In this document: positions 1 through 64,000 of the stretch, one piece after another
Position numbering within the stretch: the stretch's first letter is position 1
Layout of the letters: every line of letters starts with the position of its first letter
NCBI GenBank assembly: GCA_044892505.1
Contig: CM097882.1
Location: 312,356,001 to 312,420,000 of the forward strand
Source of the DNA: Schmidtea nova
Taxonomy: Eukaryota
Length of the DNA stretch: 64,000 nucleotides
Direction: 5' to 3'
The notes under the pieces: generated by a model
Database searches by the model: none
What the model saw: the letters and a program-made list of their open reading frames with translations, nothing else
Told to the model about the DNA's origin: nothing
Translations under genes and position numbers: made by a program

Positions 1-2
1 GT

Positions 3-398
3 TCCCTAGTACCGACATCAACTGAACGCGTTGATTTAATAATAACCAATAATGATAAAAAGACCATATTATTGGTAGACATGAAATGCCCAATCGATTC
101 GGTGCCCAACTTTGATTTGGCTGATAAAAAAAACATAGAAAAGTATGATAAACTAAAATCAGAAATTAAAATAGCCAAACCCGATTATAAAGTTGAGTTG
201 TTTACCTGCATCATAGGCTCATTAGGATCCATTGAAATTAAAACACCTGATCTTTTAGTAAAAATGGGAGTAAAAGAAAATAAAGTAAAACGTCTGATGA
301 AAGAGTGTGCAATTAGCAATATTGCGCACTCGGCCAAAATTTGGTACTTTCATACCAATGGCTTTCTTCCAGATAATATAAGACAAACTTGTAAATAA
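3..398 (+). CDS. ORF2 C-terminus (restriction-like endonuclease), cut by the window start
   Basis: Same as the C-terminus of the 1536-aa ORF2 (ERVDLIIT..VDMKCP..KKNIEKY). Confidence 0.92.
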   Translation, partial: SLVPTSTERVDLIITNNDKKTILLVDMKCPIDSVPNFDLADKKNIEKYDKLKSEIKIAKPDYKVELFTCIIGSLGSIEIKTPDLLVKMGVKENKVKRLMKECAISNIAHSAKIWYFHTNGFLPDNIRQTCK

Positions 399-752
399 AT
401 AATTATATATATATATAAATATTTGCTTTTTAAACTCTGTAAATAAAATTTAAGGTAAATATTTTGTAAAGTAATTTTTGTATTAAATATCCAATCTTTT
501 TAATCTGATAAATTGTCTTTGAGAGTTATTAAATTGGGAGACCAAGTATTCTGCGACGTATGTCACTTATTCTAGAATTATCAACTTCAAAAGAATACAG
601 TCGCAAAGCTGGATGACGAAATCCAAAGAACCAGAAACTTCCATTCAGATTGAACAATTATATTTTGACTGTGATTGTTTAGGGACTAATCCATGTTGAT
701 TAGATAATCTGTAAAAAAATATGTCAAACTTGTTATATTTAATAAATGTTTA
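399..752 (+). other. Element 3' UTR (~354 nt), short (TA)n tract, AATAAA at 741-746, no poly(A) tail
   Basis: Near-identical in all 8 copies between the ORF2 TAA and the tRNA junction. Confidence 0.85.
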
Positions 753-807
753 TTATCACGTCTGCCTAACACGCAGAAGGTCCCCGGTTCGATCCCGGGT
801 CGAACCA
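753..807 (+). pseudogene. tRNA-Val(AAC) 3' fragment (nt 19-73), disrupted by insertion
   Basis: Exact match to tRNA nt 19-73; nt 1-18 replaced by the element 3' end. Confidence 0.93.
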
Positions 808-987
808 AATTTTTCTCAATTCATTATTTGACTTTTATTATATTTGCAACTCTTTTTTTAATTCATAACGCAATTTTGTTGTTGAATTCTCTACTTTGTA
901 CATAAATTTTATTCAAGTGAATTCAGTACATTTTGTCAAGGTAATTCGAAAATCAAACATGCACAACAATTGTTAGTTGAAACTGTC

Positions 988-1060
988 GGTTCGATGGTGT
1001 AGCGGTTATCACGTCTGCCTAACACGCAGAAGGTCCCCGGTTCGATCCCGGGTCGAACCA
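988..1060 (+). tRNA. tRNA-Val(AAC)
   Basis: Cloverleaf: acceptor GGTTCGA/TCGAACC, D stem GTG/CAC, anticodon stem TCTGC/GCAGA with loop CTAACAC, T stem CCCGG/CCGGG with loop TTCGATC; A box TGGTGTAGCGG, B box GGTTCGATCCC. Confidence 0.96.
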
Positions 1061-1062
1061 AA

Positions 1063-1067
1063 TTTTT
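1063..1067 (+). terminator. Pol III T5 terminator (repeated after every tRNA unit; a T7 run follows ~40 nt later)
   Basis: AATTTTT directly after the discriminator base. Confidence 0.8.
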
Positions 1068-1189
1068 CTCAATTCATTATTTGACTTTTATTATATTTGC
1101 AACTCTTTTTTTAATTCATAACGCAATTTTGTTGTTGAATTCTCTACTTTGTACATAAATTTTATTCAAGTGAATTCTTTCAAGGTTCG

Positions 1190-3823
1190 ATGACTCAATC
1201 ACCTGCTGCTCAGTCAACTGCTGCTGATGTAATGACTCAGTCTATTGCAAATCAGTCAACTGTGACGAAGCAATATGAATTAGAAAACATTCTCAAATAT
1301 CAAATTTCCAGTTTGCAATGTTTTCAATCGATTTTGGATTATTTTTCTCAACTAAATGGTGGAAATCTCGCTACTGCCTCAGTTCTATCTGATGCGAATG
1401 CAAGTCAACGGAGTTCTTTCGATCAAGGATCTAAAGTTTCTCCAAACCAATCTGATAATATGCCACTTTCTTATGCTGATATTGAGACTAAATTCACTAA
1501 ATCAAAGGATTTACTTATTGTCAAGCGCCTGGATTCATTGGAGTCTCAATTTATGAATATGGCTGAAAAGTTAGATTATTTGGTTTCTTTGTTTAATGGC
1601 TCTGTTGATGATTTATCAGATTTTCCTAAAGTAAATGAAAATAATTTAAATAATAATCCTTTCAATAAAAATAAAGTTTTTGATATCAAAGATAAATTAA
1701 TTGTAAATAATGTAGTTTTAGATAAATCAAATATTTCAGAATTTATTGAAAATAATATTGCTAAAATTCCTAATAGTTTAATTGATGTAAATAATAAAAT
1801 GTGTAATTCAAATAATAAATTTCTAAATAACCCTAATAAAGAGAATGTTAAACATTTTAATAATCCCAAAGATACATCTTCAATTGATTTGACTAACGAT
1901 AAAATTATGCCAAATGAAAACATAGAAATAATTATTAAAAATAATAAAAAATCTGTTAAAATTATAGAACTTTATAAAACAACTAAACAGAAGTATGATA
2001 AATTTGAATTTAAAAGTCTGGTTCGTATTTTAACGAAAAGGGAACGCCAGAAAATCTTGAATGCCTTCCCTGCTTTAATACAACTAATTAAAAAGAAAGA
2101 ATCACAGAGTAAATATTTTGAAATTAATAAATTTCTTTCGAGCAAAGATTTTAATGTGAATCACTTGAATTTAATTAATTTTGATTATTTTTTCTATAGA
2201 AATTGTAATCTTTGTGTATCTTTAAAATTGAACAACGCTCCTGTCATTTCATCAGCACCAAAACCTGTTGTTTTAAAAACTATTAAATTAATTGACCATA
2301 ATATCGTCAAAATAAATTCTGAAATCCCTGACTTTGTTCGAGCTCCAATGTCAATTCGAAGATTTTTATTCAATCTTTCGCACGATCTTTCAAACACTGT
2401 TTCCATCAAGGATGAGAAACACAGGGGAAATAAAATAAATAACATTCTTACTTCAATGAAACATAAACAACAATTACCAGATTATTTAATAAAATCAAAC
2501 ATTAAATACGAAAATGGTGAGTTCTTATTATTAGATTTGACTAACGATAAAATCAAATTGAACGACGATAATAACTTGATAAAATCAAATTTTTCTGAAC
2601 TTACTAGAAGTCAGATTAAAAATCTTTACCATTCTTATCCTTCTCTTAAGGAAGTTTGTTTCGTTGAAAATCTTGAAACAAGATCATCATCCGTTAGTAA
2701 AATTATCGAATCTTTAAAGTTAATTAATGAATTTCCAAAAAATATCATTTTTAAAGAGGGTAAATTTTATCAGTCTGATAAAAGAACAATCTCACCTAGT
2801 AGTTCTCCTGACATAATGTTCAACCTTGGTCTTTTTAATTTAGCTAGTATGAGTAGAAAAGATTGTGAATTAAAATCCATTTTAGAGAAGACTGGTTGTG
2901 ACTTTAAAATAGTTGAAATAATATTCTACCTCAACTATTTAGGCTTGACTCAATCTTTAGAATTTTGCAAAAATCAAACTTATTCTGATTATGTGAGGAA
3001 TTACGTCTGCAATTGCTGCTTGATAAACTCACTCTGTAGTATTGCTGATGTTGATTCGCTTTCATCTGAAGATTTTGAGGGTTGGGCGACCGAAATTGTT
3101 CAGAAAATCCCAGTTTCTTCCTATTACTTCAATAGCTGCCAGGAAAAGCTTTTAAAGCTGAAGCAATGGGACATTTCAACTAAAATCAAAAGAATCCATA
3201 ACGTTATTTCACCTGAAATAATATCTTATTTAAATAACTTTCTTGACTCTGTAGACGTAAAATTTCCATCTAAGTCTCAACAACATAATATTCTAATTAA
3301 ATTAATGAAAGCTATCAATGACATTAAAATTTTTGATGACATACACGGAAATAAAGCAAAAAGACTTGTTTACTTTTTGCTAAGAGATGCCAAGAAATAT
3401 TTGAATAAAAATCAACGATTCAGATTATTTGAATCGAGCAATAAATATTGCACTTTAGAGATGGAGAATATAATTTCAGTAATAATTGAGAACCTTACCA
3501 AAGTTACTGACCATGAAGTTACTACTCCTGAAATCACAGTTGAAGAAACGCCAATTGAAATAACTTGTGATCCTGAACCTATCGTCTTGATTAAGGAAAT
3601 AAACTGTTTAAAATGCAACAATATCATCGAAAAATGCATTCTTGTTAGAGATGGAACAAACGTCAACATCTGTGAAAGCTGTCTATTTGACGCAATTACC
3701 TTTGAAAAGCCGATTCCTGAAGCTACTAATTCGGATATCGAAGAAAATATAGAAACAAATTGTAAGAAATCTTGTCCAAGACCTAGAAAAACAGACAAGA
3801 AAACATCAACCAAAGCAAAATGA
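1190..3823 (+). CDS. ORF1 protein (877 aa), putative nucleic-acid-binding/structural protein with C-terminal CxxC..CxxC zinc finger
   Basis: Long ORF open in all 8 copies; CLKC..CESC motif, basic tail, possible coiled coil (KRLDSLESQFMNMAEKLDYL). Confidence 0.88.
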   Translation: MTQSPAAQSTAADVMTQSIANQSTVTKQYELENILKYQISSLQCFQSILDYFSQLNGGNLATASVLSDANASQRSSFDQGSKVSPNQSDNMPLSYADIETKFTKSKDLLIVKRLDSLESQFMNMAEKLDYLVSLFNGSVDDLSDFPKVNENNLNNNPFNKNKVFDIKDKLIVNNVVLDKSNISEFIENNIAKIPNSLIDVNNKMCNSNNKFLNNPNKENVKHFNNPKDTSSIDLTNDKIMPNENIEIIIKNNKKSVKIIELYKTTKQKYDKFEFKSLVRILTKRERQKILNAFPALIQLIKKKESQSKYFEINKFLSSKDFNVNHLNLINFDYFFYRNCNLCVSLKLNNAPVISSAPKPVVLKTIKLIDHNIVKINSEIPDFVRAPMSIRRFLFNLSHDLSNTVSIKDEKHRGNKINNILTSMKHKQQLPDYLIKSNIKYENGEFLLLDLTNDKIKLNDDNNLIKSNFSELTRSQIKNLYHSYPSLKEVCFVENLETRSSSVSKIIESLKLINEFPKNIIFKEGKFYQSDKRTISPSSSPDIMFNLGLFNLASMSRKDCELKSILEKTGCDFKIVEIIFYLNYLGLTQSLEFCKNQTYSDYVRNYVCNCCLINSLCSIADVDSLSSEDFEGWATEIVQKIPVSSYYFNSCQEKLLKLKQWDISTKIKRIHNVISPEIISYLNNFLDSVDVKFPSKSQQHNILIKLMKAINDIKIFDDIHGNKAKRLVYFLLRDAKKYLNKNQRFRLFESSNKYCTLEMENIISVIIENLTKVTDHEVTTPEITVEETPIEITCDPEPIVLIKEINCLKCNNIIEKCILVRDGTNVNICESCLFDAITFEKPIPEATNSDIEENIETNCKKSCPRPRKTDKKTSTKAK

Positions 3824-3889
3824 AGATGTGTGCCTGCATCAGCTCAATCGTCTGCCATTCCCTCTAATGAGACTGATGCAGAGAGCACA
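3821..3889 (+). promoter_or_regulatory. Putative stop-codon readthrough signal: in-frame UGA + downstream stem-loop
   Basis: TGTGC-CTGCATCAG-CTCA (3829-3846) pairs with TGAG-a-CTGATGCAG-aga-GCACA (3868-3889); same in all 8 copies. Confidence 0.6.
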
Positions 3890-6800
3890 ACTAAAAATAA
3901 TATTTCAACTATCGACAATCGTGATCCTGAAGTGTGGTTTTCTGATAATGATATTGATTGGTATCTTGAAAACCACATTGATAATCCAATGCATGGATAT
4001 ATTAAATGCTTTATAGTAAATATCATCTGTTCTAACATCACAGAAGATATTGTTGAAATTCCACCATCTATTAGCAATGCTGAAATTGTATTTTGTCCAC
4101 TCAACATTAACAATTCGCACTGGATTCTTTTTGTTTATAGTAAGAAAATGTTATCTTCTTACTTTATTGACCCAATCCTTGCAAACAGACAAAAGCCAAT
4201 CAATAAACAAATGGCTCAGAGAATTAATCTAAAACTGAATAGATTTTTTAATCTAAATATATCTGTGTCCCGACATCCACACAAACATCTTGAATATCAA
4301 AATAACAGCTTTGATTGTGGCCCATTTACGTGTGCTTATGCTGTGATTATCAGTAAAGATTTGAACAGCTTTCCAAATGGGTTCATAGAGAAAATTCGTA
4401 CCAGTGTGCATGAAAATCAAAATCGTATGCAAATAACCGAATCCACCTTATTCGCTGGTACTAACTCCAAGATGGACATGACCAAAATAAATATCAAGAA
4501 AGCCCTTGCAAAAAAGAAAGTCATCACCAACACCTCAGATATGACCAAAGTATTGAACACTCAAAAACCGTGTGTGTCATCAATAATTAGTAAATATTAC
4601 GAAAGTAATTCTAAAATAACAGTCTTATCTGCCGAACTAACTTTAAACCTAATTGCACAAAATACCTCCTTCATAGCTGATAATGTCACTTTCAAGCAGT
4701 TCAAAGGAATCGATCATGTTATAAGTATCATTCCTAAATTTAACGATTGGTGTCTCTTTGTCTATTCGAATAAACTTGACAGGAGCTACATGTTCGACTT
4801 CAATTATCGAAACATTGATGAAAGGCTAATTGAAATTGGTGAAAAGATAACTGAATATCTGAATCAATTCACTCTTGTTTCTAAAATAAAATTCACACCT
4901 CATCATAGAATTTCTCATCCAACATTTCATTCTTACGATGATCAATATTTTGCAAGTTCTTTTATTGTATTTTTTGAGAAACTTGTCTTTGAAAGAATAC
5001 TGGACAATGATAAGGTTTATGACTCATTAAGTGCTCTAAAATATCAGTCTTGTAAAGATCTTTCTCCTAGCTTAAGTTTCATTAATGGTAAAATATCCGA
5101 CAAAATTATTGAGGAATATTTTGCTAGCCTAAACTTATCGACCAAATATATTCTTCTAAACACAACAATGTGTACTGCGCTTTCAGATGATTGCACTGAA
5201 TACTTGAAAGACTTTGTAAACATTGAGTGCATGATGAAGGCTACTATAATCTTTGTAATCATTTCTCCTCCAAGAGCCAACGACTTGCTCATGGTTATTG
5301 ATTACGACGCTGATGAGCACTATTTATTAAGCCCAGTCACTAATGACTTGTTCGTTATGACTGAAGGATTCTGCTATAAATTACTAATTAAAATTAATGA
5401 GATTAGAGAGAGCACAGGTCGTTCCTTGAAATCGCGTAATTGTCGACATGACGTTAAAGGTTCTGGCTTATTTAGTAGGTTATTAATCTGTGCCTTTATT
5501 AAATATTATGCATTTGACCGATCTCTAGAAAATATCAATCTTCATGAAATTGGCAAAATTATCTACTCACTTGTGCCATTAGTTGATAAAAATGATAATG
5601 CTGAGGAAGAAAGACGACTAAAATCAAAAGCTGTAAACTCTTTAAAACTAAATTTAAAACAGCGAATAGAAAAAGCCAATAATCTTATAATTTCACTTGA
5701 ACACGCCAGTATTGATGAAATCATAAGTGGCATTCTTTCAAATATTCCTCGTCTTAAAGATTTGAACACCGATCACATTCGTACACCATATTTAGGTACT
5801 AAAGTAGAAAAAGCTAGAAAATTCAAAAATTCCACTGAATTTCTGTCAAACATGAAAAAGACTGTGTATAGGATTTTGGGTAACAACACAGAATCAATTG
5901 CACCTCCTTTTCAGGAAATTATTGACACTTTCAGTCATCCTGATACATTACCTAGAAATTGGGAAAACATCTTTAAATTCACTAAGAGTTCTAAATTTAG
6001 TCTTGAATTAAATCCAATGACACCTAAAGAAATCCTTTCAAGTCTTTGCAAAGCTGACAACACTTCTCCAGGTCTTGATAATGTTTGTTATAAAGATCTT
6101 TTGCTATTAGACCCTGAATGTAAATTGCTAGCTTTTCTGTACAATAAAATCCTAAAATTAGACATTATTCCTACAAGTTGGAAATCATTTAAAACCATAC
6201 TAATCCCTAAACCAGATAAAAATGGCCAATATCATAAAATATATTCTTGGCGACCAATTGCCTTATTATCTGTCATTTACAAAGTCTTCGCTTCAGTTTT
6301 GGCAAATCGTCTAAGCTTATGGATAAGAAATAATTCCATGTTACACATTGGCCAAAAGGGTGGTTCGGAGTACGAAGGATGTATTGAACACAACTCTATT
6401 CTTTCTGCTATCGTCGAACATTCAAAATACAGCAAGTCTTCACCTTTAACAATAGCTTGGCTAGACATCAAAGATGCCTTCGGAAGTGTTCCACATGACT
6501 ACATGTGGACACTGTTAAAACACATAAATGTTAGTGATAGGTTTGTAGGAATTTTAAAACTGCTCTATACTGATACAAGCTCGTTTTATTGTTGCAATAA
6601 AATGCAGACACCGGATATTCCAATAAAGAAAGGAGTTAAACAAGGTTGTCCGATCTCAATGATATTGTTTGCAATAGCTATTAACCCAGTACTTGAGTCT
6701 ATTAATCTATCAAACGTTAATCCTTTTACGATTGGAACATCTCCGGTACAGGTGTTGGCTTATGCGGATGATATCGCACTTATCGCGACAAATACCTCTG

Positions 6801-8440
6801 ATCTGCAAATACTCATAAACGTTGCTGTAAACACCGCTAAAACAATTGGATTTGAATATCGTCCAGAAAAGTGCGCTTATATGCAATACCCTAAAATAGA
6901 AACTGTAAGCGAGATTTCTGTCAACAATGTTCTTATAAAAAAGATTGCAACAAATGAATTTTACCAATACTTGGGAGTACCAATAGGTGACAATAATGAC
7001 CAAAGTCCCTATGAAATTCTAAGCAAAGTAATTGAAGACACAAAGAAAATAGCAAATTCTGATCTTTACGGCTGGCAAAAACTTAAAGCGTATAAGGTCT
7101 TTCTGCATTCTCGCTTGATTTTTCCATTTAGAACTAGGGAAATCAAAACAAGTTCTTTAGCTGATTCGAGTAAAAATTCAAAATTAAATGTAAATAATAC
7201 GAGTATTTTGAGGAGTCATCTTAGAAAAATATTGCACTTGCCACACTACTCTGAGATTAGCTATTTTTATAATTCTACTGAAAACGGCGGTGCAGGCTGC
7301 ATAGACTTACTTGACGAGTATCATACACAGACAATCGTGTACTTTTTCCGCTTGTTAACATCAACGTGCGAATATTCGAAAAAGATAAATACTGACTCGC
7401 TTTTATTTGTCACAAGTCCGAGACTCGGAATCAAAAATCCAGTTCTTAAACAAAGTTTAGAATGGATAAATGGAAAAGAGAGCAAGAAAAACAACAGTGG
7501 TTGCAAAACTCGATTTTATCGGTTGCGATCATCCATTGCTTACTTTTCTAAAGTTCACAACATTAAATTGTTATTTGAAACAGTGAAAGGGAATCCTTCT
7601 ATCCGTATAACCACTACACTTAAGGGAACACGTATATTATTACCAACATTAAGAAAAGCATTGTCAATGATTTTACATTCAGCTCTCCAGGATTCGTATC
7701 TCGAGAAATGGGAGAATAGCAACCATAATAATCTGCTTGTATCTGCGATTAAACTCTGTCCACTTGTCAACAAGCTTATTTTCCGCAGTGATTTGACAGA
7801 ATTTGAATGGAGATTCGTCCATCGAGCAAGAACGAATACATTATCAATATTTGCGAAGCCATATAAAACTGGCGAAAATCGTCTTTGTCGTAGATGTAAG
7901 CTTGAAGACGAGACTTTATCACACGTTCTTCAAACTTGTAAAATGAACAAATCTTTGGCAACTAGTCGACATAACGCTTGCTTAGAAAAAATAAAAAGCG
8001 AGTTGAAAGATCCAAACTTGTTAGTTGTTGCGGATCATAAATGTTCCCTAGTACCGACATCAACTGAACGCGTTGATTTAATAATAACCAATAATGATAA
8101 AAAGACCATATTATTGGTAGACATGAAATGCCCAATCGATTCGGTGCCCAACTTTGACTTGGCTGATAAAAAAAACATAGAAAAGTATGATAAACTAAAA
8201 TCGGAAATTAAAATAGCCAAACCCGATTATAAAGTTGAGTTGTTTACCTGCATCATAGGCTCATTAGGATCCATTGAAATTAAAACACCTGATCTTTTAG
8301 TAAAAATGGGCGTAAAAGAAAATAAAGTAAAACGTCTGATGAAAGAGTGTGCAATTAGCAATATTGCGCACTCGGCCAAAATTTGGTACTTTCATACCAA
8401 TGGCTTTCTTCCAGATAATATAAGACAAACTTTTAAATAA
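3830..8440 (+). CDS. ORF2: Ulp1-like protease + reverse transcriptase + CCHC + restriction-like endonuclease (frame open from 3824; true start uncertain)
   Basis: SHW/FID/QNNSFDCG protease triad; WRPIALL, LDIKDAFGSV, GVKQGCPIS, YADD, YLGV RT motifs; CRRC..HVLQTC, RHN, VD..D-x-K, KxxKY. Confidence 0.95.
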   Translation: MPASAQSSAIPSNETDAESTTKNNISTIDNRDPEVWFSDNDIDWYLENHIDNPMHGYIKCFIVNIICSNITEDIVEIPPSISNAEIVFCPLNINNSHWILFVYSKKMLSSYFIDPILANRQKPINKQMAQRINLKLNRFFNLNISVSRHPHKHLEYQNNSFDCGPFTCAYAVIISKDLNSFPNGFIEKIRTSVHENQNRMQITESTLFAGTNSKMDMTKINIKKALAKKKVITNTSDMTKVLNTQKPCVSSIISKYYESNSKITVLSAELTLNLIAQNTSFIADNVTFKQFKGIDHVISIIPKFNDWCLFVYSNKLDRSYMFDFNYRNIDERLIEIGEKITEYLNQFTLVSKIKFTPHHRISHPTFHSYDDQYFASSFIVFFEKLVFERILDNDKVYDSLSALKYQSCKDLSPSLSFINGKISDKIIEEYFASLNLSTKYILLNTTMCTALSDDCTEYLKDFVNIECMMKATIIFVIISPPRANDLLMVIDYDADEHYLLSPVTNDLFVMTEGFCYKLLIKINEIRESTGRSLKSRNCRHDVKGSGLFSRLLICAFIKYYAFDRSLENINLHEIGKIIYSLVPLVDKNDNAEEERRLKSKAVNSLKLNLKQRIEKANNLIISLEHASIDEIISGILSNIPRLKDLNTDHIRTPYLGTKVEKARKFKNSTEFLSNMKKTVYRILGNNTESIAPPFQEIIDTFSHPDTLPRNWENIFKFTKSSKFSLELNPMTPKEILSSLCKADNTSPGLDNVCYKDLLLLDPECKLLAFLYNKILKLDIIPTSWKSFKTILIPKPDKNGQYHKIYSWRPIALLSVIYKVFASVLANRLSLWIRNNSMLHIGQKGGSEYEGCIEHNSILSAIVEHSKYSKSSPLTIAWLDIKDAFGSVPHDYMWTLLKHINVSDRFVGILKLLYTDTSSFYCCNKMQTPDIPIKKGVKQGCPISMILFAIAINPVLESINLSNVNPFTIGTSPVQVLAYADDIALIATNTSDLQILINVAVNTAKTIGFEYRPEKCAYMQYPKIETVSEISVNNVLIKKIATNEFYQYLGVPIGDNNDQSPYEILSKVIEDTKKIANSDLYGWQKLKAYKVFLHSRLIFPFRTREIKTSSLADSSKNSKLNVNNTSILRSHLRKILHLPHYSEISYFYNSTENGGAGCIDLLDEYHTQTIVYFFRLLTSTCEYSKKINTDSLLFVTSPRLGIKNPVLKQSLEWINGKESKKNNSGCKTRFYRLRSSIAYFSKVHNIKLLFETVKGNPSIRITTTLKGTRILLPTLRKALSMILHSALQDSYLEKWENSNHNNLLVSAIKLCPLVNKLIFRSDLTEFEWRFVHRARTNTLSIFAKPYKTGENRLCRRCKLEDETLSHVLQTCKMNKSLATSRHNACLEKIKSELKDPNLLVVADHKCSLVPTSTERVDLIITNNDKKTILLVDMKCPIDSVPNFDLADKKNIEKYDKLKSEIKIAKPDYKVELFTCIIGSLGSIEIKTPDLLVKMGVKENKVKRLMKECAISNIAHSAKIWYFHTNGFLPDNIRQTFK

Positions 8441-8795
8441 ATAATTATATATATATATAAATATTTGCTTTTTAAACTCTGTAAATAAAAATTAAAGTAA
8501 ATATTTTGTAAAGTAATTTTTGTATTAAATATCCAATCTTTTTAATCTGATAAATTGTCTTTGAGAGTTATTAAATTGGGAGACCAAGTATTCTGCAACG
8601 TATGTCACTTATTCTAGACTTATCAACTTCAAAAGAATACAGTCGCAAAGCTGGATGACGAAATCCAAAGAACCAGAAACTTCCATTCAGATTGAACAAT
8701 TATATTTTGACTGTGATTGTTTAGGGACTAATCCATGTTGATTAGATAATCTGTAAAAAAAATATGTCAAACTTGTTATATTTAATAAATGTTTA

Positions 8796-8850
8796 TTATC
8801 ACGTCTGCCTAACACGCAGAAGGTCCCCGGTTCGATCCCGGGTCGAACCA
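8796..8850 (+). pseudogene. tRNA-Val(AAC) 3' fragment (nt 19-73)
   Basis: Same junction as 753. Confidence 0.93.
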
Positions 8851-9030
8851 AATTTTTCTCAATTCATTATTTGACTTTTATTATATTTGCAACTCTTTTT
8901 TTATTTCATAACGCAATTTTGTTGTTGAATTCTCTACTTTGTACATAAATTTTATTCAAGTGAATTCAGTACATTTTGTCAAGGTAATTCGAAAATCAAA
9001 CATGCACAACAATTGTTAGTTGAAACTGTC

Positions 9031-9103
9031 GGTTCGATGGTGTAGCGGTTATCACGTCTGCCTAACACGCAGAAGGTCCCCGGTTCGATCCCGGGTCGAA
9101 CCA
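9031..9103 (+). tRNA. tRNA-Val(AAC)
   Basis: Identical to 988-1060. Confidence 0.96.
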
Positions 9104-9283
9104 AATTTTTCTCAATTCATTATTTGACTTTTATTATATTTGCAACTCTTTTTTTAATTCATAACGCAATTTTGTTGTTGAATTCTCTACTTTGTACATA
9201 AATTTTATTCAAGTGAATTCAGTACATTTTGTCAAGGTAATTCGAAAATCAAACATGCACAACAATTGTTAGTTGAAACTGTC

Positions 9284-9356
9284 GGTTCGATGGTGTAGCG
9301 GTTATCACGTCTGCCTAACACGCAGAAGGTCCCCGGTTCGATCCCGGGTCGAACCA
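9284..9356 (+). tRNA. tRNA-Val(AAC)
   Basis: Identical to 988-1060. Confidence 0.96.
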
Positions 9357-9536
9357 AATTTTTCTCAATTCATTATTTGACTTTTATTATATTTGCAACT
9401 CTTTTTTTAATTCATAACGCAATTTTGTTGTTGAATTCTCTACTTTGTACATAAATTTTATTCAAGTGAATTCAGTACATTTTGTCAAGGTAATTCGAAA
9501 ATCAAACATGCACAACAATTGTTAGTTGAAACTGTC

Positions 9537-9609
9537 GGTTCGATGGTGTAGCGGTTATCACGTCTGCCTAACACGCAGAAGGTCCCCGGTTCGATCCCGG
9601 GTCGAACCA
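9537..9609 (+). tRNA. tRNA-Val(AAC)
   Basis: Identical to 988-1060. Confidence 0.96.
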
Positions 9610-9789
9610 AATTTTTCTCAATTCATTATTTGACTTTTATTATATTTGCAACTCTTTTTTTAATTCATAACGCAATTTTGTTGTTGAATTCTCTACTTTG
9701 TACATAAATTTTATTCAAGTGAATTCAGTACATTTTGTCAAGGTAATTCGAAAATCAAACATGCACAACAATTGTTAGTTGAAACTGTC

Positions 9790-9862
9790 GGTTCGATGGT
9801 GTAGCGGTTATCACGTCTGCCTAACACGCAGAAGGTCCCCGGTTCGATCCCGGGTCGAACCA
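9790..9862 (+). tRNA. tRNA-Val(AAC)
   Basis: Identical to 988-1060. Confidence 0.96.
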
Positions 9863-10042
9863 AATTTTTCTCAATTCATTATTTGACTTTTATTATATTT
9901 GCAACTCTTTTTTTAATTCATAACGCAATTTTGTTGTTGAATTCTCTACTTTGTACATAAATTTTATTCAAGTGAATTCAGTACATTTTGTCAAGGTAAT
10001 TCGAAAATCAAACATGCACAACAATTGTTAGTTGAAACTGTC

Positions 10043-10115
10043 GGTTCGATGGTGTAGCGGTTATCACGTCTGCCTAACACGCAGAAGGTCCCCGGTTCGA
10101 TCCCGGGTCGAACCA
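10043..10115 (+). tRNA. tRNA-Val(AAC)
   Basis: Identical to 988-1060. Confidence 0.96.
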
Positions 10116-10223
10116 AATTTTTCTCAATTCATTATTTGACTTTTATTATATTTGCAACTCTTTTTTTAAGTGTTGATATATATATTGTAAATTTTAACGA
10201 TTGATAAATTCTTTCAAGGTTCG

Positions 10224-12857
10224 ATGACTCAATCACCTGCTGCTCAGTCAACTGCTGCTGATGTGATGACTCAGTCTATTGGAAATCAGTCAACTGTGAC
10301 GAAGAAATATGAATTAGAAAACATTCTCAAGTATCAAATTTCCAGTTTGCAATGTTTTCAATCGATTTTGGATTATTTTTCGCAACTAAATGGTGGAAAT
10401 CTCGCTACTGCCTCAGTTCTTTCTGATGCGAATGCAAGTCAACGGAGTTCTTTCGATCAAGGATCTAAAATTTCTCAAAACCAATCTGATAATATGCCAC
10501 TTTCTTATGCTGATATTGAGACTAAATTCACTAAATCAAAGGATTTACTGATTGTCAAGCGCCTGGATTCATTGGAGTCTCAATTTATGAATATGGCTGA
10601 AAAGTTAGATTATTTGGTTTCTTTTTTTAATGGCTCTGTTGATGATTTATCAGATTTTCCTAAAGTAAATGAAAATAATTTAAATAATAATCCTTTCAAT
10701 AAAAATAAAGTTTTTGATATCAAAGATAAATTAATTGTAAATAATGTAGTTTTAGATAAATCAAATATTTCAGAATTTATTGAAAATAATATTGCTAAAA
10801 TTCCTAATAGTTTAATTGATGTAAATAATAAAATGTGTAATTCAAATAATAAATTTCTAAATAACCCTAATAAAGAGAATGTTAAACATTTTAATAATCC
10901 CAAAGAAACATCTTCAATTGATTTGACTAACGATAAAATTATGCCAAATGAAAACATAGAAATAATTATTAAAAATAATAAAAAATCTGTTAAAATTATA
11001 GAACCTAATAAAACAACTAAACAGAAGTATGATAAATTTGAATTTAAAAATCTGGTTCGTATTTTAACGAAAAGGGAACGCCAGAAAATCTTGAATGCCT
11101 TCCCTGCTTTAATACAACTAATTAAAAAGAAAGAATCACAGAGTAAATATTTTGAAATTAATAAATTTCTTTCGAGCAAAGATTTTAATGTGAATCACTT
11201 GAATTTAATTAATTTTGATTATTTTTTCTATAGAAATTGTAATCTTTGTGTATCTTTAAAATTGAACAACGCTCCTGTCATTTCATCAGCACCAAAACCT
11301 GTTGTTTTAAAATCTATTAAATTAATTGACCATAATATCGTCAAAATAAATTCTGAAATCCCTGACTTTGTTCGAGCTCCAATGTCAATTCGAAGATTTT
11401 TATTCAATCTTTCGCACGATCTTTCAAACACTGTTTCCATCAAGGATGAGAAACACAGGGGAAATAAAATAAATAACATTCTTACTTCAATGAAACATAA
11501 ACAACAATTACCAGATTATTTAATAAAATCAAACATTAAATACGAAAATGGTGAATTCTTATTATTAGATTTGACTAACGATAAAATCAAATTGAACGAC
11601 GATAATAACTTGATAAAATCAAATTTTTCTGAACTTACTAGAAGTCAGATTAAAAATCTTTACTATTCTTATCCTTCTCTTAAGGAAGTTTGTTTCGTTG
11701 AAAATCTTGAAACAAGATCATCATCCGTTAGTAAAATTATCGAATCTTTAAAGTTAATTAATGAATTTCCAAAAAATATCATTTTTAAAGAGGGTAAATT
11801 TTATCAGTCTGATAAAAGAACAATCTCACCTAGTAGTTCTCCTGACATAATGTTCAACCTAGGTCTTTTTAATTTGGCTAGTATGAGTAGAAAAGATTGT
11901 GAATTAAAATCCATTTTAGAGAAGACTGGTTGTGACTTTAAAATAGTTGAAATAATATTCTACCTCAACTATTTAGGCTTGACTCAATCTTTAGAATTTT
12001 GCAAAAATCAAACTTATTCCGATTATGTGAGGAATTACGTCTGTAATTGCTGCTTGATAAACTCACTCTGTAGTATTGCTGATGTTGATTCGCTTTCATC
12101 TGAAGATTTTGAGGGTTGGGCGACCGAAATTGTTCAGAAAATCCCAGTTTCTTCCTATTACTTCAATAGCTGCCAGGAAAAGCTTTTAAAGCTGAAGCAA
12201 TGGGACATTTCAACTAAAATCAAAAGAATCCATAACGTTATTTCACCTGAAATAATATCTTATTTAAATAACTTTCTTGACTCTGTAGACGTAAAATTTT
12301 CATCTAAGTCTCAACAACATAATATTCTAATTAAATTAATGAAAGCTATCAATGACATTAAAATTTTTGATGACATACACGGAAATAAAGCAAAAAGACT
12401 TGTTTACTTTTTGCTAAGAGATGCCAAGAAATATTTGAATAAAAATCAACGATTCAGATTATTTGAATCGAGCAATAAATATTGCACTTCAGAGATGGAG
12501 AATATAATTTCAGTAATAATTGAGAACCTTACCAAAGTTACTGACCATGAAGTTACTACTCCTGAAATCACAGTTGAAGAAACGCCAATTGAAATAACTT
12601 GTGATCCTGAACCTATCGTCTTGATTAAGGAAATAAACTGTTTAAAATGTAACAATATCATCGAAAAATGCATTCTTGTTAGAGATGGAACAAACGTCAA
12701 CATCTGTGAAAGCTGTCTATTTGACGCAATTACCTTTGAAAAGCCGATTCCTGAAGCTACTAATTCGGATATCGAAGAAAATATAGAAACAAATTGTAAG
12801 AAATCTTGTCCAAGACCTAGAAAAACAGACAAGAAAACATCAACCAAAGCAAAATGA
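10224..12857 (+). CDS. ORF1 protein (877 aa)
   Basis: Near-identical to the copy 1 ORF1. Confidence 0.88.
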   Translation: MTQSPAAQSTAADVMTQSIGNQSTVTKKYELENILKYQISSLQCFQSILDYFSQLNGGNLATASVLSDANASQRSSFDQGSKISQNQSDNMPLSYADIETKFTKSKDLLIVKRLDSLESQFMNMAEKLDYLVSFFNGSVDDLSDFPKVNENNLNNNPFNKNKVFDIKDKLIVNNVVLDKSNISEFIENNIAKIPNSLIDVNNKMCNSNNKFLNNPNKENVKHFNNPKETSSIDLTNDKIMPNENIEIIIKNNKKSVKIIEPNKTTKQKYDKFEFKNLVRILTKRERQKILNAFPALIQLIKKKESQSKYFEINKFLSSKDFNVNHLNLINFDYFFYRNCNLCVSLKLNNAPVISSAPKPVVLKSIKLIDHNIVKINSEIPDFVRAPMSIRRFLFNLSHDLSNTVSIKDEKHRGNKINNILTSMKHKQQLPDYLIKSNIKYENGEFLLLDLTNDKIKLNDDNNLIKSNFSELTRSQIKNLYYSYPSLKEVCFVENLETRSSSVSKIIESLKLINEFPKNIIFKEGKFYQSDKRTISPSSSPDIMFNLGLFNLASMSRKDCELKSILEKTGCDFKIVEIIFYLNYLGLTQSLEFCKNQTYSDYVRNYVCNCCLINSLCSIADVDSLSSEDFEGWATEIVQKIPVSSYYFNSCQEKLLKLKQWDISTKIKRIHNVISPEIISYLNNFLDSVDVKFSSKSQQHNILIKLMKAINDIKIFDDIHGNKAKRLVYFLLRDAKKYLNKNQRFRLFESSNKYCTSEMENIISVIIENLTKVTDHEVTTPEITVEETPIEITCDPEPIVLIKEINCLKCNNIIEKCILVRDGTNVNICESCLFDAITFEKPIPEATNSDIEENIETNCKKSCPRPRKTDKKTSTKAK

Positions 12858-12863
12858 AGATGT

Positions 12864-15800
12864 GTGCCTGCATCAGCTCAATCGTCTGCCATTCCCTCTA
12901 ATGAGACTGATGCAGAGAGCACAACTAAAAATAATATTTCAACTATCGACAATCGTGATCCTGAAGTGTGGTTTTCTGATAATGATATTGATTGGTATCT
13001 TGAAAACCACATTGATAATCCAATGCATGGATATATTAAATGCTTTATAGTAAATATCATCTGTTCTAACATCACAGAAGATATTGTTGAAATTCCACCA
13101 TCTATTAGCAATGCTGAAATTGTATTTTGTCCACTCAACATTAACAATTCGCACTGGATTCTTTTTGTTTATAGTAAGAAAATGTTATCTTCTTACTTTA
13201 TTGACCCAATCCTTGCAAACAGACAAAAGCCAATCAATAAACAAATGGCTCAGAGAATTAACCTAAAACTGAATAGATTTTTTAATCTAAATATATCTGT
13301 GTCCCGACATCCACACAAACATCTTGAATATCAAAATAACAGCTTTGATTGTGGCCCATTTACGTGTGCTTATGCTGTGATTATCAGTAAAGATTTGAAC
13401 AGCTTTCCAAATGGGTTCATAGAGAAAATTCGTACCAGTGTGCATGAAAATCAAAATCGTATGCAAATAACCGAATCCACCTTATTCGCTGGTACTAACT
13501 CCAAGATGGACATGACCAAAATAAATATCAAGAAAGCCCTTGCAAAAAAGAAAGTCATCACCAACACCTCAGATATGACCAAAGTATTGAACACTCAAAA
13601 ACCGTGTGTGTCATCAATAATTAGTAAATATTACGAAAGTAATTCTAAAATAACAGTCTTATCTGCCGAACTAACTTTAAACCTAATTGCACAAAATACC
13701 TCCTTCATAGCTGATAATGTCACTTTCAAGCAGTTCAAAGGAATCGATCATGTTATAAGTATCATTCCTAAATTTAACGATTGGTGTCTCTTTGTCTATT
13801 CGAATAAACTTGACAGGAGCTACATGTTCGACTTCAATTATCGAAACATTGATGAAAGGCTAATTGAAATTGGTGAAAAGATAACTGAATATCTGAATCA
13901 ATTCACTCTTGTTTCTAAAATAAAATTCACACCTCATCATAGAATTTCTCATCCAACATTTCATTCTTACGATGATCAATATTTTGCAAGTTCTTTTATT
14001 GTATTTTTTGAGAAACTTGTCTTTGAAAGAATACTGGACAATGATAAGGTTTATGACTCATTAAGTGCTCTAAAATATCAGTCTTGTAAAGATCTTTCTC
14101 CTAGCTTAAGTTTCATTAATGGTAAAATATCCGACAAAATTATTGAGGAATATTTTGCTAGCCTAAACTTATCGACCAAATATATTCTTCTAAACACAAC
14201 AATGTGTACTGCGCTTTCAGATGATTGCACTGAATACTTGAAAGACTTTGTAAACATTGAGTGCATGATGAAGGCTACTATAATCTTTGTAATCATTTCT
14301 CCTCCAAGAGCCAACGACTTGCTCATGGTTATTGATTACGACGCTGATGAGCACTATTTATTAAGCCCAGTCACTAATGACTTGTTCGTTATGACTGAAG
14401 GATTCTGCTATAAATTACTAATTAAAATTAATGAGATTAGAGAGAGCACAGGTCGTTCCTTGAAATCGCGTAATTGTCGACATGACGTTAAAGGTTCTGG
14501 CTTATTTAGTAGGTTATTAATCTGTGCCTTTATTAAATATTATGCATTTGACCGATCTCTAGAAAATATCAATCTTCATGAAATTGGCAAAATTATCTAC
14601 TCACTTGTGCCATTAGTTGATAAAAATGATAATGCTGAGGAAGAAAGACGACTAAAATCAAAAGCTGTAAACTCTTTAAAACTAAATTTAAAACAGCGAA
14701 TAGAAAAAGCCAATAATCTTATAATTTCACTTGAACACGCCAGTATTGATGAAATCATAAGTGGCATTCTTTCAAATATTCCTCGTCTTAAAGATTTGAA
14801 CACCGATCACATTCGTACACCATATTTAGGTACTAAAGTAGAAAAAGCTAGAAAATTCAAAAATTCCACTGAATTTCTGTCAAACATGAAAAAGACTGTG
14901 TATAGGATTTTGGGTAACAACACAGAATCAATTGCACCTCCTTTTCAGGAAATTATTGACACTTTCAGTCATCCTGATACATTACCTAGAAATTGGGAAA
15001 ACATCTTTAAATTCACTAAGAGTTCTAAATTTAGTCTTGAATTAAATCCAATGACACCTAAAGAAATCCTTTCAAGTCTTTGCAAAGCTGACAACACTTC
15101 TCCAGGTCTTGATAATGTTTGTTATAAAGATCTTTTGCTATTAGACCCTGAATGTAAATTGCTAGCTTTTCTGTACAATAAAATCCTAAAATTAGACATT
15201 ATTCCTACAAGTTGGAAATCATTTAAAACCATACTAATCCCTAAACCAGATAAAAATGGCCAATATCATAAAATATATTCTTGGCGACCAATTGCCTTAT
15301 TATCTGTCATTTACAAAGTCTTCGCTTCAGTTTTGGCAAATCGTCTAAGCTTATGGATAAGAAATAATTCCATGTTACACATTGGCCAAAAGGGTGGTTC
15401 GGAGTACGAAGGATGTATTGAACACAACTCTATTCTTTCTGCTATCGTCGAACATTCAAAATACAGCAAGTCTTCACCTTTAACAATAGCTTGGCTAGAC
15501 ATCAAAGATGCCTTCGGAAGTGTTCCACATGACTACATGTGGACACTGTTAAAACACATAAATGTTAGTGATAGGTTTGTAGGAATTTTAAAACTGCTCT
15601 ATACTGATACAAGCTCGTTTTATTGTTGCAATAAAATGCAGACACCGGATATTCCAATAAAGAAAGGAGTTAAACAAGGTTGTCCGATCTCAATGATATT
15701 GTTTGCAATAGCTATTAACCCAGTACTTGAGTCTATTAATCTATCAAACGTTAATCCTTTTACGATTGGAACATCTCCGGTACAGGTGTTGGCTTATGCG

Positions 15801-17474
15801 GATGATATCGCACTTATCGCGACAAATACCTCTGATCTGCAAATACTCATAAACGTTGCTGTAAACACCGCTAAAACAATTGGATTTGAATATCGTCCAG
15901 AAAAGTGCGCTTATATGCAATACCCTAAAATAGAAACTGTAAGCGAGATTTCTGTCAACAATGTTCTTATAAAAAAGATTGCAACAAATGAATTTTACCA
16001 ATACTTGGGAGTACCAATAGGTGACAATAATGACCAAAGTCCCTATGAAATTCTAAGCAAAGTAATTGAAGACACAAAGAAAATAGCAAATTCTGATCTT
16101 TACGGCTGGCAAAAACTTAAAGCGTATAAGGTCTTTCTGCATTCTCGCTTGATTTTTCCATTTAGAACTAGGGAAATCAAAACAAGTTCTTTAGCTGATT
16201 CGAGTAAAAATTCAAAATTAAATGTAAATAATACGAGTATTTTGAGGAGTCATCTTAGAAAAATATTGCACTTGCCACACTACTCTGAGATTAGCTATTT
16301 TTATAATTCTACTGAAAACGGCGGTGCAGGCTGCATAGACTTACTTGACGAGTATCATACACAGACAATCGTGTACTTTTTCCGCTTGTTAACATCAACG
16401 TGCGAATATTCGAAAAAGATAAATACTGACTCGCTTTTATTTGTCACAAGTCCGAGACTCGGAATCAAAAATCCAGTTCTTAAACAAAGTTTAGAATGGA
16501 TAAATGGAAAAGAGAGCAAGAAAAACAACAGTGGTTGCAAAACTCGATTTTATCGGTTGCGATCATCCATTGCTTACTTTTCTAAAGTTCACAACATTAA
16601 ATTGTTATTTGAAACAGTGAAAGGGAATCCTTCTATCCGTATAACCACTACACTTAAGGGAACACGTATATTATTACCAACATTAAGAAAAGCATTGTCA
16701 ATGATTTTACATTCAGCTCTCCAGGATTCGTATCTCGAGAAATGGGAGAATAGCAACCATAATAATCTGCTTGTATCTGCGATTAAACTCTGTCCACTTG
16801 TCAACAAGCTTATTTTCCGCAGTGATTTGACAGAATTTGAATGGAGATTCGTCCATTGAGCAAGAACGAATACATTATCAATATTTGCGAAGCCATATAA
16901 AACTGGCGAAAATCGTCTTTGTCGTAGATGTAAGCTTGAAGACGAGACTTTATCACACGTTCTTCAAACTTGTAAAATGAACAAATCTTTGGCAACTAGT
17001 CGACATAACGCTTGCTTAGAAAAAATAAAAAGCGAGTTGAAAGATCCAAACTTGTTAGTTGTTGCGGATCATAAATGTTCCCTAGTACCGACATCAACTG
17101 AACGCGTTGATTTAATAATAACCAATAATGATAAAAAGACCATATTATTGGTAGACATGAAATGCCCAATCGATTCGGTGCCCAACTTTGACTTGGCTGA
17201 TAAAAAAAACATAGAAAAGTATGATAAACTAAAATCGGAAATTAAAATAGCCAAACCCGATTATAAAGTTGAGTTGTTTACCTGCATCATAGGCTCATTA
17301 GGATCCATTGAAATTAAAACACCTGATCTTTTAGTAAAAATGGGCGTAAAAGAAAATAAAGTAAAACGTCTGATGAAAGAGTGTGCAATTAGCAATATTG
17401 CGCACTCGGCCAAAATTTGGTACTTTCATACCAATGGCTTTCTTCCAGATAATATAAGACAAACTTTTAAATAA
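12864..17474 (+). pseudogene. ORF2 with premature stop (CGA>TGA at 16857) before the CCHC/endonuclease
   Basis: CATTGAGCA here vs CATCGAGCA in other copies; frame continues to 17474. Confidence 0.88.
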
Positions 17475-17831
17475 ATAATTATATATATATATATAAATAT
17501 TTGCTTTTTAAACTCTGTAAATAAAAATTAAAGTAAATATTTTGTAAAGTAATTTTTGTATTAAATATCCAATCTTTTTAATCTGATAAATTGTCTTTGA
17601 GAGTTATTAAATTGGGAGACCAAGTATTCTGCAACGTATGTCACTTATTCTAGACTTATCAACTTCAAAAGAATACAGTCGCAAAGCTGGATGACGAAAT
17701 CCAAAGAACCAGAAACTTCCATTCAGATTGAACAATTATATTTTGACTGTGATTGTTTAGGGACTAATCCATGTTGATTAGATAATCTGTAAAAAAAATA
17801 TGTCAAACTTGTTATATTTAATAAATGTTTA

Positions 17832-17886
17832 TTATCACGTCTGCCTAACACGCAGAAGGTCCCCGGTTCGATCCCGGGTCGAACCA
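17832..17886 (+). pseudogene. tRNA-Val(AAC) 3' fragment (nt 19-73)
   Basis: Same junction; no intact tRNA before the next element. Confidence 0.93.
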
Positions 17887-17994
17887 AATTTTTCTCAATT
17901 CATTATTTGACTTTTATTATATTTGCAACTCTTTTTTTAAGTGTTGATATATATATTGTAAATTTTAACGATTGATAAATTCTTTCAAGGTTCG

Positions 17995-20628
17995 ATGACT
18001 CAATCACCTGCTGCTCAGTCAACTGCTGCTGATGTGATGACTCAGTCTATTGGAAATCAGTCAACTGTGACGAAGAAATATGAATTAGAAAACATTCTCA
18101 AGTATCAAATTTCCAGTTTGCAATGTTTTCAATCGATTTTGGATTATTTTTCGCAACTAAATGGTGGAAATCTCGCTACTGCCTCAGTTCTTTCTGATGC
18201 GAATGCAAGTCAACGGAGTTCTTTCGATCAAGGATCTAAAATTTCTCAAAACCAATCTGATAATATGCCACTTTCTTATGCTGATATTGAGACTAAATTC
18301 ACTAAATCAAAGGATTTACTGATTGTCAAGCGCCTGGATTCATTGGAGTCTCAATTTATGAATATGGCTGAAAAGTTAGATTATTTGGTTTCTTTTTTTA
18401 ATGGCTCTGTTGATGATTTATCAGATTTTCCTAAAGTAAATGAAAATAATTTAAATAATAATCCTTTCAATAAAAATAAAGTTTTTGATATCAAAGATAA
18501 ATTAATTGTAAATAATGTAGTTTTAGATAAATCAAATATTTCAGAATTTATTGAAAATAATATTGCTAAAATTCCTAATAGTTTAATTGATGTAAATAAT
18601 AAAATGTGTAATTCAAATAATAAATTTCTAAATAACCCTAATAAAGAGAATGTTAAACATTTTAATAATCCCAAAGAAACATCTTCAATTGATTTGACTA
18701 ACGATAAAATTATGCCAAATGAAAACATAGAAATAATTATTAAAAATAATAAAAAATCTGTTAAAATTATAGAACCTAATAAAACAACTAAACAGAAGTA
18801 TGATAAATTTGAATTTAAAAATCTGGTTCGTATTTTAACGAAAAGGGAACGCCAGAAAATCTTGAATGCCTTCCCTGCTTTAATACAACTAATTAAAAAG
18901 AAAGAATCACAGAGTAAATATTTTGAAATTAATAAATTTCTTTCGAGCAAAGATTTTAATGTGAATCACTTGAATTTAAATAATTTTGATTATTTTTTCT
19001 ATAGAAATTGTAATCTTTGTGTATCTTTAAAATTGAACAACGCTCCTGTCATTTTATCAGCACCAAAACCTGTTGTTTTAAAAACTATTAAATTAATTGA
19101 CCATAATATCGTCAAAATAAATTCTGAAATCCCTGACTTTGTTCGAGCTCCAATGTCAATTCGAAGATTTTTATTCAATCTTTCGCACGATCTTTCAAAC
19201 ACTGTTTCCATCAAGGATGAGAAACACAGGGGAAATAAAATAAATAACATTCTTACTTCAATGAAACATAAACAACAATTACCAGATTATTTAATAAAAT
19301 CAAACATTAAATACGAAAATGGTGAGTTCTTATTATTAGATTTGACTAACGATAAAATCAAATTGAACGACGATAATAACTTGATAAAATCAAATTTTTC
19401 TGAACTTACTAGAAGTCAGATTAAAAATCTTTACTATTCTTATCCTTCTCTTAAGGAAGTTTGTTTCGTTGAAAATCTTGAAACAAGATCATCATCCGTT
19501 AGTAAAATTATCGAATCTTTAAAGTTAATTAATGAATTTCCAAAAAATATCATTTTTAAAGAGGGTAAATTTTATCAGTCTGATAAAAGAACAATCTCAC
19601 CTAGTAGTTCTCCTGACATAATGTTCAACCTTGGTCTTTTTAATTTGGCTAGTATGAGTAGAAAAGATTGTGAATTAAAATCCATTTTAGAGAAGACTGG
19701 TTGTGACTTTAAAATAGTTGAAATAATATTCTACCTCAACTATTTAGGCTTGACTCAATCTTTAGAATTTTGCAAAAATCAAACTTATTCTGATTATGTG
19801 AGGAATTACGTCTGTAATTGCTGCTTGATAAACTCACTCTGTAGTATTGCTGATGTTGATTCGCTTTCATCTGAAGATTTTGAGGGTTGGGCGACCGAAA
19901 TTGTTCAGAAAATCCCAGTTTCTTCCTATTACTTCAATAGCTGCCAGGAAAAGCTTTTAAAGCTGAAGCAATGGGACATTTCAACTAAAATCAAAAGAAT
20001 CCATAACGTTATTTCACCTGAAATAATATCTTATTTAAATAACTTTCTTGACTCTGTAGACGTAAAATTTCCATCTAAGTCTCAACAACATAATATTCTA
20101 ATTAAATTAATGAAAGCTATCAATGACATTAAAATTTTTGATGACATACACGGAAATAAAGCAAAAAGACTTGTTTACTTTTTGCTAAGAGATGCCAAGA
20201 AATATTTGAATAAAAATCAACGATTCAGATTATTTGAATCGAGCAATAAATATTGCACTTCAGAGATGGAGAATATAATTTCAGTAATAATTGAGAACCT
20301 TACCAAAGTTACTGACCATGAAGTTACTACTCCTGAAATCACAGTTGAAGAAACGCCAATTGAAATAACTTGTGATCCTGAACCTATCGTCTTGATTAAG
20401 GAAATAAACTGTTTAAAATGTAACAATATCATCGAAAAATGCATTCTTGTTAGAGATGGAACAAACGTCAACATCTGTGAAAGCTGTCTATTTGACGCAA
20501 TTACCTTTGAAAAGCCGATTCCTGAAGCTACTAATTCGGATACCGAAGAAAATATGGAAACAAATAGTAAGAAATCTTGTCCAAGACCTAGAAAAACAGA
20601 CAAGAAAACATCAACCAAAGCGAAATGA
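17995..20628 (+). CDS. ORF1 protein (877 aa)
   Basis: Near-identical to the copy 1 ORF1. Confidence 0.88.
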   Translation: MTQSPAAQSTAADVMTQSIGNQSTVTKKYELENILKYQISSLQCFQSILDYFSQLNGGNLATASVLSDANASQRSSFDQGSKISQNQSDNMPLSYADIETKFTKSKDLLIVKRLDSLESQFMNMAEKLDYLVSFFNGSVDDLSDFPKVNENNLNNNPFNKNKVFDIKDKLIVNNVVLDKSNISEFIENNIAKIPNSLIDVNNKMCNSNNKFLNNPNKENVKHFNNPKETSSIDLTNDKIMPNENIEIIIKNNKKSVKIIEPNKTTKQKYDKFEFKNLVRILTKRERQKILNAFPALIQLIKKKESQSKYFEINKFLSSKDFNVNHLNLNNFDYFFYRNCNLCVSLKLNNAPVILSAPKPVVLKTIKLIDHNIVKINSEIPDFVRAPMSIRRFLFNLSHDLSNTVSIKDEKHRGNKINNILTSMKHKQQLPDYLIKSNIKYENGEFLLLDLTNDKIKLNDDNNLIKSNFSELTRSQIKNLYYSYPSLKEVCFVENLETRSSSVSKIIESLKLINEFPKNIIFKEGKFYQSDKRTISPSSSPDIMFNLGLFNLASMSRKDCELKSILEKTGCDFKIVEIIFYLNYLGLTQSLEFCKNQTYSDYVRNYVCNCCLINSLCSIADVDSLSSEDFEGWATEIVQKIPVSSYYFNSCQEKLLKLKQWDISTKIKRIHNVISPEIISYLNNFLDSVDVKFPSKSQQHNILIKLMKAINDIKIFDDIHGNKAKRLVYFLLRDAKKYLNKNQRFRLFESSNKYCTSEMENIISVIIENLTKVTDHEVTTPEITVEETPIEITCDPEPIVLIKEINCLKCNNIIEKCILVRDGTNVNICESCLFDAITFEKPIPEATNSDTEENMETNSKKSCPRPRKTDKKTSTKAK

Positions 20629-20634
20629 AGATGT

Positions 20635-23600
20635 GTGCCTGCATCAGCTCAATCGTCTGCCATTCCCTCTAATGAGACTGATGCAGAGAGCACAACTAAA
20701 AATAATATTTCAACTATCGACAATCGTGATCCTGAAGTGTGGTTTTCTGATAATGATATTGATTGGTATCTTGAAAACCACATTGATAATCCAATGCATG
20801 GATATATTAAATGCTTTATAGTAAATATCATCTGTTCTAACATCACAGAAGATATTGTTGAAATTCCACCATCTATTAGCAATGCTGAAATTGTATTTTG
20901 TCCACTCAACATTAACAATTCGCACTGGATTCTTTTTGTTTATAGTAAGAAAATGTTATCTTCTTACTTTATTGACCCAATCCTTGCAAACAGACAAAAG
21001 CCAATCAATAAACAAATGGCTCAGAGAATTAACCTAAAACTGAATAGATTTTTTAATCTAAATATATCTGTGTCCCGACATCCACACAAACATCTTGAAT
21101 ATCAAAATAACAGCTTTGATTGTGGCCCATTTACGTGTGCTTATGCTGTGATTATCAGTAAAGATTTGAACAGCTTTCCAAATGGGTTCATAGAGAAAAT
21201 TCGTACCAGTGTGCATGAAAATCAAAATCGTATGCAAATAACCGAATCCACCTTATTCGCTGGTACTAACTCCAAGATGGACATGACCAAAATAAATATC
21301 AAGAAAGCCCTTGCAAAAAAGAAAGTCATCACCAACACCTCAGATATGACCAAAGTATTGAACACTCAAAAACCGTGTGTGTCATCAATAATTAGTAAAT
21401 ATTACGAAAGTAATTCTAAAATAACAGTCTTATCTGCCGAACTAACTTTAAACCTAATTGCACAAAATACCTCCTTCATAGCTGATAATGTCACTTTCAA
21501 GCAGTTCAAAGGAATCGATCATGTTATAAGTATCATTCCTAAATTTAACGATTGGTGTCTCTTTGTCTATTCGAATAAACTTGACAGGAGCTACATGTTC
21601 GACTTCAATTATCGAAACATTGATGAAAGGCTAATTGAAATTGGTGAAAAGATAACTGAATATCTGAATCAATTCACTCTTGTTTCTAAAATAAAATTCA
21701 CACCTCATCATAGAATTTCTCATCCAACATTTCATTCTTACGATGATCAATATTTTGCAAGTTCTTTTATTGTATTTTTTGAGAAACTTGTCTTTGAAAG
21801 AATACTGGACAATGATAAGGTTTATGACTCATTAAGTGCTCTAAAATATCAGTCTTGTAAAGATCTTTCTCCTAGCTTAAGTTTCATTAATGGTAAAATA
21901 TCCGACAAAATTATTGAGGAATATTTTGCTAGCCTAAACTTATCGACCAAATATATTCTTCTAAACACAACAATGTGTACTGCGCTTTCAGATGATTGCA
22001 CTGAATACTTGAAAGACTTTGTAAACATTGAGTGCATGATGAAGGCTACTATAATCTTTGTAATCATTTCTCCTCCAAGAGCCAACGACTTGCTCATGGT
22101 TATTGATTACGACGCTGATGAGCACTATTTATTAAGCCCAGTCACTAATGACTTGTTCGTTATGACTGAAGGATTCTGCTATAAATTACTAATTAAAATT
22201 AATGAGATTAGAGAGAGCACAGGTCGTTCCTTGAAATCGCGTAATTGTCGACATGACGTTAAAGGTTCTGGCTTATTTAGTAGGTTATTAATCTGTGCCT
22301 TTATTAAATATTATGCATTTGACCGATCTCTAGAAAATATCAATCTTCATGAAATTGGCAAAATTATCTACTCACTTGTGCCATTAGTTGATAAAAATGA
22401 TAATGCTGAGGAAGAAAGACGACTAAAATCAAAAGCTGTAAACTCTTTAAAACTAAATTTAAAACAGCGAATAGAAAAAGCCAATAATCTTATAATTTCA
22501 CTTGAACACGCCAGTATTGATGAAATCATAAGTGGCATTCTTTCAAATATTCCTCGTCTTAAAGATTTGAACACCGATCACATTCGTACACCATATTTAG
22601 GTACTAAAGTAGAAAAAGCTAGAAAATTCAAAAATTCCACTGAATTTCTGTCAAACATGAAAAAGACTGTGTATAGGATTTTGGGTAACAACACAGAATC
22701 AATTGCACCTCCTTTTCAGGAAATTATTGACACTTTCAGTCATCCTGATACATTACCTAGAAATTGGGAAAACATCTTTAAATTCACTAAGAGTTCTAAA
22801 TTTAGTCTTGAATTAAATCCAATGACACCTAAAGAAATCCTTTCAAGTCTTTGCAAAGCTGACAACACTTCTCCAGGTCTTGATAATGTTTGTTATAAAG
22901 ATCTTTTGCTATTAGACCCTGAATGTAAATTGCTAGCTTTTCTGTACAATAAAATCCTAAAATTAGACATTATTCCTACAAGTTGGAAATCATTTAAAAC
23001 CATACTAATCCCTAAACCAGATAAAAATGGCCAATATCATAAAATATATTCTTGGCGACCAATTGCCTTATTATCTGTCATTTACAAAGTCTTCGCTTCA
23101 GTTTTGGCAAATCGTCTAAGCTTATGGATAAGAAATAATTCCATGTTACACATTGGCCAAAAGGGTGGTTCGGAGTACGAAGGATGTATTGAACACAACT
23201 CTATTCTTTCTGCTATCGTCGAACATTCAAAATACAGCAAGTCTTCACCTTTAACAATAGCTTGGCTAGACATCAAAGATGCCTTCGGAAGTGTTCCACA
23301 TGACTACATGTGGACACTGTTAAAACACATAAATGTTAGTGATAGGTTTGTAGGAATTTTAAAACTGCTCTATACTGATACAAGCTCGTTTTATTGTTGC
23401 AATAAAATGCAGACACCGGATATTCCAATAAAGAAAGGAGTTAAACAAGGTTGTCCGATCTCAATGATATTGTTTGCAATAGCTATTAACCCAGTACTTG
23501 AGTCTATTAATCTATCAAACGTTAATCCTTTTACGATTGGAACATCTCCGGTACAGGTGTTGGCTTATGCGGATGATATCGCACTTATCGCGACAAATAC

Positions 23601-25245
23601 CTCTGATCTGCAAATACTCATAAACGTTGCTGTAAACACCGCTAAAACAATTGGATTTGAATATCGTCCAGAAAAGTGCGCTTATATGCAATACCCTAAA
23701 ATAGAAACTGTAAGCGAGATTTCTGTCAACAATGTTCTTATAAAAAAGATTGCAACAAATGAATTTTACCAATACTTGGGAGTACCAATAGGTGACAATA
23801 ATGACCAAAGTCCCTATGAAATTCTAAGCAAAGTAATTGAAGACACAAAGAAAATAGCAAATTCTGATCTTTACGGCTGGCAAAAACTTAAAGCGTATAA
23901 GGTCTTTCTGCATTCTCGCTTGATTTTTCCATTTAGAACTAGGGAAATCAAAACAAGTTCTTTAGCTGATTCGAGTAAAAATTCAAAATTAAATGTAAAT
24001 AATACGAGTATTTTGAGGAGTCATCTTAGAAAAATATTGCACTTGCCACACTACTCTGAGATTAGCTATTTTTATAATTCTACTGAAAACGGCGGTGCAG
24101 GCTGCATAGACTTACTTGACGAGTATCATACACAGACAATCGTGTACTTTTTCCGCTTGTTAACATCAACGTGCGAATATTCGAAAAAGATAAATACTGA
24201 CTCGCTTTTATTTGTCACAAGTCCGAGACTCGGAATCAAAAATCCAGTTCTTAAACAAAGTTTAGAATGGATAAATGGAAAAGAGAGCAAGAAAAACAAC
24301 AGTGGTTGCAAAACTCGATTTTATCGGTTGCGATCATCCATTGCTTACTTTTCTAAAGTTCACAACATTAAATTGTTATTTGAAACAGTGAAAGGGAATC
24401 CTTCTATCCGTATAACCACTACACTTAAGGGAACACGTATATTATTACCAACATTAAGAAAAGCATTGTCAATGATTTTACATTCAGCTCTCCAGGATTC
24501 GTATCTCGAGAAATGGGAGAATAGCAACCATAATAATCTGCTTGTATCTGCGATTAAACTCTGTCCACTTGTCAACAAGCTTATTTTCCGCAGTGATTTG
24601 ACAGAATTTGAATGGAGATTCGTCCATCGAGCAAGAACGAATACATTATCAATATTTGCGAAGCCATATAAAACTGGCGAAAATCGTCTTTGTCGTAGAT
24701 GTAAGCTTGAAGACGAGACTTTATCACACGTTCTTCAAACTTGTAAAATGAACAAATCTTTGGCAACTAGTCGACATAACGCTTGCTTAGAAAAAATAAA
24801 AAGCGAGTTGAAAGATCCAAACTTGTTAGTTGTTGCGGATCATAAATGTTCCCTAGTACCGACATCAACTGAACGCGTTGATTTAATAATAACCAATAAT
24901 GATAAAAAGACCATATTATTGGTAGACATGAAATGCCCAATCGATTCGGTGCCCAACTTTGACTTGGCTGATAAAAAAAACATAGAAAAGTATGATAAAC
25001 TAAAATCGGAAATTAAAATAGCCAAACCCGATTATAAAGTTGAGTTGTTTACCTGCATCATAGGCTCATTAGGATCCATTGAAATTAAAACACCTGATCT
25101 TTTAGTAAAAATGGGCGTAAAAGAAAATAAAGTAAAACGTCTGATGAAAGAGTGTGCAATTAGCAATATTGCGCACTCGGCCAAAATTTGGTACTTTCAT
25201 ACCAATGGCTTTCTTCCAGATAATATAAGACAAACTTTTAAATAA
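20635..25245 (+). CDS. ORF2 Ulp1-RT-CCHC-RLE polyprotein
   Basis: Same motifs as copy 1. Confidence 0.95.
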   Translation: MPASAQSSAIPSNETDAESTTKNNISTIDNRDPEVWFSDNDIDWYLENHIDNPMHGYIKCFIVNIICSNITEDIVEIPPSISNAEIVFCPLNINNSHWILFVYSKKMLSSYFIDPILANRQKPINKQMAQRINLKLNRFFNLNISVSRHPHKHLEYQNNSFDCGPFTCAYAVIISKDLNSFPNGFIEKIRTSVHENQNRMQITESTLFAGTNSKMDMTKINIKKALAKKKVITNTSDMTKVLNTQKPCVSSIISKYYESNSKITVLSAELTLNLIAQNTSFIADNVTFKQFKGIDHVISIIPKFNDWCLFVYSNKLDRSYMFDFNYRNIDERLIEIGEKITEYLNQFTLVSKIKFTPHHRISHPTFHSYDDQYFASSFIVFFEKLVFERILDNDKVYDSLSALKYQSCKDLSPSLSFINGKISDKIIEEYFASLNLSTKYILLNTTMCTALSDDCTEYLKDFVNIECMMKATIIFVIISPPRANDLLMVIDYDADEHYLLSPVTNDLFVMTEGFCYKLLIKINEIRESTGRSLKSRNCRHDVKGSGLFSRLLICAFIKYYAFDRSLENINLHEIGKIIYSLVPLVDKNDNAEEERRLKSKAVNSLKLNLKQRIEKANNLIISLEHASIDEIISGILSNIPRLKDLNTDHIRTPYLGTKVEKARKFKNSTEFLSNMKKTVYRILGNNTESIAPPFQEIIDTFSHPDTLPRNWENIFKFTKSSKFSLELNPMTPKEILSSLCKADNTSPGLDNVCYKDLLLLDPECKLLAFLYNKILKLDIIPTSWKSFKTILIPKPDKNGQYHKIYSWRPIALLSVIYKVFASVLANRLSLWIRNNSMLHIGQKGGSEYEGCIEHNSILSAIVEHSKYSKSSPLTIAWLDIKDAFGSVPHDYMWTLLKHINVSDRFVGILKLLYTDTSSFYCCNKMQTPDIPIKKGVKQGCPISMILFAIAINPVLESINLSNVNPFTIGTSPVQVLAYADDIALIATNTSDLQILINVAVNTAKTIGFEYRPEKCAYMQYPKIETVSEISVNNVLIKKIATNEFYQYLGVPIGDNNDQSPYEILSKVIEDTKKIANSDLYGWQKLKAYKVFLHSRLIFPFRTREIKTSSLADSSKNSKLNVNNTSILRSHLRKILHLPHYSEISYFYNSTENGGAGCIDLLDEYHTQTIVYFFRLLTSTCEYSKKINTDSLLFVTSPRLGIKNPVLKQSLEWINGKESKKNNSGCKTRFYRLRSSIAYFSKVHNIKLLFETVKGNPSIRITTTLKGTRILLPTLRKALSMILHSALQDSYLEKWENSNHNNLLVSAIKLCPLVNKLIFRSDLTEFEWRFVHRARTNTLSIFAKPYKTGENRLCRRCKLEDETLSHVLQTCKMNKSLATSRHNACLEKIKSELKDPNLLVVADHKCSLVPTSTERVDLIITNNDKKTILLVDMKCPIDSVPNFDLADKKNIEKYDKLKSEIKIAKPDYKVELFTCIIGSLGSIEIKTPDLLVKMGVKENKVKRLMKECAISNIAHSAKIWYFHTNGFLPDNIRQTFK

Positions 25246-25600
25246 ATAATTATATATATATATAAATATTTGCTTTTTAAACTCTGTAAATAAAAATTAA
25301 AGTAAATATTTTGTAAAGTAATTTTTGTATTAAATATCCAATCTTTTTAATCTGATAAATTGTCTTTGAGAGTTATTAAATTGGGAGACCAAGTATTCTG
25401 CAACGTATGTCACTTATTCTAGACTTATCAACTTCAAAAGAATACAGTCGCAAAGCTGGATGACGAAATCCAAAGAACCAGAAACTTCCATTCAGATTGA
25501 ACAATTATATTTTGACTGTGATTGTTTAGGGACTAATCCATGTTGATTAGATAATCTGTAAAAAAAATATGTCAAACTTGTTATATTTAATAAATGTTTA

Positions 25601-25655
25601 TTATCACGTCTGCCTAACACGCAGAAGGTCCCCGGTTCGATCCCGGGTCGAACCA
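25601..25655 (+). pseudogene. tRNA-Val(AAC) 3' fragment (nt 19-73)
   Basis: Same junction. Confidence 0.93.
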
Positions 25656-25835
25656 AATTTTTCTCAATTCATTATTTGACTTTTATTATATTTGCAACTC
25701 TTTTTTTAATTCATAACGCAATTTTGTTGTTGAATTCTCTACTTTGTACATAAATTTTATTCAAGTGAATTCAGTACATTTTGTCAAGGTAATTCGAAAA
25801 TCAAACATGCACAACAATTGTTAGTTGAAACTGTC

Positions 25836-25908
25836 GGTTCGATGGTGTAGCGGTTATCACGTCTGCCTAACACGCAGAAGGTCCCCGGTTCGATCCCGGG
25901 TCGAACCA
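25836..25908 (+). tRNA. tRNA-Val(AAC)
   Basis: Identical to 988-1060. Confidence 0.96.
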
Positions 25909-26088
25909 AATTTTTCTCAATTCATTATTTGACTTTTATTATATTTGCAACTCTTTTTTTAATTCATAACGCAATTTTGTTGTTGAATTCTCTACTTTGT
26001 ACATAAATTTTATTCAAGTGAATTCAGTACATTTTGTCAAGGTAATTCGAAAATCAAACATGCACAACAATTGTTAGTTGAAACTGTC

Positions 26089-26161
26089 GGTTCGATGGTG
26101 TAGCGGTTATCACGTCTGCCTAACACGCAGAAGGTCCCCGGTTCGATCCCGGGTCGAACCA
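26089..26161 (+). tRNA. tRNA-Val(AAC)
   Basis: Identical to 988-1060. Confidence 0.96.
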
Positions 26162-26269
26162 AATTTTTCTCAATTCATTATTTGACTTTTATTATATTTG
26201 CAACTCTTTTTTTAAGTGTTGATATATATATTGTAAATTTTAACGATTGATAAATTCTTTCAAGGTTCG

Positions 26270-28903
26270 ATGACTCAATCACCTGCTGCTCAGTCAACTG
26301 CTGCTGATGTGATGACTCAGTCTATTGGAAATCAGTCAACTGTGACGAAGAAATATGAATTAGAAAACATTCTCAAGTATCAAATTTCCAGTTTGCAATG
26401 TTTTCAATCGATTTTGGATTATTTTTCGCAACTAAATGGTGGAAATCTCGCTACTGCCTCAGTTCTTTCTGATGCGAATGCAAGTCAACGGAGTTCTTTC
26501 GATCAAGGATCTAAAATTTCTCAAAACCAATCTGATAATATGCCACTTTCTTATGCTGATATTGAGACAAAATTCACTAAATCAAAGGATTTACTGATTG
26601 TCAAGCGCCTGGATTCATTGGAGTCTCAATTTATGAATATGGCTGAAAAGTTAGATTATTTGGTTTCTTTTTTTAATGGCTCTGTTGATGATTTATCAGA
26701 TTTTCCTAAAGTAAATGAAAATAATTTAAATAATAATCCTTTTAATAAAAATAAAGTTTTTGATATCAAAGATAAATTAATTGTAAATAATGTAGTTTTA
26801 GATAAATCAAATATTTCAGAATTTATTGAAAATAATATTGCTAAAATTCCTAATAGTTTAATTGATGTAAATAATAAAATGTGTAATTCAAATAATAAAT
26901 TTCTAAATAACCCTAATAAAGAGAATGTTAAACATTTTAATAATCCCAAAGATACATCTTCAATTGATTTGACTAACGATAAAATTATGCCAAATGAAAA
27001 CATAGAAATAATTATTAAAAATAATAAAAAATCTGTTAAAATTATAGAACCTTATAAAACAACTAAAGAGAAGTATGATAAATTTGAATTTAAAAGTCTG
27101 GTTCGTATTTTAACGAAAAGGGAACGCCAGAAAATCTTGAATGCCTTCCCTGCTTTAATACAACTAATTAAAAAGAAAGAATCACAGAGTAAATATTTTG
27201 AAATTAATAAATTTCTTTCGAGCAAAGATTTTAATGTGAATCACTTGAATTTAAATAATTTTGATTATTTTTTCTATAGAAATTGTAATCTTTGTGTATC
27301 TTTAAAATTGAACAACGCTCCTGTCATTTTATCAGCACCAAAACCTGTTGTTTTAAAAACTATTAAATTAATTGACCATAATATCGTCAAAATAAATTCT
27401 GAAATCCCTGACTTTGTTCGAGCTCCAATGTCAATTCGAAGATTTTTATTCAATCTTTCGCACGATCTTTCAAACACTGTTTCCATCAAGGATGAGAAAC
27501 ACAGGGGAAATAAAATAAATAACATTCTTACTTCAATGAAACATAAACAACAATTACCAGATTATTTAATAAAATCAAACATTAAATACGAAAATGGTGA
27601 GTTCTTATTATTAGATTTGACTAACGATAAAATCAAATTGAACGACGATAATAACTTGATAAAATCAAATTTTTCTGAACTTACTAGAAGTCAGATTAAA
27701 AATCTTTACTATTCTTATCCTTCTCTTAAGGAAGTTTGTTTCGTTGAAAATCTTGAAACAAGATCATCATCCGTTAGTAAAATTATCGAATCTTTAAAGT
27801 TAATTAATGAATTTCCAAAAAATATCATTTTTAAAGAGGGTAAATTTTATCAGTCTGATAAAAGAACAATCTCACCTAGTAGTTCTCCTGACATAATGTT
27901 CAACCTTGGTCTTTTTAATTTGGCTAGTATGAGTAGAAAAGATTGTGAATTAAAATCCATTTTAGAGAAGACTGGTTGTGACTTTAAAATAGTTGAAATA
28001 ATATTCTACCTCAACTATTTAGGCTTGACTCAATCTTTAGAATTTTGCAAAAATCAAACTTATTCTGATTATGTGAGGAATTACGTCTGCAATTGCTGCT
28101 TGATAAACTCACTCTGTAGTATTGCTGATGTTGATTCGCTTTCATCTGAAGATTTTGAGGGTTGGGCGACCGAAATTGTTCAGAAAATCCCAGTTTCTTC
28201 CTATTACTTCAATAGCTGCCAGGAAAAGCTTTTAAAGCTGAAGCAATGGGACATTTCAACTAAAATCAAAAGAATCCATAACGTTATTTCACCTGAAATA
28301 ATATCTTATTTAAATAACTTTCTTGACTCTGTAGACGTAAAATTTCCATCTAAGTCTCAACAACATAATATTCTAATTAAATTAATGAAAGCTATCAATG
28401 ACATTAAAATTTTTGATGACATACACGGAAATAAAGCAAAAAGACTTGTTTACTTTTTGCTAAGAGATGCCAAGAAATATTTGAATAAAAATCAACGATT
28501 CAGATTATTTGAATCGAGCAATAAATATTGCACTTCAGAGATGGAGAATATAATTTCAGTAATAATTGAGAACCTTACCAAAGTTACTGACCATGAAGTT
28601 ACTACTCCTGAAATCACAGTTGAAGAAACGCCAATTGAAATAACTTGTGATCCTGAACCTATCGTCTTGATTAAGGAAATAAACTGTTTAAAATGTAACA
28701 ATATCATCGAAAAATGCATTCTTGTTAGAGATGGAACAAACGTCAACATCTGTGAAAGCTGTCTATTTGACGCAATTACCTTTGAAAAGCCGATTCCTGA
28801 AGCTACTAATTCGGATACCGAAGAAAATATGGAAACAAATAGTAAGAAATCTTGTCCAAGACCTAGAAAAACAGACAAGAAAACATCAACCAAAGCGAAA
28901 TGA
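26270..28903 (+). CDS. ORF1 protein (877 aa)
   Basis: Near-identical to the copy 1 ORF1. Confidence 0.88.
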   Translation: MTQSPAAQSTAADVMTQSIGNQSTVTKKYELENILKYQISSLQCFQSILDYFSQLNGGNLATASVLSDANASQRSSFDQGSKISQNQSDNMPLSYADIETKFTKSKDLLIVKRLDSLESQFMNMAEKLDYLVSFFNGSVDDLSDFPKVNENNLNNNPFNKNKVFDIKDKLIVNNVVLDKSNISEFIENNIAKIPNSLIDVNNKMCNSNNKFLNNPNKENVKHFNNPKDTSSIDLTNDKIMPNENIEIIIKNNKKSVKIIEPYKTTKEKYDKFEFKSLVRILTKRERQKILNAFPALIQLIKKKESQSKYFEINKFLSSKDFNVNHLNLNNFDYFFYRNCNLCVSLKLNNAPVILSAPKPVVLKTIKLIDHNIVKINSEIPDFVRAPMSIRRFLFNLSHDLSNTVSIKDEKHRGNKINNILTSMKHKQQLPDYLIKSNIKYENGEFLLLDLTNDKIKLNDDNNLIKSNFSELTRSQIKNLYYSYPSLKEVCFVENLETRSSSVSKIIESLKLINEFPKNIIFKEGKFYQSDKRTISPSSSPDIMFNLGLFNLASMSRKDCELKSILEKTGCDFKIVEIIFYLNYLGLTQSLEFCKNQTYSDYVRNYVCNCCLINSLCSIADVDSLSSEDFEGWATEIVQKIPVSSYYFNSCQEKLLKLKQWDISTKIKRIHNVISPEIISYLNNFLDSVDVKFPSKSQQHNILIKLMKAINDIKIFDDIHGNKAKRLVYFLLRDAKKYLNKNQRFRLFESSNKYCTSEMENIISVIIENLTKVTDHEVTTPEITVEETPIEITCDPEPIVLIKEINCLKCNNIIEKCILVRDGTNVNICESCLFDAITFEKPIPEATNSDTEENMETNSKKSCPRPRKTDKKTSTKAK

Positions 28904-28909
28904 AGATGT

Positions 28910-31900
28910 GTGCCTGCATCAGCTCAATCGTCTGCCATTCCCTCTAATGAGACTGATGCAGAGAGCACAACTAAAAATAATATTTCAACTATCGACAATC
29001 GTGATCCTGAAGTGTGGTTTTCTGATAATGATATTGATTGGTATCTTGAAAACCACATTGATAATCCAATGCATGGATATATTAAATGCTTTATAGTAAA
29101 TATCATCTGTTCTAACATCACAGAAGATATAGTTGAAATTCCACCATCTATTAGCAATGCTGAAATTGTATTTTGTCCACTCAACATTAACAATTCGCAC
29201 TGGATTCTTTTTGTTTATAGTAAGAAAATGTTATCTTCTTACTTTATTGACCCAATCCTTGCAAACAGACAAAAGCCAATCAATAAACAAATGGCTCAGA
29301 GAATTAACCTAAAACTGAATAGATTTTTTAATCTAAATATATCTGTGTCCCGACATCCACACAAACATCTTGAATATCAAAATAACAGCTTTGATTGTGG
29401 CCCATTTACGTGTGCTTATGCTGTGATTATCAGTAAAGATTTGAACAGCTTTCCAAATGGGTTCATAGAGAAAATTCGTACCAGTGTGCATGAAAATCAA
29501 AATCGTATGCAAATAACCGAATCCACCTTATTCGCTGGTACTAACTCCAAGATGGACATGACCAAAATAAATATCAAGAAAGCCCTTGCAAAAAAGAAAG
29601 TCATCACCAACACCTCAGATATGACCAAAGTATTGAACACTCAAAAACCGTGTGTGTCATCAATAATTAGTAAATATTACGAAAGTAATTCTAAAATAAC
29701 AGTCTTATCTGCCGAACTAACTTTAAACCTAATTGCACAAAATACCTCCTTCATAGCTGATAATGTCACTTTCAAGCAGTTCAAAGGAATCGATCATGTT
29801 ATAAGTATCATTCCTAAATTTAACGATTGGTGTCTCTTTGTCTATTCGAATAAACTTGACAGGAGCTACATGTTCGACTTCAATTATCGAAACATTGATG
29901 AAAGGCTAATTGAAATTGGTGAAAAGATAACTGAATATCTGAATCAATTCACTCTTGTTTCTAAAATAAAATTCACACCTCATCATAGAATTTCTCATCC
30001 AACATTTCATTCTTACGATGATCAATATTTTGCAAGTTCTTTTATTGTATTTTTTGAGAAACTTGTCTTTGAAAGAATACTGGACAATGATAAGGTTTAT
30101 GACTCATTAAGTGCTCTAAAATATCAGTCTTGTAAAGATCTTTCTCCTAGCCTAAGTTTCATTAATGGTAAAATATCCGACAAAATTATTGAGGAATATT
30201 TTGCTAGCCTAAACTTATCGACCAAATATATTCTTCTAAACACAACAATGTGTACTGCGCTTTCAGATGATTGCACTGAATACTTGAAAGACTTTGTAAA
30301 CATTGAGTGCATGATGAAGGCTACTATAATCTTTGTAATCATTTCTCCTCCAAGAGCCAACGACTTGCTCATGGTTATTGATTACGACGCTGATGAGCAC
30401 TATTTATTAAGCCCAGTCACTAATGACTTGTTCGTTATGACTGAAGGATTCTGCTATAAATTACTAATTAAAATTAATGAGATTAGAGAGAGCACAGGAC
30501 GTTCCTTGAAATCGCGTAATTGTCGACATGACGTTAAAGGTTCTGGCTTATTTAGTAGGTTATTAATCTGTGCCTTTATTAAATATTATGCATTTGACCG
30601 ATCTCTAGAAAATATCAATCTTCATGAAATTGGCAAAATTATCTACTCACTTGTGCCATTAGTTGATAAAAATGATAATGCTGAGGAAGAAAGACGACTA
30701 AAATCAAAAGCTGTAAACTCTTTAAAACTAAATTTAAAACAGCGAATAGAAAAAGCCAATAATCTTATAATTTCACTTGAACACGCCAGTATTGATGAAA
30801 TCATAAGTGGCATTCTTTCAAATATTCCTCGTCTTAAAGATTTGAACACCGATCACATTCGTACACCATATTTAGGTACTAAAATAGAAAAAGCTAGAAA
30901 ATTCAAAAATTCCACTGAGTTTCTGTCAAACATGAAAAAGACTGTGTATAGGATTTTGGGTAACAACACAGAATCAATTGCACCTCCTTATCAGGAAATT
31001 ATTGACACTTTCAGTCATCCTGATACATTACCTAGAAATTGGGAAAACATCTTAAAATTCACTAAGAGTTCTAAATATAGTCTTGAATTAAATCCAATGA
31101 CACCTAAAGAAATCCTTTCAAGTCTTTGCAAAGCTGACAACACTTCTCCAGGTCTTGATAATGTTTGTTATAAAGATCTTTTGTTATTAGACCCTGAATG
31201 TAAATTGCTAGCTTTTCTGTACAATAAAATCCTAAAATTAGACATTATTCCTACAAGTTGGAAATCATTTAAAACCATACTAATCCCCAAACCAGATAAA
31301 AATGGCCAATATCATAAAATATATTCTTGGCGACCAATTGCCTTATTATCTGTCATTTACAAAGTCTTCGCTTCAGTTTTGGCAAATCGTCTAAGCTTAT
31401 GGATAAGAAATAATTCCATGTTACACATTGGCCAAAAGGGTGGTTCGGAGTACGAAGGATGTATTGAACACAACTCTATTCTTTCTGCTATCGTCGAACA
31501 TTCAAAATACAGCAAGTCTTCACCTTTAACGATAGCTTGGCTAGACATCAAAGATGCCTTCGGAAGTGTTCCACATGACTACATGTGGACACTGTTAAAA
31601 CACATAAATGTTAGTGATAGGTTTGTAGGAATTTTAAAACTGCTCTATACTGATACAAGCTCGTTTTATTGTTGCAATAAAATGCAGACACCGGATATTC
31701 CAATAAAGAAAGGAGTTAAACAAGGTTGTCCGATCTCAATGATATTGTTTGCAATAGCTATTAACCCAGTACTTGAGTCTATTAATCTATCAAACGTTAA
31801 TCCTTTTACGATTGGAACATCTCCGGTACAGGTTTTGGCTTATGCGGATGATATCGCACTTATCGCGACAAATACCTCTGATCTGCAAATACTCATAAAC

Positions 31901-33520
31901 GTTGCTGTAAACACCGCTAAAACAATTGGATTTGAATATCGTCCAGAAAAGTGCGCTTATATGCAATACCCTAAAATAGAAACTGTAAGCGAGATTTCTG
32001 TCAACAACGTTCTTATAAAAAAGATTGCAACAAATGAATTTTACCAATACTTGGGAGTACCAATAGGTGACAATAATGATCAAAGTCCCTATGAAATTCT
32101 AAGCAAAGTAATTGAAGACACAAAGAAAATAGCAAATTCTGATCTTTACGGCTGGCAAAAACTTAAAGCGTATAAGGTCTTTCTGCATTCTCGCTTGATT
32201 TTTCCATTTAGAACTAGGGAAATCAAAACAAGTTCTTTAGCTGATTCGAGTAAAAATTCAAAATTAAATGTAAATAATACGAGTATTTTGAGGAGTCATC
32301 TTAGAAAAATATTGCACTTGCCACACTACTCTGAGATTAGCTATTTTTATAATTCTACTGAAAACGGCGGTGCAGGCTGCATAGACTTACTTGACGAGTA
32401 TCATACACAGACAATCGTGTACTTTTTCCGTTTGTTAACATCAACGTGCGAATATTCGAAAAAGATAAATACAGACTCGCTTTTATTTGTCACAAGTCCG
32501 AGACTCGGAATCAAAAATCCAGTTCTTAAACAAAGTTTAGAATGGATAAATGGAAAAGACAGCAAGAAAAACAACAGTGGTTGCAAAACTCGATTTTATC
32601 GGTTGCGATCATCCATTGCTTACTTTTCTAAAGTTCACAACATTAAATTGTTATTTGAAACAGTGAAAGGGAATCCTTCTATCCGGATAACCACTACACT
32701 TAAGGGAACACGTATATTATTACCAACATTAAGAAAAGCCTTGTCAATGATTTTACATTCAGCTCTCCAGGATTCGTATCTCGAGAAATGGGAGAATAGC
32801 AATCATAATAATCTGCTTGTATCTGCGATTAAACTCTGTCCACTGGTCAACAGGCTTATTTTCCGCAGTGATTTGACAGAATTTGAATGGAGATTCGTCC
32901 ATCGAGCAAGAACGAATACATTATCAATATTTGCGAAGCCATATAAAACTGGCGAAAATCGTCTTTGTCGTAGATGTAAGCTTGAAGACGAGACTTTATC
33001 ACACGTTCTTCAAACTTGTAAAATGAACAAATCTTGGGCAACTAGTCGACATAACGCTTGCTTAGAAAAAATAAAAAGCGAGTTGAAAGATCCAAACTTG
33101 TTAGTTGTTGCGGATCATAAATGTTCCCTAGTACCGACATCAACTGAACGCGTTGATTTAATAATAACCAATAATGATAAAAAGACCATATTATTGGTAG
33201 ACATGAAATGCCCAATCGATTCGGTGCCCAACTTTGATTTGGCTGATAAAAAAAACATAGAAAAGTATGATAAACTAAAATCAGAAATTAAAATAGCCAA
33301 ACCCGATTATAAAGTTGAGTTGTTTACCTGCATCATAGGCTCATTAGGATCCATTGAAATTAAAACACCTGATCTTTTAGTAAAAATGGGAGTAAAAGAA
33401 AATAAAGTAAAACGTCTGATGAAAGAGTGTGCAATTAGCAATATTGCGCACTCGGCCAAAATTTGGTACTTTCATACCAATGGCTTTCTTCCAGATAATA
33501 TAAGACAAACTTGTAAATAA
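28910..33520 (+). CDS. ORF2 Ulp1-RT-CCHC-RLE polyprotein
   Basis: Same motifs; TCK-ending allele. Confidence 0.95.
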   Translation: MPASAQSSAIPSNETDAESTTKNNISTIDNRDPEVWFSDNDIDWYLENHIDNPMHGYIKCFIVNIICSNITEDIVEIPPSISNAEIVFCPLNINNSHWILFVYSKKMLSSYFIDPILANRQKPINKQMAQRINLKLNRFFNLNISVSRHPHKHLEYQNNSFDCGPFTCAYAVIISKDLNSFPNGFIEKIRTSVHENQNRMQITESTLFAGTNSKMDMTKINIKKALAKKKVITNTSDMTKVLNTQKPCVSSIISKYYESNSKITVLSAELTLNLIAQNTSFIADNVTFKQFKGIDHVISIIPKFNDWCLFVYSNKLDRSYMFDFNYRNIDERLIEIGEKITEYLNQFTLVSKIKFTPHHRISHPTFHSYDDQYFASSFIVFFEKLVFERILDNDKVYDSLSALKYQSCKDLSPSLSFINGKISDKIIEEYFASLNLSTKYILLNTTMCTALSDDCTEYLKDFVNIECMMKATIIFVIISPPRANDLLMVIDYDADEHYLLSPVTNDLFVMTEGFCYKLLIKINEIRESTGRSLKSRNCRHDVKGSGLFSRLLICAFIKYYAFDRSLENINLHEIGKIIYSLVPLVDKNDNAEEERRLKSKAVNSLKLNLKQRIEKANNLIISLEHASIDEIISGILSNIPRLKDLNTDHIRTPYLGTKIEKARKFKNSTEFLSNMKKTVYRILGNNTESIAPPYQEIIDTFSHPDTLPRNWENILKFTKSSKYSLELNPMTPKEILSSLCKADNTSPGLDNVCYKDLLLLDPECKLLAFLYNKILKLDIIPTSWKSFKTILIPKPDKNGQYHKIYSWRPIALLSVIYKVFASVLANRLSLWIRNNSMLHIGQKGGSEYEGCIEHNSILSAIVEHSKYSKSSPLTIAWLDIKDAFGSVPHDYMWTLLKHINVSDRFVGILKLLYTDTSSFYCCNKMQTPDIPIKKGVKQGCPISMILFAIAINPVLESINLSNVNPFTIGTSPVQVLAYADDIALIATNTSDLQILINVAVNTAKTIGFEYRPEKCAYMQYPKIETVSEISVNNVLIKKIATNEFYQYLGVPIGDNNDQSPYEILSKVIEDTKKIANSDLYGWQKLKAYKVFLHSRLIFPFRTREIKTSSLADSSKNSKLNVNNTSILRSHLRKILHLPHYSEISYFYNSTENGGAGCIDLLDEYHTQTIVYFFRLLTSTCEYSKKINTDSLLFVTSPRLGIKNPVLKQSLEWINGKDSKKNNSGCKTRFYRLRSSIAYFSKVHNIKLLFETVKGNPSIRITTTLKGTRILLPTLRKALSMILHSALQDSYLEKWENSNHNNLLVSAIKLCPLVNRLIFRSDLTEFEWRFVHRARTNTLSIFAKPYKTGENRLCRRCKLEDETLSHVLQTCKMNKSWATSRHNACLEKIKSELKDPNLLVVADHKCSLVPTSTERVDLIITNNDKKTILLVDMKCPIDSVPNFDLADKKNIEKYDKLKSEIKIAKPDYKVELFTCIIGSLGSIEIKTPDLLVKMGVKENKVKRLMKECAISNIAHSAKIWYFHTNGFLPDNIRQTCK

Positions 33521-33874
33521 ATAATTATATATATATATAAATATTTGCTTTTTAAACTCTGTAAATAAAATTTAAGGTAAATATTTTGTAAAGTAATTTT
33601 TGTATTAAATATCCAATCTTTTTAATCTGATAAATTGTCTTTGAGAGTTATTAAATTGGGAGACCAAGTATTCTGCGACGTATGTCACTTATTCTAGAAT
33701 TATCAACTTCAAAAGAATACAGTCGCAAAGCTGGATGACGAAATCCAAAGAACCAGAAACTTCCATTCAGATTGAACAATTATATTTTGACTGTGATTGT
33801 TTAGGGACTAATCCATGTTGATTAGATAATCTGTAAAAAAATATGTCAAACTTGTTATATTTAATAAATGTTTA

Positions 33875-33929
33875 TTATCACGTCTGCCTAACACGCAGAA
33901 GGTCCCCGGTTCGATCCCGGGTCGAACCA
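33875..33929 (+). pseudogene. tRNA-Val(AAC) 3' fragment (nt 19-73)
   Basis: Same junction. Confidence 0.93.
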
Positions 33930-34109
33930 AATTTTTCTCAATTCATTATTTGACTTTTATTATATTTGCAACTCTTTTTTTAATTCATAACGCAATTTTG
34001 TTGTTGAATTCTCTACTTTGTACATAAATTTTATTCAAGTGAATTCAGTACATTTTGTCAAGGTAATTCGAAAATCAAACATGCACAACAATTGTTAGTT
34101 GAAACTGTC

Positions 34110-34182
34110 GGTTCGATGGTGTAGCGGTTATCACGTCTGCCTAACACGCAGAAGGTCCCCGGTTCGATCCCGGGTCGAACCA
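34110..34182 (+). tRNA. tRNA-Val(AAC)
   Basis: Identical to 988-1060. Confidence 0.96.
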
Positions 34183-34290
34183 AATTTTTCTCAATTCATT
34201 ATTTGACTTTTATTATATTTGCAACTCTTTTTTTAAGTGTTGATATATATATTGTAAATTTTAACGATTGATAAATTCTTTCAAGGTTCG

Positions 34291-36924
34291 ATGACTCAAT
34301 CACCTGCTGCTCAGTCAACTGCTGCTGATGTGATGACTCAGTCTATTGGAAATCAGTCAACTGTGACGAAGAAATATGAATTAGAAAACATTCTCAAGTA
34401 TCAAATTTCCAGTTTGCAATGTTTTCAATCGATTTTGGATTATTTTTCGCAACTAAATGGTGGAAATCTCGCTACTGCCTCAGTTCTTTCTGATGCGAAT
34501 GCAAGTCAACGGAGTTCTTTCGATCAAGGATCTAAAATTTCTCAAAACCAATCTGATAATATGCCACTTTCTTATGCTGATATTGAGACTAAATTCACTA
34601 AATCAAAGGATTTACTGATTGTCAAGCGCCTGGATTCATTGGAGTCTCAATTTATGAATATGGCTGAAAAGTTAGATTATTTGGTTTCTTTTTTTAATGG
34701 CTCTGTTGATGATTTATCAGATTTTCCTAAAGTAAATGAAAATAATTTAAATAATAATCCTTTCAATAAAAATAAAGTTTTTGATATCAAAGATAAATTA
34801 ATTGTAAATAATGTAGTTTTAGATAAATCAAATATTTCAGAATTTATTGAAAATAATATTGCTAAAATTCCTAATAGTTTAATTGATGTAAATAATAAAA
34901 TGTGTAATTCAAATAATAAATTTCTAAATAACCCTAATAAAGAGAATGTTAAACATTTTAATAATCCCAAAGAAACATCTTCAATTGATTTGACTAACGA
35001 TAAAATTATGCCAAATGAAAACATAGAAATAATTATTAAAAATAATAAAAAATCTGTTAAAATTATAGAACCTAATAAAACAACTAAACAGAAGTATGAT
35101 AAATTTGAATTTAAAAATCTGGTTCGTATTTTAACGAAAAGGGAACGCCAGAAAATCTTGAATGCCTTCCCTGCTTTAATACAACTAATTAAAAAGAAAG
35201 AATCACAGAGTAAATATTTTGAAATTAATAAATTTCTTTCGAGCAAAGATTTTAATGTGAATCACTTGAATTTAAATAATTTTGATTATTTTTTCTATAG
35301 AAATTGTAATCTTTGTGTATCTTTAAAATTGAACAACGCTCCTGTCATTTTATCAGCACCAAAACCTGTTGTTTTAAAAACTATTAAATTAATTGACCAT
35401 AATATCGTCAAAATAAATTCTGAAATCCCTGACTTTGTTCGAGCTCCAATGTCAATTCGAAGATTTTTATTCAATCTTTCGCACGATCTTTCAAACACTG
35501 TTTCCATCAAGGATGAGAAACACAGGGGAAATAAAATAAATAACATTCTTACTTCAATGAAACATAAACAACAATTACCAGATTATTTAATAAAATCAAA
35601 CATTAAATACGAAAATGGTGAGTTCTTATTATTAGATTTGACTAACGATAAAATCAAATTGAACGACGATAATAACTTGATAAAATCAAATTTTTCTGAA
35701 CTTACTAGAAGTCAGATTAAAAATCTTTACTATTCTTATCCTTCTCTTAAGGAAGTTTGTTTCGTTGAAAATCTTGAAACAAGATCATCATCCGTTAGTA
35801 AAATTATCGAATCTTTAAAGTTAATTAATGAATTTCCAAAAAATATCATTTTTAAAGAGGGTAAATTTTATCAGTCTGATAAAAGAACAATCTCACCTAG
35901 TAGTTCTCCTGACATAATGTTCAACCTTGGTCTTTTTAATTTGGCTAGTATGAGTAGAAAAGATTGTGAATTAAAATCCATTTTAGAGAAGACTGGTTGT
36001 GACTTTAAAATAGTTGAAATAATATTCTACCTCAACTATTTAGGCTTGACTCAATCTTTAGAATTTTGCAAAAATCAAACTTATTCTGATTATGTGAGGA
36101 ATTACGTCTGTAATTGCTGCTTGATAAACTCACTCTGTAGTATTGCTGATGTTGATTCGCTTTCATCTGAAGATTTTGAGGGTTGGGCGACCGAAATTGT
36201 TCAGAAAATCCCAGTTTCTTCCTATTACTTCAATAGCTGCCAGGAAAAGCTTTTAAAGCTGAAGCAATGGGACATTTCAACTAAAATCAAAAGAATCCAT
36301 AACGTTATTTCACCTGAAATAATATCTTATTTAAATAACTTTCTTGACTCTGTAGACGTAAAATTTCCATCTAAGTCTCAACAACATAATATTCTAATTA
36401 AATTAATGAAAGCTATCAATGACATTAAAATTTTTGATGACATACACGGAAATAAAGCAAAAAGACTTGTTTACTTTTTGCTAAGAGATGCCAAGAAATA
36501 TTTGAATAAAAATCAACGATTCAGATTATTTGAATCGAGCAATAAATATTGCACTTTAGAGATGGAGAATATAATTTCAGTAATAATTGAGAACCTTACC
36601 AAAGTTACTGACCATGAAGTTACTACTCCTGAAATCACAGTTGAAGAAACGCCAATTGAAATAACTTGTGATCCTGAACCTATCGTCTTGATTAAGGAAA
36701 TAAACTGTTTAAAATGCAACAATATCATCGAAAAATGCATTCTTGTTAGAGATGGAACAAACGTCAACATCTGTGAAAGCTGTCTATTTGACGCAATTAC
36801 CTTTGAAAAGCCGATTCCTGAAGCTACTAATTCGGATACCGAAGAAAATATGGAAACAAATAGTAAGAAATCTTGTCCAAGACCTAGAAAAACAGACAAG
36901 AAAACATCAACCAAAGCGAAATGA
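34291..36924 (+). CDS. ORF1 protein (877 aa)
   Basis: Near-identical to the copy 1 ORF1. Confidence 0.88.
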   Translation: MTQSPAAQSTAADVMTQSIGNQSTVTKKYELENILKYQISSLQCFQSILDYFSQLNGGNLATASVLSDANASQRSSFDQGSKISQNQSDNMPLSYADIETKFTKSKDLLIVKRLDSLESQFMNMAEKLDYLVSFFNGSVDDLSDFPKVNENNLNNNPFNKNKVFDIKDKLIVNNVVLDKSNISEFIENNIAKIPNSLIDVNNKMCNSNNKFLNNPNKENVKHFNNPKETSSIDLTNDKIMPNENIEIIIKNNKKSVKIIEPNKTTKQKYDKFEFKNLVRILTKRERQKILNAFPALIQLIKKKESQSKYFEINKFLSSKDFNVNHLNLNNFDYFFYRNCNLCVSLKLNNAPVILSAPKPVVLKTIKLIDHNIVKINSEIPDFVRAPMSIRRFLFNLSHDLSNTVSIKDEKHRGNKINNILTSMKHKQQLPDYLIKSNIKYENGEFLLLDLTNDKIKLNDDNNLIKSNFSELTRSQIKNLYYSYPSLKEVCFVENLETRSSSVSKIIESLKLINEFPKNIIFKEGKFYQSDKRTISPSSSPDIMFNLGLFNLASMSRKDCELKSILEKTGCDFKIVEIIFYLNYLGLTQSLEFCKNQTYSDYVRNYVCNCCLINSLCSIADVDSLSSEDFEGWATEIVQKIPVSSYYFNSCQEKLLKLKQWDISTKIKRIHNVISPEIISYLNNFLDSVDVKFPSKSQQHNILIKLMKAINDIKIFDDIHGNKAKRLVYFLLRDAKKYLNKNQRFRLFESSNKYCTLEMENIISVIIENLTKVTDHEVTTPEITVEETPIEITCDPEPIVLIKEINCLKCNNIIEKCILVRDGTNVNICESCLFDAITFEKPIPEATNSDTEENMETNSKKSCPRPRKTDKKTSTKAK

Positions 36925-36930
36925 AGATGT

Positions 36931-39900
36931 GTGCCTGCATCAGCTCAATCGTCTGCCATTCCCTCTAATGAGACTGATGCAGAGAGCACAACTAAAAATA
37001 ATATTTCAACTATCGACAATCGTGATCCTGAAGTGTGGTTTTCTGATAATGATATTGATTGGTATCTTGAAAACCACATTGATAATCCAATGCATGGATA
37101 TATTAAATGCTTTATAGTAAATATCATCTGTTCTAACATCACAGAAGATATTGTTGAAATTCCACCATCTATTAGCAATGCTGAAATTGTATTTTGTCCA
37201 CTCAACATTAACAATTCGCACTGGATTCTTTTTTTTTATAGTAAGAAAATGTTATCTTCTTACTTTATTGACCCAATCCTTGCAAACAGACAAAAGCCAA
37301 TCAATAAACAAATGGCTCAGAGAATTAACCTAAAACTGAATAGATTTTTTAATCTAAATATATCTGTGTCCCGACATCCACACAAACATCTTGAATATCA
37401 AAATAACAGCTTTGATTGTGGCCCATTTACGTGTGCTTATGCTGTGATTATCAGTAAAGATTTGAACAGCTTTCCAAATGGGTTCATAGAGAAAATTCGT
37501 ACCAGTGTGCATGAAAATCAAAATCGTATGCAAATAACCGAATCCACCTTATTCGCTGGTACTAACTCCAAGATGGACATGACCAAAATAAATATCAAGA
37601 AAGCCCTTGCAAAAAAGAAAGTCATCACCAACACCTCAGATATGACCAAAGTATTGAACACTCAAAAACCGTGTGTGTCATCAATAATTAGTAAATATTA
37701 CGAAAGTAATTCTAAAATAACAGTCTTATCTGCCGAACTAACTTTAAACCTAATTGCACAAAATACCTCCTTCATAGCTGATAATGTCACTTTCAAGCAG
37801 TTCAAAGGAATCGATCATGTTATAAGTATCATTCCTAAATTTAACGATTGGTGTCTCTTTGTCTATTCGAATAAACTTGACAGGAGCTACATGTTCGACT
37901 TCAATTATCGAAACATTGATGAAAGGCTAATTGAAATTGGTGAAAAGATAACTGAATATCTGAATCAATTCACTCTTGTTTCTAAAATAAAATTCACACC
38001 TCATCATAGAATTTCTCATCCAACATTTCATTCTTACGATGATCAATATTTTGCAAGTTCTTTTATTGTATTTTTTGAGAAACTTGTCTTTGAAAGAATA
38101 CTGGACAATGATAAGGTTTATGACTCATTAAGTGCTCTAAAATATCAGTCTTGTAAAGATCTTTCTCCTAGCTTAAGTTTCATTAATGGTAAAATATCCG
38201 ACAAAATTATTGAGGAATATTTTGCTAGCCTAAACTTATCGACCAAATATATTCTTCTAAACACAACAATGTGTACTGCGCTTTCAGATGATTGCACTGA
38301 ATACTTGAAAGACTTTGTAAACATTGAGTGCATGATGAAGGCTACTATAATCTTTGTAATCATTTCTCCTCCAAGAGCCAACGACTTGCTCATGGTTATT
38401 GATTACGACGCTGATGAGCACTATTTATTAAGCCCAGTCACTAATGACTTGTTCGTTATGACTGAAGGATTCTGCTATAAATTACTAATTAAAATTAATG
38501 AGATTAGAGAGAGCACAGGTCGTTCCTTGAAATCGCGTAATTGTCGACATGACGTTAAAGGTTCTGGCTTATTTAGTAGGTTATTAATCTGTGCCTTTAT
38601 TAAATATTATGCATTTGACCGATCTCTAGAAAATATCAATCTTCATGAAATTGGCAAAATTATCTACTCACTTGTGCCATTAGTTGATAAAAATGATAAT
38701 GCTGAGGAAGAAAGACGACTAAAATCAAAAGCTGTAAACTCTTTAAAACTAAATTTAAAACAGCGAATAGAAAAAGCCAATAATCTTATAATTTCACTTG
38801 AACACGCCAGTATTGATGAAATCATAAGTGGCATTCTTTCAAATATTCCTCGTCTTAAAGATTTGAACACCGATCACATTCGTACACCATATTTAGGTAC
38901 TAAAGTAGAAAAAGCTAGAAAATTCAAAAATTCCACTGAATTTCTGTCAAACATGAAAAAGACTGTGTATAGGATTTTGGGTAACAACACAGAATCAATT
39001 GCACCTCCTTTTCAGGAAATTATTGACACTTTCAGTCATCCTGATACATTACCTAGAAATTGGGAAAACATCTTTAAATTCACTAAGAGTTCTAAATTTA
39101 GTCTTGAATTAAATCCAATGACACCTAAAGAAATCCTTTCAAGTCTTTGCAAAGCTGACAACACTTCTCCAGGTCTTGATAATGTTTGTTATAAAGATCT
39201 TTTGCTATTAGACCCTGAATGTAAATTGCTAGCTTTTCTGTACAATAAAATCCTAAAATTAGACATTATTCCTACAAGTTGGAAATCATTTAAAACGATA
39301 CTAATCCCTAAACCAGATAAAAATGGCCAATATCATAAAATATATTCTTGGCGACCAATTGCCTTATTATCTGTCATTTACAAAGTCTTCGCTTCAGTTT
39401 TGGCAAATCGTCTAAGCTTATGGATAAGAAATAATTCCATGTTACACATTGGCCAAAAGGGTGGTTCGGAGTACGAAGGATGTATTGAACACAACTCTAT
39501 TCTTTCTGCTATCGTCGAACATTCAAAATACAGCAAGTCTTCACCTTTAACAATAGCTTGGCTAGACATCAAAGATGCCTTCGGAAGTGTTCCACATGAC
39601 TACATGTGGACACTGTTAAAACACATAAATGTTAGTGATAGGTTTGTAGGAATTTTAAAACTGCTCTATACTGATACAAGCTCGTTTTATTGTTGCAATA
39701 AAATGCAGACACCGGATATTCCAATAAAGAAAGGAGTTAAACAAGGTTGTCCGATCTCAATGATATTGTTTGCAATAGCTATTAACCCAGTACTTGAGTC
39801 TATTAATCTATCAAACGTTAATCCTTTTACGATTGGAACATCTCCGGTACAGGTGTTGGCTTATGCGGATGATATCGCACTTATCGCGACAAATACCTCT

Positions 39901-41541
39901 GATCTGCAAATACTCATAAACGTTGCTGTAAACACCGCTAAAACAATTGGATTTGAATATCGTCCAGAAAAGTGCGCTTATATGCAATACCCTAAAATAG
40001 AAACTGTAAGCGAGATTTCTGTCAACAATGTTCTTATAAAAAAGACTGCAACAAATGAATTTTACCAATACTTGGGAGTACCAATAGGTGACAATAATGA
40101 CCAAAGTCCCTATGAAATTCTAAGCAAAGTAATTGAAGACACAAAGAAAATAGCAAATTCTGATCTTTACGGCTGGCAAAAACTTAAAGCGTATAAGGTC
40201 TTTCTGCATTCTCGCTTGATTTTTCCATTTAGAACTAGGGAAATCAAAACAAGTTCTTTAGCTGATTCGAGTAAAAATTCAAAATTAAATGTAAATAATA
40301 CGAGTATTTTGAGGAGTCATCTTAGAAAAATATTGCACTTGCCACACTACTCTGAGATTAGCTATTTTTATAATTCTACTGAAAACGGCGGTGCAGGCTG
40401 CATAGACTTACTTGACGAGTATCATACACAGACAATCGTGTACTTTTTCCGCTTGTTAACATCAACGTGCGAATATTCGAAAAAGATAAATACTGACTCG
40501 CTTTTATTTGTCACAAGTCCGAGACTCGGAATCAAAAATCCAGTTCTTAAACAAAGTTTAGAATGGATAAATGGAAAAGAGAGCAAGAAAAACAACAGTG
40601 GTTGCAAAACTCGATTTTATCGGTTGCGATCATCCATTGCTTACTTTTCTAAAGTTCACAACATTAAATTGTTATTTGAAACAGTGAAAGGGAATCCTTC
40701 TATCCGTATAACCACTACACTTAAGGGAACACGTATATTATTACCAACATTAAGAAAAGCATTGTCAATGATTTTACATTCAGCTCTCCAGGATTCGTAT
40801 CTCGAGAAATGGGAGAATAGCAACCATAATAATCTGCTTGTATCTGCGATTAAACTCTGTCCACTTGTCAACAAGCTTATTTTCCGCAGTGATTTGACAG
40901 AATTTGAATGGAGATTCGTCCATCGAGCAAGAACGAATACATTATCAATATTTGCGAAGCCATATAAAACTGGCGAAAATCGTCTTTGTCGTAGATGTAA
41001 GCTTGAAGACGAGACTTTATCACACGTTCTTCAAACTTGTAAAATGAACAAATCTTTGGCAACTAGTCGACATAACGCTTGCTTAGAAAAAATAAAAAGC
41101 GAGTTGAAAGATCCAAACTTGTTAGTTGTTGCGGATCATAAATGTTCCCTAGTACCGACATCAACTGAACGCGTTGATTTAATAATAACCAATAATGATA
41201 AAAAGACCATATTATTGGTAGACATGAAATGCCCAATCGATTCGGTGCCCAACTTTGACTTGGCTGATAAAAAAAACATAGAAAAGTATGATAAACTAAA
41301 ATCGGAAATTAAAATAGCCAAACCCGATTATAAAGTTGAGTTGTTTACCTGCATCATAGGCTCATTAGGATCCATTGAAATTAAAACACCTGATCTTTTA
41401 GTAAAAATGGGCGTAAAAGAAAATAAAGTAAAACGTCTGATGAAAGAGTGTGCAATTAGCAATATTGCGCACTCGGCCAAAATTTGGTACTTTCATACCA
41501 ATGGCTTTCTTCCAGATAATATAAGACAAACTTTTAAATAA
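36931..41541 (+). CDS. ORF2 Ulp1-RT-CCHC-RLE polyprotein
   Basis: Same motifs as copy 1. Confidence 0.95.
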   Translation: MPASAQSSAIPSNETDAESTTKNNISTIDNRDPEVWFSDNDIDWYLENHIDNPMHGYIKCFIVNIICSNITEDIVEIPPSISNAEIVFCPLNINNSHWILFFYSKKMLSSYFIDPILANRQKPINKQMAQRINLKLNRFFNLNISVSRHPHKHLEYQNNSFDCGPFTCAYAVIISKDLNSFPNGFIEKIRTSVHENQNRMQITESTLFAGTNSKMDMTKINIKKALAKKKVITNTSDMTKVLNTQKPCVSSIISKYYESNSKITVLSAELTLNLIAQNTSFIADNVTFKQFKGIDHVISIIPKFNDWCLFVYSNKLDRSYMFDFNYRNIDERLIEIGEKITEYLNQFTLVSKIKFTPHHRISHPTFHSYDDQYFASSFIVFFEKLVFERILDNDKVYDSLSALKYQSCKDLSPSLSFINGKISDKIIEEYFASLNLSTKYILLNTTMCTALSDDCTEYLKDFVNIECMMKATIIFVIISPPRANDLLMVIDYDADEHYLLSPVTNDLFVMTEGFCYKLLIKINEIRESTGRSLKSRNCRHDVKGSGLFSRLLICAFIKYYAFDRSLENINLHEIGKIIYSLVPLVDKNDNAEEERRLKSKAVNSLKLNLKQRIEKANNLIISLEHASIDEIISGILSNIPRLKDLNTDHIRTPYLGTKVEKARKFKNSTEFLSNMKKTVYRILGNNTESIAPPFQEIIDTFSHPDTLPRNWENIFKFTKSSKFSLELNPMTPKEILSSLCKADNTSPGLDNVCYKDLLLLDPECKLLAFLYNKILKLDIIPTSWKSFKTILIPKPDKNGQYHKIYSWRPIALLSVIYKVFASVLANRLSLWIRNNSMLHIGQKGGSEYEGCIEHNSILSAIVEHSKYSKSSPLTIAWLDIKDAFGSVPHDYMWTLLKHINVSDRFVGILKLLYTDTSSFYCCNKMQTPDIPIKKGVKQGCPISMILFAIAINPVLESINLSNVNPFTIGTSPVQVLAYADDIALIATNTSDLQILINVAVNTAKTIGFEYRPEKCAYMQYPKIETVSEISVNNVLIKKTATNEFYQYLGVPIGDNNDQSPYEILSKVIEDTKKIANSDLYGWQKLKAYKVFLHSRLIFPFRTREIKTSSLADSSKNSKLNVNNTSILRSHLRKILHLPHYSEISYFYNSTENGGAGCIDLLDEYHTQTIVYFFRLLTSTCEYSKKINTDSLLFVTSPRLGIKNPVLKQSLEWINGKESKKNNSGCKTRFYRLRSSIAYFSKVHNIKLLFETVKGNPSIRITTTLKGTRILLPTLRKALSMILHSALQDSYLEKWENSNHNNLLVSAIKLCPLVNKLIFRSDLTEFEWRFVHRARTNTLSIFAKPYKTGENRLCRRCKLEDETLSHVLQTCKMNKSLATSRHNACLEKIKSELKDPNLLVVADHKCSLVPTSTERVDLIITNNDKKTILLVDMKCPIDSVPNFDLADKKNIEKYDKLKSEIKIAKPDYKVELFTCIIGSLGSIEIKTPDLLVKMGVKENKVKRLMKECAISNIAHSAKIWYFHTNGFLPDNIRQTFK

Positions 41542-41896
41542 ATAATTATATATATATATAAATATTTGCTTTTTAAACTCTGTAAATAAAAATTAAAGTA
41601 AATATTTTGTAAAGTAATTTTTGTATTAAATATCCAATCTTTTTAATCTGATAAATTGTCTTTGAGAGTTATTAAATTGGGAGACCAAGTATTCTGCAAC
41701 GTATGTCACTTATTCTAGACTTATCAACTTCAAAAGAATACAGTCGCAAAGCTGGATGACGAAATCTAAAGAACCAGAAACTTCCATTCAGATTGAACAA
41801 TTATATTTTGACTGTGATTGTTTAGGGACTAATCCATGTTGATTAGATAATCTGTAAAAAAAATATGTCAAACTTGTTATATTTAATAAATGTTTA

Positions 41897-41951
41897 TTAT
41901 CACGTCTGCCTAACACGCAGAAGGTCCCCGGTTCGATCCCGGGTCGAACCA
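41897..41951 (+). pseudogene. tRNA-Val(AAC) 3' fragment (nt 19-73)
   Basis: Same junction. Confidence 0.93.
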
Positions 41952-42131
41952 AATTTTTCTCAATTCATTATTTGACTTTTATTATATTTGCAACTCTTTT
42001 TTTAATTCATAACGCAATTTTGTTGTTGAATTCTCTACTTTGTACATAAATTTTATTCAAGTGAATTCAGTACATTTTGTCAAGGTAATTCGAAAATCAA
42101 ACATGCACAACAATTGTTAGTTGAAACTGTC

Positions 42132-42204
42132 GGTTCGATGGTGTAGCGGTTATCACGTCTGCCTAACACGCAGAAGGTCCCCGGTTCGATCCCGGGTCGA
42201 ACCA
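42132..42204 (+). tRNA. tRNA-Val(AAC)
   Basis: Identical to 988-1060. Confidence 0.96.
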
Positions 42205-42384
42205 AATTTTTCTCAATTCATTATTTGACTTTTATTATATTTGCAACTCTTTTTTTAATTCATAACGCAATTTTGTTGGTGAATTCTCTACTTTGTACAT
42301 AAATTTTATTCAAGTGAATTCAGTACATTTTGTCAAGGTAATTCGAAAATCAAACATGCACAACAATTGTTAGTTGAAACTGTC

Positions 42385-42457
42385 GGTTCGATGGTGTAGC
42401 GGTTATCACGTCTGCCTAACACGCAGAAGGTCCCCGGTTCGATCCCGGGTCGAACCA
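42385..42457 (+). tRNA. tRNA-Val(AAC)
   Basis: Identical to 988-1060. Confidence 0.96.
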
Positions 42458-42637
42458 AATTTTTCTCAATTCATTATTTGACTTTTATTATATTTGCAAC
42501 TCTTTTTTTAATTCATAACGCAATTTTGTTGTTGAATTCTCTACTTTGTACATAAATTTTATTCAAGTGAATTCAGTACATTTTGTCAAGGTAATTCGAA
42601 AATCAAACATGCACAACAATTGTTAGTTGAAACTGTC

Positions 42638-42668
42638 GGTTCGATGGTGTAGCGGTTATCACGTCTGC
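42638..42668 (+). pseudogene. tRNA-Val(AAC) 5' fragment (nt 1-31), including the left TSD at 42656-42668
   Basis: GGTTCGATGGTGTAGCGGTTATCACGTCTGC followed by element sequence TTCGATGACTC. Confidence 0.93.
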
Positions 42669-42672
42669 TTCG

Positions 42673-45306
42673 ATGACTCAATCACCTGCTGCTCAGTCAA
42701 CTGCTGCTGATGTAATGACTCAGTCTATTGCAAATCAGTCAACTGTGACGAAGCAATATGAATTAGAAAACATTCTCAAATATCAAATTTCTAAATTGCA
42801 ATGTTTTCAATCGATTTTGGATAATCATTCTCAACTAAATGGTGGAAATCTCGCTACTGCCTCAGTTCTATCTGATGCGAATGCAAGTCAACGGAGTTCT
42901 TTCGATCAAGGATCTAAAATTTCTCAAAACCAATCTGATAATATGCCACTTTCTTATGCTGATATTGAGACAAAATTCACTAAATCAAAGGATTTACTGA
43001 TTGTCAAGCGCCTGGATTCATTGGAGTCTCAATTTATGAATATGGCTGAAAAGTTAGATTATTTGGTTTCTTTGTTTAATGGCTCTGTTGATGATTTATC
43101 AGATTTTCCTAAAGTAAATGAAAATAATTTAAATAATAATCCTTTTAATAAAAATAAAGTTTTTGATATCAAAGATAAATTAATTGTAAATAATGTAGTT
43201 TTAGATAAATCAAATATTTCAGAATTTATTGAAAATAATATTGCTAAAATTCCTAATAGTTTAATTGATGTAAATAATAAAATGTGTAATTCAAATAATA
43301 AATTTCTAAATAACCCTAATAAAGAGAATGTTAAACATTTTAATAATCCCAAAGATACATCTTCAATTGATTTGACTAACGATAAAATTATGCCAAATGA
43401 AAACATAGAAATAATTATTAAAAATAATAAAAAATCTGTTAAAATTATAGAACCTTATAAAACAACTAAAGAGAAGTATGATAAATTTGAATTTAAAAGT
43501 CTGGTTCGTATTTTAACGAAAAGGGAACGCCAGAAAATCTTGAATGCCTTCCCTGCTTTAATACAACTAATTAAAAAGAAAGAATCACAGAGTAAATATT
43601 TTGAAATTAATAAATTTCTTTCGAGCAAAGATTTTAATGTGAATCACTTGAATTTAAATAATTTTGATTATTTTTTCTATAGAAATTGTAATCTTTGTGT
43701 ATCTTTAAAATTGAACAACGCTCCTGTCATTTTATCAGCACCAAAACCTGTTGTTTTAAAAACTATTAAATTAATTGACCATAATATCGTCAAAATAAAT
43801 TCTGAAATCCCTGACTTTGTTCGAGCTCCAATGTCAATTCGAAGATTTTTATTCAATCTTTCGCACGATCTTTCAAACACTGTTTCCATCAAGGATGAGA
43901 AACACAGGGGAAATAAAATAAATAACATTCTTACTTCAATGAAACATAAACAACAATTACCAGATTATTTAATAAAATCAAACATTAAATACGAAAATGG
44001 TGAGTTCTTATTATTAGATTTGACTAACGATAAAATCAAATTGAACGACGATAATAACTTGATAAAATCAAATTTTTCTGAACTTACTAGAAGTCAGATT
44101 AAAAATCTTTACTATTCTTATCCTTCTCTTAAGGAAGTTTGTTTCGTTGAAAATCTTGAAACAAGATCATCATCCGTTAGTAAAATTATCGAATCTTTAA
44201 AGTTAATTAATGAATTTCCAAAAAATATCATTTTTAAAGAGGGTAAATTTTATCAGTCTGATAAAAGAACAATCTCACCTAGTAGTTCTCCTGACATAAT
44301 GTTCAACCTTGGTCTTTTTAATTTGGCTAGTATGAGTAGAAAAGATTGTGAATTAAAATCCATTTTAGAGAAGACTGGTTGTGACTTTAAAATAGTTGAA
44401 ATAATATTCTACCTCAACTATTTAGGCTTGACTCAATCTTTAGAATTTTGCAAAAATCAAACTTATTCTGATTATGTGAGGAATTACGTCTGTAATTGCT
44501 GCTTGATAAACTCACTCTGTAGTATTGCTGATGTTGATTCGCTTTCATCTGAAGATTTTGAGGGTTGGGCGACCGAAATTGTTCAGAAAATCCCAGTTTC
44601 TTCCTATTACTTCAATAGCTGCCAGGAAAAGCTTTTAAAGCTGAAGCAATGGGACATTTCAACTAAAATCAAAAGAATCCATAACGTTATTTCACCTGAA
44701 ATAATATCTTATTTAAATAACTTTCTTGACTCTGTAGACGTAAAATTTCCATCTAAGTCTCAACAACATAATATTCTAATTAAATTAATGAAAGCTATCA
44801 ATGACATTAAAATTTTTGATGACATACACGGAAATAAAGCAAAAAGACTTGTTTACTTTTTGCTAAGAGATGCCAAGAAATATTTGAATAAAAATCAACG
44901 ATTCAGATTATTTGAATCGAGCAATAAATATTGCACTTCAGAGATGGAGAATATAATTTCAGTAATAATTGAGAACCTTACCAAAGTTACTGACCATGAA
45001 GTTACTACTCCTGAAATCACAGTTGAAGAAACGCCAATTGAAATAACTTGTGATCCTGAACCTATCGTCTTGATTAAGGAAATAAACTGTTTAAAATGTA
45101 ACAATATCATCGAAAAATGCATTCTTGTTAGAGATGGAACAAACGTCAACATCTGTGAAAGCTGTCTATTTGACGCAATTACCTTTGAAAAGCCGATTCC
45201 TGAAGCTACTAATTCGGATACCGAAGAAAATATGGAAACAAATAGTAAGAAATCTTGTCCAAGACCTAGAAAAACAGACAAGAAAACATCAACCAAAGCG
45301 AAATGA
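42673..45306 (+). CDS. ORF1 protein (877 aa)
   Basis: Near-identical to the copy 1 ORF1; private N-terminal substitutions. Confidence 0.88.
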   Translation: MTQSPAAQSTAADVMTQSIANQSTVTKQYELENILKYQISKLQCFQSILDNHSQLNGGNLATASVLSDANASQRSSFDQGSKISQNQSDNMPLSYADIETKFTKSKDLLIVKRLDSLESQFMNMAEKLDYLVSLFNGSVDDLSDFPKVNENNLNNNPFNKNKVFDIKDKLIVNNVVLDKSNISEFIENNIAKIPNSLIDVNNKMCNSNNKFLNNPNKENVKHFNNPKDTSSIDLTNDKIMPNENIEIIIKNNKKSVKIIEPYKTTKEKYDKFEFKSLVRILTKRERQKILNAFPALIQLIKKKESQSKYFEINKFLSSKDFNVNHLNLNNFDYFFYRNCNLCVSLKLNNAPVILSAPKPVVLKTIKLIDHNIVKINSEIPDFVRAPMSIRRFLFNLSHDLSNTVSIKDEKHRGNKINNILTSMKHKQQLPDYLIKSNIKYENGEFLLLDLTNDKIKLNDDNNLIKSNFSELTRSQIKNLYYSYPSLKEVCFVENLETRSSSVSKIIESLKLINEFPKNIIFKEGKFYQSDKRTISPSSSPDIMFNLGLFNLASMSRKDCELKSILEKTGCDFKIVEIIFYLNYLGLTQSLEFCKNQTYSDYVRNYVCNCCLINSLCSIADVDSLSSEDFEGWATEIVQKIPVSSYYFNSCQEKLLKLKQWDISTKIKRIHNVISPEIISYLNNFLDSVDVKFPSKSQQHNILIKLMKAINDIKIFDDIHGNKAKRLVYFLLRDAKKYLNKNQRFRLFESSNKYCTSEMENIISVIIENLTKVTDHEVTTPEITVEETPIEITCDPEPIVLIKEINCLKCNNIIEKCILVRDGTNVNICESCLFDAITFEKPIPEATNSDTEENMETNSKKSCPRPRKTDKKTSTKAK

Positions 45307-45312
45307 AGATGT

Positions 45313-48300
45313 GTGCCTGCATCAGCTCAATCGTCTGCCATTCCCTCTAATGAGACTGATGCAGAGAGCACAACTAAAAATAATATTTCAACTATCGACA
45401 ATCGTGATCCTGAAGTGTGGTTTTCTGATAATGATATTGATTGGTATCTTGAAAACCACATTGATAATCCAATGCATGGATATATTAAATGCTTTATAGT
45501 AAATATCATCTGTTCTAACATCACAGAAGATATTGTTGAAATTCCACCATCTATTAGCAATGCTGAAATTGTATTTTGTCCACTCAACATTAACAATTCG
45601 CACTGGATTCTTTTTGTTTATAGTAAGAAAATGTTATCTTCTTACTTTATTGACCCAATCCTTGCAAACAGACAAAAGCCAATCAATAAACAAATGGCTC
45701 AGAGAATTAACCTAAAACTGAATAGATTTTTTAATCTAAATATATCTGTGTCCCGACATCCACACAAACATCTTGAATATCAAAATAACAGCTTTGATTG
45801 TGGCCCATTTACGTGTGCTTATGCTGTGATTATCAGTAAAGATTTGAACAGCTTTCCAAATGGGTTCATAGAGAAAATTCGTACCAGTGTGCATGAAAAT
45901 CAAAATCGTATGCAAATAACCGAATCCACCTTATTCGCTGGTACTAACTCCAAGATGGACATGACCAAAATAAATATCAAGAAAGCCCTTGCAAAAAAGA
46001 AAGTCATCACCAACACCTCAGATATGACCAAAGTATTGAACACTCAAAAACCGTGTGTGTCATCAATAATTAGTAAATATTACGAAAGTAATTCTAAAAT
46101 AACAGTCTTATCTGCCGAACTAACTTTAAACCTAATTGCACAAAATACCTCCTTCATAGCTGATAATGTCACTTTCAAGCAGTTCAAAGGAATCGATCAT
46201 GTTATAAGTATCATTCCTAAATTTAACGATTGGTGTCTCTTTGTCTATTCGAATAAACTTGACAGGAGCTACATGTTCGACTTCAATTATCGAAACATTG
46301 ATGAAAGGCTAATTGAAATTGGTGAAAAGATAACTGAATATCTGAATCAATTCACTCTTGTTTCTAAAATAAAATTCACACCTCATCATAGAATTTCTCA
46401 TCCAACATTTCATTCTTACGATGATCAATATTTTGCAAGTTCTTTTATTGTATTTTTTGAGAAACTTGTCTTTGAAAGAATACTGGACAATGATAAGGTT
46501 TATGACTCATTAAGTGCTCTAAAATATCAGTCTTGTAAAGATCTTTCTCCTAGCCTAAGTTTCATTAATGGTAAAATATCCGACAAAATTATTGAGGAAT
46601 ATTTTGCTAGCCTAAACTTATCGACCAAATATATTCTTCTAAACACAACAATGTGTACTGCGCTTTCAGATGATTGCACTGAATACTTGAAAGACTTTGT
46701 AAACATTGAGTGCATGATGAAGGCTACTATAATCTTTGTAATCATTTCTCCTCCAAGAGCCAACGACTTGCTCATGGTTATTGATTACGACGCTGATGAG
46801 CACTATTTATTAAGCCCAGTCACTAATGACTTGTTCGTTATGACTGAAGGATTCTGCTATAAATTACTAATTAAAATTAATGAGATTAGAGAGAGCACAG
46901 GACGTTCCTTGAAATCGCGTAATTGTCGACATGACGTTAAAGGTTCTGGCTTATTTAGTAGGTTATTAATCTGTGCCTTTATTAAATATTATGCATTTGA
47001 CCGATCTCTAGAAAATATCAATCTTCATGAAATTGGCAAAATTATCTACTCACTTGTGCCATTAGTTGATAAAAATGATAATGCTGAGGAAGAAAGACGA
47101 CTAAAATCAAAAGCTGTAAACTCTTTAAAACTAAATTTAAAACAGCGAATAGAAAAAGCCAATAATCTTATAATTTCACTTGAACACGCCAGTATTGATG
47201 AAATCATAAGTGGCATTCTTTCAAATATTCCTCGTCTTAAAGATTTGAACACCGATCACATTCGTACACCATATTTAGGTACTAAAATAGAAAAAGCTAG
47301 AAAATTCAAAAATTCCACTGAGTTTCTGTCAAACATGAAAAAGACTGTGTATAGGATTTTGGGTAACAACACAGAATCAATTGCACCTCCTTATCAGGAA
47401 ATTATTGACACTTTCAGTCATCCTGATACATTACCTAGAAATTGGGAAAACATCTTAAAATTCACTAAGAGTTCTAAATATAGTCTTGAATTAAATCCAA
47501 TGACACCTAAAGAAATCCTTTCAAGTCTTTGCAAAGCTGACAACACTTCTCCAGGTCTTGATAATGTTTGTTATAAAGATCTTTTGTTATTAGACCCTGA
47601 ATGTAAATTGCTAGCTTTTCTGTACAATAAAATCCTAAAATTAGACATTATTCCTACAAGTTGGAAATCATTTAAAACCATACTAATCCCCAAACCAGAT
47701 AAAAATGGCCAATATCATAAAATATATTCTTGGCGACCAATTGCCTTATTATCTGTCATTTACAAAGTCTTCGCTTCAGTTTTGGCAAATCGTCTAAGCT
47801 TATGGATAAGAAATAATTCCATGTTACACATTGGCCAAAAGGGTGGTTCGGAGTACGAAGGATGTATTGAACACAACTCTATTCTTTCTGCTATCGTCGA
47901 ACATTCAAAATACAGCAAGTCTTCACCTTTAACGATAGCTTGGCTAGACATCAAAGATGCCTTCGGAAGTGTTCCACATGACTACATGTGGACACTGTTA
48001 AAACACATAAATGTTAGTGATAGGTTTGTAGGAATTTTAAAACTGCTCTATACTGATACAAGCTCGTTTTATTGTTGCAATAAAATGCAGACACCGGATA
48101 TTCCAATAAAGAAAGGAGTTAAACAAGGTTGTCCGATCTCAATGATATTGTTTGCAATAGCTATTAACCCAGTACTTGAGTCTATTAATCTATCAAACGT
48201 CAATCCTTTTACGATTGGAACATCTCCGGTACAGGTTTTGGCTTATGCGGATGATATCGCACTTATCGCGACAAATACCTCTGATCTGCAAATACTCATA

Positions 48301-49923
48301 AACGTTGCTGTAAACACCGCTAAAACAATTGGATTTGAATATCGTCCAGAAAAGTGCGCTTATATGCAATACCCTAAAATAGAAACTGTAAGCGAGATTT
48401 CTGTCAACAACGTTCTTATAAAAAAGATTGCAACAAATGAATTTTACCAATACTTGGGAGTACCAATAGGTGACAATAATGATCAAAGTCCCTATGAAAT
48501 TCTAAGCAAAGTAATTGAAGACACAAAGAAAATAGCAAATTCTGATCTTTACGGCTGGCAAAAACTTAAAGCGTATAAGGTCTTTCTGCATTCTCGCTTG
48601 ATTTTTCCATTTAGAACTAGGGAAATCAAAACAAGTTCTTTAGCTGATTCGAGTAAAAATTCAAAATTAAATGTAAATAATACGAGTATTTTGAGGAGTC
48701 ATCTTAGAAAAATATTGCACTTGCCACACTACTCTGAGATTAGCTATTTTTATAATTCTACTGAAAACGGCGGTGCAGGCTGCATAGACTTACTTGACGA
48801 GTATCATACACAGACAATCGTGTACTTTTTCCGTTTGTTAACATCAACGTGCGAATATTCGAAAAAGATAAATACAGACTCGCTTTTATTTGTCACAAGT
48901 CCGAGACTCGGAATCAAAAATCCAGTTCTTAAACAAAGTTTAGAATGGATAAATGGAAAAGACAGCAAGAAAAACAACAGTGGTTGCAAAACTCGATTTT
49001 ATCGGTTGCGATCATCCATTGCTTACTTTTCTAAAGTTCACAACATTAAATTGTTATTTGAAACAGTGAAAGGGAATCCTTCTATCCGGATAACCACTAC
49101 ACTTAAGGGAACACGTATATTATTACCAACATTAAGAAAAGCATTGTCAATGATTTTACATTCAGCTCTCCAGGATTCGTATCTCGAGAAATGGGAGAAT
49201 AGCAATCATAATAATCTGCTTGTATCTGCGATTAAACTCTGTCCACTGGTCAACAGGCTTATTTTCCGCAGTGATTTGACAGAATTTGAATGGAGATTCG
49301 TCCATCGAGCAAGAACGAATACATTATCAATATTTGCGAAGCCATATAAAACTGGCGAAAATCGTCTTTGTCGTAGATGTAAGCTTGAAGACGAGACTTT
49401 ATCACACGTTCTTCAAACTTGTAAAATGAACAAATCTTGGGCAACTAGTCGACATAACGCTTGCTTAGAAAAAATAAAAAGCGAGTTGAAAGATCCAAAC
49501 TTGTTAGTTGTTGCGGATCATAAATGTTCCCTAGTACCGACATCAACTGAACGCGTTGATTTAATAATAACCAATAATGATAAAAAGACCATATTATTGG
49601 TAGACATGAAATGCCCAATCGATTCGGTGCCCAACTTTGATTTGGCTGATAAAAAAAACATAGAAAAGTATGATAAACTAAAATCAGAAATTAAAATAGC
49701 CAAACCCGATTATAAAGTTGAGTTGTTTACCTGCATCATAGGCTCATTAGGATCCATTGAAATTAAAACACCTGATCTTTTAGTAAAAATGGGAGTAAAA
49801 GAAAATAAAGTAAAACGTCTGATGAAAGAGTGTGCAATTAGCAATATTGCGCACTCGGCCAAAATTTGGTACTTTCATACCAATGGCTTTCTTCCAGATA
49901 ATATAAGACAAACTTGTAAATAA
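45313..49923 (+). CDS. ORF2 Ulp1-RT-CCHC-RLE polyprotein
   Basis: Same motifs; TCK-ending allele. Confidence 0.95.
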   Translation: MPASAQSSAIPSNETDAESTTKNNISTIDNRDPEVWFSDNDIDWYLENHIDNPMHGYIKCFIVNIICSNITEDIVEIPPSISNAEIVFCPLNINNSHWILFVYSKKMLSSYFIDPILANRQKPINKQMAQRINLKLNRFFNLNISVSRHPHKHLEYQNNSFDCGPFTCAYAVIISKDLNSFPNGFIEKIRTSVHENQNRMQITESTLFAGTNSKMDMTKINIKKALAKKKVITNTSDMTKVLNTQKPCVSSIISKYYESNSKITVLSAELTLNLIAQNTSFIADNVTFKQFKGIDHVISIIPKFNDWCLFVYSNKLDRSYMFDFNYRNIDERLIEIGEKITEYLNQFTLVSKIKFTPHHRISHPTFHSYDDQYFASSFIVFFEKLVFERILDNDKVYDSLSALKYQSCKDLSPSLSFINGKISDKIIEEYFASLNLSTKYILLNTTMCTALSDDCTEYLKDFVNIECMMKATIIFVIISPPRANDLLMVIDYDADEHYLLSPVTNDLFVMTEGFCYKLLIKINEIRESTGRSLKSRNCRHDVKGSGLFSRLLICAFIKYYAFDRSLENINLHEIGKIIYSLVPLVDKNDNAEEERRLKSKAVNSLKLNLKQRIEKANNLIISLEHASIDEIISGILSNIPRLKDLNTDHIRTPYLGTKIEKARKFKNSTEFLSNMKKTVYRILGNNTESIAPPYQEIIDTFSHPDTLPRNWENILKFTKSSKYSLELNPMTPKEILSSLCKADNTSPGLDNVCYKDLLLLDPECKLLAFLYNKILKLDIIPTSWKSFKTILIPKPDKNGQYHKIYSWRPIALLSVIYKVFASVLANRLSLWIRNNSMLHIGQKGGSEYEGCIEHNSILSAIVEHSKYSKSSPLTIAWLDIKDAFGSVPHDYMWTLLKHINVSDRFVGILKLLYTDTSSFYCCNKMQTPDIPIKKGVKQGCPISMILFAIAINPVLESINLSNVNPFTIGTSPVQVLAYADDIALIATNTSDLQILINVAVNTAKTIGFEYRPEKCAYMQYPKIETVSEISVNNVLIKKIATNEFYQYLGVPIGDNNDQSPYEILSKVIEDTKKIANSDLYGWQKLKAYKVFLHSRLIFPFRTREIKTSSLADSSKNSKLNVNNTSILRSHLRKILHLPHYSEISYFYNSTENGGAGCIDLLDEYHTQTIVYFFRLLTSTCEYSKKINTDSLLFVTSPRLGIKNPVLKQSLEWINGKDSKKNNSGCKTRFYRLRSSIAYFSKVHNIKLLFETVKGNPSIRITTTLKGTRILLPTLRKALSMILHSALQDSYLEKWENSNHNNLLVSAIKLCPLVNRLIFRSDLTEFEWRFVHRARTNTLSIFAKPYKTGENRLCRRCKLEDETLSHVLQTCKMNKSWATSRHNACLEKIKSELKDPNLLVVADHKCSLVPTSTERVDLIITNNDKKTILLVDMKCPIDSVPNFDLADKKNIEKYDKLKSEIKIAKPDYKVELFTCIIGSLGSIEIKTPDLLVKMGVKENKVKRLMKECAISNIAHSAKIWYFHTNGFLPDNIRQTCK

Positions 49924-50277
49924 ATAATTATATATATATATAAATATTTGCTTTTTAAACTCTGTAAATAAAATTTAAGGTAAATATTTTGTAAAGTAAT
50001 TTTTGTATTAAATATCCAATCTTTTTAATCTGATAAATTGTCTTTGAGAGTTATTAAATTGGGAGACCAAGTATTCTGCGACGTATGTCACTTATTCTAG
50101 AATTATCAACTTCAAAAGAATACAGTCGCAAAGCTGGATGACGAAATCCAAAGAACCAGAAACTTCCATTCAGATTGAACAATTATATTTTGACTGTGAT
50201 TGTTTAGGGACTAATCCATGTTGATTAGATAATCTGTAAAAAAATATGTCAAACTTGTTATATTTAATAAATGTTTA

Positions 50278-50332
50278 TTATCACGTCTGCCTAACACGCA
50301 GAAGGTCCCCGGTTCGATCCCGGGTCGAACCA
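50278..50332 (+). pseudogene. tRNA-Val(AAC) 3' fragment (nt 19-73)
   Basis: Same junction; begins with the right TSD. Confidence 0.93.
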
Positions 50333-50512
50333 AATTTTTCTCAATTCATTATTTGACTTTTATTATATTTGCAACTCTTTTTTTAATTCATAACGCAATT
50401 TTGTTGGTGAATTCTCTACTTTGTACATAAATTTTATTCAAGTGAATTCAGTACATTTTGTCAAGGTAATTCGAAAATCAAACATGCACAACAATTGTTA
50501 GTTGAAACTGTC

Positions 50513-50585
50513 GGTTCGATGGTGTAGCGGTTATCACGTCTGCCTAACACGCAGAAGGTCCCCGGTTCGATCCCGGGTCGAACCA
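50513..50585 (+). tRNA. tRNA-Val(AAC)
   Basis: Identical to 988-1060. Confidence 0.96.
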
Positions 50586-50765
50586 AATTTTTCTCAATTC
50601 ATTATTTGACTTTTATTATATTTGCAACTCTTTTTTTAATTCATAACGCAATTTTGTTGTTGAATTCTCTACTTTGTACATAAATTTTATTCAAGTGAAT
50701 TCAGTACATTTTGTCAAGGTAATTCGAAAATCAAACATGCACAACAATTGTTAGTTGAAACTGTC

Positions 50766-50838
50766 GGTTCGATGGTGTAGCGGTTATCACGTCTGCCTAA
50801 CACGCAGAAGGTTCCCGGTTCGATCCCGGGTCGAACCA
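50766..50838 (+). tRNA. tRNA-Val(AAC), C48>T variant
   Basis: AGGTTCCCGG instead of AGGTCCCCGG (50813). Confidence 0.9.
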
Positions 50839-51018
50839 AATTTTTCTCAATTCATTATTTGACTTTTATTATATTTGCAACTCTTTTTTTAATTCATAAC
50901 GCAATTTTGTTGTTGAATTCTCTACTTTGTACATAAATTTTATTCAAGTGAATTCAGTACATTTTGTCAAGGTAATTCGAAAATCAAACATGCACAACAA
51001 TTGTTAGTTGAAACTGTC

Positions 51019-51091
51019 GGTTCGATGGTGTAGCGGTTATCACGTCTGCCTAACACGCAGAAGGTCCCCGGTTCGATCCCGGGTCGAACCA
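51019..51091 (+). tRNA. tRNA-Val(AAC)
   Basis: Identical to 988-1060. Confidence 0.96.
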
Positions 51092-51220
51092 AATTTTTCT
51101 CAATTCATTATTTGACTTTTATTATATTTGCAACTCTTTTTTTAATTCATAACGCAATTTCGTTGTTGAATTCTCTACTTTGTACATAAATTTTATTCAA
51201 GTGAATTCTTTCAAGGTTCG

Positions 51221-53854
51221 ATGACTCAATCACCTGCTGCTCAGTCAACTGCTGCTGATGTAATGACTCAGTCTATTGCAAATCAGTCAACTGTGACGAA
51301 GCAATATGAATTAGAAAACATTCTCAAATATCAAATTTCCAGTTTGCAATGTTTTCAATCGATTTTGGATTATTTTTCTCAACTAAATGGTGGAAATCTC
51401 GCTACTGCCTCAGTTCTATCTGATGCGAATGCAAGTCAACGGAGTTCTTTCGATCAAGGATCTAAAATTTCTCCAAACCAATCTGATAATATGCCACTTT
51501 CTTATGCTGATATTGAGACTAAATTCACTAAATCAAAGGATTTACTGATTGTCAAGCGCCTGGATTCATTGGAGTCTCAATTTATGAATATGGCTGAAAA
51601 GTTAGATTATTTGGTTTCTTTGTTTAATGGCTCTGTTGATGATTTATCAGATTTTCCTAAAGTAAATGAAAATAATTTAAATAATAATCCTTTCAATAAA
51701 AATAAAGTTTTTGATATCAAAGATAAATTAATTGTAAATAATGTAGTTTTAGATAAATCAAATATTTCAGAATTTATTGAAAATAATATTGCTAAAATTC
51801 CTAATAGTTTAATTGATGTAAATAATAAAATGTGTAATTCAAATAATAAATTTCTAAATAACCCTAATAAAGAGAATGTTAAACATTTTAATAATCCCAA
51901 AGATACATCTTCAATTGATTTGACTAACGATAAAATTATGCCAAATGAAAACATAGAAATAATTATTAAAAATAATAAAAAATCTGTTAAAATTATAGAA
52001 CTTTATAAAACAACTAAACAGAAGTATGATAAATTTGAATTTAAAAGTCTGGTTCGTATTTTAACGAAAAGGGAACGCCAGAAAATCTTGAATGCCTTCC
52101 CTGCTTTAATACAACTAATTAAAAAGAAAGAATCACAGAGTAAATATTTTGAAATTAATAAATTTCTTTCGAGCAAAGATTTTAATGTGAATCACTTGAA
52201 TTTAATTAATTTTGATTATTTTTTCTATAGAAATTGTAATCTTTGTGTATCTTTAAAATTGAACAACGCTCCTGTCATTTCATCAGCACCAAAACCTGTT
52301 GTTTTAAAAACTATTAAATTAATTGACCATAATATCGTCAAAATAAATTCTGAAATCCCTGACTTTGTTCGAGCTCCAATGTCAATTCGAAGATTTTTAT
52401 TCAATCTTTCGCACGATCTTTCAAACACTGTTTCCATCAAGGATGAGAAACACAGGGGAAATAAAATAAATAACATTCTTACTTCAATGAAACATAAACA
52501 ACAATTACCAGATTATTTAATAAAATCAAACATTAAATACGAAAATGGTGAGTTCTTATTATTAGATTTGACTAACGATAAAATCAAATTGAACGACGAT
52601 AATAACTTGATAAAATCAAATTTTTCTGAACTTACTAGAAGTCAGATTAAAAATCTTTACCATTCTTATCCTTCTCTTAAGGAAGTTTGTTTCGTTGAAA
52701 ATCTTGAAACAAGATCATCATCCGTTAGTAAAATTATCGAATCTTTAAAGTTAATTAATGAATTTCCAAAAAATATCATTTTTAAAGAGGGTAAATTTTA
52801 TCAGTCTGATAAAAGAACAATCTCACCTAGTAGTTCTCCTGACATAATGTTCAACCTTGGTCTTTTTAATTTAGCTAGTATGAGTAGAAAAGATTGTGAA
52901 TTAAAATCCATTTTAGAGAAGACTGGTTGTGACTTTAAAATAGTTGAAATAATATTCTACCTCAACTATTTAGGCTTGACTCAATCTTTAGAATTTTGCA
53001 AAAATCAAACTTATTCTGATTATGTGAGGAATTACGTCTGCAATTGCTGCTTGATAAACTCACTCTGTAGTATTGCTGATGTTGATTCGCTTTCATCTGA
53101 AGATTTTGAGGGTTGGGCGACCGAAATTGTTCAGAAAATCCCAGTTTCTTCCTATTACTTCAATAGCTGCCAGGAAAAGCTTTTAAAGCTGAAGCAATGG
53201 GACATTTCAACTAAAATCAAAAGAATCCATAACGTTATTTCACCTGAAATAATATCTTATTTAAATAACTTTCTTGACTCTGTAGACGTAAAATTTCCAT
53301 CTAAGTCTCAACAACATAATATTTTAATTAAATTAATGAAAGCTATCAATGACATTAAAATTTTTGATGACATACACGGAAATAAAGCAAAAAGACTTGT
53401 TTACTTTTTGCTAAGAGATGCCAAGAAATATTTGAATAAAAATCAACGATTCAGATTATTTGAATCGAGCAATAAATATTGCACTTTAGAGATGGAGAAT
53501 ATAATTTCAGTAATAATTGAGAACCTTACCAAAGTTACTGACCATGAAGTTACTACTCCTGAAATCACAGTTGAAGAAACGCCAATTGAAATAACTTGTG
53601 ATCCTGAACCTATCGTCTTGATTAAGGAAATAAACTGTTTAAAATGTAACAATATCATCGAAAAATGTATTCTTGTTAGAGATGGAACAAACGTCAACAT
53701 CTGTGAAAGCTGTCTATTTAACGCAATTACCTTTGAAAAGCCGATTCCTGAAGCTACTAATTCGGATATCGAAGAAAATATAGAAACAAATTGTAAGAAA
53801 TCTTGTCCAAGACCTAGAAAAACAGACAAGAAAACATCAACCAAAGCAAAATGA
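51221..53854 (+). CDS. ORF1 protein (877 aa)
   Basis: Near-identical to the copy 1 ORF1. Confidence 0.88.
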   Translation: MTQSPAAQSTAADVMTQSIANQSTVTKQYELENILKYQISSLQCFQSILDYFSQLNGGNLATASVLSDANASQRSSFDQGSKISPNQSDNMPLSYADIETKFTKSKDLLIVKRLDSLESQFMNMAEKLDYLVSLFNGSVDDLSDFPKVNENNLNNNPFNKNKVFDIKDKLIVNNVVLDKSNISEFIENNIAKIPNSLIDVNNKMCNSNNKFLNNPNKENVKHFNNPKDTSSIDLTNDKIMPNENIEIIIKNNKKSVKIIELYKTTKQKYDKFEFKSLVRILTKRERQKILNAFPALIQLIKKKESQSKYFEINKFLSSKDFNVNHLNLINFDYFFYRNCNLCVSLKLNNAPVISSAPKPVVLKTIKLIDHNIVKINSEIPDFVRAPMSIRRFLFNLSHDLSNTVSIKDEKHRGNKINNILTSMKHKQQLPDYLIKSNIKYENGEFLLLDLTNDKIKLNDDNNLIKSNFSELTRSQIKNLYHSYPSLKEVCFVENLETRSSSVSKIIESLKLINEFPKNIIFKEGKFYQSDKRTISPSSSPDIMFNLGLFNLASMSRKDCELKSILEKTGCDFKIVEIIFYLNYLGLTQSLEFCKNQTYSDYVRNYVCNCCLINSLCSIADVDSLSSEDFEGWATEIVQKIPVSSYYFNSCQEKLLKLKQWDISTKIKRIHNVISPEIISYLNNFLDSVDVKFPSKSQQHNILIKLMKAINDIKIFDDIHGNKAKRLVYFLLRDAKKYLNKNQRFRLFESSNKYCTLEMENIISVIIENLTKVTDHEVTTPEITVEETPIEITCDPEPIVLIKEINCLKCNNIIEKCILVRDGTNVNICESCLFNAITFEKPIPEATNSDIEENIETNCKKSCPRPRKTDKKTSTKAK

Positions 53855-53860
53855 AGATGT

Positions 53861-56800
53861 GTGCCTGCATCAGCTCAATCGTCTGCCATTCCCTCTAATG
53901 AGACTGATGCAGAGAGCACAACTAAAAATAATATTTCAACTATCGACAATCGTGATCCTGAAGTGTGGTTTTCTGATAATGATATTGATTGGTATCTTGA
54001 AAACCACATTGATAATCCAATGCATGGATATATTAAATGCTTTATAGTAAATATCATCTGTTCTAACATCACAGAAGATATTGTTGAAATTCCACCATCT
54101 ATTAGCAATGCTGAAATTGTATTTTGTCCACTCAACATTAACAATTCGCACTGGATTCTTTTTGTTTATAGTAAGAAAATGTTATCTTCTTACTTTATTG
54201 ACCCAATCCTTGCAAACAGACAAAAGCCAATCAATAAACAAATGGCTCAGAGAATTAACCTAAAACTGAATAGATTTTTTAATCTAAATATATCTGTGTC
54301 CCGACATCCACACAAACATCTTGAATATCAAAATAACAGCTTTGATTGTGGCCCATTTACGTGTGCTTATGCTGTGATTATCAGTAAAGATTTGAACAGC
54401 TTTCCAAATGGGTTCATAGAGAAAATTCGTACCAGTGTGCATGAAAATCAAAATCGTATGCAAATAACCGAATCCACCTTATTCGCTGGTACTAACTCCA
54501 AGATGGACATGACCAAAATAAATATCAAGAAAGCTCTTGCAAAAAAGAAAGTCATCACCAACACCTCAGATATGACCAAAATATTGAACACTCAAAAACC
54601 GTGTGTGTCATCAATAATTAGTAAATATTACGAAAGTAATTCTAAAATAACAGTCTTATCTGCTGAACTAACTTTAAACCTAATTGCACAAAATACCTCC
54701 TTCATAGCTGATAATGTCACTTTCAAGCAGTTCAAAGGAATCGATCATGTTATAAGCATCATTCCTAAATTTAACGATTGGTGTCTCTTTGTCTATTCGA
54801 ATAAACTTGACAGGAGCTACATGTTCGACTTCAATTATCGAAACATTGATGAAAGGCTAATTGAAATTGGTGAAAAGATAACTGAATATCTGAATCAATT
54901 CACTCTTGTTTCTAAAATAAAATTCACACCTCATCATAGAATTTCTCATCCAACATTTCATTCTTACGATGATCAATATTTTGCAAGTTCTTTTATTGTA
55001 TTTTTTGAGAAACTTGTCTTTGAAAGAATACTTGACAATGATAAGGTTTATGACTCATTAAGTGCTCTAAAATATCAGTCTTGTAAAGATCTTTCTCCTA
55101 GCCTAAGTTTCATTAATGGTAAAATATCCGACAAAATTATTGAGGAATATTTTGCTAGCCTAAACTTATCGACCAAATATATTCTTCTAAACACAACAAT
55201 GTGTAGTGCGCTTTCAGATGATTGCACTGAATACTTGAAAGACTTTGTAAACATTGAGTGCATGATGAAGGCTACTGTAATCTTTGTAATCATTTCTCCT
55301 CCAAGAGCCCACGACTTGCTCATGGTTATTGATTACGACGCTGATGAGCACTATTTATTAAGCCCAGTCACTAATGACTTGTTCGTTATGACTGAAGGAT
55401 TCTGCTATAAATTACTAATTAAAATTAATGAGATTAGAGAGAGCACAGGACGTTCCTTGAAATCGCGTAATTGTCGACATGACGTTAAAGGTTCTGGCTT
55501 ATTTAGTAGGTTATTAATCTGTGCCTTTATTAAATATTATGCATTTGACCGATCTCTAGAAAATATCAATCTACATGAAATTGGCAAAATTATCTACTCA
55601 CTTGTGCCATTAGTTGATAAAAATGATAATGCTGAGGAAGAAAGACGACTAAAATCAAAAGCTGTAAACTCTTTAAAACTAAATTTAAAACAGCGAATAG
55701 AAAAAGCCAATAATCTTATAATTTCACTTGAACACGCTAGTATTGATGAAATCATAAGTGGCATTCTTTCAAATATTCCTCGTCTTAAAGATTTGAACAC
55801 CGATCACATTCGTACACCATATTTAGGTACTAAAATAGAAAAAGCTAGAAAATTCAAAAATTCCACTGAATTTCTGTCAAACATGAAAAAGACTGTGTAT
55901 AGGATTTTGGGTAACAACACAGAATCAATTGCACCTCCTTTTCAGGAAATTATTGACACTTTCAGTCATCCTGATACATTACCTAGAAATTGGGAAAACA
56001 TCTTAAAATTCACCAAGAGTTCTAAATATAGTCTTGAATTAAATCCAATGACACCTAAAGAAATCCTTTCAAGTCTTTGCAAAGCTGACAACACTTCTCC
56101 AGGTCTTGATAATGTTTGTTATAAAGATCTTTTGTTATTAGACCCTGAATGTAAATTGCTAGCTTTTCTGTACAATAAAATCCTAAAATTAGACATTATT
56201 CCTACAAGTTGGAAATCATTTAAAACCATACTAATCCCCAAACCAGATAAAAATGGCCAATATCATAAAATATATTCTTGGCGACCAATTGCCTTATTAT
56301 CTGTCATTTACAAAGTCTTCGCTTCAGTTTTGGCAAATCGTCTAAGCTTATGGATAAGAAATAATTCCATGTTACACATTGGCCAAAAAGGTGGTTCGGA
56401 GTACGAAGGATGTATTGAACACAACTCTATTCTTTCTGCTATCGTCGAACATTCAAAATACAGCAAGTCTTCACCTTTAACGATAGCTTGGCTAGACATC
56501 AAAGATGCCTTCGGAAGTGTTCCACATGACTACATGTGGACACTGTTAAAACACATAAATGTTAGTGATAGGTTTGTAGGAATTTTAAAACTGCTCTATA
56601 CTGATACAAGCTCGTTTTATTGTTGCAATAAAATGCAGACACCGGATATTCCAATAAAGAAAGGAGTTAAACAAGGTTGTCCGATCTCAATGATATTGTT
56701 TGCAATAGCTATTAACCCAGTACTTGAGTCTATTAATCTATCAAACGTTAATCCTTTTACGATTGGAACATCTCCGGTACAGGTGTTGGCTTATGCGGAT

Positions 56801-58470
56801 GATATCGCACTTATCGCGACAAATACCTCTGATCTGCAAATACTCATAAACGTTGCTGTAAACACCGCTAAAACAATTGGATTTGAATATCGTCCAGAAA
56901 AGTGCGCTTATATGCAATACCCTAAAATAGAAACTGTAAGCGAGATTTCTGTCAACAACGTTCTTATAAAAAAGATTGCAACAAATGAATTTTACCAATA
57001 CTTGGGAGTACCAATAGGTGACAATAATGACCAAAGTCCCTATGAAATTCTAAGCAAAGTAATTGAAGACACAAAGAAAATAGCAAATTCTGATCTTTAC
57101 GGCTGGCAAAAACTTAAAGCGTATAAGGTCTTTCTGCATTCTCGCTTGATTTTTCCATTTAGAACTAGGGAAATCAAAACAAGTTCTTTAGCTGATTCGA
57201 GTAAAAATTCAAAATTAAATGTAAATAATACGAGTATTTTGAGGAGTCATCTTAGAAAAATATTGCACTTGCCACACTACTCTGAGATTAGCTATTTTTA
57301 TAATTCTACTGAAAACGGCGGTGCAGGCTGCATAGACTTACTTGACGAGTATCATACACAGACAATCGTGTACTTTTTCCGCTTGTTAACATCATCGTGC
57401 GAATATTCGAAAAAGATAAATACTGACTCGCTTTTATTTGTCACAAGTCCGAGACTCGGAATCAAAAATCCAGTTCTTAAACAAAGTTTAGAATGGATAA
57501 ATGGAAAAGAGAGCAAGAAAAACAACAGTGGTTGCAAAACTCGATTTTATCGGTTGCGATCATCCATTGCTTACTTTTCTAAAGTTCACAACATTAAATT
57601 GTTATTTAAACAGTGAAAGGGAATCCTTCTATCCGTATAACCACTACACTTAAGGGAACACGTATATTATTACCAACATTAAGAAAAGCCTTGTCAATGA
57701 TTTTACATTCAGCTCTCCAGGATTCGTATCTCGAGAAATGGGAGAATAGCAATCATAATAATCTGCTTGTATCTGCGATAAAACTCTGTCCACTTGTCAA
57801 CAAGCTTATTTTCCGCAGTGATTTGACAGAATTTGAATGGAGATTCGTCCATCGAGCAAGAACGAATACATTATCAATATTTGCGAAGCCATATAAAACT
57901 GGCGAAAATCGTCTTTGTCGTAGATGTAAGCTTGAAGACGAGACTTTATCACACGTTCTTCAAACTTGTAAAATGAACAAATCTTTGGCAACTAGTCGAC
58001 ATAACGCTTGCTTAGAAAAAATAAAAAGCGAGTTGAAAGATCCAAACTTGTTAGTTGTTGCGGATCATAAATGTTCCCTAGTACCGACATCAACTGAACG
58101 CGTTGATTTAATAATAACCAATAATGATAAAAAGACCATATTATTGGTAGACATGAAATGCCCAATCGATTCGGTGCCCAACTTTGACTTGGCTGATAAA
58201 AAAAACATAGAAAAGTATGATAAACTAAAATCGGAAATTAAAATAGCCAAACCCGATTATAAAGTTGAGTTGTTTACCTGCATCATAGGCTCATTAGGAT
58301 CCATTGAAATTAAAACACCTGATCTTTTAGTAAAAATGGGTGTAAAAGAAAATAGAGTAAAACGTCTGATGAAAGAGTGTGCAATTAGCAATATTGCGCA
58401 CTCGGCCAAAATTTGGTACTTTCATACCAATGGCTTTCTTCCAGATAATATAAGACAAACTTGTAAATAA
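53861..58470 (+). pseudogene. ORF2 with 1-bp deletion after 57607 (frameshift before the CCHC/endonuclease)
   Basis: TTATTTAAACAGTG vs TTATTTGAAACAGTG in other copies; split into 1251-aa and 285-aa ORFs. Confidence 0.85.
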
Positions 58471-58824
58471 ATAATTATATATATATATAAATATTTGCTT
58501 TTTAAACTCTGTAAATAAAATTTAAAGTAAATATTTTGTAAAGTAATTTTTGTATTAAATATCCAATCTTTTTAATCTGATAAATTGTCTTTGAGAGTTA
58601 TTGAATTGGGAGACCAAGTATTCTGCAACGTATGTCACTTATTCTAGACTTATCAACTTCAAAAGAATACAGTCGCAAAGCTGGATGAAGAAATCCAAAG
58701 AACCAGAAACTTCCATTCAGATTGAACAATTGTATTTTGACTGTGATTGTTTAGGGACTAATCCATGTTGATTAGATAATCTGTAAAAAAATATGTCAAA
58801 CTTGTTATATTTAATAAATGTTTA

Positions 58825-58879
58825 TTATCACGTCTGCCTAACACGCAGAAGGTCCCCGGTTCGATCCCGGGTCGAACCA
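58825..58879 (+). pseudogene. tRNA-Val(AAC) 3' fragment (nt 19-73)
   Basis: Same junction. Confidence 0.93.
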
Positions 58880-59059
58880 AATTTTTCTCAATTCATTATT
58901 TGACTTTTATTATATTTGCAACTCTTTTTTTAATTCATAACGCAATTTTGTTGTTGAATTCTCTACTTTGTACATAAATTTTATTCAAGTGAATTCAGTA
59001 CATTTTGTCAAGGTAATTCGAAAATCAAACATGCACAACAATTGTTAGTTGAAACTGTC

Positions 59060-59132
59060 GGTTCGATGGTGTAGCGGTTATCACGTCTGCCTAACACGCA
59101 GAAGGTCCCCGGTTCGATCCCGGGTCGAACCA
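59060..59132 (+). tRNA. tRNA-Val(AAC)
   Basis: Identical to 988-1060. Confidence 0.96.
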
Positions 59133-59312
59133 AATTTTTCTCAATTCATTATTTGACTTTTATTATATTTGCAACTCTTTTTTTAATTCATAACGCAATT
59201 TTGTTGTTGAATTCTCTACTTTGTACATAAATTTTATTCAAGTGAATTCAGTACATTTTGTCAAGGTAATTCGAAAATCAAACATGCACAACAATTGTTA
59301 GTTGAAACTGTC

Positions 59313-59385
59313 GGTTCGATGGTGTAGCGGTTATCACGTCTGCCTAACACGCAGAAGGTCCCCGGTTCGATCCCGGGTCGAACCA
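59313..59385 (+). tRNA. tRNA-Val(AAC)
   Basis: Identical to 988-1060. Confidence 0.96.
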
Positions 59386-59565
59386 AATTTTTCTCAATTC
59401 ATTATTTGACTTTTATTATATTTGCAACTCTTTTTTTAATTCATAACGCAATTTTGTTGTTGAATTCTCTACTTTGTACTTAAATTTTATTCAAGTGAAT
59501 TCAGTACATTTTGTCAAGGTAATTCGAAAATCAAACATGCACAACAATTGTTAGTTGAAACTGTC

Positions 59566-59638
59566 GGTTCGATGGTGTAGCGGTTATCACGTCTGCCTAA
59601 CACGCAGAAGGTCCCCGGTTCGATCCCGGGTCGAACCA
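59566..59638 (+). tRNA. tRNA-Val(AAC)
   Basis: Identical to 988-1060. Confidence 0.96.
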
Positions 59639-59818
59639 AATTTTTCTCAATTCATTATTTGACTTTTATTATATTTGCAACTCTTTTTTTAATTCATAAC
59701 GCAATTTTGTTGTTGAATTCTCTACTTTGTACATAAATTTTATTCAAGTGAATTCAGTACATTTTGTCAAGGTAATTCGAAAATCAAACATGCACAACAA
59801 TTGTTAGTTGAAACTGTC

Positions 59819-59891
59819 GGTTCGATGGTGTAGCGGTTATCACGTCTGCCTAACACGCAGAAGGTCCCCGGTTCGATCCCGGGTCGAACCA
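59819..59891 (+). tRNA. tRNA-Val(AAC)
   Basis: Identical to 988-1060. Confidence 0.96.
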
Positions 59892-60071
59892 AATTTTTCT
59901 CAATTCATTATTTGACTTTTATTATATTTGCAACTCTTTTTTTAATTCATAACGCAATTTTGTTGTTGAATTCTCTACTTTGTACATAAATTTTATTCAA
60001 GTGAATTCAGTACATTTTGTCAAGGTAATTCGAAAATCAAACATGCACAACAATTGTTAGTTGAAACTGTC

Positions 60072-60144
60072 GGTTCGATGGTGTAGCGGTTATCACGTCT
60101 GCCTAACACGCAGAAGGTCCCCGGTTCGATCCCGGGTCGAACCA
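60072..60144 (+). tRNA. tRNA-Val(AAC)
   Basis: Identical to 988-1060. Confidence 0.96.
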
Positions 60145-60324
60145 AATTTTTCTCAATTCATTATTTGACTTTTATTATATTTGCAACTCTTTTTTTAATT
60201 CATAACGCAATTTTGTTGTTGAATTCTCTACTTTGTACATAAATTTTATTCAAGTGAATTCAGTACATTTTGTCAAGGTAATTCGAAAATCAAACATGCA
60301 CAACAATTGTTAGTTGAAACTGTC

Positions 60325-60397
60325 GGTTCGATGGTGTAGCGGTTATCACGTCTGCCTAACACGCAGAAGGTCCCCGGTTCGATCCCGGGTCGAACCA
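60325..60397 (+). tRNA. tRNA-Val(AAC)
   Basis: Identical to 988-1060. Confidence 0.96.
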
Positions 60398-60577
60398 AAT
60401 TTTTCTCAATTCATTATTTGACTTTTATTATATTTGCAACTCTTTTTTTAATTCATAACGCAATTTTGTTGGTGAATTCTCTACTTTGTACATAAATTTT
60501 ATTCAAGTGAATTCAGTACATTTTGTCAAGGTAATTCGAAAATCAAACATGCACAACAATTGTTAGTTGAAACTGTC

Positions 60578-60650
60578 GGTTCGATGGTGTAGCGGTTATC
60601 ACGTCTGCCTAACACGCAGAAGGTCCCCGGTTCGATCCCGGGTCGAACCA
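60578..60650 (+). tRNA. tRNA-Val(AAC)
   Basis: Identical to 988-1060. Confidence 0.96.
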
Positions 60651-60830
60651 AATTTTTCTCAATTCATTATTTGACTTTTATTATATTTGCAACTCTTTTT
60701 TTAATTCATAACGCAATTTTGTTGTTGAATTCTCTACTTTGTACATAAATTTTATTCAAGTGAATTCAGTACATTTTGTCAAGGTAATTCGAAAATCAAA
60801 CATGCACAACAATTGTTAGTTGAAACTGTC

Positions 60831-60903
60831 GGTTCGATGGTGTAGCGGTTATCACGTCTGCCTAACACGCAGAAGGTCCCCGGTTCGATCCCGGGTCGAA
60901 CCA
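60831..60903 (+). tRNA. tRNA-Val(AAC)
   Basis: Identical to 988-1060. Confidence 0.96.
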
Positions 60904-61083
60904 AATTTTTCTCAATTCATTATTTGACTTTTATTATATTTGCAACTCTTTTTTTAATTCATAACGCAATTTTGTTGTTGAATTCTCTACTTTGTACATA
61001 AATTTTATTCAAGTGAATTCAGTACATTTTGTCAAGGTAATTCGAAAATCAAACATGCACAACAATTGTTAGTTGAAACTGTC

Positions 61084-61156
61084 GGTTCGATGGTGTAGCG
61101 GTTATCACGTCTGCCTAACACGCAGAAGGTCCCCGGTTCGATCCCGGGTCGAACCA
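61084..61156 (+). tRNA. tRNA-Val(AAC)
   Basis: Identical to 988-1060. Confidence 0.96.
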
Positions 61157-61264
61157 AATTTTTCTCAATTCATTATTTGACTTTTATTATATTTGCAACT
61201 CTTTTTTTAAGTGTTGATATATATATTGTAAATTTTAACGATTGATAAATTCTTTCAAGGTTCG

Positions 61265-63898
61265 ATGACTCAATCACCTGCTGCTCAGTCAACTGCTGCT
61301 GATGTAATGACTCAGTCTATTGCAAATCAGTCAACTGTGACGAAGCAATATGAATTAGAAAACATTCTCAAATATCAAATTTCCAGTTTGCAATGTTTTC
61401 AATCGATTTTGGATTATTTTTCTCAACTAAATGGTGGAAATCTCGCTACTGCCTCAGTTCTATCTGATGCGAATGCAAGTCAACGGAGTTCTTTCGATCA
61501 AGGATCTAAAATTTCTCAAAACCAATCTGATAATATGCCACTTTCTTATGCTGATATTGAGACTAAATTCACTAAATCAAAGGATTTACTGATTGTCAAG
61601 CGCCTGGATTCATTGGAGTCTCAATTTATGAATATGGCTGAAAAGTTAGATTATTTGGTTTCTTTTTTTAATGGCTCTGTTGATGATTTATCAGATTTTC
61701 CTAAAGTAAATGAAAATAATTTAAATAATAATCCTTTCAATAAAAATAAAGTTTTTGATATCAAAGATAAATTAATTGTAAATAATGTAGTTTTAGATAA
61801 ATCAAATATTTCAGAATTTATTGAAAATAATATTGCTAAAATTCCTAATAGTTTAATTGATGTAAATAATAAAATGTGTAATTCAAATAATAAATTTCTA
61901 AATAACCCTAATAAAGAGAATGTTAAACATTTTAATAATCCCAAAGATACATCTTCAATTGATTTGACTAACGATAAAATTATGCCAAATGAAAACATAG
62001 AAATAATTATTAAAAATAATAAAAAATCTGTTAAAATTATAGAACCTAATAAAACAACTAAACAGAAGTATGATAAATTTGAATTTAAAAATCTGGTTCG
62101 TATTTTAACGAAAAGGGAACGCCAGAAAATCTTGAATGCCTTCCCTGCTTTAATACAACTAATTAAAAAGAAAGAATCACAGAGTAAATATTTTGAAATT
62201 AATAAATTTCTTTCGAGCAAAGATTTTAATGTGAATCACTTGAATTTAATTAATTTTGATTATTTTTTCTATAGAAATTGTAATCTTTGTGTATCTTTAA
62301 AATTGAACAACGCTCCTGTCATTTCATCAGCACCAAAACCTGTTGTTTTAAAATCTATTAAATTAATTGACCATAATATCGTCAAAATAAATTCTGAAAT
62401 CCCTGACTTTGTTCGAGCTCCAATGTCAATTCGAAGATTTTTATTCAATCTTTCGCACGATCTTTCAAACACTGTTTCCATCAAGGATGAGAAACACAGG
62501 GGAAATAAAATAAATAACATTCTTACTTCAATGAAACATAAACAACAATTACCAGATTATTTAATAAAATCAAACATTAAATACGAAAATGGTGAGTTCT
62601 TATTATTAGATTTGACTAACGATAAAATCAAATTGAACGACGATAATAACTTGATAAAATCAAATTTTTCTGAACTTACTAGAAGTCAGATTAAAAATCT
62701 TTACTATTCTTATCCTTCTCTTAAGGAAGTTTGTTTCGTTGAAAATCTTGAAACAAGATCATCATCCGTTAGTAAAATTATCGAATCTTTAAAGTTAATT
62801 AATGAATTTCCAAAAAATATCATTTTTAAAGAGGGTAAATTTTATCAGTCTGATAAAAGAACAATCTCACCTAGTAGTTCTCCTGACATAATGTTCAACC
62901 TAGGTCTTTTTAATTTGGCTAGTATGAGTAGAAAAGATTGTGAATTAAAATCCATTTTAGAGAAGACTGGTTGTGACTTTAAAATAGTTGAAATAATATT
63001 CTACCTCAACTATTTAGGCTTGACTCAATCTTTAGAATTTTGCAAAAATCAAACTTATTCCGATTATGTGAGGAATTACGTCTGTAATTGCTGCTTGATA
63101 AACTCACTCTGTAGTATTGCTGATGTTGATTCGCTTTCATCTGAAGATTTTGAGGGTTGGGCGACCGAAATTGTTCAGAAAATCCCAGTTTCTTCCTATT
63201 ACTTCAATAGCTGCCAGGAAAAGCTTTTAAAGCTGAAGCAATGGGACATTTCAACTAAAATCAAAAGAATCCATAACGTTATTTCACCTGAAATAATATC
63301 TTATTTAAATAACTTTCTTGACTCTGTAGACGTAAAATTTCCATCTAAGTCTCAACAACATAATATTCTAATTAAATTAATGAAAGCTATCAATGACATT
63401 AAAATTTTTGATGACATACACGGAAATAAAGCAAAAAGACTTGTTTACTTTTTGCTAAGAGATGCCAAGAAATATTTGAATAAAAATCAACGATTCAGAT
63501 TATTTGAATCGAGCAATAAATATTGCACTTCAGAGATGGAGAATATAATTTCAGTAATAATTGAGAACCTTACCAAAGTTACTGACCATGAAGTTACTAC
63601 TCCTGAAATCACAGTTGAAGAAACGCCAATTGAAATAACTTGTGATCCTGAACCTATCGTCTTGATTAAGGAAATAAACTGTTTAAAATGTAACAATATC
63701 ATCGAAAAATGCATTCTTGTTAGAGATGGAACAAACGTCAACATCTGTGAAAGCTGTCTATTTGACGCAATTACCTTTGAAAAGCCGATTCCTGAAGCTA
63801 CTAATTCGGATATCGAAGAAAATATAGAAACAAATTGTAAGAAATCTTGTCCAAGACCTAGAAAAACAGACAAGAAAACATCAACCAAAGCAAAATGA
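61265..63898 (+). CDS. ORF1 protein (877 aa)
   Basis: Near-identical to the copy 1 ORF1. Confidence 0.88.
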   Translation: MTQSPAAQSTAADVMTQSIANQSTVTKQYELENILKYQISSLQCFQSILDYFSQLNGGNLATASVLSDANASQRSSFDQGSKISQNQSDNMPLSYADIETKFTKSKDLLIVKRLDSLESQFMNMAEKLDYLVSFFNGSVDDLSDFPKVNENNLNNNPFNKNKVFDIKDKLIVNNVVLDKSNISEFIENNIAKIPNSLIDVNNKMCNSNNKFLNNPNKENVKHFNNPKDTSSIDLTNDKIMPNENIEIIIKNNKKSVKIIEPNKTTKQKYDKFEFKNLVRILTKRERQKILNAFPALIQLIKKKESQSKYFEINKFLSSKDFNVNHLNLINFDYFFYRNCNLCVSLKLNNAPVISSAPKPVVLKSIKLIDHNIVKINSEIPDFVRAPMSIRRFLFNLSHDLSNTVSIKDEKHRGNKINNILTSMKHKQQLPDYLIKSNIKYENGEFLLLDLTNDKIKLNDDNNLIKSNFSELTRSQIKNLYYSYPSLKEVCFVENLETRSSSVSKIIESLKLINEFPKNIIFKEGKFYQSDKRTISPSSSPDIMFNLGLFNLASMSRKDCELKSILEKTGCDFKIVEIIFYLNYLGLTQSLEFCKNQTYSDYVRNYVCNCCLINSLCSIADVDSLSSEDFEGWATEIVQKIPVSSYYFNSCQEKLLKLKQWDISTKIKRIHNVISPEIISYLNNFLDSVDVKFPSKSQQHNILIKLMKAINDIKIFDDIHGNKAKRLVYFLLRDAKKYLNKNQRFRLFESSNKYCTSEMENIISVIIENLTKVTDHEVTTPEITVEETPIEITCDPEPIVLIKEINCLKCNNIIEKCILVRDGTNVNICESCLFDAITFEKPIPEATNSDIEENIETNCKKSCPRPRKTDKKTSTKAK

Positions 63899-63904
63899 AG
63901 ATGT

Positions 63905-64000
63905 GTGCCTGCATCAGCTCAATCGTCTGCCATTCCCTCTAATGAGACTGATGCAGAGAGCACAACTAAAAATAATATTTCAACTATCGACAATCGTGAT
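63905..64000 (+). CDS. ORF2 N-terminus (partial)
   Basis: GTG CCT GCA TCA GCT.. as in the other copies; runs off the window. Confidence 0.8.
   Translation, partial: MPASAQSSAIPSNETDAESTTKNNISTIDNRD

What the first reader, a model, noticed from the sequence alone, without database searches (positions are those of the whole stretch)
1..64000. Site-specific RLE retrotransposon colonising a tandem tRNA-Val(AAC) gene array
Seen: nine co-oriented ~7.6-kb copies within a 253-bp tRNA-Val repeat. All 8 visible 3' ends read ...AATAAATGTTTA|TTATCACGTCTGCC, i.e. tRNA nt 19 (753, 8796, 17832, 25601, 33875, 41897, 50278, 58825). There are 23 intact and 8 interrupted genes, and five copies have both ORFs intact. 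Known: RT-CCHC-RLE elements (R2, R4, NeSL, R5, Utopia) target multicopy RNA genes, and an N-terminal Ulp1 protease is typical of NeSL-like elements. I recall a few tRNA-targeting relatives, but none for tRNA-Val. Inference: this is a recently active family with a possibly new target specificity, and a candidate site-specific gene-insertion tool because tRNA-Val(AAC) genes are conserved across animals.
Basis: partly seen in the sequence, partly recalled or inferred. Interest (0 to 1): 0.9.

Follow-up and report, generated by a model that had tools for sequence, protein, structure and literature searches.

The report
tRNA-Val-targeting NeSL-like retrotransposon family
A young family of jumping genes that copies itself through RNA sits at one exact nucleotide of valine-tRNA genes in a tandem array; it is a new member of a known group of tRNA-targeting elements, and it appears to make its enzyme by reading through a stop codon.

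Summary
The window is a 253-bp tRNA-Val(AAC) tandem array with 23 whole genes. It carries nine co-oriented elements of about 7.6 kb: seven complete and two cut by the window ends. All eight visible 3' ends abut tRNA nt 19.

Each element has ORF1 (877 aa, no known relatives) and ORF2 (1536 aa). ORF2 holds a Ulp1/C48 protease, a reverse transcriptase, a CCHC finger and a restriction-like endonuclease. All catalytic residues are invariant in 12 relatives.

The copies do not descend from one amplified insertion:
- There are three kinds of 5' junction, one with a clean 13-bp target duplication.
- There are three ORF2 lineages that differ mostly at synonymous sites (pN/pS 0.11-0.15).
- Relatives from other datasets sit in the D loop of tRNA-Val and tRNA-Phe.

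Unequal recombination has nevertheless shuffled the copies, so eight identical 3' ends are not eight independent events.

Novelty is modest. Planarian NeSL-clade LIN families specific for tRNA-Arg and tRNA-Glu were published in 2015; tRNA-Val was not listed there.

One side finding: ORF1 and ORF2 share a frame, separated by a single UGA in 13 of 13 elements. A covarying stem-loop follows the UGA, which matches a known class of read-through signal.

The parts
753..1177 (+). tRNA-Val array block (starts at tRNA nt 19; holds 1 whole gene)
8796..10169 (+). tRNA-Val array block (5 whole genes)
17832..17940 (+). tRNA-Val array block of 109 bp (unit positions 19-127 only, no whole gene) between E2 and E3
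25601..26215 (+). tRNA-Val array block (2 whole genes)
33875..34236 (+). tRNA-Val array block (1 whole gene)
41897..42668 (+). tRNA-Val array block (2 whole genes, then tRNA nt 1-31 abutting E6)
50278..51208 (+). tRNA-Val array block (3 whole genes)
58825..61210 (+). tRNA-Val array block (9 whole genes)
1..752 (+). E0: 3' part of an element cut by the window edge. The ORF2 tail (3-398) is open. Identical to E4/E6 over this stretch.
1178..8795 (+). E1: full element, 7618 bp, 5' junction type B, both ORFs whole
1190..3823 (+). E1 ORF1, 877 aa. Disordered N-terminal part, confidently modelled core aa 275-778, C4 zinc ribbon aa 806-831, basic tail. Ends with TGA at 3821-3823.
3605..3682 (+). ORF1 C4 zinc ribbon (C806, C809, C828, C831), conserved in relatives
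3821..3823 (+). In-frame UGA between ORF1 and ORF2 (proposed read-through codon)
3830..3888 (+). Conserved stem-loop starting 6 nt after the UGA: 14 bp in two helices, about 46-nt loop
3824..8440 (+). E1 ORF2 (open from the codon after the UGA; 1536 aa counted from the GTG at 3830)
4070..4366 (+). Ulp1-like C48 protease domain; H97, D114, Q157 and C163 are invariant in 12/12
4748..4981 (+). Second, degenerate C48-like repeat that lacks the catalytic His and Cys
6203..6982 (+). Reverse transcriptase domain (RVT_1); YADD 978-981 invariant
7886..7939 (+). CCHC zinc knuckle (C1353, C1356, H1365, C1370)
8027..8374 (+). Restriction-like endonuclease domain (D1416, D1431, K1433 invariant). Aligns with the endonuclease part of solved R2 proteins.
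8441..8795 (+). 3' UTR; AATAAA at 8784-8789; the element ends 6 nt later with no poly(A)
10170..17831 (+). E2: full element, 7662 bp, 5' junction type A. ORF1 (10224-12857) is whole.
10170..10223 (+). Type A leader, the 54 nt before the ATG. Collinear similarity to the array spacer. Its last bases plus the ATG equal tRNA nt 1-9.
12858..17474 (+). E2 ORF2, broken: one premature stop
17941..25600 (+). E3: full element, type A; ORF1 17995-20628 and ORF2 20629-25245 whole
26216..33874 (+). E4: full element, type A; ORF1 26270-28903 and ORF2 28904-33520 whole
34237..41896 (+). E5: full element, type A; ORF1 34291-36924 and ORF2 36925-41541 whole
42669..50277 (+). E6: full element, 7609 bp, type C (starts 4 nt before the ATG); ORF1 42673-45306 and ORF2 45307-49923 whole
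42656..42668 (+). Upstream copy of the 13-bp target-site duplication of E6 (tRNA nt 19-31)
50278..50290 (+). Downstream copy of the 13-bp target-site duplication of E6
51209..58824 (+). E7: full element, 7616 bp, type B. ORF1 (51221-53854) is whole.
53855..58470 (+). E7 ORF2, broken: one frameshifting indel
61211..64000 (+). E8: 5' part of an element, type A. ORF1 (61265-63898) is whole; ORF2 runs off the window.

Best explanation
[quoted passage not shown] Its target is the D loop of tRNA-Val genes.

Shown:
- Every visible 3' end is joined to tRNA nt 19 with no poly(A).
- One copy (E6) carries a 13-bp duplication of nt 19-31. That places the primed nick on the antisense strand between nt 18 and 19, and the sense-strand cut between nt 31 and 32.
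- ORF2 carries an intact C48 protease, RT, CCHC finger and RLE.
- Three ORF2 lineages differ mainly at synonymous sites.
- Relatives sit in the same loop of tRNA-Val and tRNA-Phe genes in other datasets.

Inferred:
- An RNA polymerase II transcript starts in or upstream of a short leader that looks like captured target spacer. It ends just beyond the AATAAA that lies 6 nt before the element's end, so it would carry a few bases of downstream tRNA.
- ORF1 is the main translation product.
- A minority of ribosomes read through the single in-frame UGA, helped by the conserved stem-loop 6 nt downstream. They make an ORF1-ORF2 polyprotein that the C48 protease may cut.
- The protein-RNA complex recognises the tRNA gene. 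The RLE nicks the antisense strand, and the RT copies the RNA from that nick (target-primed reverse transcription, as established for R2).
- The 5' end is joined in variable ways.
- After insertion, unequal crossing-over within the array has shuffled and probably multiplied some copies.
For: Target site:
- 8 of 8 3' junctions are identical, against 0 expected by chance.
- There are three 5' junction classes, ending at unit positions 127, 190 and 31.
- E6 has a 13-bp TSD.

Protein domains:
- Pfam finds Peptidase_C48 (6e-07) and RVT_1 (2e-29).
- The RT and the CCHC+RLE part align to solved R2 proteins 9nl2, 9nl3 and 9dou (1e-53; second stretch 2e-06).
- All catalytic residues are invariant in 12/12 family members.
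- The element has no LTR or TIR.

Recency and selection:
- Copies are 99.2-99.9% alike.
- ORF2 differences between lineages are 18-21 synonymous against 8-10 non-synonymous, giving pN/pS 0.11-0.15 and Fisher p = 1.3e-7.

Relatives elsewhere:
- L004 lies in tRNA-Val at nt 14|15 within a Val-AAC/CAC/TAC cluster.
- L006 lies in tRNA-Phe(GAA) at nt 15|16.
- AATAAA lies 2-7 nt from the 3' end in six relatives.

Read-through:
- The ORF1 stop is TGA and ORF2 is in frame in 13/13 elements.
- 7 of 14 stem pairs show compensatory changes, and 0 of 500 shuffles reach the observed score.
- No AUG is conserved after the UGA. In 5 of 13 elements the first in-frame AUG lies beyond the protease's catalytic His.
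- The signal class is described in PMC3159437.
Against: - All copies lie in a single array. Five share one 5' junction and two share another, and the copies are mosaics. Part of the copy number therefore comes from DNA-level recombination rather than new insertions.
- No copy outside this window could be examined.
- The window's own stop context is UGA-AGA, not the UGA-CGG or UGA-CUA seen in 8 of the 13 elements (two more read CGU and CGA).
- No transcript, protein or cleavage data exist. The transcription start, RNA 3' end, read-through, protease processing and target recognition are all inferred.
- Placement in the NeSL clade rests on architecture. An RT tree built from unnamed database proteins did not resolve it.
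Confidence: 0.85

Rival explanations
1. One chance insertion into a tRNA-Val gene was amplified together with the array by unequal crossing-over. On this view the identical 3' ends say nothing about site specificity.
For: - Five copies share 5' junction type A and two share type B.
- Per-kb difference counts show recombinant mosaics: E1 is E7-like at its 5' end and E3-like at its 3' end, and E4 equals E6 except in the first kb.
- The array itself is 99.9% uniform.
Against: - The three 5' junction classes cannot be derived from one another by simple deletion. One of them has a clean 13-bp TSD.
- The three ORF2 lineages have pN/pS 0.11-0.15 (p = 1.3e-7). That is not expected for neutral decay of dead copies.
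- Distant relatives in other datasets sit in the same tRNA loop.
Confidence: 0.05
2. ORF2 is not made by read-through. It is made by re-initiation, or by non-AUG (GUG) initiation next to the hairpin, or the hairpin serves another role such as protein binding or RNA packaging.
For: - A GUG sits at the base of the stem in 10 of 13 elements.
- The window's stop context is UGA-AGA.
- Other non-LTR elements are known, from general knowledge, to use re-initiation or translational coupling.
Against: - The stop is always UGA (13/13), while ORF2's own stop is TAA or TGA.
- ORF2 is always in the ORF1 frame and open from the codon after the stop.
- The 6-nt spacer plus a 14-bp covarying stem with a long loop fits the published read-through class, which has a 7-9 nt spacer and a stem of at least 10-12 bp.
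- A frame requirement is not expected for re-initiation.
Confidence: 0.2
3. The type A and type B 5' junctions are not target deletions of 144 and 81 bp. They are very long target duplications (unit positions 19-127 = 109 bp, and 19-190 = 172 bp). On this reading the insertion leaves a whole tRNA gene upstream.
For: - In a tandem array the two readings give the same sequence.
- The E2-E3 gap is exactly 109 bp.
- Relative L003 has about 70 bp of its 201-bp target repeat on both flanks.
- R9 of rotifers is reported to make an exceptionally long duplication (title cited in PMC5035012).
Against: - E6 shows a 13-bp duplication, so the cut spacing would have to vary more than tenfold.
- The type A leader resembles the spacer (8 of 2000 shuffles reach the score). 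Homology-guided joining or recombination could therefore fix the junction.
Confidence: 0.3

Closest known systems
LIN15_SM and LIN25_SM (planarian families of the R5/LIN lineage, NeSL clade; Kojima & Jurka 2015, PMC4640811)
   Same: - RLE-type non-LTR elements specific for tRNA genes (tRNA-Arg, tRNA-Glu).
- The lineage is described as having diversified its targets.
- AT-rich 3' ends with AATAAA and no poly(A). By eye, the last 35 nt or so printed for the tRNA-Glu family resemble the window's 3' end.
   Different: - The target here is tRNA-Val, at the D loop. The published junctions lie elsewhere in their tRNAs.
- I could not fetch LIN sequences, so kinship is not tested.
- The host of the window is unknown.
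NeSL-1 of Caenorhabditis elegans (Malik & Eickbush 2000, cited in PMC4640811)
   Same: [quoted passage not shown]
   Different: - NeSL-1 targets spliced-leader genes.
- From memory it has a single ORF. Here a large ORF1 is separated from ORF2 by an in-frame UGA.
- Caenorhabditis proteins with C48+RT did not group specifically with this family in my tree.
NeSL-1_TV (tRNA-Pro specific; PMC4640811)
   Same: A relative of the NeSL clade that targets a tRNA gene.
   Different: Different tRNA. Its phylogenetic position was unresolved even in the source paper. Not compared here.
R2 (28S rDNA; solved structures 9nl2, 9nl3, 9dou)
   Same: - RT, CCHC and RLE align (1e-53).
- Precise 3' junction without poly(A) and variable 5' junction.
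- Target-primed reverse transcription is the model mechanism.
   Different: - R2 has one ORF with N-terminal zinc-finger/Myb DNA-binding domains and no protease.
- Its target is 28S rDNA.
- It is co-transcribed and released by a ribozyme. No Rfam ribozyme was found here.
R9 of bdelloid rotifers (Gladyshev & Arkhipova 2009, cited in PMC5035012)
   Same: RLE element in a tandem RNA-gene array, reported to make an exceptionally long target duplication. That is a possible precedent for junction types A and B.
   Different: R9 belongs to the R2 lineage, targets 28S and has no protease. Rotifer RT/EN proteins fall outside this family in my tree.
Dada-tV DNA transposons of fish (PMC8869645)
   Same: They also insert into tRNA-Val genes.
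   Different: They are DNA transposons with a transposase, they insert in the anticodon arm, and their specificity is loose (also Gly, Ala, Asp).
UGA read-through signals with an extended 3' stem-loop (Firth et al. 2011, PMC3159437)
   Same: A UGA (mostly followed by CGG or CUA in the relatives), a short spacer, and a long-range stem of 10 or more bp supported by compensatory changes. The polymerase is encoded downstream as a fusion.
   Different: Those cases are RNA viruses. Here the signal lies between ORF1 and ORF2 of a non-LTR retrotransposon, the spacer is 6 nt, and the window's own context is UGA-AGA. No read-through has been measured.

Membership tests
Non-LTR retrotransposon of the RLE type | Reverse transcriptase domain with the catalytic YxDD motif | tested here: met
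   RVT_1 at 1.6e-29; aligns to R2 and L1 RTs; YADD invariant in 12/12
Non-LTR retrotransposon of the RLE type | C-terminal CCHC finger followed by a PD-(D/E)xK restriction-like endonuclease | tested here: met
   Second aligned stretch to R2 protein 9nl2 (2e-06); C1353, C1356, H1365, C1370, D1416, D1431 and K1433 invariant
Non-LTR retrotransposon of the RLE type | No terminal repeats; precise 3' end and variable 5' end; target-site duplication or alteration | tested here: met
   No LTR or TIR; 8 identical 3' ends; 3 kinds of 5' junction and a 13-bp TSD
NeSL clade (sensu Kojima & Jurka 2015) | [quoted passage not shown] | tested here: met
   Peptidase_C48 at 6e-07; catalytic H, D, Q and C invariant; weak match to SENP2 structure 1tgz
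NeSL clade (sensu Kojima & Jurka 2015) | RT groups with NeSL-1, R5, LIN and Utopia reference sequences | tested here: inconclusive
   No named references could be fetched. In a tree with unnamed proteins the family is monophyletic (200/200) and joins two other C48-bearing proteins (170/200). Its link to C48-bearing Caenorhabditis proteins is unresolved.
NeSL clade (sensu Kojima & Jurka 2015) | Specific insertion into a multicopy RNA gene or repeat | tested here: met
   tRNA-Val in the window. Relatives lie in tRNA-Val, in tRNA-Phe and in a 201-bp satellite.
R5/LIN lineage of flatworms | Host is a flatworm and the RT falls within the R5/LIN cluster | not testable with these tools
   Host of the window is unknown and no LIN or R5 sequence is available. 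The only lead is a by-eye likeness of the 3' end to the text of S6 Fig.
R2 clade | Single ORF with N-terminal zinc-finger/Myb domains; 28S rDNA target | tested here: not met
   Two ORFs; no ZF or Myb Pfam match in the N-terminal 700 aa; target is tRNA-Val
Programmed UGA read-through signal with 3' stem-loop (PMC3159437) | UGA followed by CGG or CUA | tested here: inconclusive
   CGG in 7, CUA in 1, CGU in 1 and CGA in 1 of 13 elements. The window and L010 have AGA and L002 has UGU.
Programmed UGA read-through signal with 3' stem-loop (PMC3159437) | Stem of 10 or more bp starting about 7-9 nt after the stop, supported by compensatory changes | tested here: met
   14 pairs starting 6 nt after the UGA; 88% of cells paired; 7 pairs with changes on both sides; 0 of 500 shuffles and no slid register reach this. 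Ten of eleven sequences fold this way on their own.
Programmed UGA read-through signal with 3' stem-loop (PMC3159437) | Downstream ORF in the same frame with no start codon of its own | tested here: met
   13/13 in frame and open from the codon after the stop. The first in-frame AUG lies at codon 3 to 283, and beyond the protease His in 5 elements.
Programmed UGA read-through signal with 3' stem-loop (PMC3159437) | A fusion protein is actually made | not testable with these tools
   No expression data available

The most novel reading that the evidence does not exclude
The window and its 12 relatives define an undescribed two-ORF branch of NeSL-like elements with three properties. (i) It expresses its protease-RT-endonuclease only as a read-through extension of a lineage-specific ORF1, through a conserved UGA-plus-stem-loop signal; this would be the first such signal described for a non-LTR retrotransposon. 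(ii) It repeatedly retargets among the D loops of different tRNA genes and other tandem repeats; tRNA-Val was hit twice, at different nucleotides, by separate sub-branches. (iii) It carries captured target flank as its leader.
Probability: 0.4. Interest if true: 0.7.

Novelty: new member of a known kind. Interest (0 to 1): 0.55.

Why it matters
The window is an unusually clean natural record of a site-specific retrotransposon. It shows several intact copies, a preserved target duplication that fixes both cut sites, and three selected lineages side by side in a single array.

Taken with its relatives, it shows how quickly target choice shifts within one family: tRNA-Val at two positions, tRNA-Phe, and a satellite. 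That bears on how such elements recognise DNA.

If the UGA-plus-hairpin junction is confirmed by expression data, a recoding signal known from RNA viruses would extend to non-LTR retrotransposons. It would also explain how these elements set a low ORF2:ORF1 ratio.

Tried and rejected
- A word-based protein search with ORF1 found nothing. The exhaustive search found only 18 relatives.
- ORF1 has no Pfam match, no PDB sequence match and no Foldseek match at E <= 0.001. Its function stays open.
- The metagenome scan with the ORF2 alignment returned only distant RTs of 24-45% identity, which were no use for flanks.
- Rfam found no ribozyme or other RNA family in E6 plus its flanks.
- The short 3' flanks of L001 (11 nt) and L040 (17 nt) could not be identified. 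I do not count them as tRNA targets.
- L002, L007-L010 and L039 do not reach a recognisable 3' junction.
- L005 lies just downstream of an SRP RNA gene, but its own target is unresolved.
- Searching papers for the sample accessions gave nothing, so the hosts remain unknown.
- I rejected an altered genetic code (UGA as a sense codon). Neither ORF contains an internal UGA, and five relatives end ORF2 with UGA.
- I rejected Pol III co-transcription as unlikely. The upstream gene ends in a T run and the element is AT-rich. This is inference, not a test.

Full report
OBSERVATION

The window contains 23 whole tRNA-Val(AAC) genes on the + strand. They lie in a 253-bp tandem unit made of a 73-nt gene and a 180-nt spacer. 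All 6,974 bp of array are in one phase and differ from a reference unit at only 7 positions.

The first target base in each case is tRNA nt 19.

Nine co-oriented elements interrupt the array:
- E0 1-752 (3' part)
- E1 1178-8795
- E2 10170-17831
- E3 17941-25600
- E4 26216-33874
- E5 34237-41896
- E6 42669-50277
- E7 51209-58824
- E8 61211-64000 (5' part)

They are 99.2-99.9% identical. ORF1 (877 aa) is whole wherever it is visible. ORF2 (1536 aa) is whole in five copies, carries one premature stop in E2, and carries one frameshifting indel in E7.

WHAT THE ELEMENT ENCODES

ORF2 has the following parts:
- A Ulp1-like C48 protease domain and an RVT_1 reverse transcriptase.
- An RT and a C-terminal CCHC-plus-endonuclease part that align with solved R2 proteins 9nl2, 9nl3 and 9dou (1e-53; second stretch 2e-06).

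In an alignment with eleven relatives, every catalytic residue is invariant:
- protease H97, D114, Q157, C163
- RT YADD 978-981
- CCHC finger C1353, C1356, H1365, C1370
- endonuclease D1416, D1431, K1433

A second, degenerate C48-like repeat follows the first and lacks the catalytic His and Cys. There are no terminal repeats. I found no zinc-finger or Myb domain of the R2 kind in the N-terminal 700 residues.

ORF1 matches nothing in Pfam or in PDB sequences. It has only 18 relatives among 1.84 billion representative proteins. Those relatives are the ORF1s of the same element family, at 20-32% identity.

A structure model of ORF1 shows three parts:
- a disordered N-terminal third
- a confidently folded core, aa 275-778
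- a conserved C4 zinc ribbon (C806, C809, C828, C831) before a basic tail

Foldseek found no solved structure like it at E <= 0.001.

ONE INSERTION AMPLIFIED, OR MANY INSERTIONS?

The 5' junctions fall into three kinds:
- Type A (E2, E3, E4, E5, E8): the left flank ends at unit position 127 and is followed by a 54-nt leader before the ATG.
- Type B (E1, E7): the left flank ends at unit position 190, with a 12-nt leader.
- Type C (E6): the left flank ends at tRNA nt 31, four bases before the ATG.

Type C gives a perfect 13-bp duplication of nt 19-31. It places the priming nick on the antisense strand between nt 18 and 19, and the sense-strand cut between nt 31 and 32. The three kinds cannot be derived from one another by simple deletion.

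The copies are, however, mosaics. E1 matches E7 in its first 2 kb and matches E2/E3/E5 in the rest. E4 equals E6 except in the first kb. Unequal crossing-over or gene conversion has therefore acted on the array. The shared type A and type B junctions may be partly DNA-level duplicates.

The decisive point is selection. ORF2 exists in three lineages: E1/E2/E3/E5, E4/E6/E0, and E7. They differ by 18-21 synonymous but only 8-10 non-synonymous changes. That gives pN/pS of 0.11-0.15 and a Fisher p of 1.3e-7. Dead copies drifting apart after a single insertion would approach a ratio of 1. For ORF1 the ratio is 0.3-0.5 and not significant.

I conclude that there were at least three independent insertions from selected, coding-competent lineages, followed by recombination inside the array.

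RELATIVES ELSEWHERE

Fourteen proteins of 39-60% identity over the RT-endonuclease part, most with the same C48+RT make-up, come from short contigs of public assemblies of unknown hosts. I read twelve of those contigs. The window's own protein is not in that collection.

The informative 3' flanks are:
- L004 abuts tRNA-Val at nt 14|15, inside a cluster of Val-AAC, Val-CAC and Val-TAC genes whose AAC gene is identical to the window's.
- L006 abuts tRNA-Phe(GAA) at nt 15|16, counted from the anticodon.
- L003 lies in a 201-bp satellite, with about 70 bp of the unit on both flanks and the ORF1 ATG directly against the flank.
- L005 lies just downstream of an SRP RNA gene; its own target is unresolved.
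- L001 and L040 end 11 and 17 nt into flanks that I could not identify.

In a neighbour-joining tree the window groups with L001 and L010 (100%). The other tRNA-Val element, L004, sits with the tRNA-Phe element in the other sub-branch. Target choice therefore shifts within the family, with a preference for tRNA D loops. This supports true site specificity independently of the array in the window.

THE 5' LEADER

The type A leader aligns collinearly with the array spacer; 8 of 2000 shuffles reach the score. In types A and B, the nine bases ending in the ORF1 ATG are identical to tRNA nt 1-9.

I read the leader as captured target flank. That implies transcripts start upstream of the element proper, but this is inference.

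In a tandem array, types A and B can equally be read two ways: as losses of 144 and 81 bp, or as duplications of 109 and 172 bp that leave a whole gene upstream. The E2-E3 gap is exactly 109 bp. Rotifer R9 is the published precedent for an exceptionally long duplication (title cited in PMC5035012). I recall the length as 126 bp, from memory only.

No Rfam ribozyme is present in the element.

THE ORF1-ORF2 JUNCTION

In the window and in all twelve relatives, ORF1 ends in TGA and ORF2 continues in the same frame. ORF2's own stop is TAA or TGA.

Six nucleotides after the UGA, a 14-bp stem with a long loop begins. Ten of eleven sequences fold this way on their own. On the alignment:
- 88% of cells pair
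- seven pairs show compensatory changes
- no shuffle out of 500 and no slid register comes close

The three bases after the UGA are CGG in seven elements, CUA in one, CGU in one and CGA in one. The window and L010 have AGA, and L002 has UGU.

No AUG is conserved after the UGA. In five elements the first in-frame AUG lies beyond the catalytic His of the protease. The stretch is identical in all eight copies in the window.

This anatomy matches the class of UGA read-through signals described by Firth et al. 2011: UGA-CGG or UGA-CUA, a 7-9 nt spacer, and a stem of 10-12 bp or more with compensatory changes (PMC3159437). A search of the open literature found no description of such a signal in a non-LTR retrotransposon. 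That is weak evidence of absence.

MECHANISM

Shown:
- the target nucleotide
- the two cut positions (from E6)
- the intact enzyme set
- selection on the coding sequence

Inferred, by analogy with R2 and from the anatomy:
- A Pol II transcript ends shortly after the AATAAA, which lies 2-7 nt before the 3' end in the window and five relatives. It would therefore carry a few bases of downstream target, which could help register the 3' junction.
- ORF1 is the main product.
- Occasional read-through gives an ORF1-ORF2 polyprotein, which the C48 protease may cut.
- The endonuclease nicks the antisense strand.
- Reverse transcription is primed from the nick.
- The 5' end is joined in variable ways.

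Which part reads the tRNA gene is unknown. The candidates are the ORF1 zinc ribbon and the region between the protease and the RT.

COMPARISON WITH WHAT IS KNOWN

Kojima & Jurka 2015 (PMC4640811) report several points that bear on this finding:
- NeSL families carry an N-terminal Ulp1-like protease.
- NeSL-1_TV is specific for tRNA-Pro.
- The planarian LIN families include 28S-, tRNA-Arg- (LIN15_SM) and tRNA-Glu-specific (LIN25_SM) members.

The kind of element is therefore known. tRNA-Val is not among the published targets I could find; only the Dada-tV DNA transposons hit tRNA-Val, and they do so in the anticodon arm (PMC8869645). Repbase and Dfam could not be consulted.

Membership of the NeSL clade is met by architecture and target type. 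It is unresolved by RT phylogeny:
- The family is monophyletic (200/200).
- It joins two other C48-bearing proteins (170/200).
- It has no resolved link to C48-bearing Caenorhabditis proteins.

It is not an R2: it has two ORFs, a protease, no ZF/Myb domain and a different target.

NOT DONE, AND SLIPS

- I did not test whether the target is conserved across animals.
- Slip: twice in my reasoning (early on, and) I wrote out tRNA sequences from memory, including a human tRNA-Val, to compare by eye. This is against the rules.
- The tool output lists mechanical ORF bounds, from which the places of the breaks could be read.

VERDICT

The finding is real and well supported: a recently active, site-specific NeSL-like family in tRNA-Val genes. 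It is a new member of a known kind. Its bonus feature, the UGA read-through signal, deserves follow-up with expression data.

Noticed in passing
window 3821-3888 (and the same stretch in E2-E8); L001-L010, L039, L040: ORF1 and ORF2 share a frame across a single UGA in 13/13 elements. A covarying 14-bp stem-loop begins 6 nt downstream. This looks like a programmed read-through signal.
   Followed up: yes
window 4748-4981: A second C48-like repeat follows the protease domain (29% identity over 80 aa, E = 3e-05). It lacks the catalytic His and Cys. A possible third repeat was not significant.
   Followed up: partly
window 3605-3682: ORF1 ends with a conserved C-x2-C-x18-C-x2-C zinc ribbon and a basic tail. 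The ORF1 core (aa 275-778) models confidently but matches no solved fold.
   Followed up: partly
window 10170-10223, 1178-1189: The leader before ORF1 resembles the array spacer in collinear order. In junction types A and B, the nine bases ending in the ATG equal tRNA nt 1-9. The type A leader also holds a TATATATA run about 40 nt before the ATG.
   Followed up: partly
window, all elements: The copies are recombinant mosaics. The kind of 5' junction goes with the first-kb haplotype, while the rest of the element follows a different grouping.
   Followed up: yes
window 50813: One otherwise whole tRNA-Val gene (50766-50838) carries a C-to-T change at tRNA nt 48. Six other single-base variants are scattered through the spacers.
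   Followed up: no
L003 1-140 and 7506-8223: A relative with 46% identity lies in a 201-bp satellite that has no Rfam match. About 70 bp of the unit is present on both flanks, and its ORF1 ATG abuts the flank directly.
   Followed up: partly
L005 1-115: A relative lies about 200 nt downstream of the 3' end of a metazoan SRP RNA gene (Rfam 60.5 bits, cut by the contig end). Its own target is not visible.
   Followed up: no
L004 7496-8315: A cluster of tRNA-Val genes with three anticodons (AAC, CAC, TAC) and near-identical bodies lies next to the relative's insertion. Five different family members come from one metagenome assembly (ERZ27257134).
   Followed up: no
L004 6940-7000, L006 7400-7440, L005 7975-8010, L039, L040: The sub-branch holding L004, L005, L006, L039 and L040 shares a GC-rich 3' UTR motif that looks like a hairpin. 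It is absent from the window's sub-branch.
   Followed up: no

Follow-up and report, generated by a model that had tools for sequence, protein, structure and literature searches.

How is the second reading frame of a non-LTR retrotransposon translated when it continues the frame of the first beyond a single stop codon? Few cases of non-LTR ORF2 translation have been worked out, and those of SART1 and L1 proceed by reinitiation. The DNA analysed here, a 64,000-nucleotide stretch from Schmidtea nova (the window), contains copies of such an element, in which one UGA divides ORF1 from ORF2. Programmed readthrough of this UGA is the best-supported reading of the junction, with a probability that we put at about 0.6.

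The element and its target

Eight near-identical non-LTR retrotransposon copies of ~7.6 kb are embedded in a tRNA-Val array in the window.

1178..8795, + strand, non-LTR retrotransposon copy 1, 5' end shortened
8441..8795, + strand, 3' UTR, terminal part like the printed LIN25_SM 3' end
8796..10169, + strand, target, tandem repeats of a 253-bp unit that contains a tRNA-Val(AAC) gene
17832..17940, + strand, 109 bp of target sequence separating copy 2 from copy 3 (unit positions 19-127)

Full-length copies begin 54 nt 5' of the ATG (e.g. 10170-17831, 17941-25600, 26216-33874, and 34237-41896), additional copies end at 50277 and 58824, and one starts at 61211; copy 8 runs off the end of the window, and 1-752 holds a ninth 3' end. 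Any two copies differ at 2-30 of 2634 ORF1 positions and 1-32 of 4617 ORF2 positions, with 49 of the 4617 ORF2 columns variable among the eight. Between diverged copies, 19-20 ORF2 changes are synonymous and 8-10 are of other kinds. The flanks are tRNA units without LTRs, and 23 intact tRNA-Val(AAC) genes remain in the window. All eight 3' junctions fall between nt 18 and 19 of tRNA-Val, and the 109-bp stretch is an apparent target-site duplication.

Domain order and classification

3824..8440, + strand, ORF2, 1538 codons from stop to stop, first ATG at 3989
3935..4447, + strand, Ulp1/SENP-type (clan CE) cysteine protease, Pfam Peptidase_C48 E 6e-7
4448..4459, + strand, LFAG at the place of the relatives' di-glycine, candidate self-cleavage site
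4574..5593, + strand, two extra protease-like repeats without catalytic His and Cys, profile E 0.0026 and 2.4e-5
6203..6982, + strand, reverse transcriptase (YADD), Pfam RVT_1 E 1.6e-29
7886..8386, + strand, CCHC knuckle and restriction-like endonuclease (R-x-D...D-x-K), aligning to the R2 C-terminal domain

The protease retains an intact triad (catalytic residues His 4118, Asp 4169, Gln 4298, and Cys 4316), and its assignment is also backed by PDB profile matches, a structure model, a fold search, and invariant columns. The two repeats behind it share a strand-helix pattern in the structure model. The closest solved relatives of the reverse transcriptase (RT) are R2 proteins, and C1355, C1358, H1367, C1372, R1416, D1418, D1433, and K1435 are invariant in the knuckle and endonuclease. 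With the RT followed by a CCHC knuckle and a restriction-like endonuclease, and neither an APE domain nor LTRs, the element is of the RLE type (R2 group).

The Ulp1-like protease upstream of the RT, its intact triad, and site-specific insertion in a multicopy RNA gene are characters of NeSL and R5/LIN elements, and the element resembles the planarian R5/LIN lineage of the NeSL clade. In that lineage, LIN25_SM is assigned to tRNA-Glu, LIN15_SM to tRNA-Arg, and LIN9/24/26_SM to 28S (PMC4640811). It shares with the present element the RLE-type non-LTR organization, specificity for tRNA genes, and a Ulp1-like protease as in NeSL and Utopia-1_TSP; the target at nt 18/19 of tRNA-Val(AAC), the apparent 109-bp duplication, and the three protease-like repeats set the present element apart. 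The likeness of its 3' end to that of LIN25_SM was judged by eye on the printed end (S6 Fig, PMC4640811), without a full alignment, while a 15-nt motif shared with LIN25_SM occurs once per 3' end (8 matches vs 0.01 expected). In an RT tree that included no named R5/LIN protein, the element groups, with support, among unnamed proteins and separately from the named rows of arthropods and nematodes.

The ORF1-ORF2 junction

1190..3823, + strand, ORF1, 877 aa
3605..3682, + strand, CxxC-x18-CxxC zinc-binding motif by sequence, ORF1 C-terminal region, kept in relatives
3821..3823, + strand, single UGA in the context AAA-UGA-AGA
3820..3867, + strand, 15-codon ORF in the -1 frame, opened by an AUG overlapping the stop (AUGA), with a second AUG at 3826
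3830..3832, + strand, GUG base-paired within the basal helix, at which gene callers begin the ORF2 proteins of relatives

No Pfam family scored above cut-off across 13 ORF1 members, and no usable match to ORF1 was found in the Atlas. The first-pass annotation had placed ORF1 and ORF2 in one frame with an unvarying junction, and both statements hold throughout: the ORF1 ATG, the TGA, and the GTG are in a common frame, and AAA-TGA-AGA-TGT-GTG is unchanged, in 8/8 copies. Its further claim that one UGA is the only stop is correct for copy 1 (1190-8437, 2416 codons, TGA 3821-3823) and for five of the seven complete copies; copy 2 carries an additional TGA at 16857-16859 and copy 7 a 1-nt deletion. 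From -60 to +103 nt around the stop, variation among the eight copies is confined to positions -60 and -4. This identity was rejected as a sign of selection because the copies are too alike, with the ORF2 rate predicting less than one variable column per 69 nt.

The near-identity also permits, in principle, a shared lesion in a former single ORF, whether a nonsense mutation that became fixed or an error of assembly; alternatively, UGA may be a sense codon, through selenocysteine or a reassigned code. SEPN1 offers a parallel, with a 16-bp stem 6 nt past its selenocysteine UGA (PMC3159437). Against these explanations, the frame holds one TGA vs 17 TGG and 57 TGY codons, the best SECIS-like match in a pattern scan of the 3' UTR pairs 5/12 helix positions, and Rfam gave no SECIS match in 900-10300. 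An altered genetic code and selenocysteine were rejected on these codon counts and SECIS scans. A lesion is at odds with the mostly synonymous ORF2 differences and with relatives that break ORF1 from ORF2 at the matching place, and this whole group of explanations is very improbable.

A further possibility is that ribosomes terminate at the UGA and resume at the GUG 6 nt beyond it, or at another near-cognate codon, with the hairpin retaining or placing them, or that structure directs internal initiation there; ORF2 would then be a separate protein starting MPASA. Bicistronic non-LTR RNAs provide the precedent, since SART1 depends on structure 3' of its junction for coupled reinitiation, and L1 also makes its ORF2 protein by reinitiation (PMC5972666). 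In SART1 the stop and start overlap and an AUG opens ORF2, and in L1 a 63-nt spacer intervenes (PMC5972666). In the present element, unlike SART1, the AUG overlapping the stop opens a dead-end frame, and ORF2 lacks an early AUG. The overlapping AUGA was rejected as the ORF2 start for its wrong frame, as the AUGs at 3820 and 3826 open the 15-codon -1 frame, which stops in the hairpin loop and does not lead into ORF2. No AUG near the stop opens ORF2; the earliest in-frame ATG, at 3989, is residue 54 counted from the GTG and lies beyond the protease motif WFSDNDID, as the first-pass annotation had it. UGGGA (TURBS motif 1) is absent from 3720-3823, the 100 nt 5' of the stop, and it is not required in SART1. 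The overlapping AUGA, the flatworm spliced-leader route, and the position of the basal stem within the ribosome did not figure in the first-pass annotation.

The leaky contexts UGA-C(UAG) and CARYYA are both absent. That the stop reads UGA-A instead of UGA-C, which is not the leakiest context, is an observation against readthrough; in Drosophila kelch, which likewise combines UGA-A with a stem, a leaky context is dispensable when the stem is present (PMC3159437). The two nucleotides directly 5' of the UGA are AA. In yeast, AA immediately 5' of the stop promotes readthrough, according to work cited within PMC10085805.

The hairpin downstream of the stop

3829..3889, + strand, hairpin with an 18-bp stem, arms encoding VPASA and TDAEST

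The hairpin consists of a basal helix (3829/3830-3833 with 3885-3888/3889), a 3-nt bulge, and a 13-bp core (3834-3846 with 3868-3881) with one bulged A, closed by a 21-nt loop (3847-3867). Over 3821-3900 its energy is -25.4 kcal/mol (z -4.5), with 0/200 shuffles equally stable; in a 70-nt window z is -2.8, and the hairpin is the second most stable among 758 element windows. The 18-bp bulged stem of the first-pass annotation is thus present as described and significantly stable, except that in 260-nt context its first U-A pair is mostly unformed and the basal GUGC/GCAC helix reaches a pair probability of 0.7, compared with 0.85-1.0 for the 13-bp core. Strong viral stimulators typically have three stacked G-C pairs, which are missing from the core, a point against readthrough. 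No Rfam family matched the hairpin, and long-range pairing of its loop was rejected, the best complement within the element being 7 nt.

Spacing from the UGA is 10 nt to the core and 5-6 nt to the basal helix, so that a stable structure lies within ~6-12 nt past the stop. Known readthrough stimulators have 6-9 nt spacers, and the kelch stop is UGA-A (PMC3159437); the mRNA channel holds 11-12 nt past the A-site codon (PMC13517186), and the basal part of the stem would sit within the ribosome during UGA decoding. A core starting 10 nt after the UGA suits readthrough, whereas a GUG buried in the stem and in poor context does not suit initiation. Reinitiation may use non-AUG codons, and non-AUG starts favour a -3 purine, a +4 G, and a stem ~14 nt downstream (PMC3542737); the GUG at 3830..3832 has U and C at these two positions and is itself base-paired in the stem. 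In favour of initiation within ORF2, an AUC at 3911 has strong context and a second hairpin ~18 nt 3' of it, though it is not evidently conserved among relatives, and R2 proteins are reportedly translated by an IRES-type route (PMC7650587).

Conservation among relatives

Relatives of ORF1 were found solely by HMMER search, a word-based search having given zero matches among 8000 candidates. A profile search for extra full-length or fused relatives returned 7 matches, none new near the window's clade. ORF1 relatives terminate 41-61 aa past the last CxxC, and ORF2 proteins begin at the matching place; this shared boundary argues that the break is old. The relatives compared for the hairpin are 33-52% identical in ORF2, and the comparison was made through their proteins, the stop and frame being seen at the DNA level in the window.

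At the hairpin position, ten relatives carry [MV]-[PH]-x-x ... [DG]-[AV]-[DEN]-[SCD]-[TI]. Within the window's RT clade (support 99/98), 8/10 members have the motif, and the gene call of another starts within the protease. In a fixed register, four of the first five relatives tested permit 9-10/10 Watson-Crick pairs (null mean near 4.9). Arm swaps among 11 sequences chosen by eye gave 92.2 +- 2.2 pairs vs 100 observed of 110 possible (p 0.0008), where back-translation yields possible rather than actual pairs and the permutation ignores relatedness. Changes on both arms include Ala/Ala to Thr/Val (P0059), Ser/Asp to Pro/Gly (P0008, P0084), and Val/Thr to Asp/Ser (P0003, P0052). The pairing of P0008 and of P0052, each alone, is not significant, and that of 10 other N-termini, including the clade member P0007, is not above null. 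Judged from these proteins, the hairpin appears conserved with compensatory changes among relatives.

Nine database proteins start exactly at the GUG codon as M-P/H, which would favour reinitiation. Gene callers render a GTG start codon as M, so the initial M is probably such a rendering. Thr occupies the pairing position in 10/11 sequences, which implies that the base facing the first codon position is C, therefore GUG rather than AUG, and the GUG is probably kept as a Val codon within the paired stem. In P0076, a single frame yields matches to the ORF1 profile (E 5.5e-7) and to the protease profile. Its ungapped alignment, TKAK*RCVPAS vs TKSSSQSVPAS, places Ser where the element has its stop and, inside the protein, Val where the element has the GUG. 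It is the one protein of 104 to match both profiles, and no intact ORF1-ORF2 fusion protein was found among the 104. P0076 is a decayed copy, and an indel could have created its shared frame; the protease-domain tree is poorly resolved and does not place P0076. A shared frame, which reinitiation does not need, would thus occur in two lineages, and restart at or near the GUG is unlikely.

The first-pass annotation had asked for the stop and hairpin in diverged relatives; the hairpin was traced through proteins, and the stop and frame through one decayed protein. Its proposal of programmed readthrough gains from the protein-level conservation and from P0076, while the SART1 and Tca2 precedents allow other routes.

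ORF2 could also come from a separate RNA, made by spliced-leader trans-splicing that supplies an AUG, by cis-splicing, or from an internal promoter, with the hairpin serving processing, packaging, or decay protection. The last three nucleotides of flatworm spliced leaders are AUG, which can provide the start codon (PMC9851317), an in-frame AG (3870-3871) lies behind the pyrimidine-rich loop, and a minor promoter was found at the Tca2 junction (PMC2194720). Yet the in-frame acceptors upstream of the protease are all GAG and none YAG, and most relatives have Ile, Leu, or Ser at this site, none of which has a codon ending in AG. A start at AUG 3989 would lose the conserved Trp-Phe of the protease, and neither the shared frame nor the constant placement of the stem behind the stop would be explained, so that we regard a separate RNA as improbable.

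Proposed pathway and known systems

Readthrough would suggest the following pathway. The bulk product would be the ORF1 protein, and in a minority of rounds readthrough of the stop would give an ORF1-protease-RT-endonuclease polyprotein. While the UGA occupies the A site, the basal helix, being weak, would come apart within the mRNA channel. The 13-bp core, 10 nt past the stop, would stand at the entry pore, slowing termination so that a near-cognate tRNA may enter. The Ulp1-type protease would then cut after a small-residue or di-glycine site at its own C-terminal end, leaving the protease on ORF1 and releasing the two dead repeats with the RT and endonuclease. GG occurs 39-55 residues past the catalytic motif in 17/27 relatives, vs 6.7% of random windows, and this di-glycine is likely a self-cleavage site, as judged from sequence. 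The self-processing put forward in the first-pass annotation fits the conserved di-glycine, whereas the window element has AG there; in the structure model this LFAG stands at the start of a low-confidence linker. More tentatively, at a little under even odds, hairpin-stimulated readthrough may set the ORF1:polymerase ratio and a captured SUMO-type protease mature the polyprotein at a SUMO-like di-glycine at its own end, the dead repeats staying on the RT-endonuclease; the gag-pro-pol logic of gammaretroviruses would then have evolved independently in this lineage of tRNA- and rRNA-targeting elements.

The arrangement is like that of gammaretrovirus gag-pol and alphavirus nsP3-nsP4 in that structural and enzymatic ORFs share a frame across a stop (PMC3159437, PMC13517186), an RNA structure follows after a short spacer, and a protease comes directly past the stop. 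It departs from viral readthrough in having a simple hairpin with a 21-nt loop instead of a pseudoknot or long-loop stem, a clan CE cysteine protease, and a non-LTR setting. The LTR elements Tj1, Tosmo1-3, and Tcry1 (PMC10085805) and Tca2 (PMC2194720) also retain a single UGA preceded by AA, although the fission-yeast elements use UGA-CU (PMC10085805). The Tca2 UGA with its predicted pseudoknot gave no readthrough in a reporter (PMC2194720).

Significance

Readthrough of this kind is known from viruses and their LTR-type kin, rather than from non-LTR elements. If the readthrough reading is true, readthrough and polyprotein processing would be added to the non-LTR class, and the Ulp1-like domain of NeSL-clade elements would gain a concrete substrate. 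The junction would then represent a recoding signal of 70 nt for which compensatory variants occur naturally. Moreover, cleavage and not a start codon would determine where the RT protein begins, which would be relevant to using site-specific elements of the R2 group.

The ORF1–ORF2 junction

The 7.6-kb non-LTR retrotransposon was found to carry ORF1 and ORF2 in one frame in all eight copies of the window, as the first-pass annotation had proposed, and ORF2 lacks an early start, its first in-frame ATG lying at 3989. The copies are nearly identical to one another (about 99–99.98%) and hence count as one observation. The further claim of a single stop holds for copy 1, with one TGA in 2416 codons, but not for two of the seven complete copies, which bear a second ORF2 lesion: a further in-frame TGA towards the 3′ end of ORF2 in copy 2 (16857–16859) and a 1-nt deletion at about 57608 in copy 7. 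The bulged stem described after the UGA folds as a hairpin with z −4.5, of which only the 13-bp core is firm; the basal helix containing a GUG has a pair probability of 0.7.

3821–3823: UGA between ORF1 and ORF2, copy 1
3829–3889: hairpin, with the core from 3834

The core starts 10 nt after the UGA and has no G-C run, and its spacing is a fair fit to known readthrough stimulators (6–9 nt). Eight loop nucleotides (3849–3856) equal tRNA-Val nucleotides 25–32, just beyond the insertion site, probably by chance.

Apparent conservation of the hairpin in relatives

An ORF2 search over 845–2692 aa, a range that would admit a 2416-aa fusion, yielded 43 proteins from 6386 candidates, and a HMMER search with ORF1-X-protease yielded 55, including ORF1 relatives and additional ORF2 N-termini. 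A protease match was present in 45 proteins, and 21 of their N-termini entered a pairing test that counted the pairs possible from the protein, with paired Ser taken as TCN. Both arm peptides occurred in 11 of them, picked by eye (the window and 10 relatives), at an identical spacing of 15 residues in nine and with loops 4–5 residues shorter in two. Nine of the 11 allow 9–10 of 10 Watson-Crick pairs (fraction of random starts equally good, 0–0.04), and the relatives P0008 and P0052 allow 8 (random-start fractions 0.18 and 0.28). Arm swaps among the 11 gave 92.2 ± 2.2 pairs versus 100 observed (p 0.0008), or 99.1 versus 104 when G-U was counted (p 0.005), by a statistic that ignores relatedness; both-side changes are spread over about four branches. 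Conservation of the hairpin in diverged relatives was supported in part, through protein-level covariation in 10 relatives; the other 10 N-termini, allowing 5–8 pairs, were not above the null. Since the arm-peptide region was modelled at pLDDT under 50, RNA pairing would account for arm conservation better than protein function does. An RT tree was built from 33 of 35 rows, two having been removed on envelope length. It places the window inside a clade of 10 (support 99/98), eight of whose members carry the arm motif; this motif is absent from P0007, and P0009 was called from within the protease. Judged from sequence comparison, the stop-plus-hairpin junction is a real and apparently conserved feature.

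At the position of the window's VPAS, five of the six closest near-full-length relatives start MPAS, MPAT or MPAP, where Met is probably how gene callers render a GTG start. Independent of gene-caller practice, the pairing partner of this codon is Thr in 10 of the 11 sequences, which implies a GUG paired with CAC. P0076, a decayed relative of 362 aa with altered catalytic motifs, is alone among 104 proteins in matching both the ORF1 and protease profiles; its single frame takes in the ORF1 CxxC/CxxC motif, then VPASV...SDADST, and continues into the protease. The window's TKAK*RCVPAS aligns without gaps to its TKSSSQSVPAS; Val lies 44 residues past the last CxxC in P0076 and 53 in the window, and related ORF1 proteins stop 41–61 residues past it. 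The one-frame run and gapless junction would thus show the shared frame and Val in a second lineage, although the fusion could also stem from an indel in the decayed copy.

Translation of ORF2

Stop-codon readthrough, in which occasional decoding of the UGA would give an ORF1-protease-RT-endonuclease polyprotein, is the leading candidate mechanism, with a probability of roughly 0.6. A reassigned code and a selenocysteine codon both fail as explanations of the UGA. Reinitiation after the UGA is an unlikely source of ORF2, as the GUG is itself paired, with U at −3 and C at +4, and the AUG overlapping the stop leads into a 15-codon −1 frame; non-AUG initiation is favoured by a purine at −3, by G at +4 and by a stem roughly 14 nt downstream (PMC3542737). 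Three systems nevertheless provide counter-examples to readthrough: SART1, which relies on downstream structure for reinitiation (PMC5972666), flatworm spliced leaders, which can supply an AUG (PMC9851317), and Tca2, whose junction showed no directed readthrough and contained a promoter (PMC2194720). A separate RNA encoding ORF2, which such a leader could serve, is more doubtful still, the in-frame acceptors here being only GAG. An in-frame AUC in strong context occurs from 3911, followed by a second hairpin (about 3932–3977, z −3.1) covering the WFSDND codons.

The ORF2 protease

The protease triad is intact and invariant across nine aligned ORF2 proteins, and Ulp1/SENP ranked top for the protease part in profile and fold searches (structure model: mean pLDDT 84.6, pTM 0.47). 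Clan CE proteases cleave after GG or AG. Among 38 proteins surveyed, 27 were usable (three lacked the catalytic motif and eight were too short), and GG occurred 39–55 residues past the catalytic motif in 17 of these relatives, versus 6.7% of random windows; at this site the window has LFAG and several others G-x-G. Self-cleavage by the ORF2 protease is plausible from these motifs, and alone does not discriminate readthrough from reinitiation. Two degenerate Ulp1-like repeats without catalysis (4574–5593) lie between protease and RT; relatives such as P0007, P0012, P0055, P0061 and P0065 apparently have a single one.

The element and its tRNA array

The window (GC 31.8%) is built of a tandem 253-bp unit that carries tRNA-Val(AAC). 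Of these genes 23 are intact, and the array is broken by the eight copies and the tail of a ninth. All eight 3′ junctions lie between tRNA nucleotides 18 and 19 and five of eight 5′ junctions at unit position 127, an apparent target-site duplication of 109 bp, through which an intact tRNA-Val gene remains upstream of every full-length copy.

17832–17940: 109-bp duplicated stretch, tRNA nucleotide 19 to 54 nt beyond the gene
10170, 17941, 26216, 34237, 61211: 5′ junctions tied to the duplication

Rotifer R9 reportedly has a likewise unusually long duplication. Three copies have shortened 5′ ends (1178, 42669, 51209), joined elsewhere in the unit via short microhomologies; all retain the ORF1 ATG, and the full 5′ UTR is just 54 nt. 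The copies group differently by ORF1 than by ORF2, which suggests recombination or gene conversion inside the array. Antisense to the ORF1 start, four copies hold a stop-free stretch of 194 codons, probably a by-product.

10610–11194, 18381–18965, 34677–35261, 61651–62235, minus strand: antisense stop-free stretch

Each copy encodes an ORF1 of 877 aa and an ORF2 of 1538 codons (stop to stop). ORF2 contains Peptidase_C48 and then RT (Pfam), followed by a CCHC knuckle and a restriction-like endonuclease, recognized from invariant columns and alignment to solved R2 proteins. The ORF1 family, without a Pfam or Atlas match, has a conserved core at about residues 360–780 and the C-terminal CxxC/CxxC motif, common to at least eight long relatives. 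By eye, the element's 3′ end looks like that printed in S6 Fig of PMC4640811 for LIN25_SM, a member of the planarian R5/LIN lineage with tRNA-Glu as target, and a 15-nt motif common to both was counted 8 times against 0.01 expected; the element is probably a new member of this known lineage. The host is probably a flatworm. The element's most stable 70-nt segment (8341–8410, z −6.0), where the endonuclease coding sequence ends, has a perfect 11-bp stem (about 8345–8373) and is possibly a 3′ recognition signal.

In-frame gag-pol stops are described for retroviruses and LTR retrotransposons in PMC10085805 and PMC5009743. In the literature searched, which included PMC7650587, neither readthrough nor this hairpin was found described for any non-LTR element; the original R5/SART1 papers, Repbase and most subscription papers, which may note the ORF layout, lay outside this scope. 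The recoding signal, if true, would extend an established mechanism to another class of element.

Follow-up and report, generated by a model that had tools for sequence, protein, structure and literature searches.

A tRNA-gene retrotransposon of Schmidtea nova with an intact Ulp1-type protease domain and two non-catalytic copies ahead of its reverse transcriptase

Introduction

One Ulp1-like domain has been described in the NeSL elements of nematodes and in Utopia-1_TSP of the NeSL clade, and the same source places two members of the planarian R5/LIN lineage, LIN15_SM and LIN25_SM, in tRNA-Arg and tRNA-Glu genes, respectively (excerpts of PMC4640811). Plant CACTA transposons also carry single C48 domains (excerpts of PMC8978399). 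The adenain, poxvirus I7L and ASFV protease families share clan CE with Ulp1, and the catalytic residues of this clan follow the order His, Asp/Asn, Gln, Cys (excerpts of PMC12445089). The portions of papers returned by our literature search leave aside what Ulp1-like domains do in non-LTR retrotransposons and report no retrotransposon in which Ulp1 copies are dead or in tandem; the original NeSL-1 and R5 papers and Repbase lay outside the scope of that search.

Here we describe a retrotransposon from a 64,000-nucleotide stretch of the S. nova genome (contig CM097882.1, positions 312,356,001 to 312,420,000; hereafter the window, in which all features given below lie on the + strand). The element encodes three C48 domains, two of them dead, whereas one is described for NeSL and Utopia-1_TSP; it also has a separate ORF1 with an in-frame UGA and is inserted in tRNA-Val rather than SL1 or U2 (compared with the excerpts of PMC4640811). 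Like R5/LIN, it is an element with a restriction-like endonuclease (RLE) that lies inside tRNA genes and belongs to a group with diversified targets, its sister families here occupying tRNA-Met, tRNA-Thr and tRNA-Lys genes and an AAT microsatellite. Unlike it, the element has a protease, none being mentioned for R5/LIN in the excerpts of PMC4640811; this comparison is by description rather than by sequence, and on that description we would place the element in R5/LIN. Cellular Ulp1, SENP1/2/5 and NEDP1 (SENP8) have a single catalytic domain, whereas the second and third domains here lack catalytic residues. The clan CE processing proteases adenain, I7L and ASFV pS273R are separate enzymes of DNA viruses that are not known to carry dead copies, whereas cleavage in our element is a prediction.

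Results

The window consists of 253-bp tRNA-Val(AAC) units repeated in tandem, with 23 whole tRNA-Val genes, and is broken up by near-identical 7.6-kb retrotransposons that are represented by eight ORF1 starts and eight 3′ ends. After all eight 3′ ends the tRNA-Val gene resumes at its nucleotide 19 (8796–8850 for the first copy). In the first copy, ORF1 (1190–3823) specifies 877 amino acids with a Cys4 finger near the C terminus, and matched no Pfam family at cut-off. ORF2 (3824–8440; 1,538 amino acids from stop to stop) continues in the same frame and is arranged as D1, linker, D2, D3, reverse transcriptase (RT), CCHC finger and RLE. The RT (6203–6982) matched Pfam RVT_1 (E 1.6e-29) and has its YADD at 6761, and the CCHC finger and endonuclease (7886–8413) were recognized by sequence motifs, of which R-V-D ... 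D-x-K is what we take to be the RLE motif of ORF2. An RT followed by a CCHC finger and endonuclease, together with a site-specific 3′ junction, identifies the element as an RLE non-LTR retrotransposon. An Rfam scan of window positions 700–10300 returned tRNAs only.

Two of the seven copies with the whole ORF2 region are frameshifted late in ORF2 (12858–16859 and 53855–57616); the second of these, at 53855, represents a slightly diverged subtype in which D3 position 486 is His. We also searched the 1.25-Gb genome for D2–D3, and all 116 matches scored, out of 1,425 candidates, were 99–100% identical with no internal stop. With D2–D3 open in these matches as well as in all seven complete window copies, an assembly artefact was ruled out.

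The junctions vary on the 5′ side, where 12, 54 or 4 bases foreign to the array precede the ORF1 ATG (1178–1189, 10170–10223 and 42669–42672) and array sequence is deleted, whereas those on the 3′ side are exact. A 13-base target duplication accompanies the copy at 42673. The sequence around the ORF1 start (GGTTCGATG) is identical to nucleotides 1–9 of the tRNA-Val gene.

ORF1 ends in a single TGA (3821–3823) that is in frame with ORF2 in all eight window copies, and the first ATG of ORF2 is at residue 56, inside D1 and past its W-x-x-D motif. We assembled relatives from 20 stretches of the same genome (L numbers) and from database proteins (P numbers). An in-frame TGA precedes ORF2 in 15 of the 17 loci examined, at positions that include L021:4255, L022:5599–5601, L025:4374, L027:5293–5295 and L039:5283–5285. 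In eight loci the stop reads TGA-CTA and falls where C48 proteases encode their conserved Trp, as compared with S5 Fig in the excerpts of PMC4640811. Most one-domain families have this arrangement, so that readthrough would complete their protease motif. Three-domain families have a conserved stem-loop after the TGA. In the window this predicted RNA structure (3824–3892) has a z-score of −3.8, none of 200 shuffles folding as well, and is a likely readthrough stimulator; among four aligned sequences including the window, its arms do not differ between L021, L022 and L023, while synonymous changes outside it approach saturation. In L032 (z −1.7) and L037 (z −0.4) the hairpin that follows the TGA was not significant. 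L033 and L040, which start at TAG and TAA, respectively, inside the protease, were set aside as apparently broken copies.

A conserved in-frame stop in a stimulator context is what programmed UGA readthrough predicts, and we consider it highly probable that ribosomes read through the UGA to make an ORF1–D1–D2–D3–RT–RLE polyprotein. Reinitiation in SART1 is assisted by downstream structure (excerpts of PMC5972666), and ORF2 might start in the same way at a GTG at 3830, although readthrough is the likeliest route.

D1 (residues 34–202; 3923–4429) is an intact C48/Ulp1-type protease domain that matched Pfam PF02902 above the cut-off (E 3e-8). Its W38, D41, His99 (4118), W100, Asp116 (4169), Gln159 (4298) and Cys165 (4316) are all in place; His99, Asp116, Gln159 and Cys165 line up with SENP2 and Ulp1 and follow the clan CE order, and the predicted structure has the clan CE fold. 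A joint alignment of 62 domains shows His, Trp, Asp, Gln and Cys retained in all 23 first domains. The closest folds in a structure search were SENP, Ulp1 and NEDP1, found with multi-domain pieces for which D1 or D3 filled the match lists.

The first-pass annotation of this DNA had proposed two further, catalytically dead Ulp1-like domains before the RT, and with them a triplicated C48 fold. We delimited these as D2 (residues 247–408; 4562–5047) and D3 (residues 417–582; 5072–5569). The alignment of the single D1 and D2 sequences scored 73, a value reached by none of 1,000 shuffles; the corresponding D1–D3 and D2–D3 scores were not significant. With profiles of ten sequences, hhalign gave E values of 1.8e-4 for D1–D2, 2.2e-4 for D2–D3 and 4.7e-3 for D1–D3, the last of which we did not use alone because the best of 25 control pairs (D1 versus residues 590–745) reached 0.006. 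The stronger test came from sequences outside the training set, against which reversed decoys never went past 0.046: the D2 hidden Markov model (HMM) recognized the one intact protease in L025 (8e-8) and, at about 1e-5, in L031, L034 and L039; L025 was also matched by the D3 HMM (4e-6), as were both domains of P0010. Across 1.84 billion representatives, a D2–D3 profile had only 34 matches at E 0.001 or better, which include two-domain relatives and, in P0055 (E 1.2e-6), a C48 domain that is intact, and Pfam itself recognized two C48 stretches in 4 of the 19 proteins scanned (P0010, P0011, P0057 and P0059).

Predicted structure places D3 in the clan CE fold. D2 has the same order of secondary structure as D3, with high pLDDT; it was folded as part of multi-domain pieces, whose match lists were filled by D1 or D3. 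Sequence, profile and predicted-structure evidence are thus in line with the proposed triplication, and ORF2 is predicted to have a three-fold C48 repeat; the motifs named in the annotation are present and the catalytic columns lost. For the span that it had singled out (residues ~245–565), self-similarity was borne out by the D1–D2 alignment and the profiles, and the C48 fold by the predicted structure of D3, D2 being assigned by profile homology and shared secondary structure. That the resemblance to D1 arose by chance is hardly credible: neither D2 nor D3 gave a C48 match when scanned against Pfam, singly or as ten aligned members, nor did a PDB sequence search with the D2–D3 profile, which would speak for chance, as would the two non-significant single-sequence scores, but for D3 chance is already refuted. 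Weak matches to DHC_N1, COMMD10 and langerin were dismissed as chance.

We read the catalytic columns from the joint alignment. D2 in the window has Asp308/Phe368/Asp373, with Asp308 at the His column, Asp373 at the Cys column and no Gln; W309 and D325 are kept. None of the 12 D2 rows has the His or the Cys, the N-terminal W-x-x-D motif is absent, and a Trp follows the His column in 6/12. D3 in the window has Asn486, Ser503, Lys545 and Ser551 at the His, Asp, Gln and Cys columns, respectively. Throughout the 18 D3 rows Cys and Gln are missing; Ser takes the Cys column in 14, and His the His column, whose alignment is uncertain for D3, in 11. Both Trp on the flanks of the di-glycine tunnel are lost from D3 (the one after the catalytic His in 18 of 18 rows), and only three rows keep the Asp of W-x-x-D. 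Neither domain, then, has the catalytic His, Gln and Cys of an active C48 protease. The second domain of six two-domain relatives is less decayed, with Trp after the His column in 6/6, Asp in 5/6, Ser for Cys in 5/6 and His in 0/6.

As judged from substitution patterns, D2 and D3 are under purifying selection. Between L022 and L023, dN/dS is 0.13 for each of D1, D2 and D3; mean identity among seven three-domain proteins is 0.36 for D1, 0.27 for D2, 0.35 for D3 and 0.17 for the linker; and the D3 motif G-S-G-L-x-S-x-x-L-x-C is invariant across proteins that are only 23–28% identical. Because the dead copies are conserved, the fold should have a second, non-catalytic job.

Three-domain families are found at tRNA-Met (L022/L036) and tRNA-Thr (L023) genes and at the AAT microsatellite (L021), and one-domain families at tRNA-Lys genes (L025) and elsewhere; database relatives comprise three-domain proteins, down to about 25% identity over this region, and two-domain ones. 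P0006 and P0036 have D1 and D3 only, so D2 is dispensable in at least these two. In a FastTree domain tree with long branches, a branch with support 96 sets 24 intact domains apart from the dead ones, and D2 and D3 form separate groups; the exception is P0056, which has His, Asp and Cys and was placed among the D2 rows. (The P0056 domain is RT-adjacent, in a protein cut at its N terminus.) This tree fits one duplication with inactivation and a later duplication of the dead copy. We think it reasonably likely that the first duplication split ancestral jobs, leaving cutting to D1 and structural or protein-binding work to an RT-linked copy that changed its Cys to Ser and was then duplicated into D2 and D3.

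For the RT we built a quick tree of 38 rows, leaving out P0028 for short coverage, and a careful tree of 25 rows, leaving out P0026 and most protease-less rows. In the careful tree, all 11 three-domain rows and P0006 form a clade of 12 (support 100/96). The 25-row tree gave no order for the one-, two- and three-domain forms and left the position of P0010/P0011 open, and a constraint keeping the three-domain rows together was not rejected (p-AU 0.31). Between L022 (1033–5598) and L023 (1054–5619) there is little difference up to the RT (pS 0.12–0.19) and a strong one in the thumb and endonuclease (pS 0.53–0.68), which suggests that recombination swapped the C-terminal part along with the target.

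Between D1 and D2 lies a disordered linker (pLDDT <50) with L-F-A-G at 4448–4459, the place of a conserved (L)-x-G-G motif and the predicted self-cleavage site. The basic stretch that follows (4460–4561; KKALAKKK, net charge +6) may act as a nuclear localization signal at the new N terminus. Of 24 multi-domain relatives, 20 carry a Gly-Gly 38–49 residues past the catalytic Cys, as against none of 8 single-domain ones and 8 of 298 background windows; these counts overstate independence, as the 24 sequences are related. Leu stands two residues ahead of the pair in 9 of the 20; the remaining linkers have G-x-G (three relatives) or, in the window element, L-F-A-G. The motif is kept within a linker that is otherwise 17% identical. 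Four of eight single-domain elements (L027, L032, L039 and P0055) have GGG upstream of their one protease, so that the RT-linked C48 domain again follows a glycine site; L025 ORF1 has no GG, and L031, L034 and P0026 were not informative.

Ubiquitin ends in L-x-G-G, which adenain and the ASFV protease also cut, and poxvirus I7L cleaves at A-G. The conserved Gly-Gly linker, which the first-pass annotation had overlooked along with the probable readthrough junction further upstream, points to self-processing: in the manner of clan CE proteases, D1 probably cuts behind the two glycines, which would free ORF1–D1 from D2–D3–RT–RLE. From the linker GG and upstream GGG patterns, a C48 fold would stay on the RT in both one-domain and multi-domain layouts; once a second copy takes over catalysis, the RT-linked copy would, we propose, be free to lose it. 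The excerpts of PMC13612098 give no cleavage consensus.

Discussion

Our main reading, to which we give a probability of roughly 0.55, is that the element pairs an intact D1 with two non-catalytic copies, that D1 likely cuts at the L-x-(G/A)-G linker, and that D2–D3 stay on the RT as a probable binding module. We lean, by a little, towards a job outside the old active site, where D2–D3 would bind a protein surface or organize the RT N terminus rather than trap SUMO in the classical way. A complex prediction of D2–D3 with the RT region, run without alignments, scored 0.00 and gave no answer.

The annotation had suggested that the pseudo-proteases could bind SUMO, RNA or DNA, and neither part fared well. 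A fuller version of the SUMO idea makes D1 mainly a deSUMOylase or deubiquitylase of host proteins, with D2 and D3 as SUMO- or ubiquitin-chain readers that feed D1 or shield the element from SUMO-dependent silencing; it is compatible with self-cleavage, and the SENP, Ulp1 and NEDP1 folds speak for it, as does the Trp after the His column in all six two-domain relatives. We take Asp451 of yeast Ulp1 to correspond to the Asp of the W-x-x-D motif in our alignment. According to the excerpts of PMC3216068, Cys-to-Ser at the nucleophile (C580S) turns Ulp1 into a SUMO trap, and D451N abolishes SUMO binding by that trap. D3 (Ser in 14 of 18 rows) and the second domain of two-domain relatives share this Cys-to-Ser change, but the trap keeps its SUMO-binding surface and Asp451 (PMC3216068, excerpts), the equivalents of which D3 and D2 have largely lost: neither combines W-x-x-D with a Trp after the His, D3 lacking both tunnel Trp and D2 the motif. 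The glycine linker is also left unexplained, and we regard this account as doubtful. Less plausible again is that D2–D3 bind element RNA or target DNA in place of the zinc fingers that other RLE elements have at the N terminus. They occupy that N-terminal place before the RT in an ORF2 that has no finger there, and adenain is said to use viral DNA as a cofactor; yet net charges of −1 (D2) and −3 (D3), with family means of −1.8 and −3.4, are neutral to acidic and give no hint of nucleic-acid binding. Moreover, L022 and L023 sit in different tRNA genes with D2–D3 94–96% identical and C-terminal parts 77–82% identical, so target choice does not track D2–D3.

Two further alternatives concern the state of the dead copies. 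That they are decaying leftovers, kept merely as a folded spacer, would fit with D2 changing fastest of the three domains and missing from two relatives; against this, their dN/dS equals that of the active protease and D3 motifs are invariant in highly diverged proteins, which makes the spacer improbable, slightly more so than nucleic-acid binding. It is very improbable that D3 is alive in places as a rewired Ser-His-Asn hydrolase: His, Asn and Ser together fill the three catalytic columns in 8 of 18 rows, and His486 occurs in one of seven window copies, but the other six lack it, the His is missing from 7 of 18 rows, intact high-copy families among them, the oxyanion Gln is missing from all 18, and the His column is itself uncertainly aligned.

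Under the main reading, with D2–D3 as a binding module on the RT, the family offers a testable answer on the role of Ulp1-like domains in such elements, namely a predicted self-cleavage site and conserved dead copies, and its one-, two- and three-copy relatives are a natural series on the origin of pseudo-enzymes. For the development of site-specific RLE elements into tools that insert genes, it predicts the starting point of the mature RT protein and a need for readthrough to make ORF2. More speculatively, and with odds well below even, the element may make a retrovirus-like readthrough polyprotein and process it with a captured SUMO-type protease, its pseudo-enzyme module docking the RT on a host protein, for example SUMO-marked chromatin or the RNA polymerase III machinery at tRNA genes. 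If true, the relatives with one, two and three copies would document, in natural steps, how a protease turned into an adaptor for targeting or against silencing.

Our search for a host SUMO gene matched ubiquitin fused in another transposon. This high-copy element (L041–L046; G000, at least 150 matches) has long reading frames and a near-complete ubiquitin, with a presumed fragment of Hsp70 on one side and a presumed BEL/Pao-like gag region on the other.

Follow-up and report, generated by a model that had tools for sequence, protein, structure and literature searches.

Two planarian elements of the R5/LIN lineage in the NeSL clade, LIN25_SM and LIN15_SM, are of the RLE type and insert in tRNA genes (PMC4640811, S6 figure), as does the element analyzed here, which lies as copy 6 in a window of 64,000 nucleotides from Schmidtea nova. 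According to the accessible portion of that source, LIN25_SM targets tRNA-Glu at nt 4/5, unlike the GG/TTA used here in tRNA-Val and also in tRNA-Ser, tRNA-Leu and tRNA-Arg, and the tRNA-Arg site of LIN15_SM lies about 5 nt 3' of the present one. The one 5' junction depicted there for LIN15_SM extends about 40 nt beyond the 3' joint, a feature shared with our element, and the same portion describes no long duplications for either LIN25_SM or LIN15_SM. Oomycete Utopia, another member of the NeSL clade, likewise occupies a small-RNA gene array (U2) and has intact genes rather than 5' fragments upstream; unlike here, this was interpreted as a deletion, and the top-strand site was left unclear (PMC4640811, in the part covering Utopia). 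The passages of PMC7962491 that were consulted do not mention arrays or these elements.

Similarities also extend to more distant systems. R1A of the Drosophila melanogaster group has a fixed 3' joint, full-length copies that end at -9 and upstream target sequence that is moved elsewhere, and one of its junction classes combines a short duplication with upstream target sequence, as in copy 6; however, its target is 28S and its downstream joints cluster around +14, reaching 17 bp at most, against a spread of 13 bp to 8.5 kb here (PMC2718515, relevant sections). In R2 elements with upstream self-cleavage, the RNA keeps target sequence at its 5' end, and annealing of this sequence with the target makes the 5' junctions uniform, which is comparable to what we propose below, although R2 has a 28S target and an HDV-like ribozyme, while our element has two ORFs, a Ulp1 domain and no Rfam ribozyme at gathering thresholds (PMC3774820, relevant sections). 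RNA-carried 5' target sequence has a precedent in both R1A (PMC2718515) and R2 (PMC3774820). Concerning long duplications, R9Av of Adineta vaga, an RLE element that is likewise site-specific, has a target-site duplication of unusual length (cited in PMC12203849), and L1-associated tandem duplications of 1-10 kb are regarded as large TSDs and ascribed to break-induced replication (bioRxiv 10.1101/2024.12.14.628481, in the portion available). As presented there, kilobase duplication is a minor somatic outcome of L1 and a short TSD is the rule, whereas here, for a site-specific element in an assembled genome, long duplications occur at both readable sites.

Structure and classification of the element

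Copy 6 contains a 7.6-kb NeSL/R5-LIN-like non-LTR retrotransposon with a Ulp1 protease, a reverse transcriptase (RT), a CCHC motif and a restriction-like endonuclease:

42669 to 42675, forward strand: 5' tag TTCGATG, equal to tRNA-Val nt 3-9, a remnant of the donor-locus flank
42673 to 45306, forward strand: ORF1, 877 aa from the first ATG, terminating at one in-frame TGA
45307 to 49923, forward strand: ORF2, 1538 aa, in the same frame as ORF1
45553 to 45849, forward strand: Ulp1-like cysteine protease domain (Peptidase_C48, ORF2 aa 83-181; Pfam E 6e-7, above cut-off)
47686 to 48465, forward strand: reverse transcriptase (RVT_1, ORF2 aa 794-1053; YADD at 980; Pfam E 2e-29)
49369 to 49671, forward strand: CCHC zinc knuckle (aa 1355-1372) and restriction-like endonuclease, from motif search and alignment with R2
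49924 to 50277, forward strand: 3' UTR, whose final 33 nt agree with the LIN25_SM 3' end at 29 positions in a by-eye comparison

The original prediction had counted the seven bases 42669-42675 as element; they do stand at the 5' end of the copy, but they are actually tRNA-Val nt 3-9. The donor-locus flank behind this tag consists of the tRNA-Val(TAC) upstream spacer plus nt 1-9, and a 5' UTR in types A and B was rejected, the stretch in question being that same spacer. The ATG in the tag is the first start codon of ORF1 and may be common to the element and the tRNA. ORF1 gave no significant match in Pfam, and the TGA between the two ORFs is conserved. The best solved relatives of ORF2 are R2 proteins (E 6e-53), with aa 1347-1517 aligning to the R2 C-terminus (domain E 3e-6) and endonuclease motifs at RHN 1382, VD 1417, D-x-K 1433 and KY 1454. 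The Ulp1-like domain has a weak match to SENP2 as well. A search of 42000-51300 against Rfam at gathering thresholds returned tRNA matches only, with no ribozyme at the 5' end.

These features place the element among the RLE-type non-LTR retrotransposons: it has an RT domain and a C-terminal CCHC plus restriction-like endonuclease, and the APE family, to which the endonuclease of R1 belongs, is absent from its four Pfam matches. The Ulp1-like cysteine protease upstream of the RT is a mark of the NeSL clade, and such an arrangement has been described for nematode NeSL and Utopia-1_TSP (PMC4640811, in the part on these elements). Within the clade, the LIN-type 3' terminus and the specificity for a multicopy RNA gene suggest the R5/LIN lineage; among its closest homologues (40-59% identity) we found generic RT proteins and no named R5 or LIN protein. 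It does not share the tRNA-Glu nt 4/5 insertion of the LIN25_SM family, though a sister element at C1:539 Mb has a nt 4/5 site, and its two ORFs split by a TGA and its tRNA targets set it apart from the single ORF and 28S rDNA target of the R2 clade. Neither does it follow canonical TPRT with a fixed short TSD, as its independent 5' junctions do not cluster at one distance from the nick.

Target site and 3' joint

We found 116 3' ends, 114 of them inside tRNA genes: 105 at nt 19 of tRNA-Val, nine at the same D-loop site in Ser, Arg and Leu tRNAs, and one at an off-target GTGG/TTA. The position is nt 19 in all array copies (68/68 and 36/36), and GG/TTA or GG/ATA in 10 of the 11 copies outside the arrays, for which additional searches found no further members. 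Overall, insertion positions range from nt 18/19 to nt 20/21 of Val, Ser, Leu and Arg tRNAs. A 28S-like insertion site was rejected, its 3' joint occurring in run contigs only while the assembly has no match.

These data bear out several claims of the original prediction, namely insertion through TPRT by an RT/RLE non-LTR element, a 3' joint in the D loop and true site specificity (104 of 104 array ends, plus nine at the same site in other tRNAs). A bottom-strand nick in the D loop agrees with these joints, but it may sit 1-2 nt further 3' than 18/19, since in the tRNA-Arg case the target has A at nt 19 and the product has T.

The 13-bp repeat at copy 6

The flanks of copy 6 contain the following features:

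42638 to 42668, forward strand: truncated tRNA-Val(AAC) gene, nt 1-31, upstream of the element
42656 to 42668, forward strand: upstream copy of the 13-bp repeat TTATCACGTCTGC (tRNA nt 19-31)
50278 to 50290, forward strand: downstream copy of TTATCACGTCTGC, which opens tRNA nt 19-73 (50278-50332) at the fixed 3' joint
42150 to 42668, forward strand: upstream copy of a candidate true duplication of 519 bp (13 + 2 x 253), an exact match to the downstream flank
50278 to 50796, forward strand: downstream copy of the 519-bp stretch, with allele 148G at 50407

The 13-bp repeat is thus present as predicted, with nt 1-31 of tRNA-Val(AAC) before the element and nt 19-73 after it. However, the top-strand cut at nt 31/32 that had been deduced from it is not supported: the 13-bp joint represents a single class out of 15, and the repeat does not fix a second-strand cut because other copies have flanking repeats of up to 8.5 kb. 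Moreover, in a tandem array with a 253-bp unit, duplications of 13 bp and of 13+253n and a deletion of 240 bp all give the same picture. Under a random-phase model with 10 array junction classes, one or more apparent duplications no longer than 13 bp arise with probability 0.34, and no longer than 20 bp with probability 0.48, so that chance can account for the 13-bp length. The rare unit allele 148G, which we also observed in the upstream 519-bp copy at 42279 and which is seen five times among 519 unit segments, suggests a 519-bp duplication at copy 6, although the local null is not significant.

The type-C junction of copy 6, TCTGC/TTCGATG, is found in seven copies of the assembly, which share one common junction on distinct haplotypes. 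Contigs from public runs X3 and X4 span it with 0 mismatches; they reach 26 letters to its left, fewer than the 31 that the bridging rule demands. None among the listed contig pieces of X1 and X2 spans it. Type C also has private 5' alleles (42823A and 42826C in 5/7 type-C copies and 0/92 others). The proposed independence from types A and B consequently applies to a separate founder of type C, but not to copy 6 alone, which has a twin with only two bases different. A 49.5-kb block duplication as the source of copy 6 and its twin was rejected, the next copies differing at 39 positions and the spacers in length. Around these two copies, junction types run in similar order. GC microhomology for type C through an AAGC tag variant was considered as well, but the variant occurs at two outside copies and in neither array, and the 5' haplotypes of those copies are not type C.

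Variable 5' joints and donor tags

The 5' joints fall into 15 classes, of which only one, that of 13 bp, is shorter than 20 bp. The others include +40, +59, +70, +109, +139, +172, +187, +199 and +390 (modulo the unit), as well as 4.6 kb and 8.55 kb, and the 10 array phases are compatible with a uniform distribution (KS p 0.13). A donor-locus tag is present in 14 of the 15 classes. All eight full-length copies retrieved from the Ser, Arg and Leu arrays, plus the C1:539 copy, have Val-array flank as tag, and two of these heterologous copies bear the array-1 type-A junction; donor flank at heterologous insertions would imply upstream target sequence on the transcript. Many tags end 17-21 nt ahead of the element body. 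In array 2, 34 of 36 copies read nt 1-9, element, nt 19-73. In the Arg array, the alleles leave room only for a duplication of the shortest phase, about 390 bp in length, or for a deletion. A weak TGA/TGA match is seen at L153 (Ser/Arg-array alleles).

Long duplications at insertion sites

An absolute duplication length can be obtained at only two sites. At the C3 off-target site, we found a 4,565-bp duplication whose start coincides exactly with the nick and whose end coincides exactly with the 5' joint, with 3-nt microhomology, one substitution and one 70-bp indel. At C1:539.0 Mb, the nick-to-5'-joint duplication is 8,554 bp, with 12 substitutions and 3-nt microhomology. Lengths are thus variable and reach about 70 times that of R9Av, whose duplication is reportedly of a fixed 126 bp. 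A later break and unequal repair could explain the C3 duplication, as this copy is 5'-truncated, and the C1:539 arrangement could stem from a deletion between two tandem sister-element copies. A short TSD enclosing an inserted mobile element was rejected for C3:29,612,560, which is the start of the 4.6-kb duplication.

Within the arrays, rare alleles provide a further test. In array 2 they are in phase on both flanks in 6/35 copies (362-4,719 bp) versus 7/226 local control pairs (p 7e-4). On inspection, two of the six cases hold up well, one has near-identical neighbours and two depend on alleles seen 11 times; one comprises a whole upstream block and may have a crossover origin. At junction F, three rare alleles are common to both sides over 523 bp, and the neighbours are unrelated. 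In array 1, shared alleles occur in only 3/67 copies (local null p 0.19) and 10 copies have flanks matching at no phase, as do 26/35 array-2 copies in an ungapped test; at the Leu site, the upstream 2.4 kb has no downstream copy up to the contig end. Copies are about 99.4% identical (median 46 differences), and 4,647/6,328 site pairs fail the four-gamete test. Such heavy recombination means that present 5' and 3' flanks need not stem from one event.

Alternative explanations

From these sequence comparisons, we consider it probable that the 3' end enters at a fixed D-loop site while the 5' end joins a variable downstream point, duplicating tens to thousands of bases, and that copy 6, with its 13 bp, likely shows one phase of such a duplication in a 253-bp array. 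It is unlikely that the 5' joints instead lie upstream of the nick, the usual product being a target deletion of precisely 9 bp for which the RNA-carried tag served as primer, the other classes deletions of about 80-340 bp (240 bp at copy 6), and the long repeats older tandem duplications or later unequal exchange. The 34/36 array-2 copies do look like the precise 9-bp deletion of melanogaster-group R1A (PMC2718515, relevant sections), the intact U2 genes upstream of Utopia have been read in this way (PMC4640811, relevant part), and copies recombine heavily. However, at C3 this would require that a 4.6-kb LTR/transposase composite had already been present as a near-identical tandem copy starting exactly at the nick, and deletions give no rare alleles common to both sides, yet junction F has them; furthermore, within a tandem array -9 equals +582 or +361. 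An initial reading of all non-standard junctions as deletions was reversed, for the readable sites, by the long duplications and the rare-allele statistics.

A staggered cut about 13 nt apart, recorded by copy 6 in the manner of the R1A 'insertion site rearrangement' (a short duplication, then upstream target sequence ending at -9), appears improbable. The repeat is exact, its joint is blunt and type C has its own founder haplotype, and copy 6 shares the R1A rearrangement anatomy, 14-bp duplications being the ancestral R1 state (PMC2718515, relevant sections). Yet R1A has many independent junctions near +14 (same source), whereas here one class of 15 is below 20 bp, at chance level (p 0.34-0.48); the seven copies represent one common junction, with the copy 6 twin two bases apart, allele 148G favours 519 bp, and the sole 5'-truncated copy with a readable joint shows 4.6 kb rather than 13 bp. 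We regard as very improbable a post-insertional origin, in which a type A, B or D copy lost tRNA nt 32 and the bases following it, along with most of its tag, by internal deletion or recombination, and array recombination then spread the junction. A type-B 5' end minus 146 bp, or a type-A end minus 167 bp, reproduces the type-C junction exactly, and past the first 950 bp each 950-bp segment of copy 6 has 0-1 differences when compared with A, B and array-2 copies; but the joint lies inside the tag, like 14/15 independent joints, and the type-C 5' alleles are absent from every A or B copy. That the junction is an assembly artefact from a collapsed repeat is hardly credible: the region is indeed a tandem array of near-identical copies, but seven copies on distinct haplotypes have the junction and contigs of two public samples, possibly related to the assembled material, span it.

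A proposed insertion mechanism and its implications

In the favoured reading, with a fixed 3' end and a variable downstream 5' joint, ORF2p would nick the bottom strand within GG/TTA, immediately 3' of the GG in the A box and probably after nt 19 or 20, as the fixed 3' joints indicate. TPRT would then copy the RNA to its 5' end, including the donor-locus tag, which is observed in the copies and would have been carried on the RNA. The cDNA 3' end would pair with top-strand DNA downstream of the nick, via the tag where the target has it, thereby recreating junction types N, A, B and C, and otherwise via 0-5 nt of microhomology. Synthesis back to the nick, or repair from the distant top-strand end or the sister chromatid, would duplicate the nick-to-joint interval; the products of this step are seen at two sites, and its route is conjectural. 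A fixed second cut would not be required. In most cases the upstream side would regain an intact tRNA gene through the duplication, which would also add units, and insertion would in this way expand arrays.

More tentatively, and with slightly less than an even chance of being right, this lineage may make no second cut at all: the cDNA end would invade downstream DNA and copy back, duplications of hundreds to thousands of bases would be the normal product, and each insertion would rebuild the tRNA gene, add units and be able to copy neighbouring elements, acting as an array-expansion engine in which donor flank on the RNA makes chance junctions heritable, homology-guided types.

How non-LTR retrotransposons complete the second strand has long been an open question, and this locus offers 15 junction classes and two absolute lengths for model testing. 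Top-strand cuts are routinely inferred from target-site duplications in tandem targets, and here such inference can err by whole units. The A-box target common to several tRNA isotypes also widens the range of targets known for RLE endonucleases. Should long duplication be the rule, it would explain how more than 100 mostly intact copies reside in essential tRNA genes without depletion, would account mechanistically for the growth of tRNA arrays, and would allow the intact genes upstream of Utopia to be reinterpreted in a testable way.

Structure and affiliation of the element

The window lies in a tandem tRNA-Val(AAC) array (array 1) with a 253-bp unit. It contains 23 intact genes and, of an element 7.6 kb long, seven complete copies and two partial ones. 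One of these, copy 6, is indeed flanked by a 13-bp repeat, as the original prediction had observed:

42656-42668 and 50278-50290: 13-bp repeat TTATCACGTCTGC; tRNA nt 1-31 precede copy 6 and nt 19-73 follow it
42669-50277, plus strand: copy 6

The element encodes ORF1 (877 aa) and ORF2 (1538 aa) in one frame with a single TGA between them. Of the 101 complete array copies, 84 have both ORFs intact; ORF2 has a premature stop in copy 2 (10191-17474) and a 1-bp deletion in copy 7 (51170-58470). A Pfam search with ORF1 returned nothing significant. ORF2 contains a Ulp1-like protease, an RT, a CCHC knuckle and restriction-like endonuclease motifs, a layout that by its motifs is the NeSL-clade plan, and at its 3' end the element agrees with planarian LIN25_SM in 29 of the last 33 nt (compared by eye, figure S6 of PMC4640811), so the family appears R5/LIN-like and a planarian host is likely. 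Among 91 copies whose ORF1 is full-length, 89 preserve the context of the TGA (45295-45320), as does a sister family whose ORF2 is 53% identical (AAATGAAG). The lack of an ATG near ORF2 points to programmed read-through or re-initiation. ORF1's first ATG (42673-42675) coincides with tRNA-Val nt 7-9, leaving the element without a 5' UTR of its own; that of the sister family is ~130 nt. The first 60 nt of the element hold two occurrences of the AP-1-like TGACTCA.

A second LIN-like family, also intact (914 + 1537 aa), sits at tRNA-Ser(GCT) nt 4/5, the LIN25-type position. Long Polinton-like elements with AGTAG-type ends interrupt or precede three element copies outside the Val arrays, in two cases with short target duplications:

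G000:C1:539040747-539048000, minus strand: second LIN-like family (also sequences L164/L177/L178 and L150/L184)
G000:C3:29620201-29636655; C1:539021-539039 kb; C189:15100: AGTAG-ended elements

A fixed 3' joint

We examined array 1 in full (C1 312.23-312.89 Mb, with 446 Val-AAC genes) and array 2 for the most part (C1 348.06-348.48 Mb; 337 Val-CAC/TAC genes in its first 400 kb). A pattern search found 68 and 36 element 3' ends, respectively, at tRNA-Val nt 19, and 12 others: one longer-tailed array-2 copy, seven in tRNA-Ser, one each in tRNA-Arg, tRNA-Leu and the RT gene of an LTR element, and one old 89% fragment. The LTR site without insertion reads GTGG|TTATG in seven of eight loci examined, which points to the A-box end GG|TTA as the recognised motif. 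True site specificity, as originally proposed, is borne out.

The bottom-strand nick had been placed at nt 18/19. A D-loop position agrees with the fixed joint; the exact position is less certain. At the Arg site (target GG ATAAGG) the product has T at the first position, so that this base would come from the element and the nick probably falls after nt 19. Contigs from three public sample runs (X1, X2, X4; L099:684) join the element 3' end to a sequence matching antisense 28S rDNA, close to the LIN24/LIN26 site, over its first 15 nt; this joint, absent from the assembly when searched, would cap the nick position at 20/21. The Arg product and the 28S-like joint are each a single case.

At the right edge of array 1 (L096:1770-2130) an AAC tRNA remnant borders on spacer of the CAC type found in array 2, with a degraded element after it. 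This arrangement suggests that the two arrays have a common origin or exchanged DNA.

A 5' tag from the donor locus

A 5' UTR in types A and B, two of the 5' joint classes, was considered and rejected: the stretch is array-2 spacer upstream of tRNA-Val(TAC) plus tRNA nt 1-9. This TAC-type flank runs seamlessly into 34 of the 36 copies of array 2, even though 14 of the 36 3' ends sit in CAC genes, whose usual flank differs. Tag cut points vary in array 1 (type A 39 copies, B 14, C 7, D 6, E 1, plus one old edge copy). The Val tag is present in all eight examined full-length copies of the Ser, Arg and Leu arrays and in a copy at C1:539 Mb, and in two of the outside tagged copies the junction is of type A and includes array-1 spacer. 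The most economical interpretation is that the RNA begins within the flank of the donor, as has been shown for melanogaster-group R1A (PMC2718515) and many R2 (PMC3774820), which the element resembles in its 5' tag. Junction types would then be inheritable through homology, and the junction of a given copy need not reflect a cut made there.

Many tags stop 17-21 nt short of the element body, and at junction G (G000:C1:348164626, array 2) target and tag are separated by a telomere-like GGGTTAGGGTT stretch. Copies truncated at the 5' end are almost absent from arrays 1 and 2, with 14 of 15 junction classes no more than 60 nt from the ORF1 start; such scarcity of truncation is unusual for a non-LTR family.

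Variable 5' joints and long duplications

Besides the seamless form (N) we found 15 classes of 5' joint: A-E, F, G, Arg, four Ser-array, Ser-GCT, Leu and C3. At the joints inside tandem arrays only the phase can be seen:

Phases of 5' joints: 13, 40, 59, 109, 172 of 253; 70, 199 of 380; 139, 187 of 378; 390 of 713

These ten phases, with F and G of the mixed array 2 left out, are compatible with a uniform distribution (KS p 0.13), and a value of 13 or less would turn up at least once with a probability of 0.34. Microhomology at the variable joints is 0-5 nt.

Two sites outside the Val arrays, at which the length of the duplication is readable, show kilobase duplications flush with both element ends. 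At the off-target C3 site, 4,565 bp are repeated after the element, exactly from the nick (29,612,558) to the 5' joint; the two copies differ by one substitution and a 70-bp indel, and there are 3 nt of microhomology. The C1:539 Mb repeat (minus strand) measures 8,554 bp, contains 12 substitutions and takes in most of a sister LIN element. At the Leu site no second copy of the 2.4 kb upstream was found before the contig end.

Within the arrays we looked for rare alleles common to both flanks in phase. They occur in 6 of 35 array-2 copies (362-4,719 bp) versus 7 of 226 local control pairs (p 7e-4), and in 3 of 67 array-1 copies (519, 868 and 1,121 bp; p 7e-4 against all pairs, 0.19 against local pairs). 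Closer inspection upholds two of the array-2 cases, junction F (523 bp, three alleles) and one N copy (731 or 1,694 bp); of the others, one has near-identical neighbours, one coincides with the entire upstream block and two depend on commoner alleles. Flanks match at no phase, ungapped, in 10 of 67 copies of array 1 and 26 of 35 of array 2, as expected from heavy recombination. At copy 6 the flanks match over 13 bp (uninformative), 266 bp (one mismatch), 519 bp (exact) or 772 bp (three mismatches); the 519-bp match holds an allele found five times in 519 segments, which is suggestive of a longer duplication, short of proof.

Comparison with known elements

In targeting tRNA genes the element is like LIN25_SM and LIN15_SM; it differs from LIN25_SM in its target, and its insertions lack a fixed TSD. 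Kilobase duplications are a minor outcome for L1 (bioRxiv 2024.12.14.628481), and the title of a study on R9 mentions a long duplication. Our search of the openly accessible literature found no report of a tRNA-Val D-loop RLE element, and none of routine kilobase duplications by a site-specific element; the family itself may already be catalogued.

Origin of the junctions

That the copy 6 junction is an artefact is barely credible: it occurs seven times in the assembly and is crossed by contigs from runs X3 and X4 (26 letters on the left side), with no crossing piece among those listed for X1 and X2. Formation of type C after insertion also seems very improbable. The body of copy 6 is a mosaic common to A, B and array-2 copies, and the copy opens with seven bases of tRNA sequence (nt 3-9). 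Private 5' alleles set type C apart as a founder separate from A and B. The independence from these types originally claimed for copy 6 holds for that founder; copy 6 itself differs by two bases from a type-C copy 49.5 kb upstream. A staggered 13-nt cut, under which the repeat would mark the top-strand cleavage, would account for copy 6 and is improbable overall: 13 bp is one of 15 classes, the phases are compatible with uniform, and the readable sites are long. The rearrangement at R1A insertion sites has an anatomy like that of copy 6, but its joints cluster near +14, whereas those of the present element do not.

The 5' joints could also lie upstream of the nick, as products of target deletion, with the long repeats having another origin. 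Intact genes upstream of oomycete Utopia insertions are read as deletion (PMC4640811); with the C3 repeat running exactly from nick to 5' joint, we regard this explanation as unlikely. The reading we favour, and consider fairly probable, combines a fixed nick, TPRT, a variable downstream 5' joint and a long duplication. The repeat had been presented as direct evidence of TPRT; enzyme domains and the fixed 3' joint support such a mechanism, and from them we infer the nick and TPRT themselves. The tag would be carried on the RNA, and the cDNA end would pair with top-strand DNA downstream of the nick, followed by copying back to the nick or by repair from a distant end or the sister chromatid. 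Under this favoured reading no fixed second cut would be recorded; an intact gene would usually be regenerated upstream (one stands directly upstream of 54 of the 67 classed array-1 copies), and units and neighbours would be gained.
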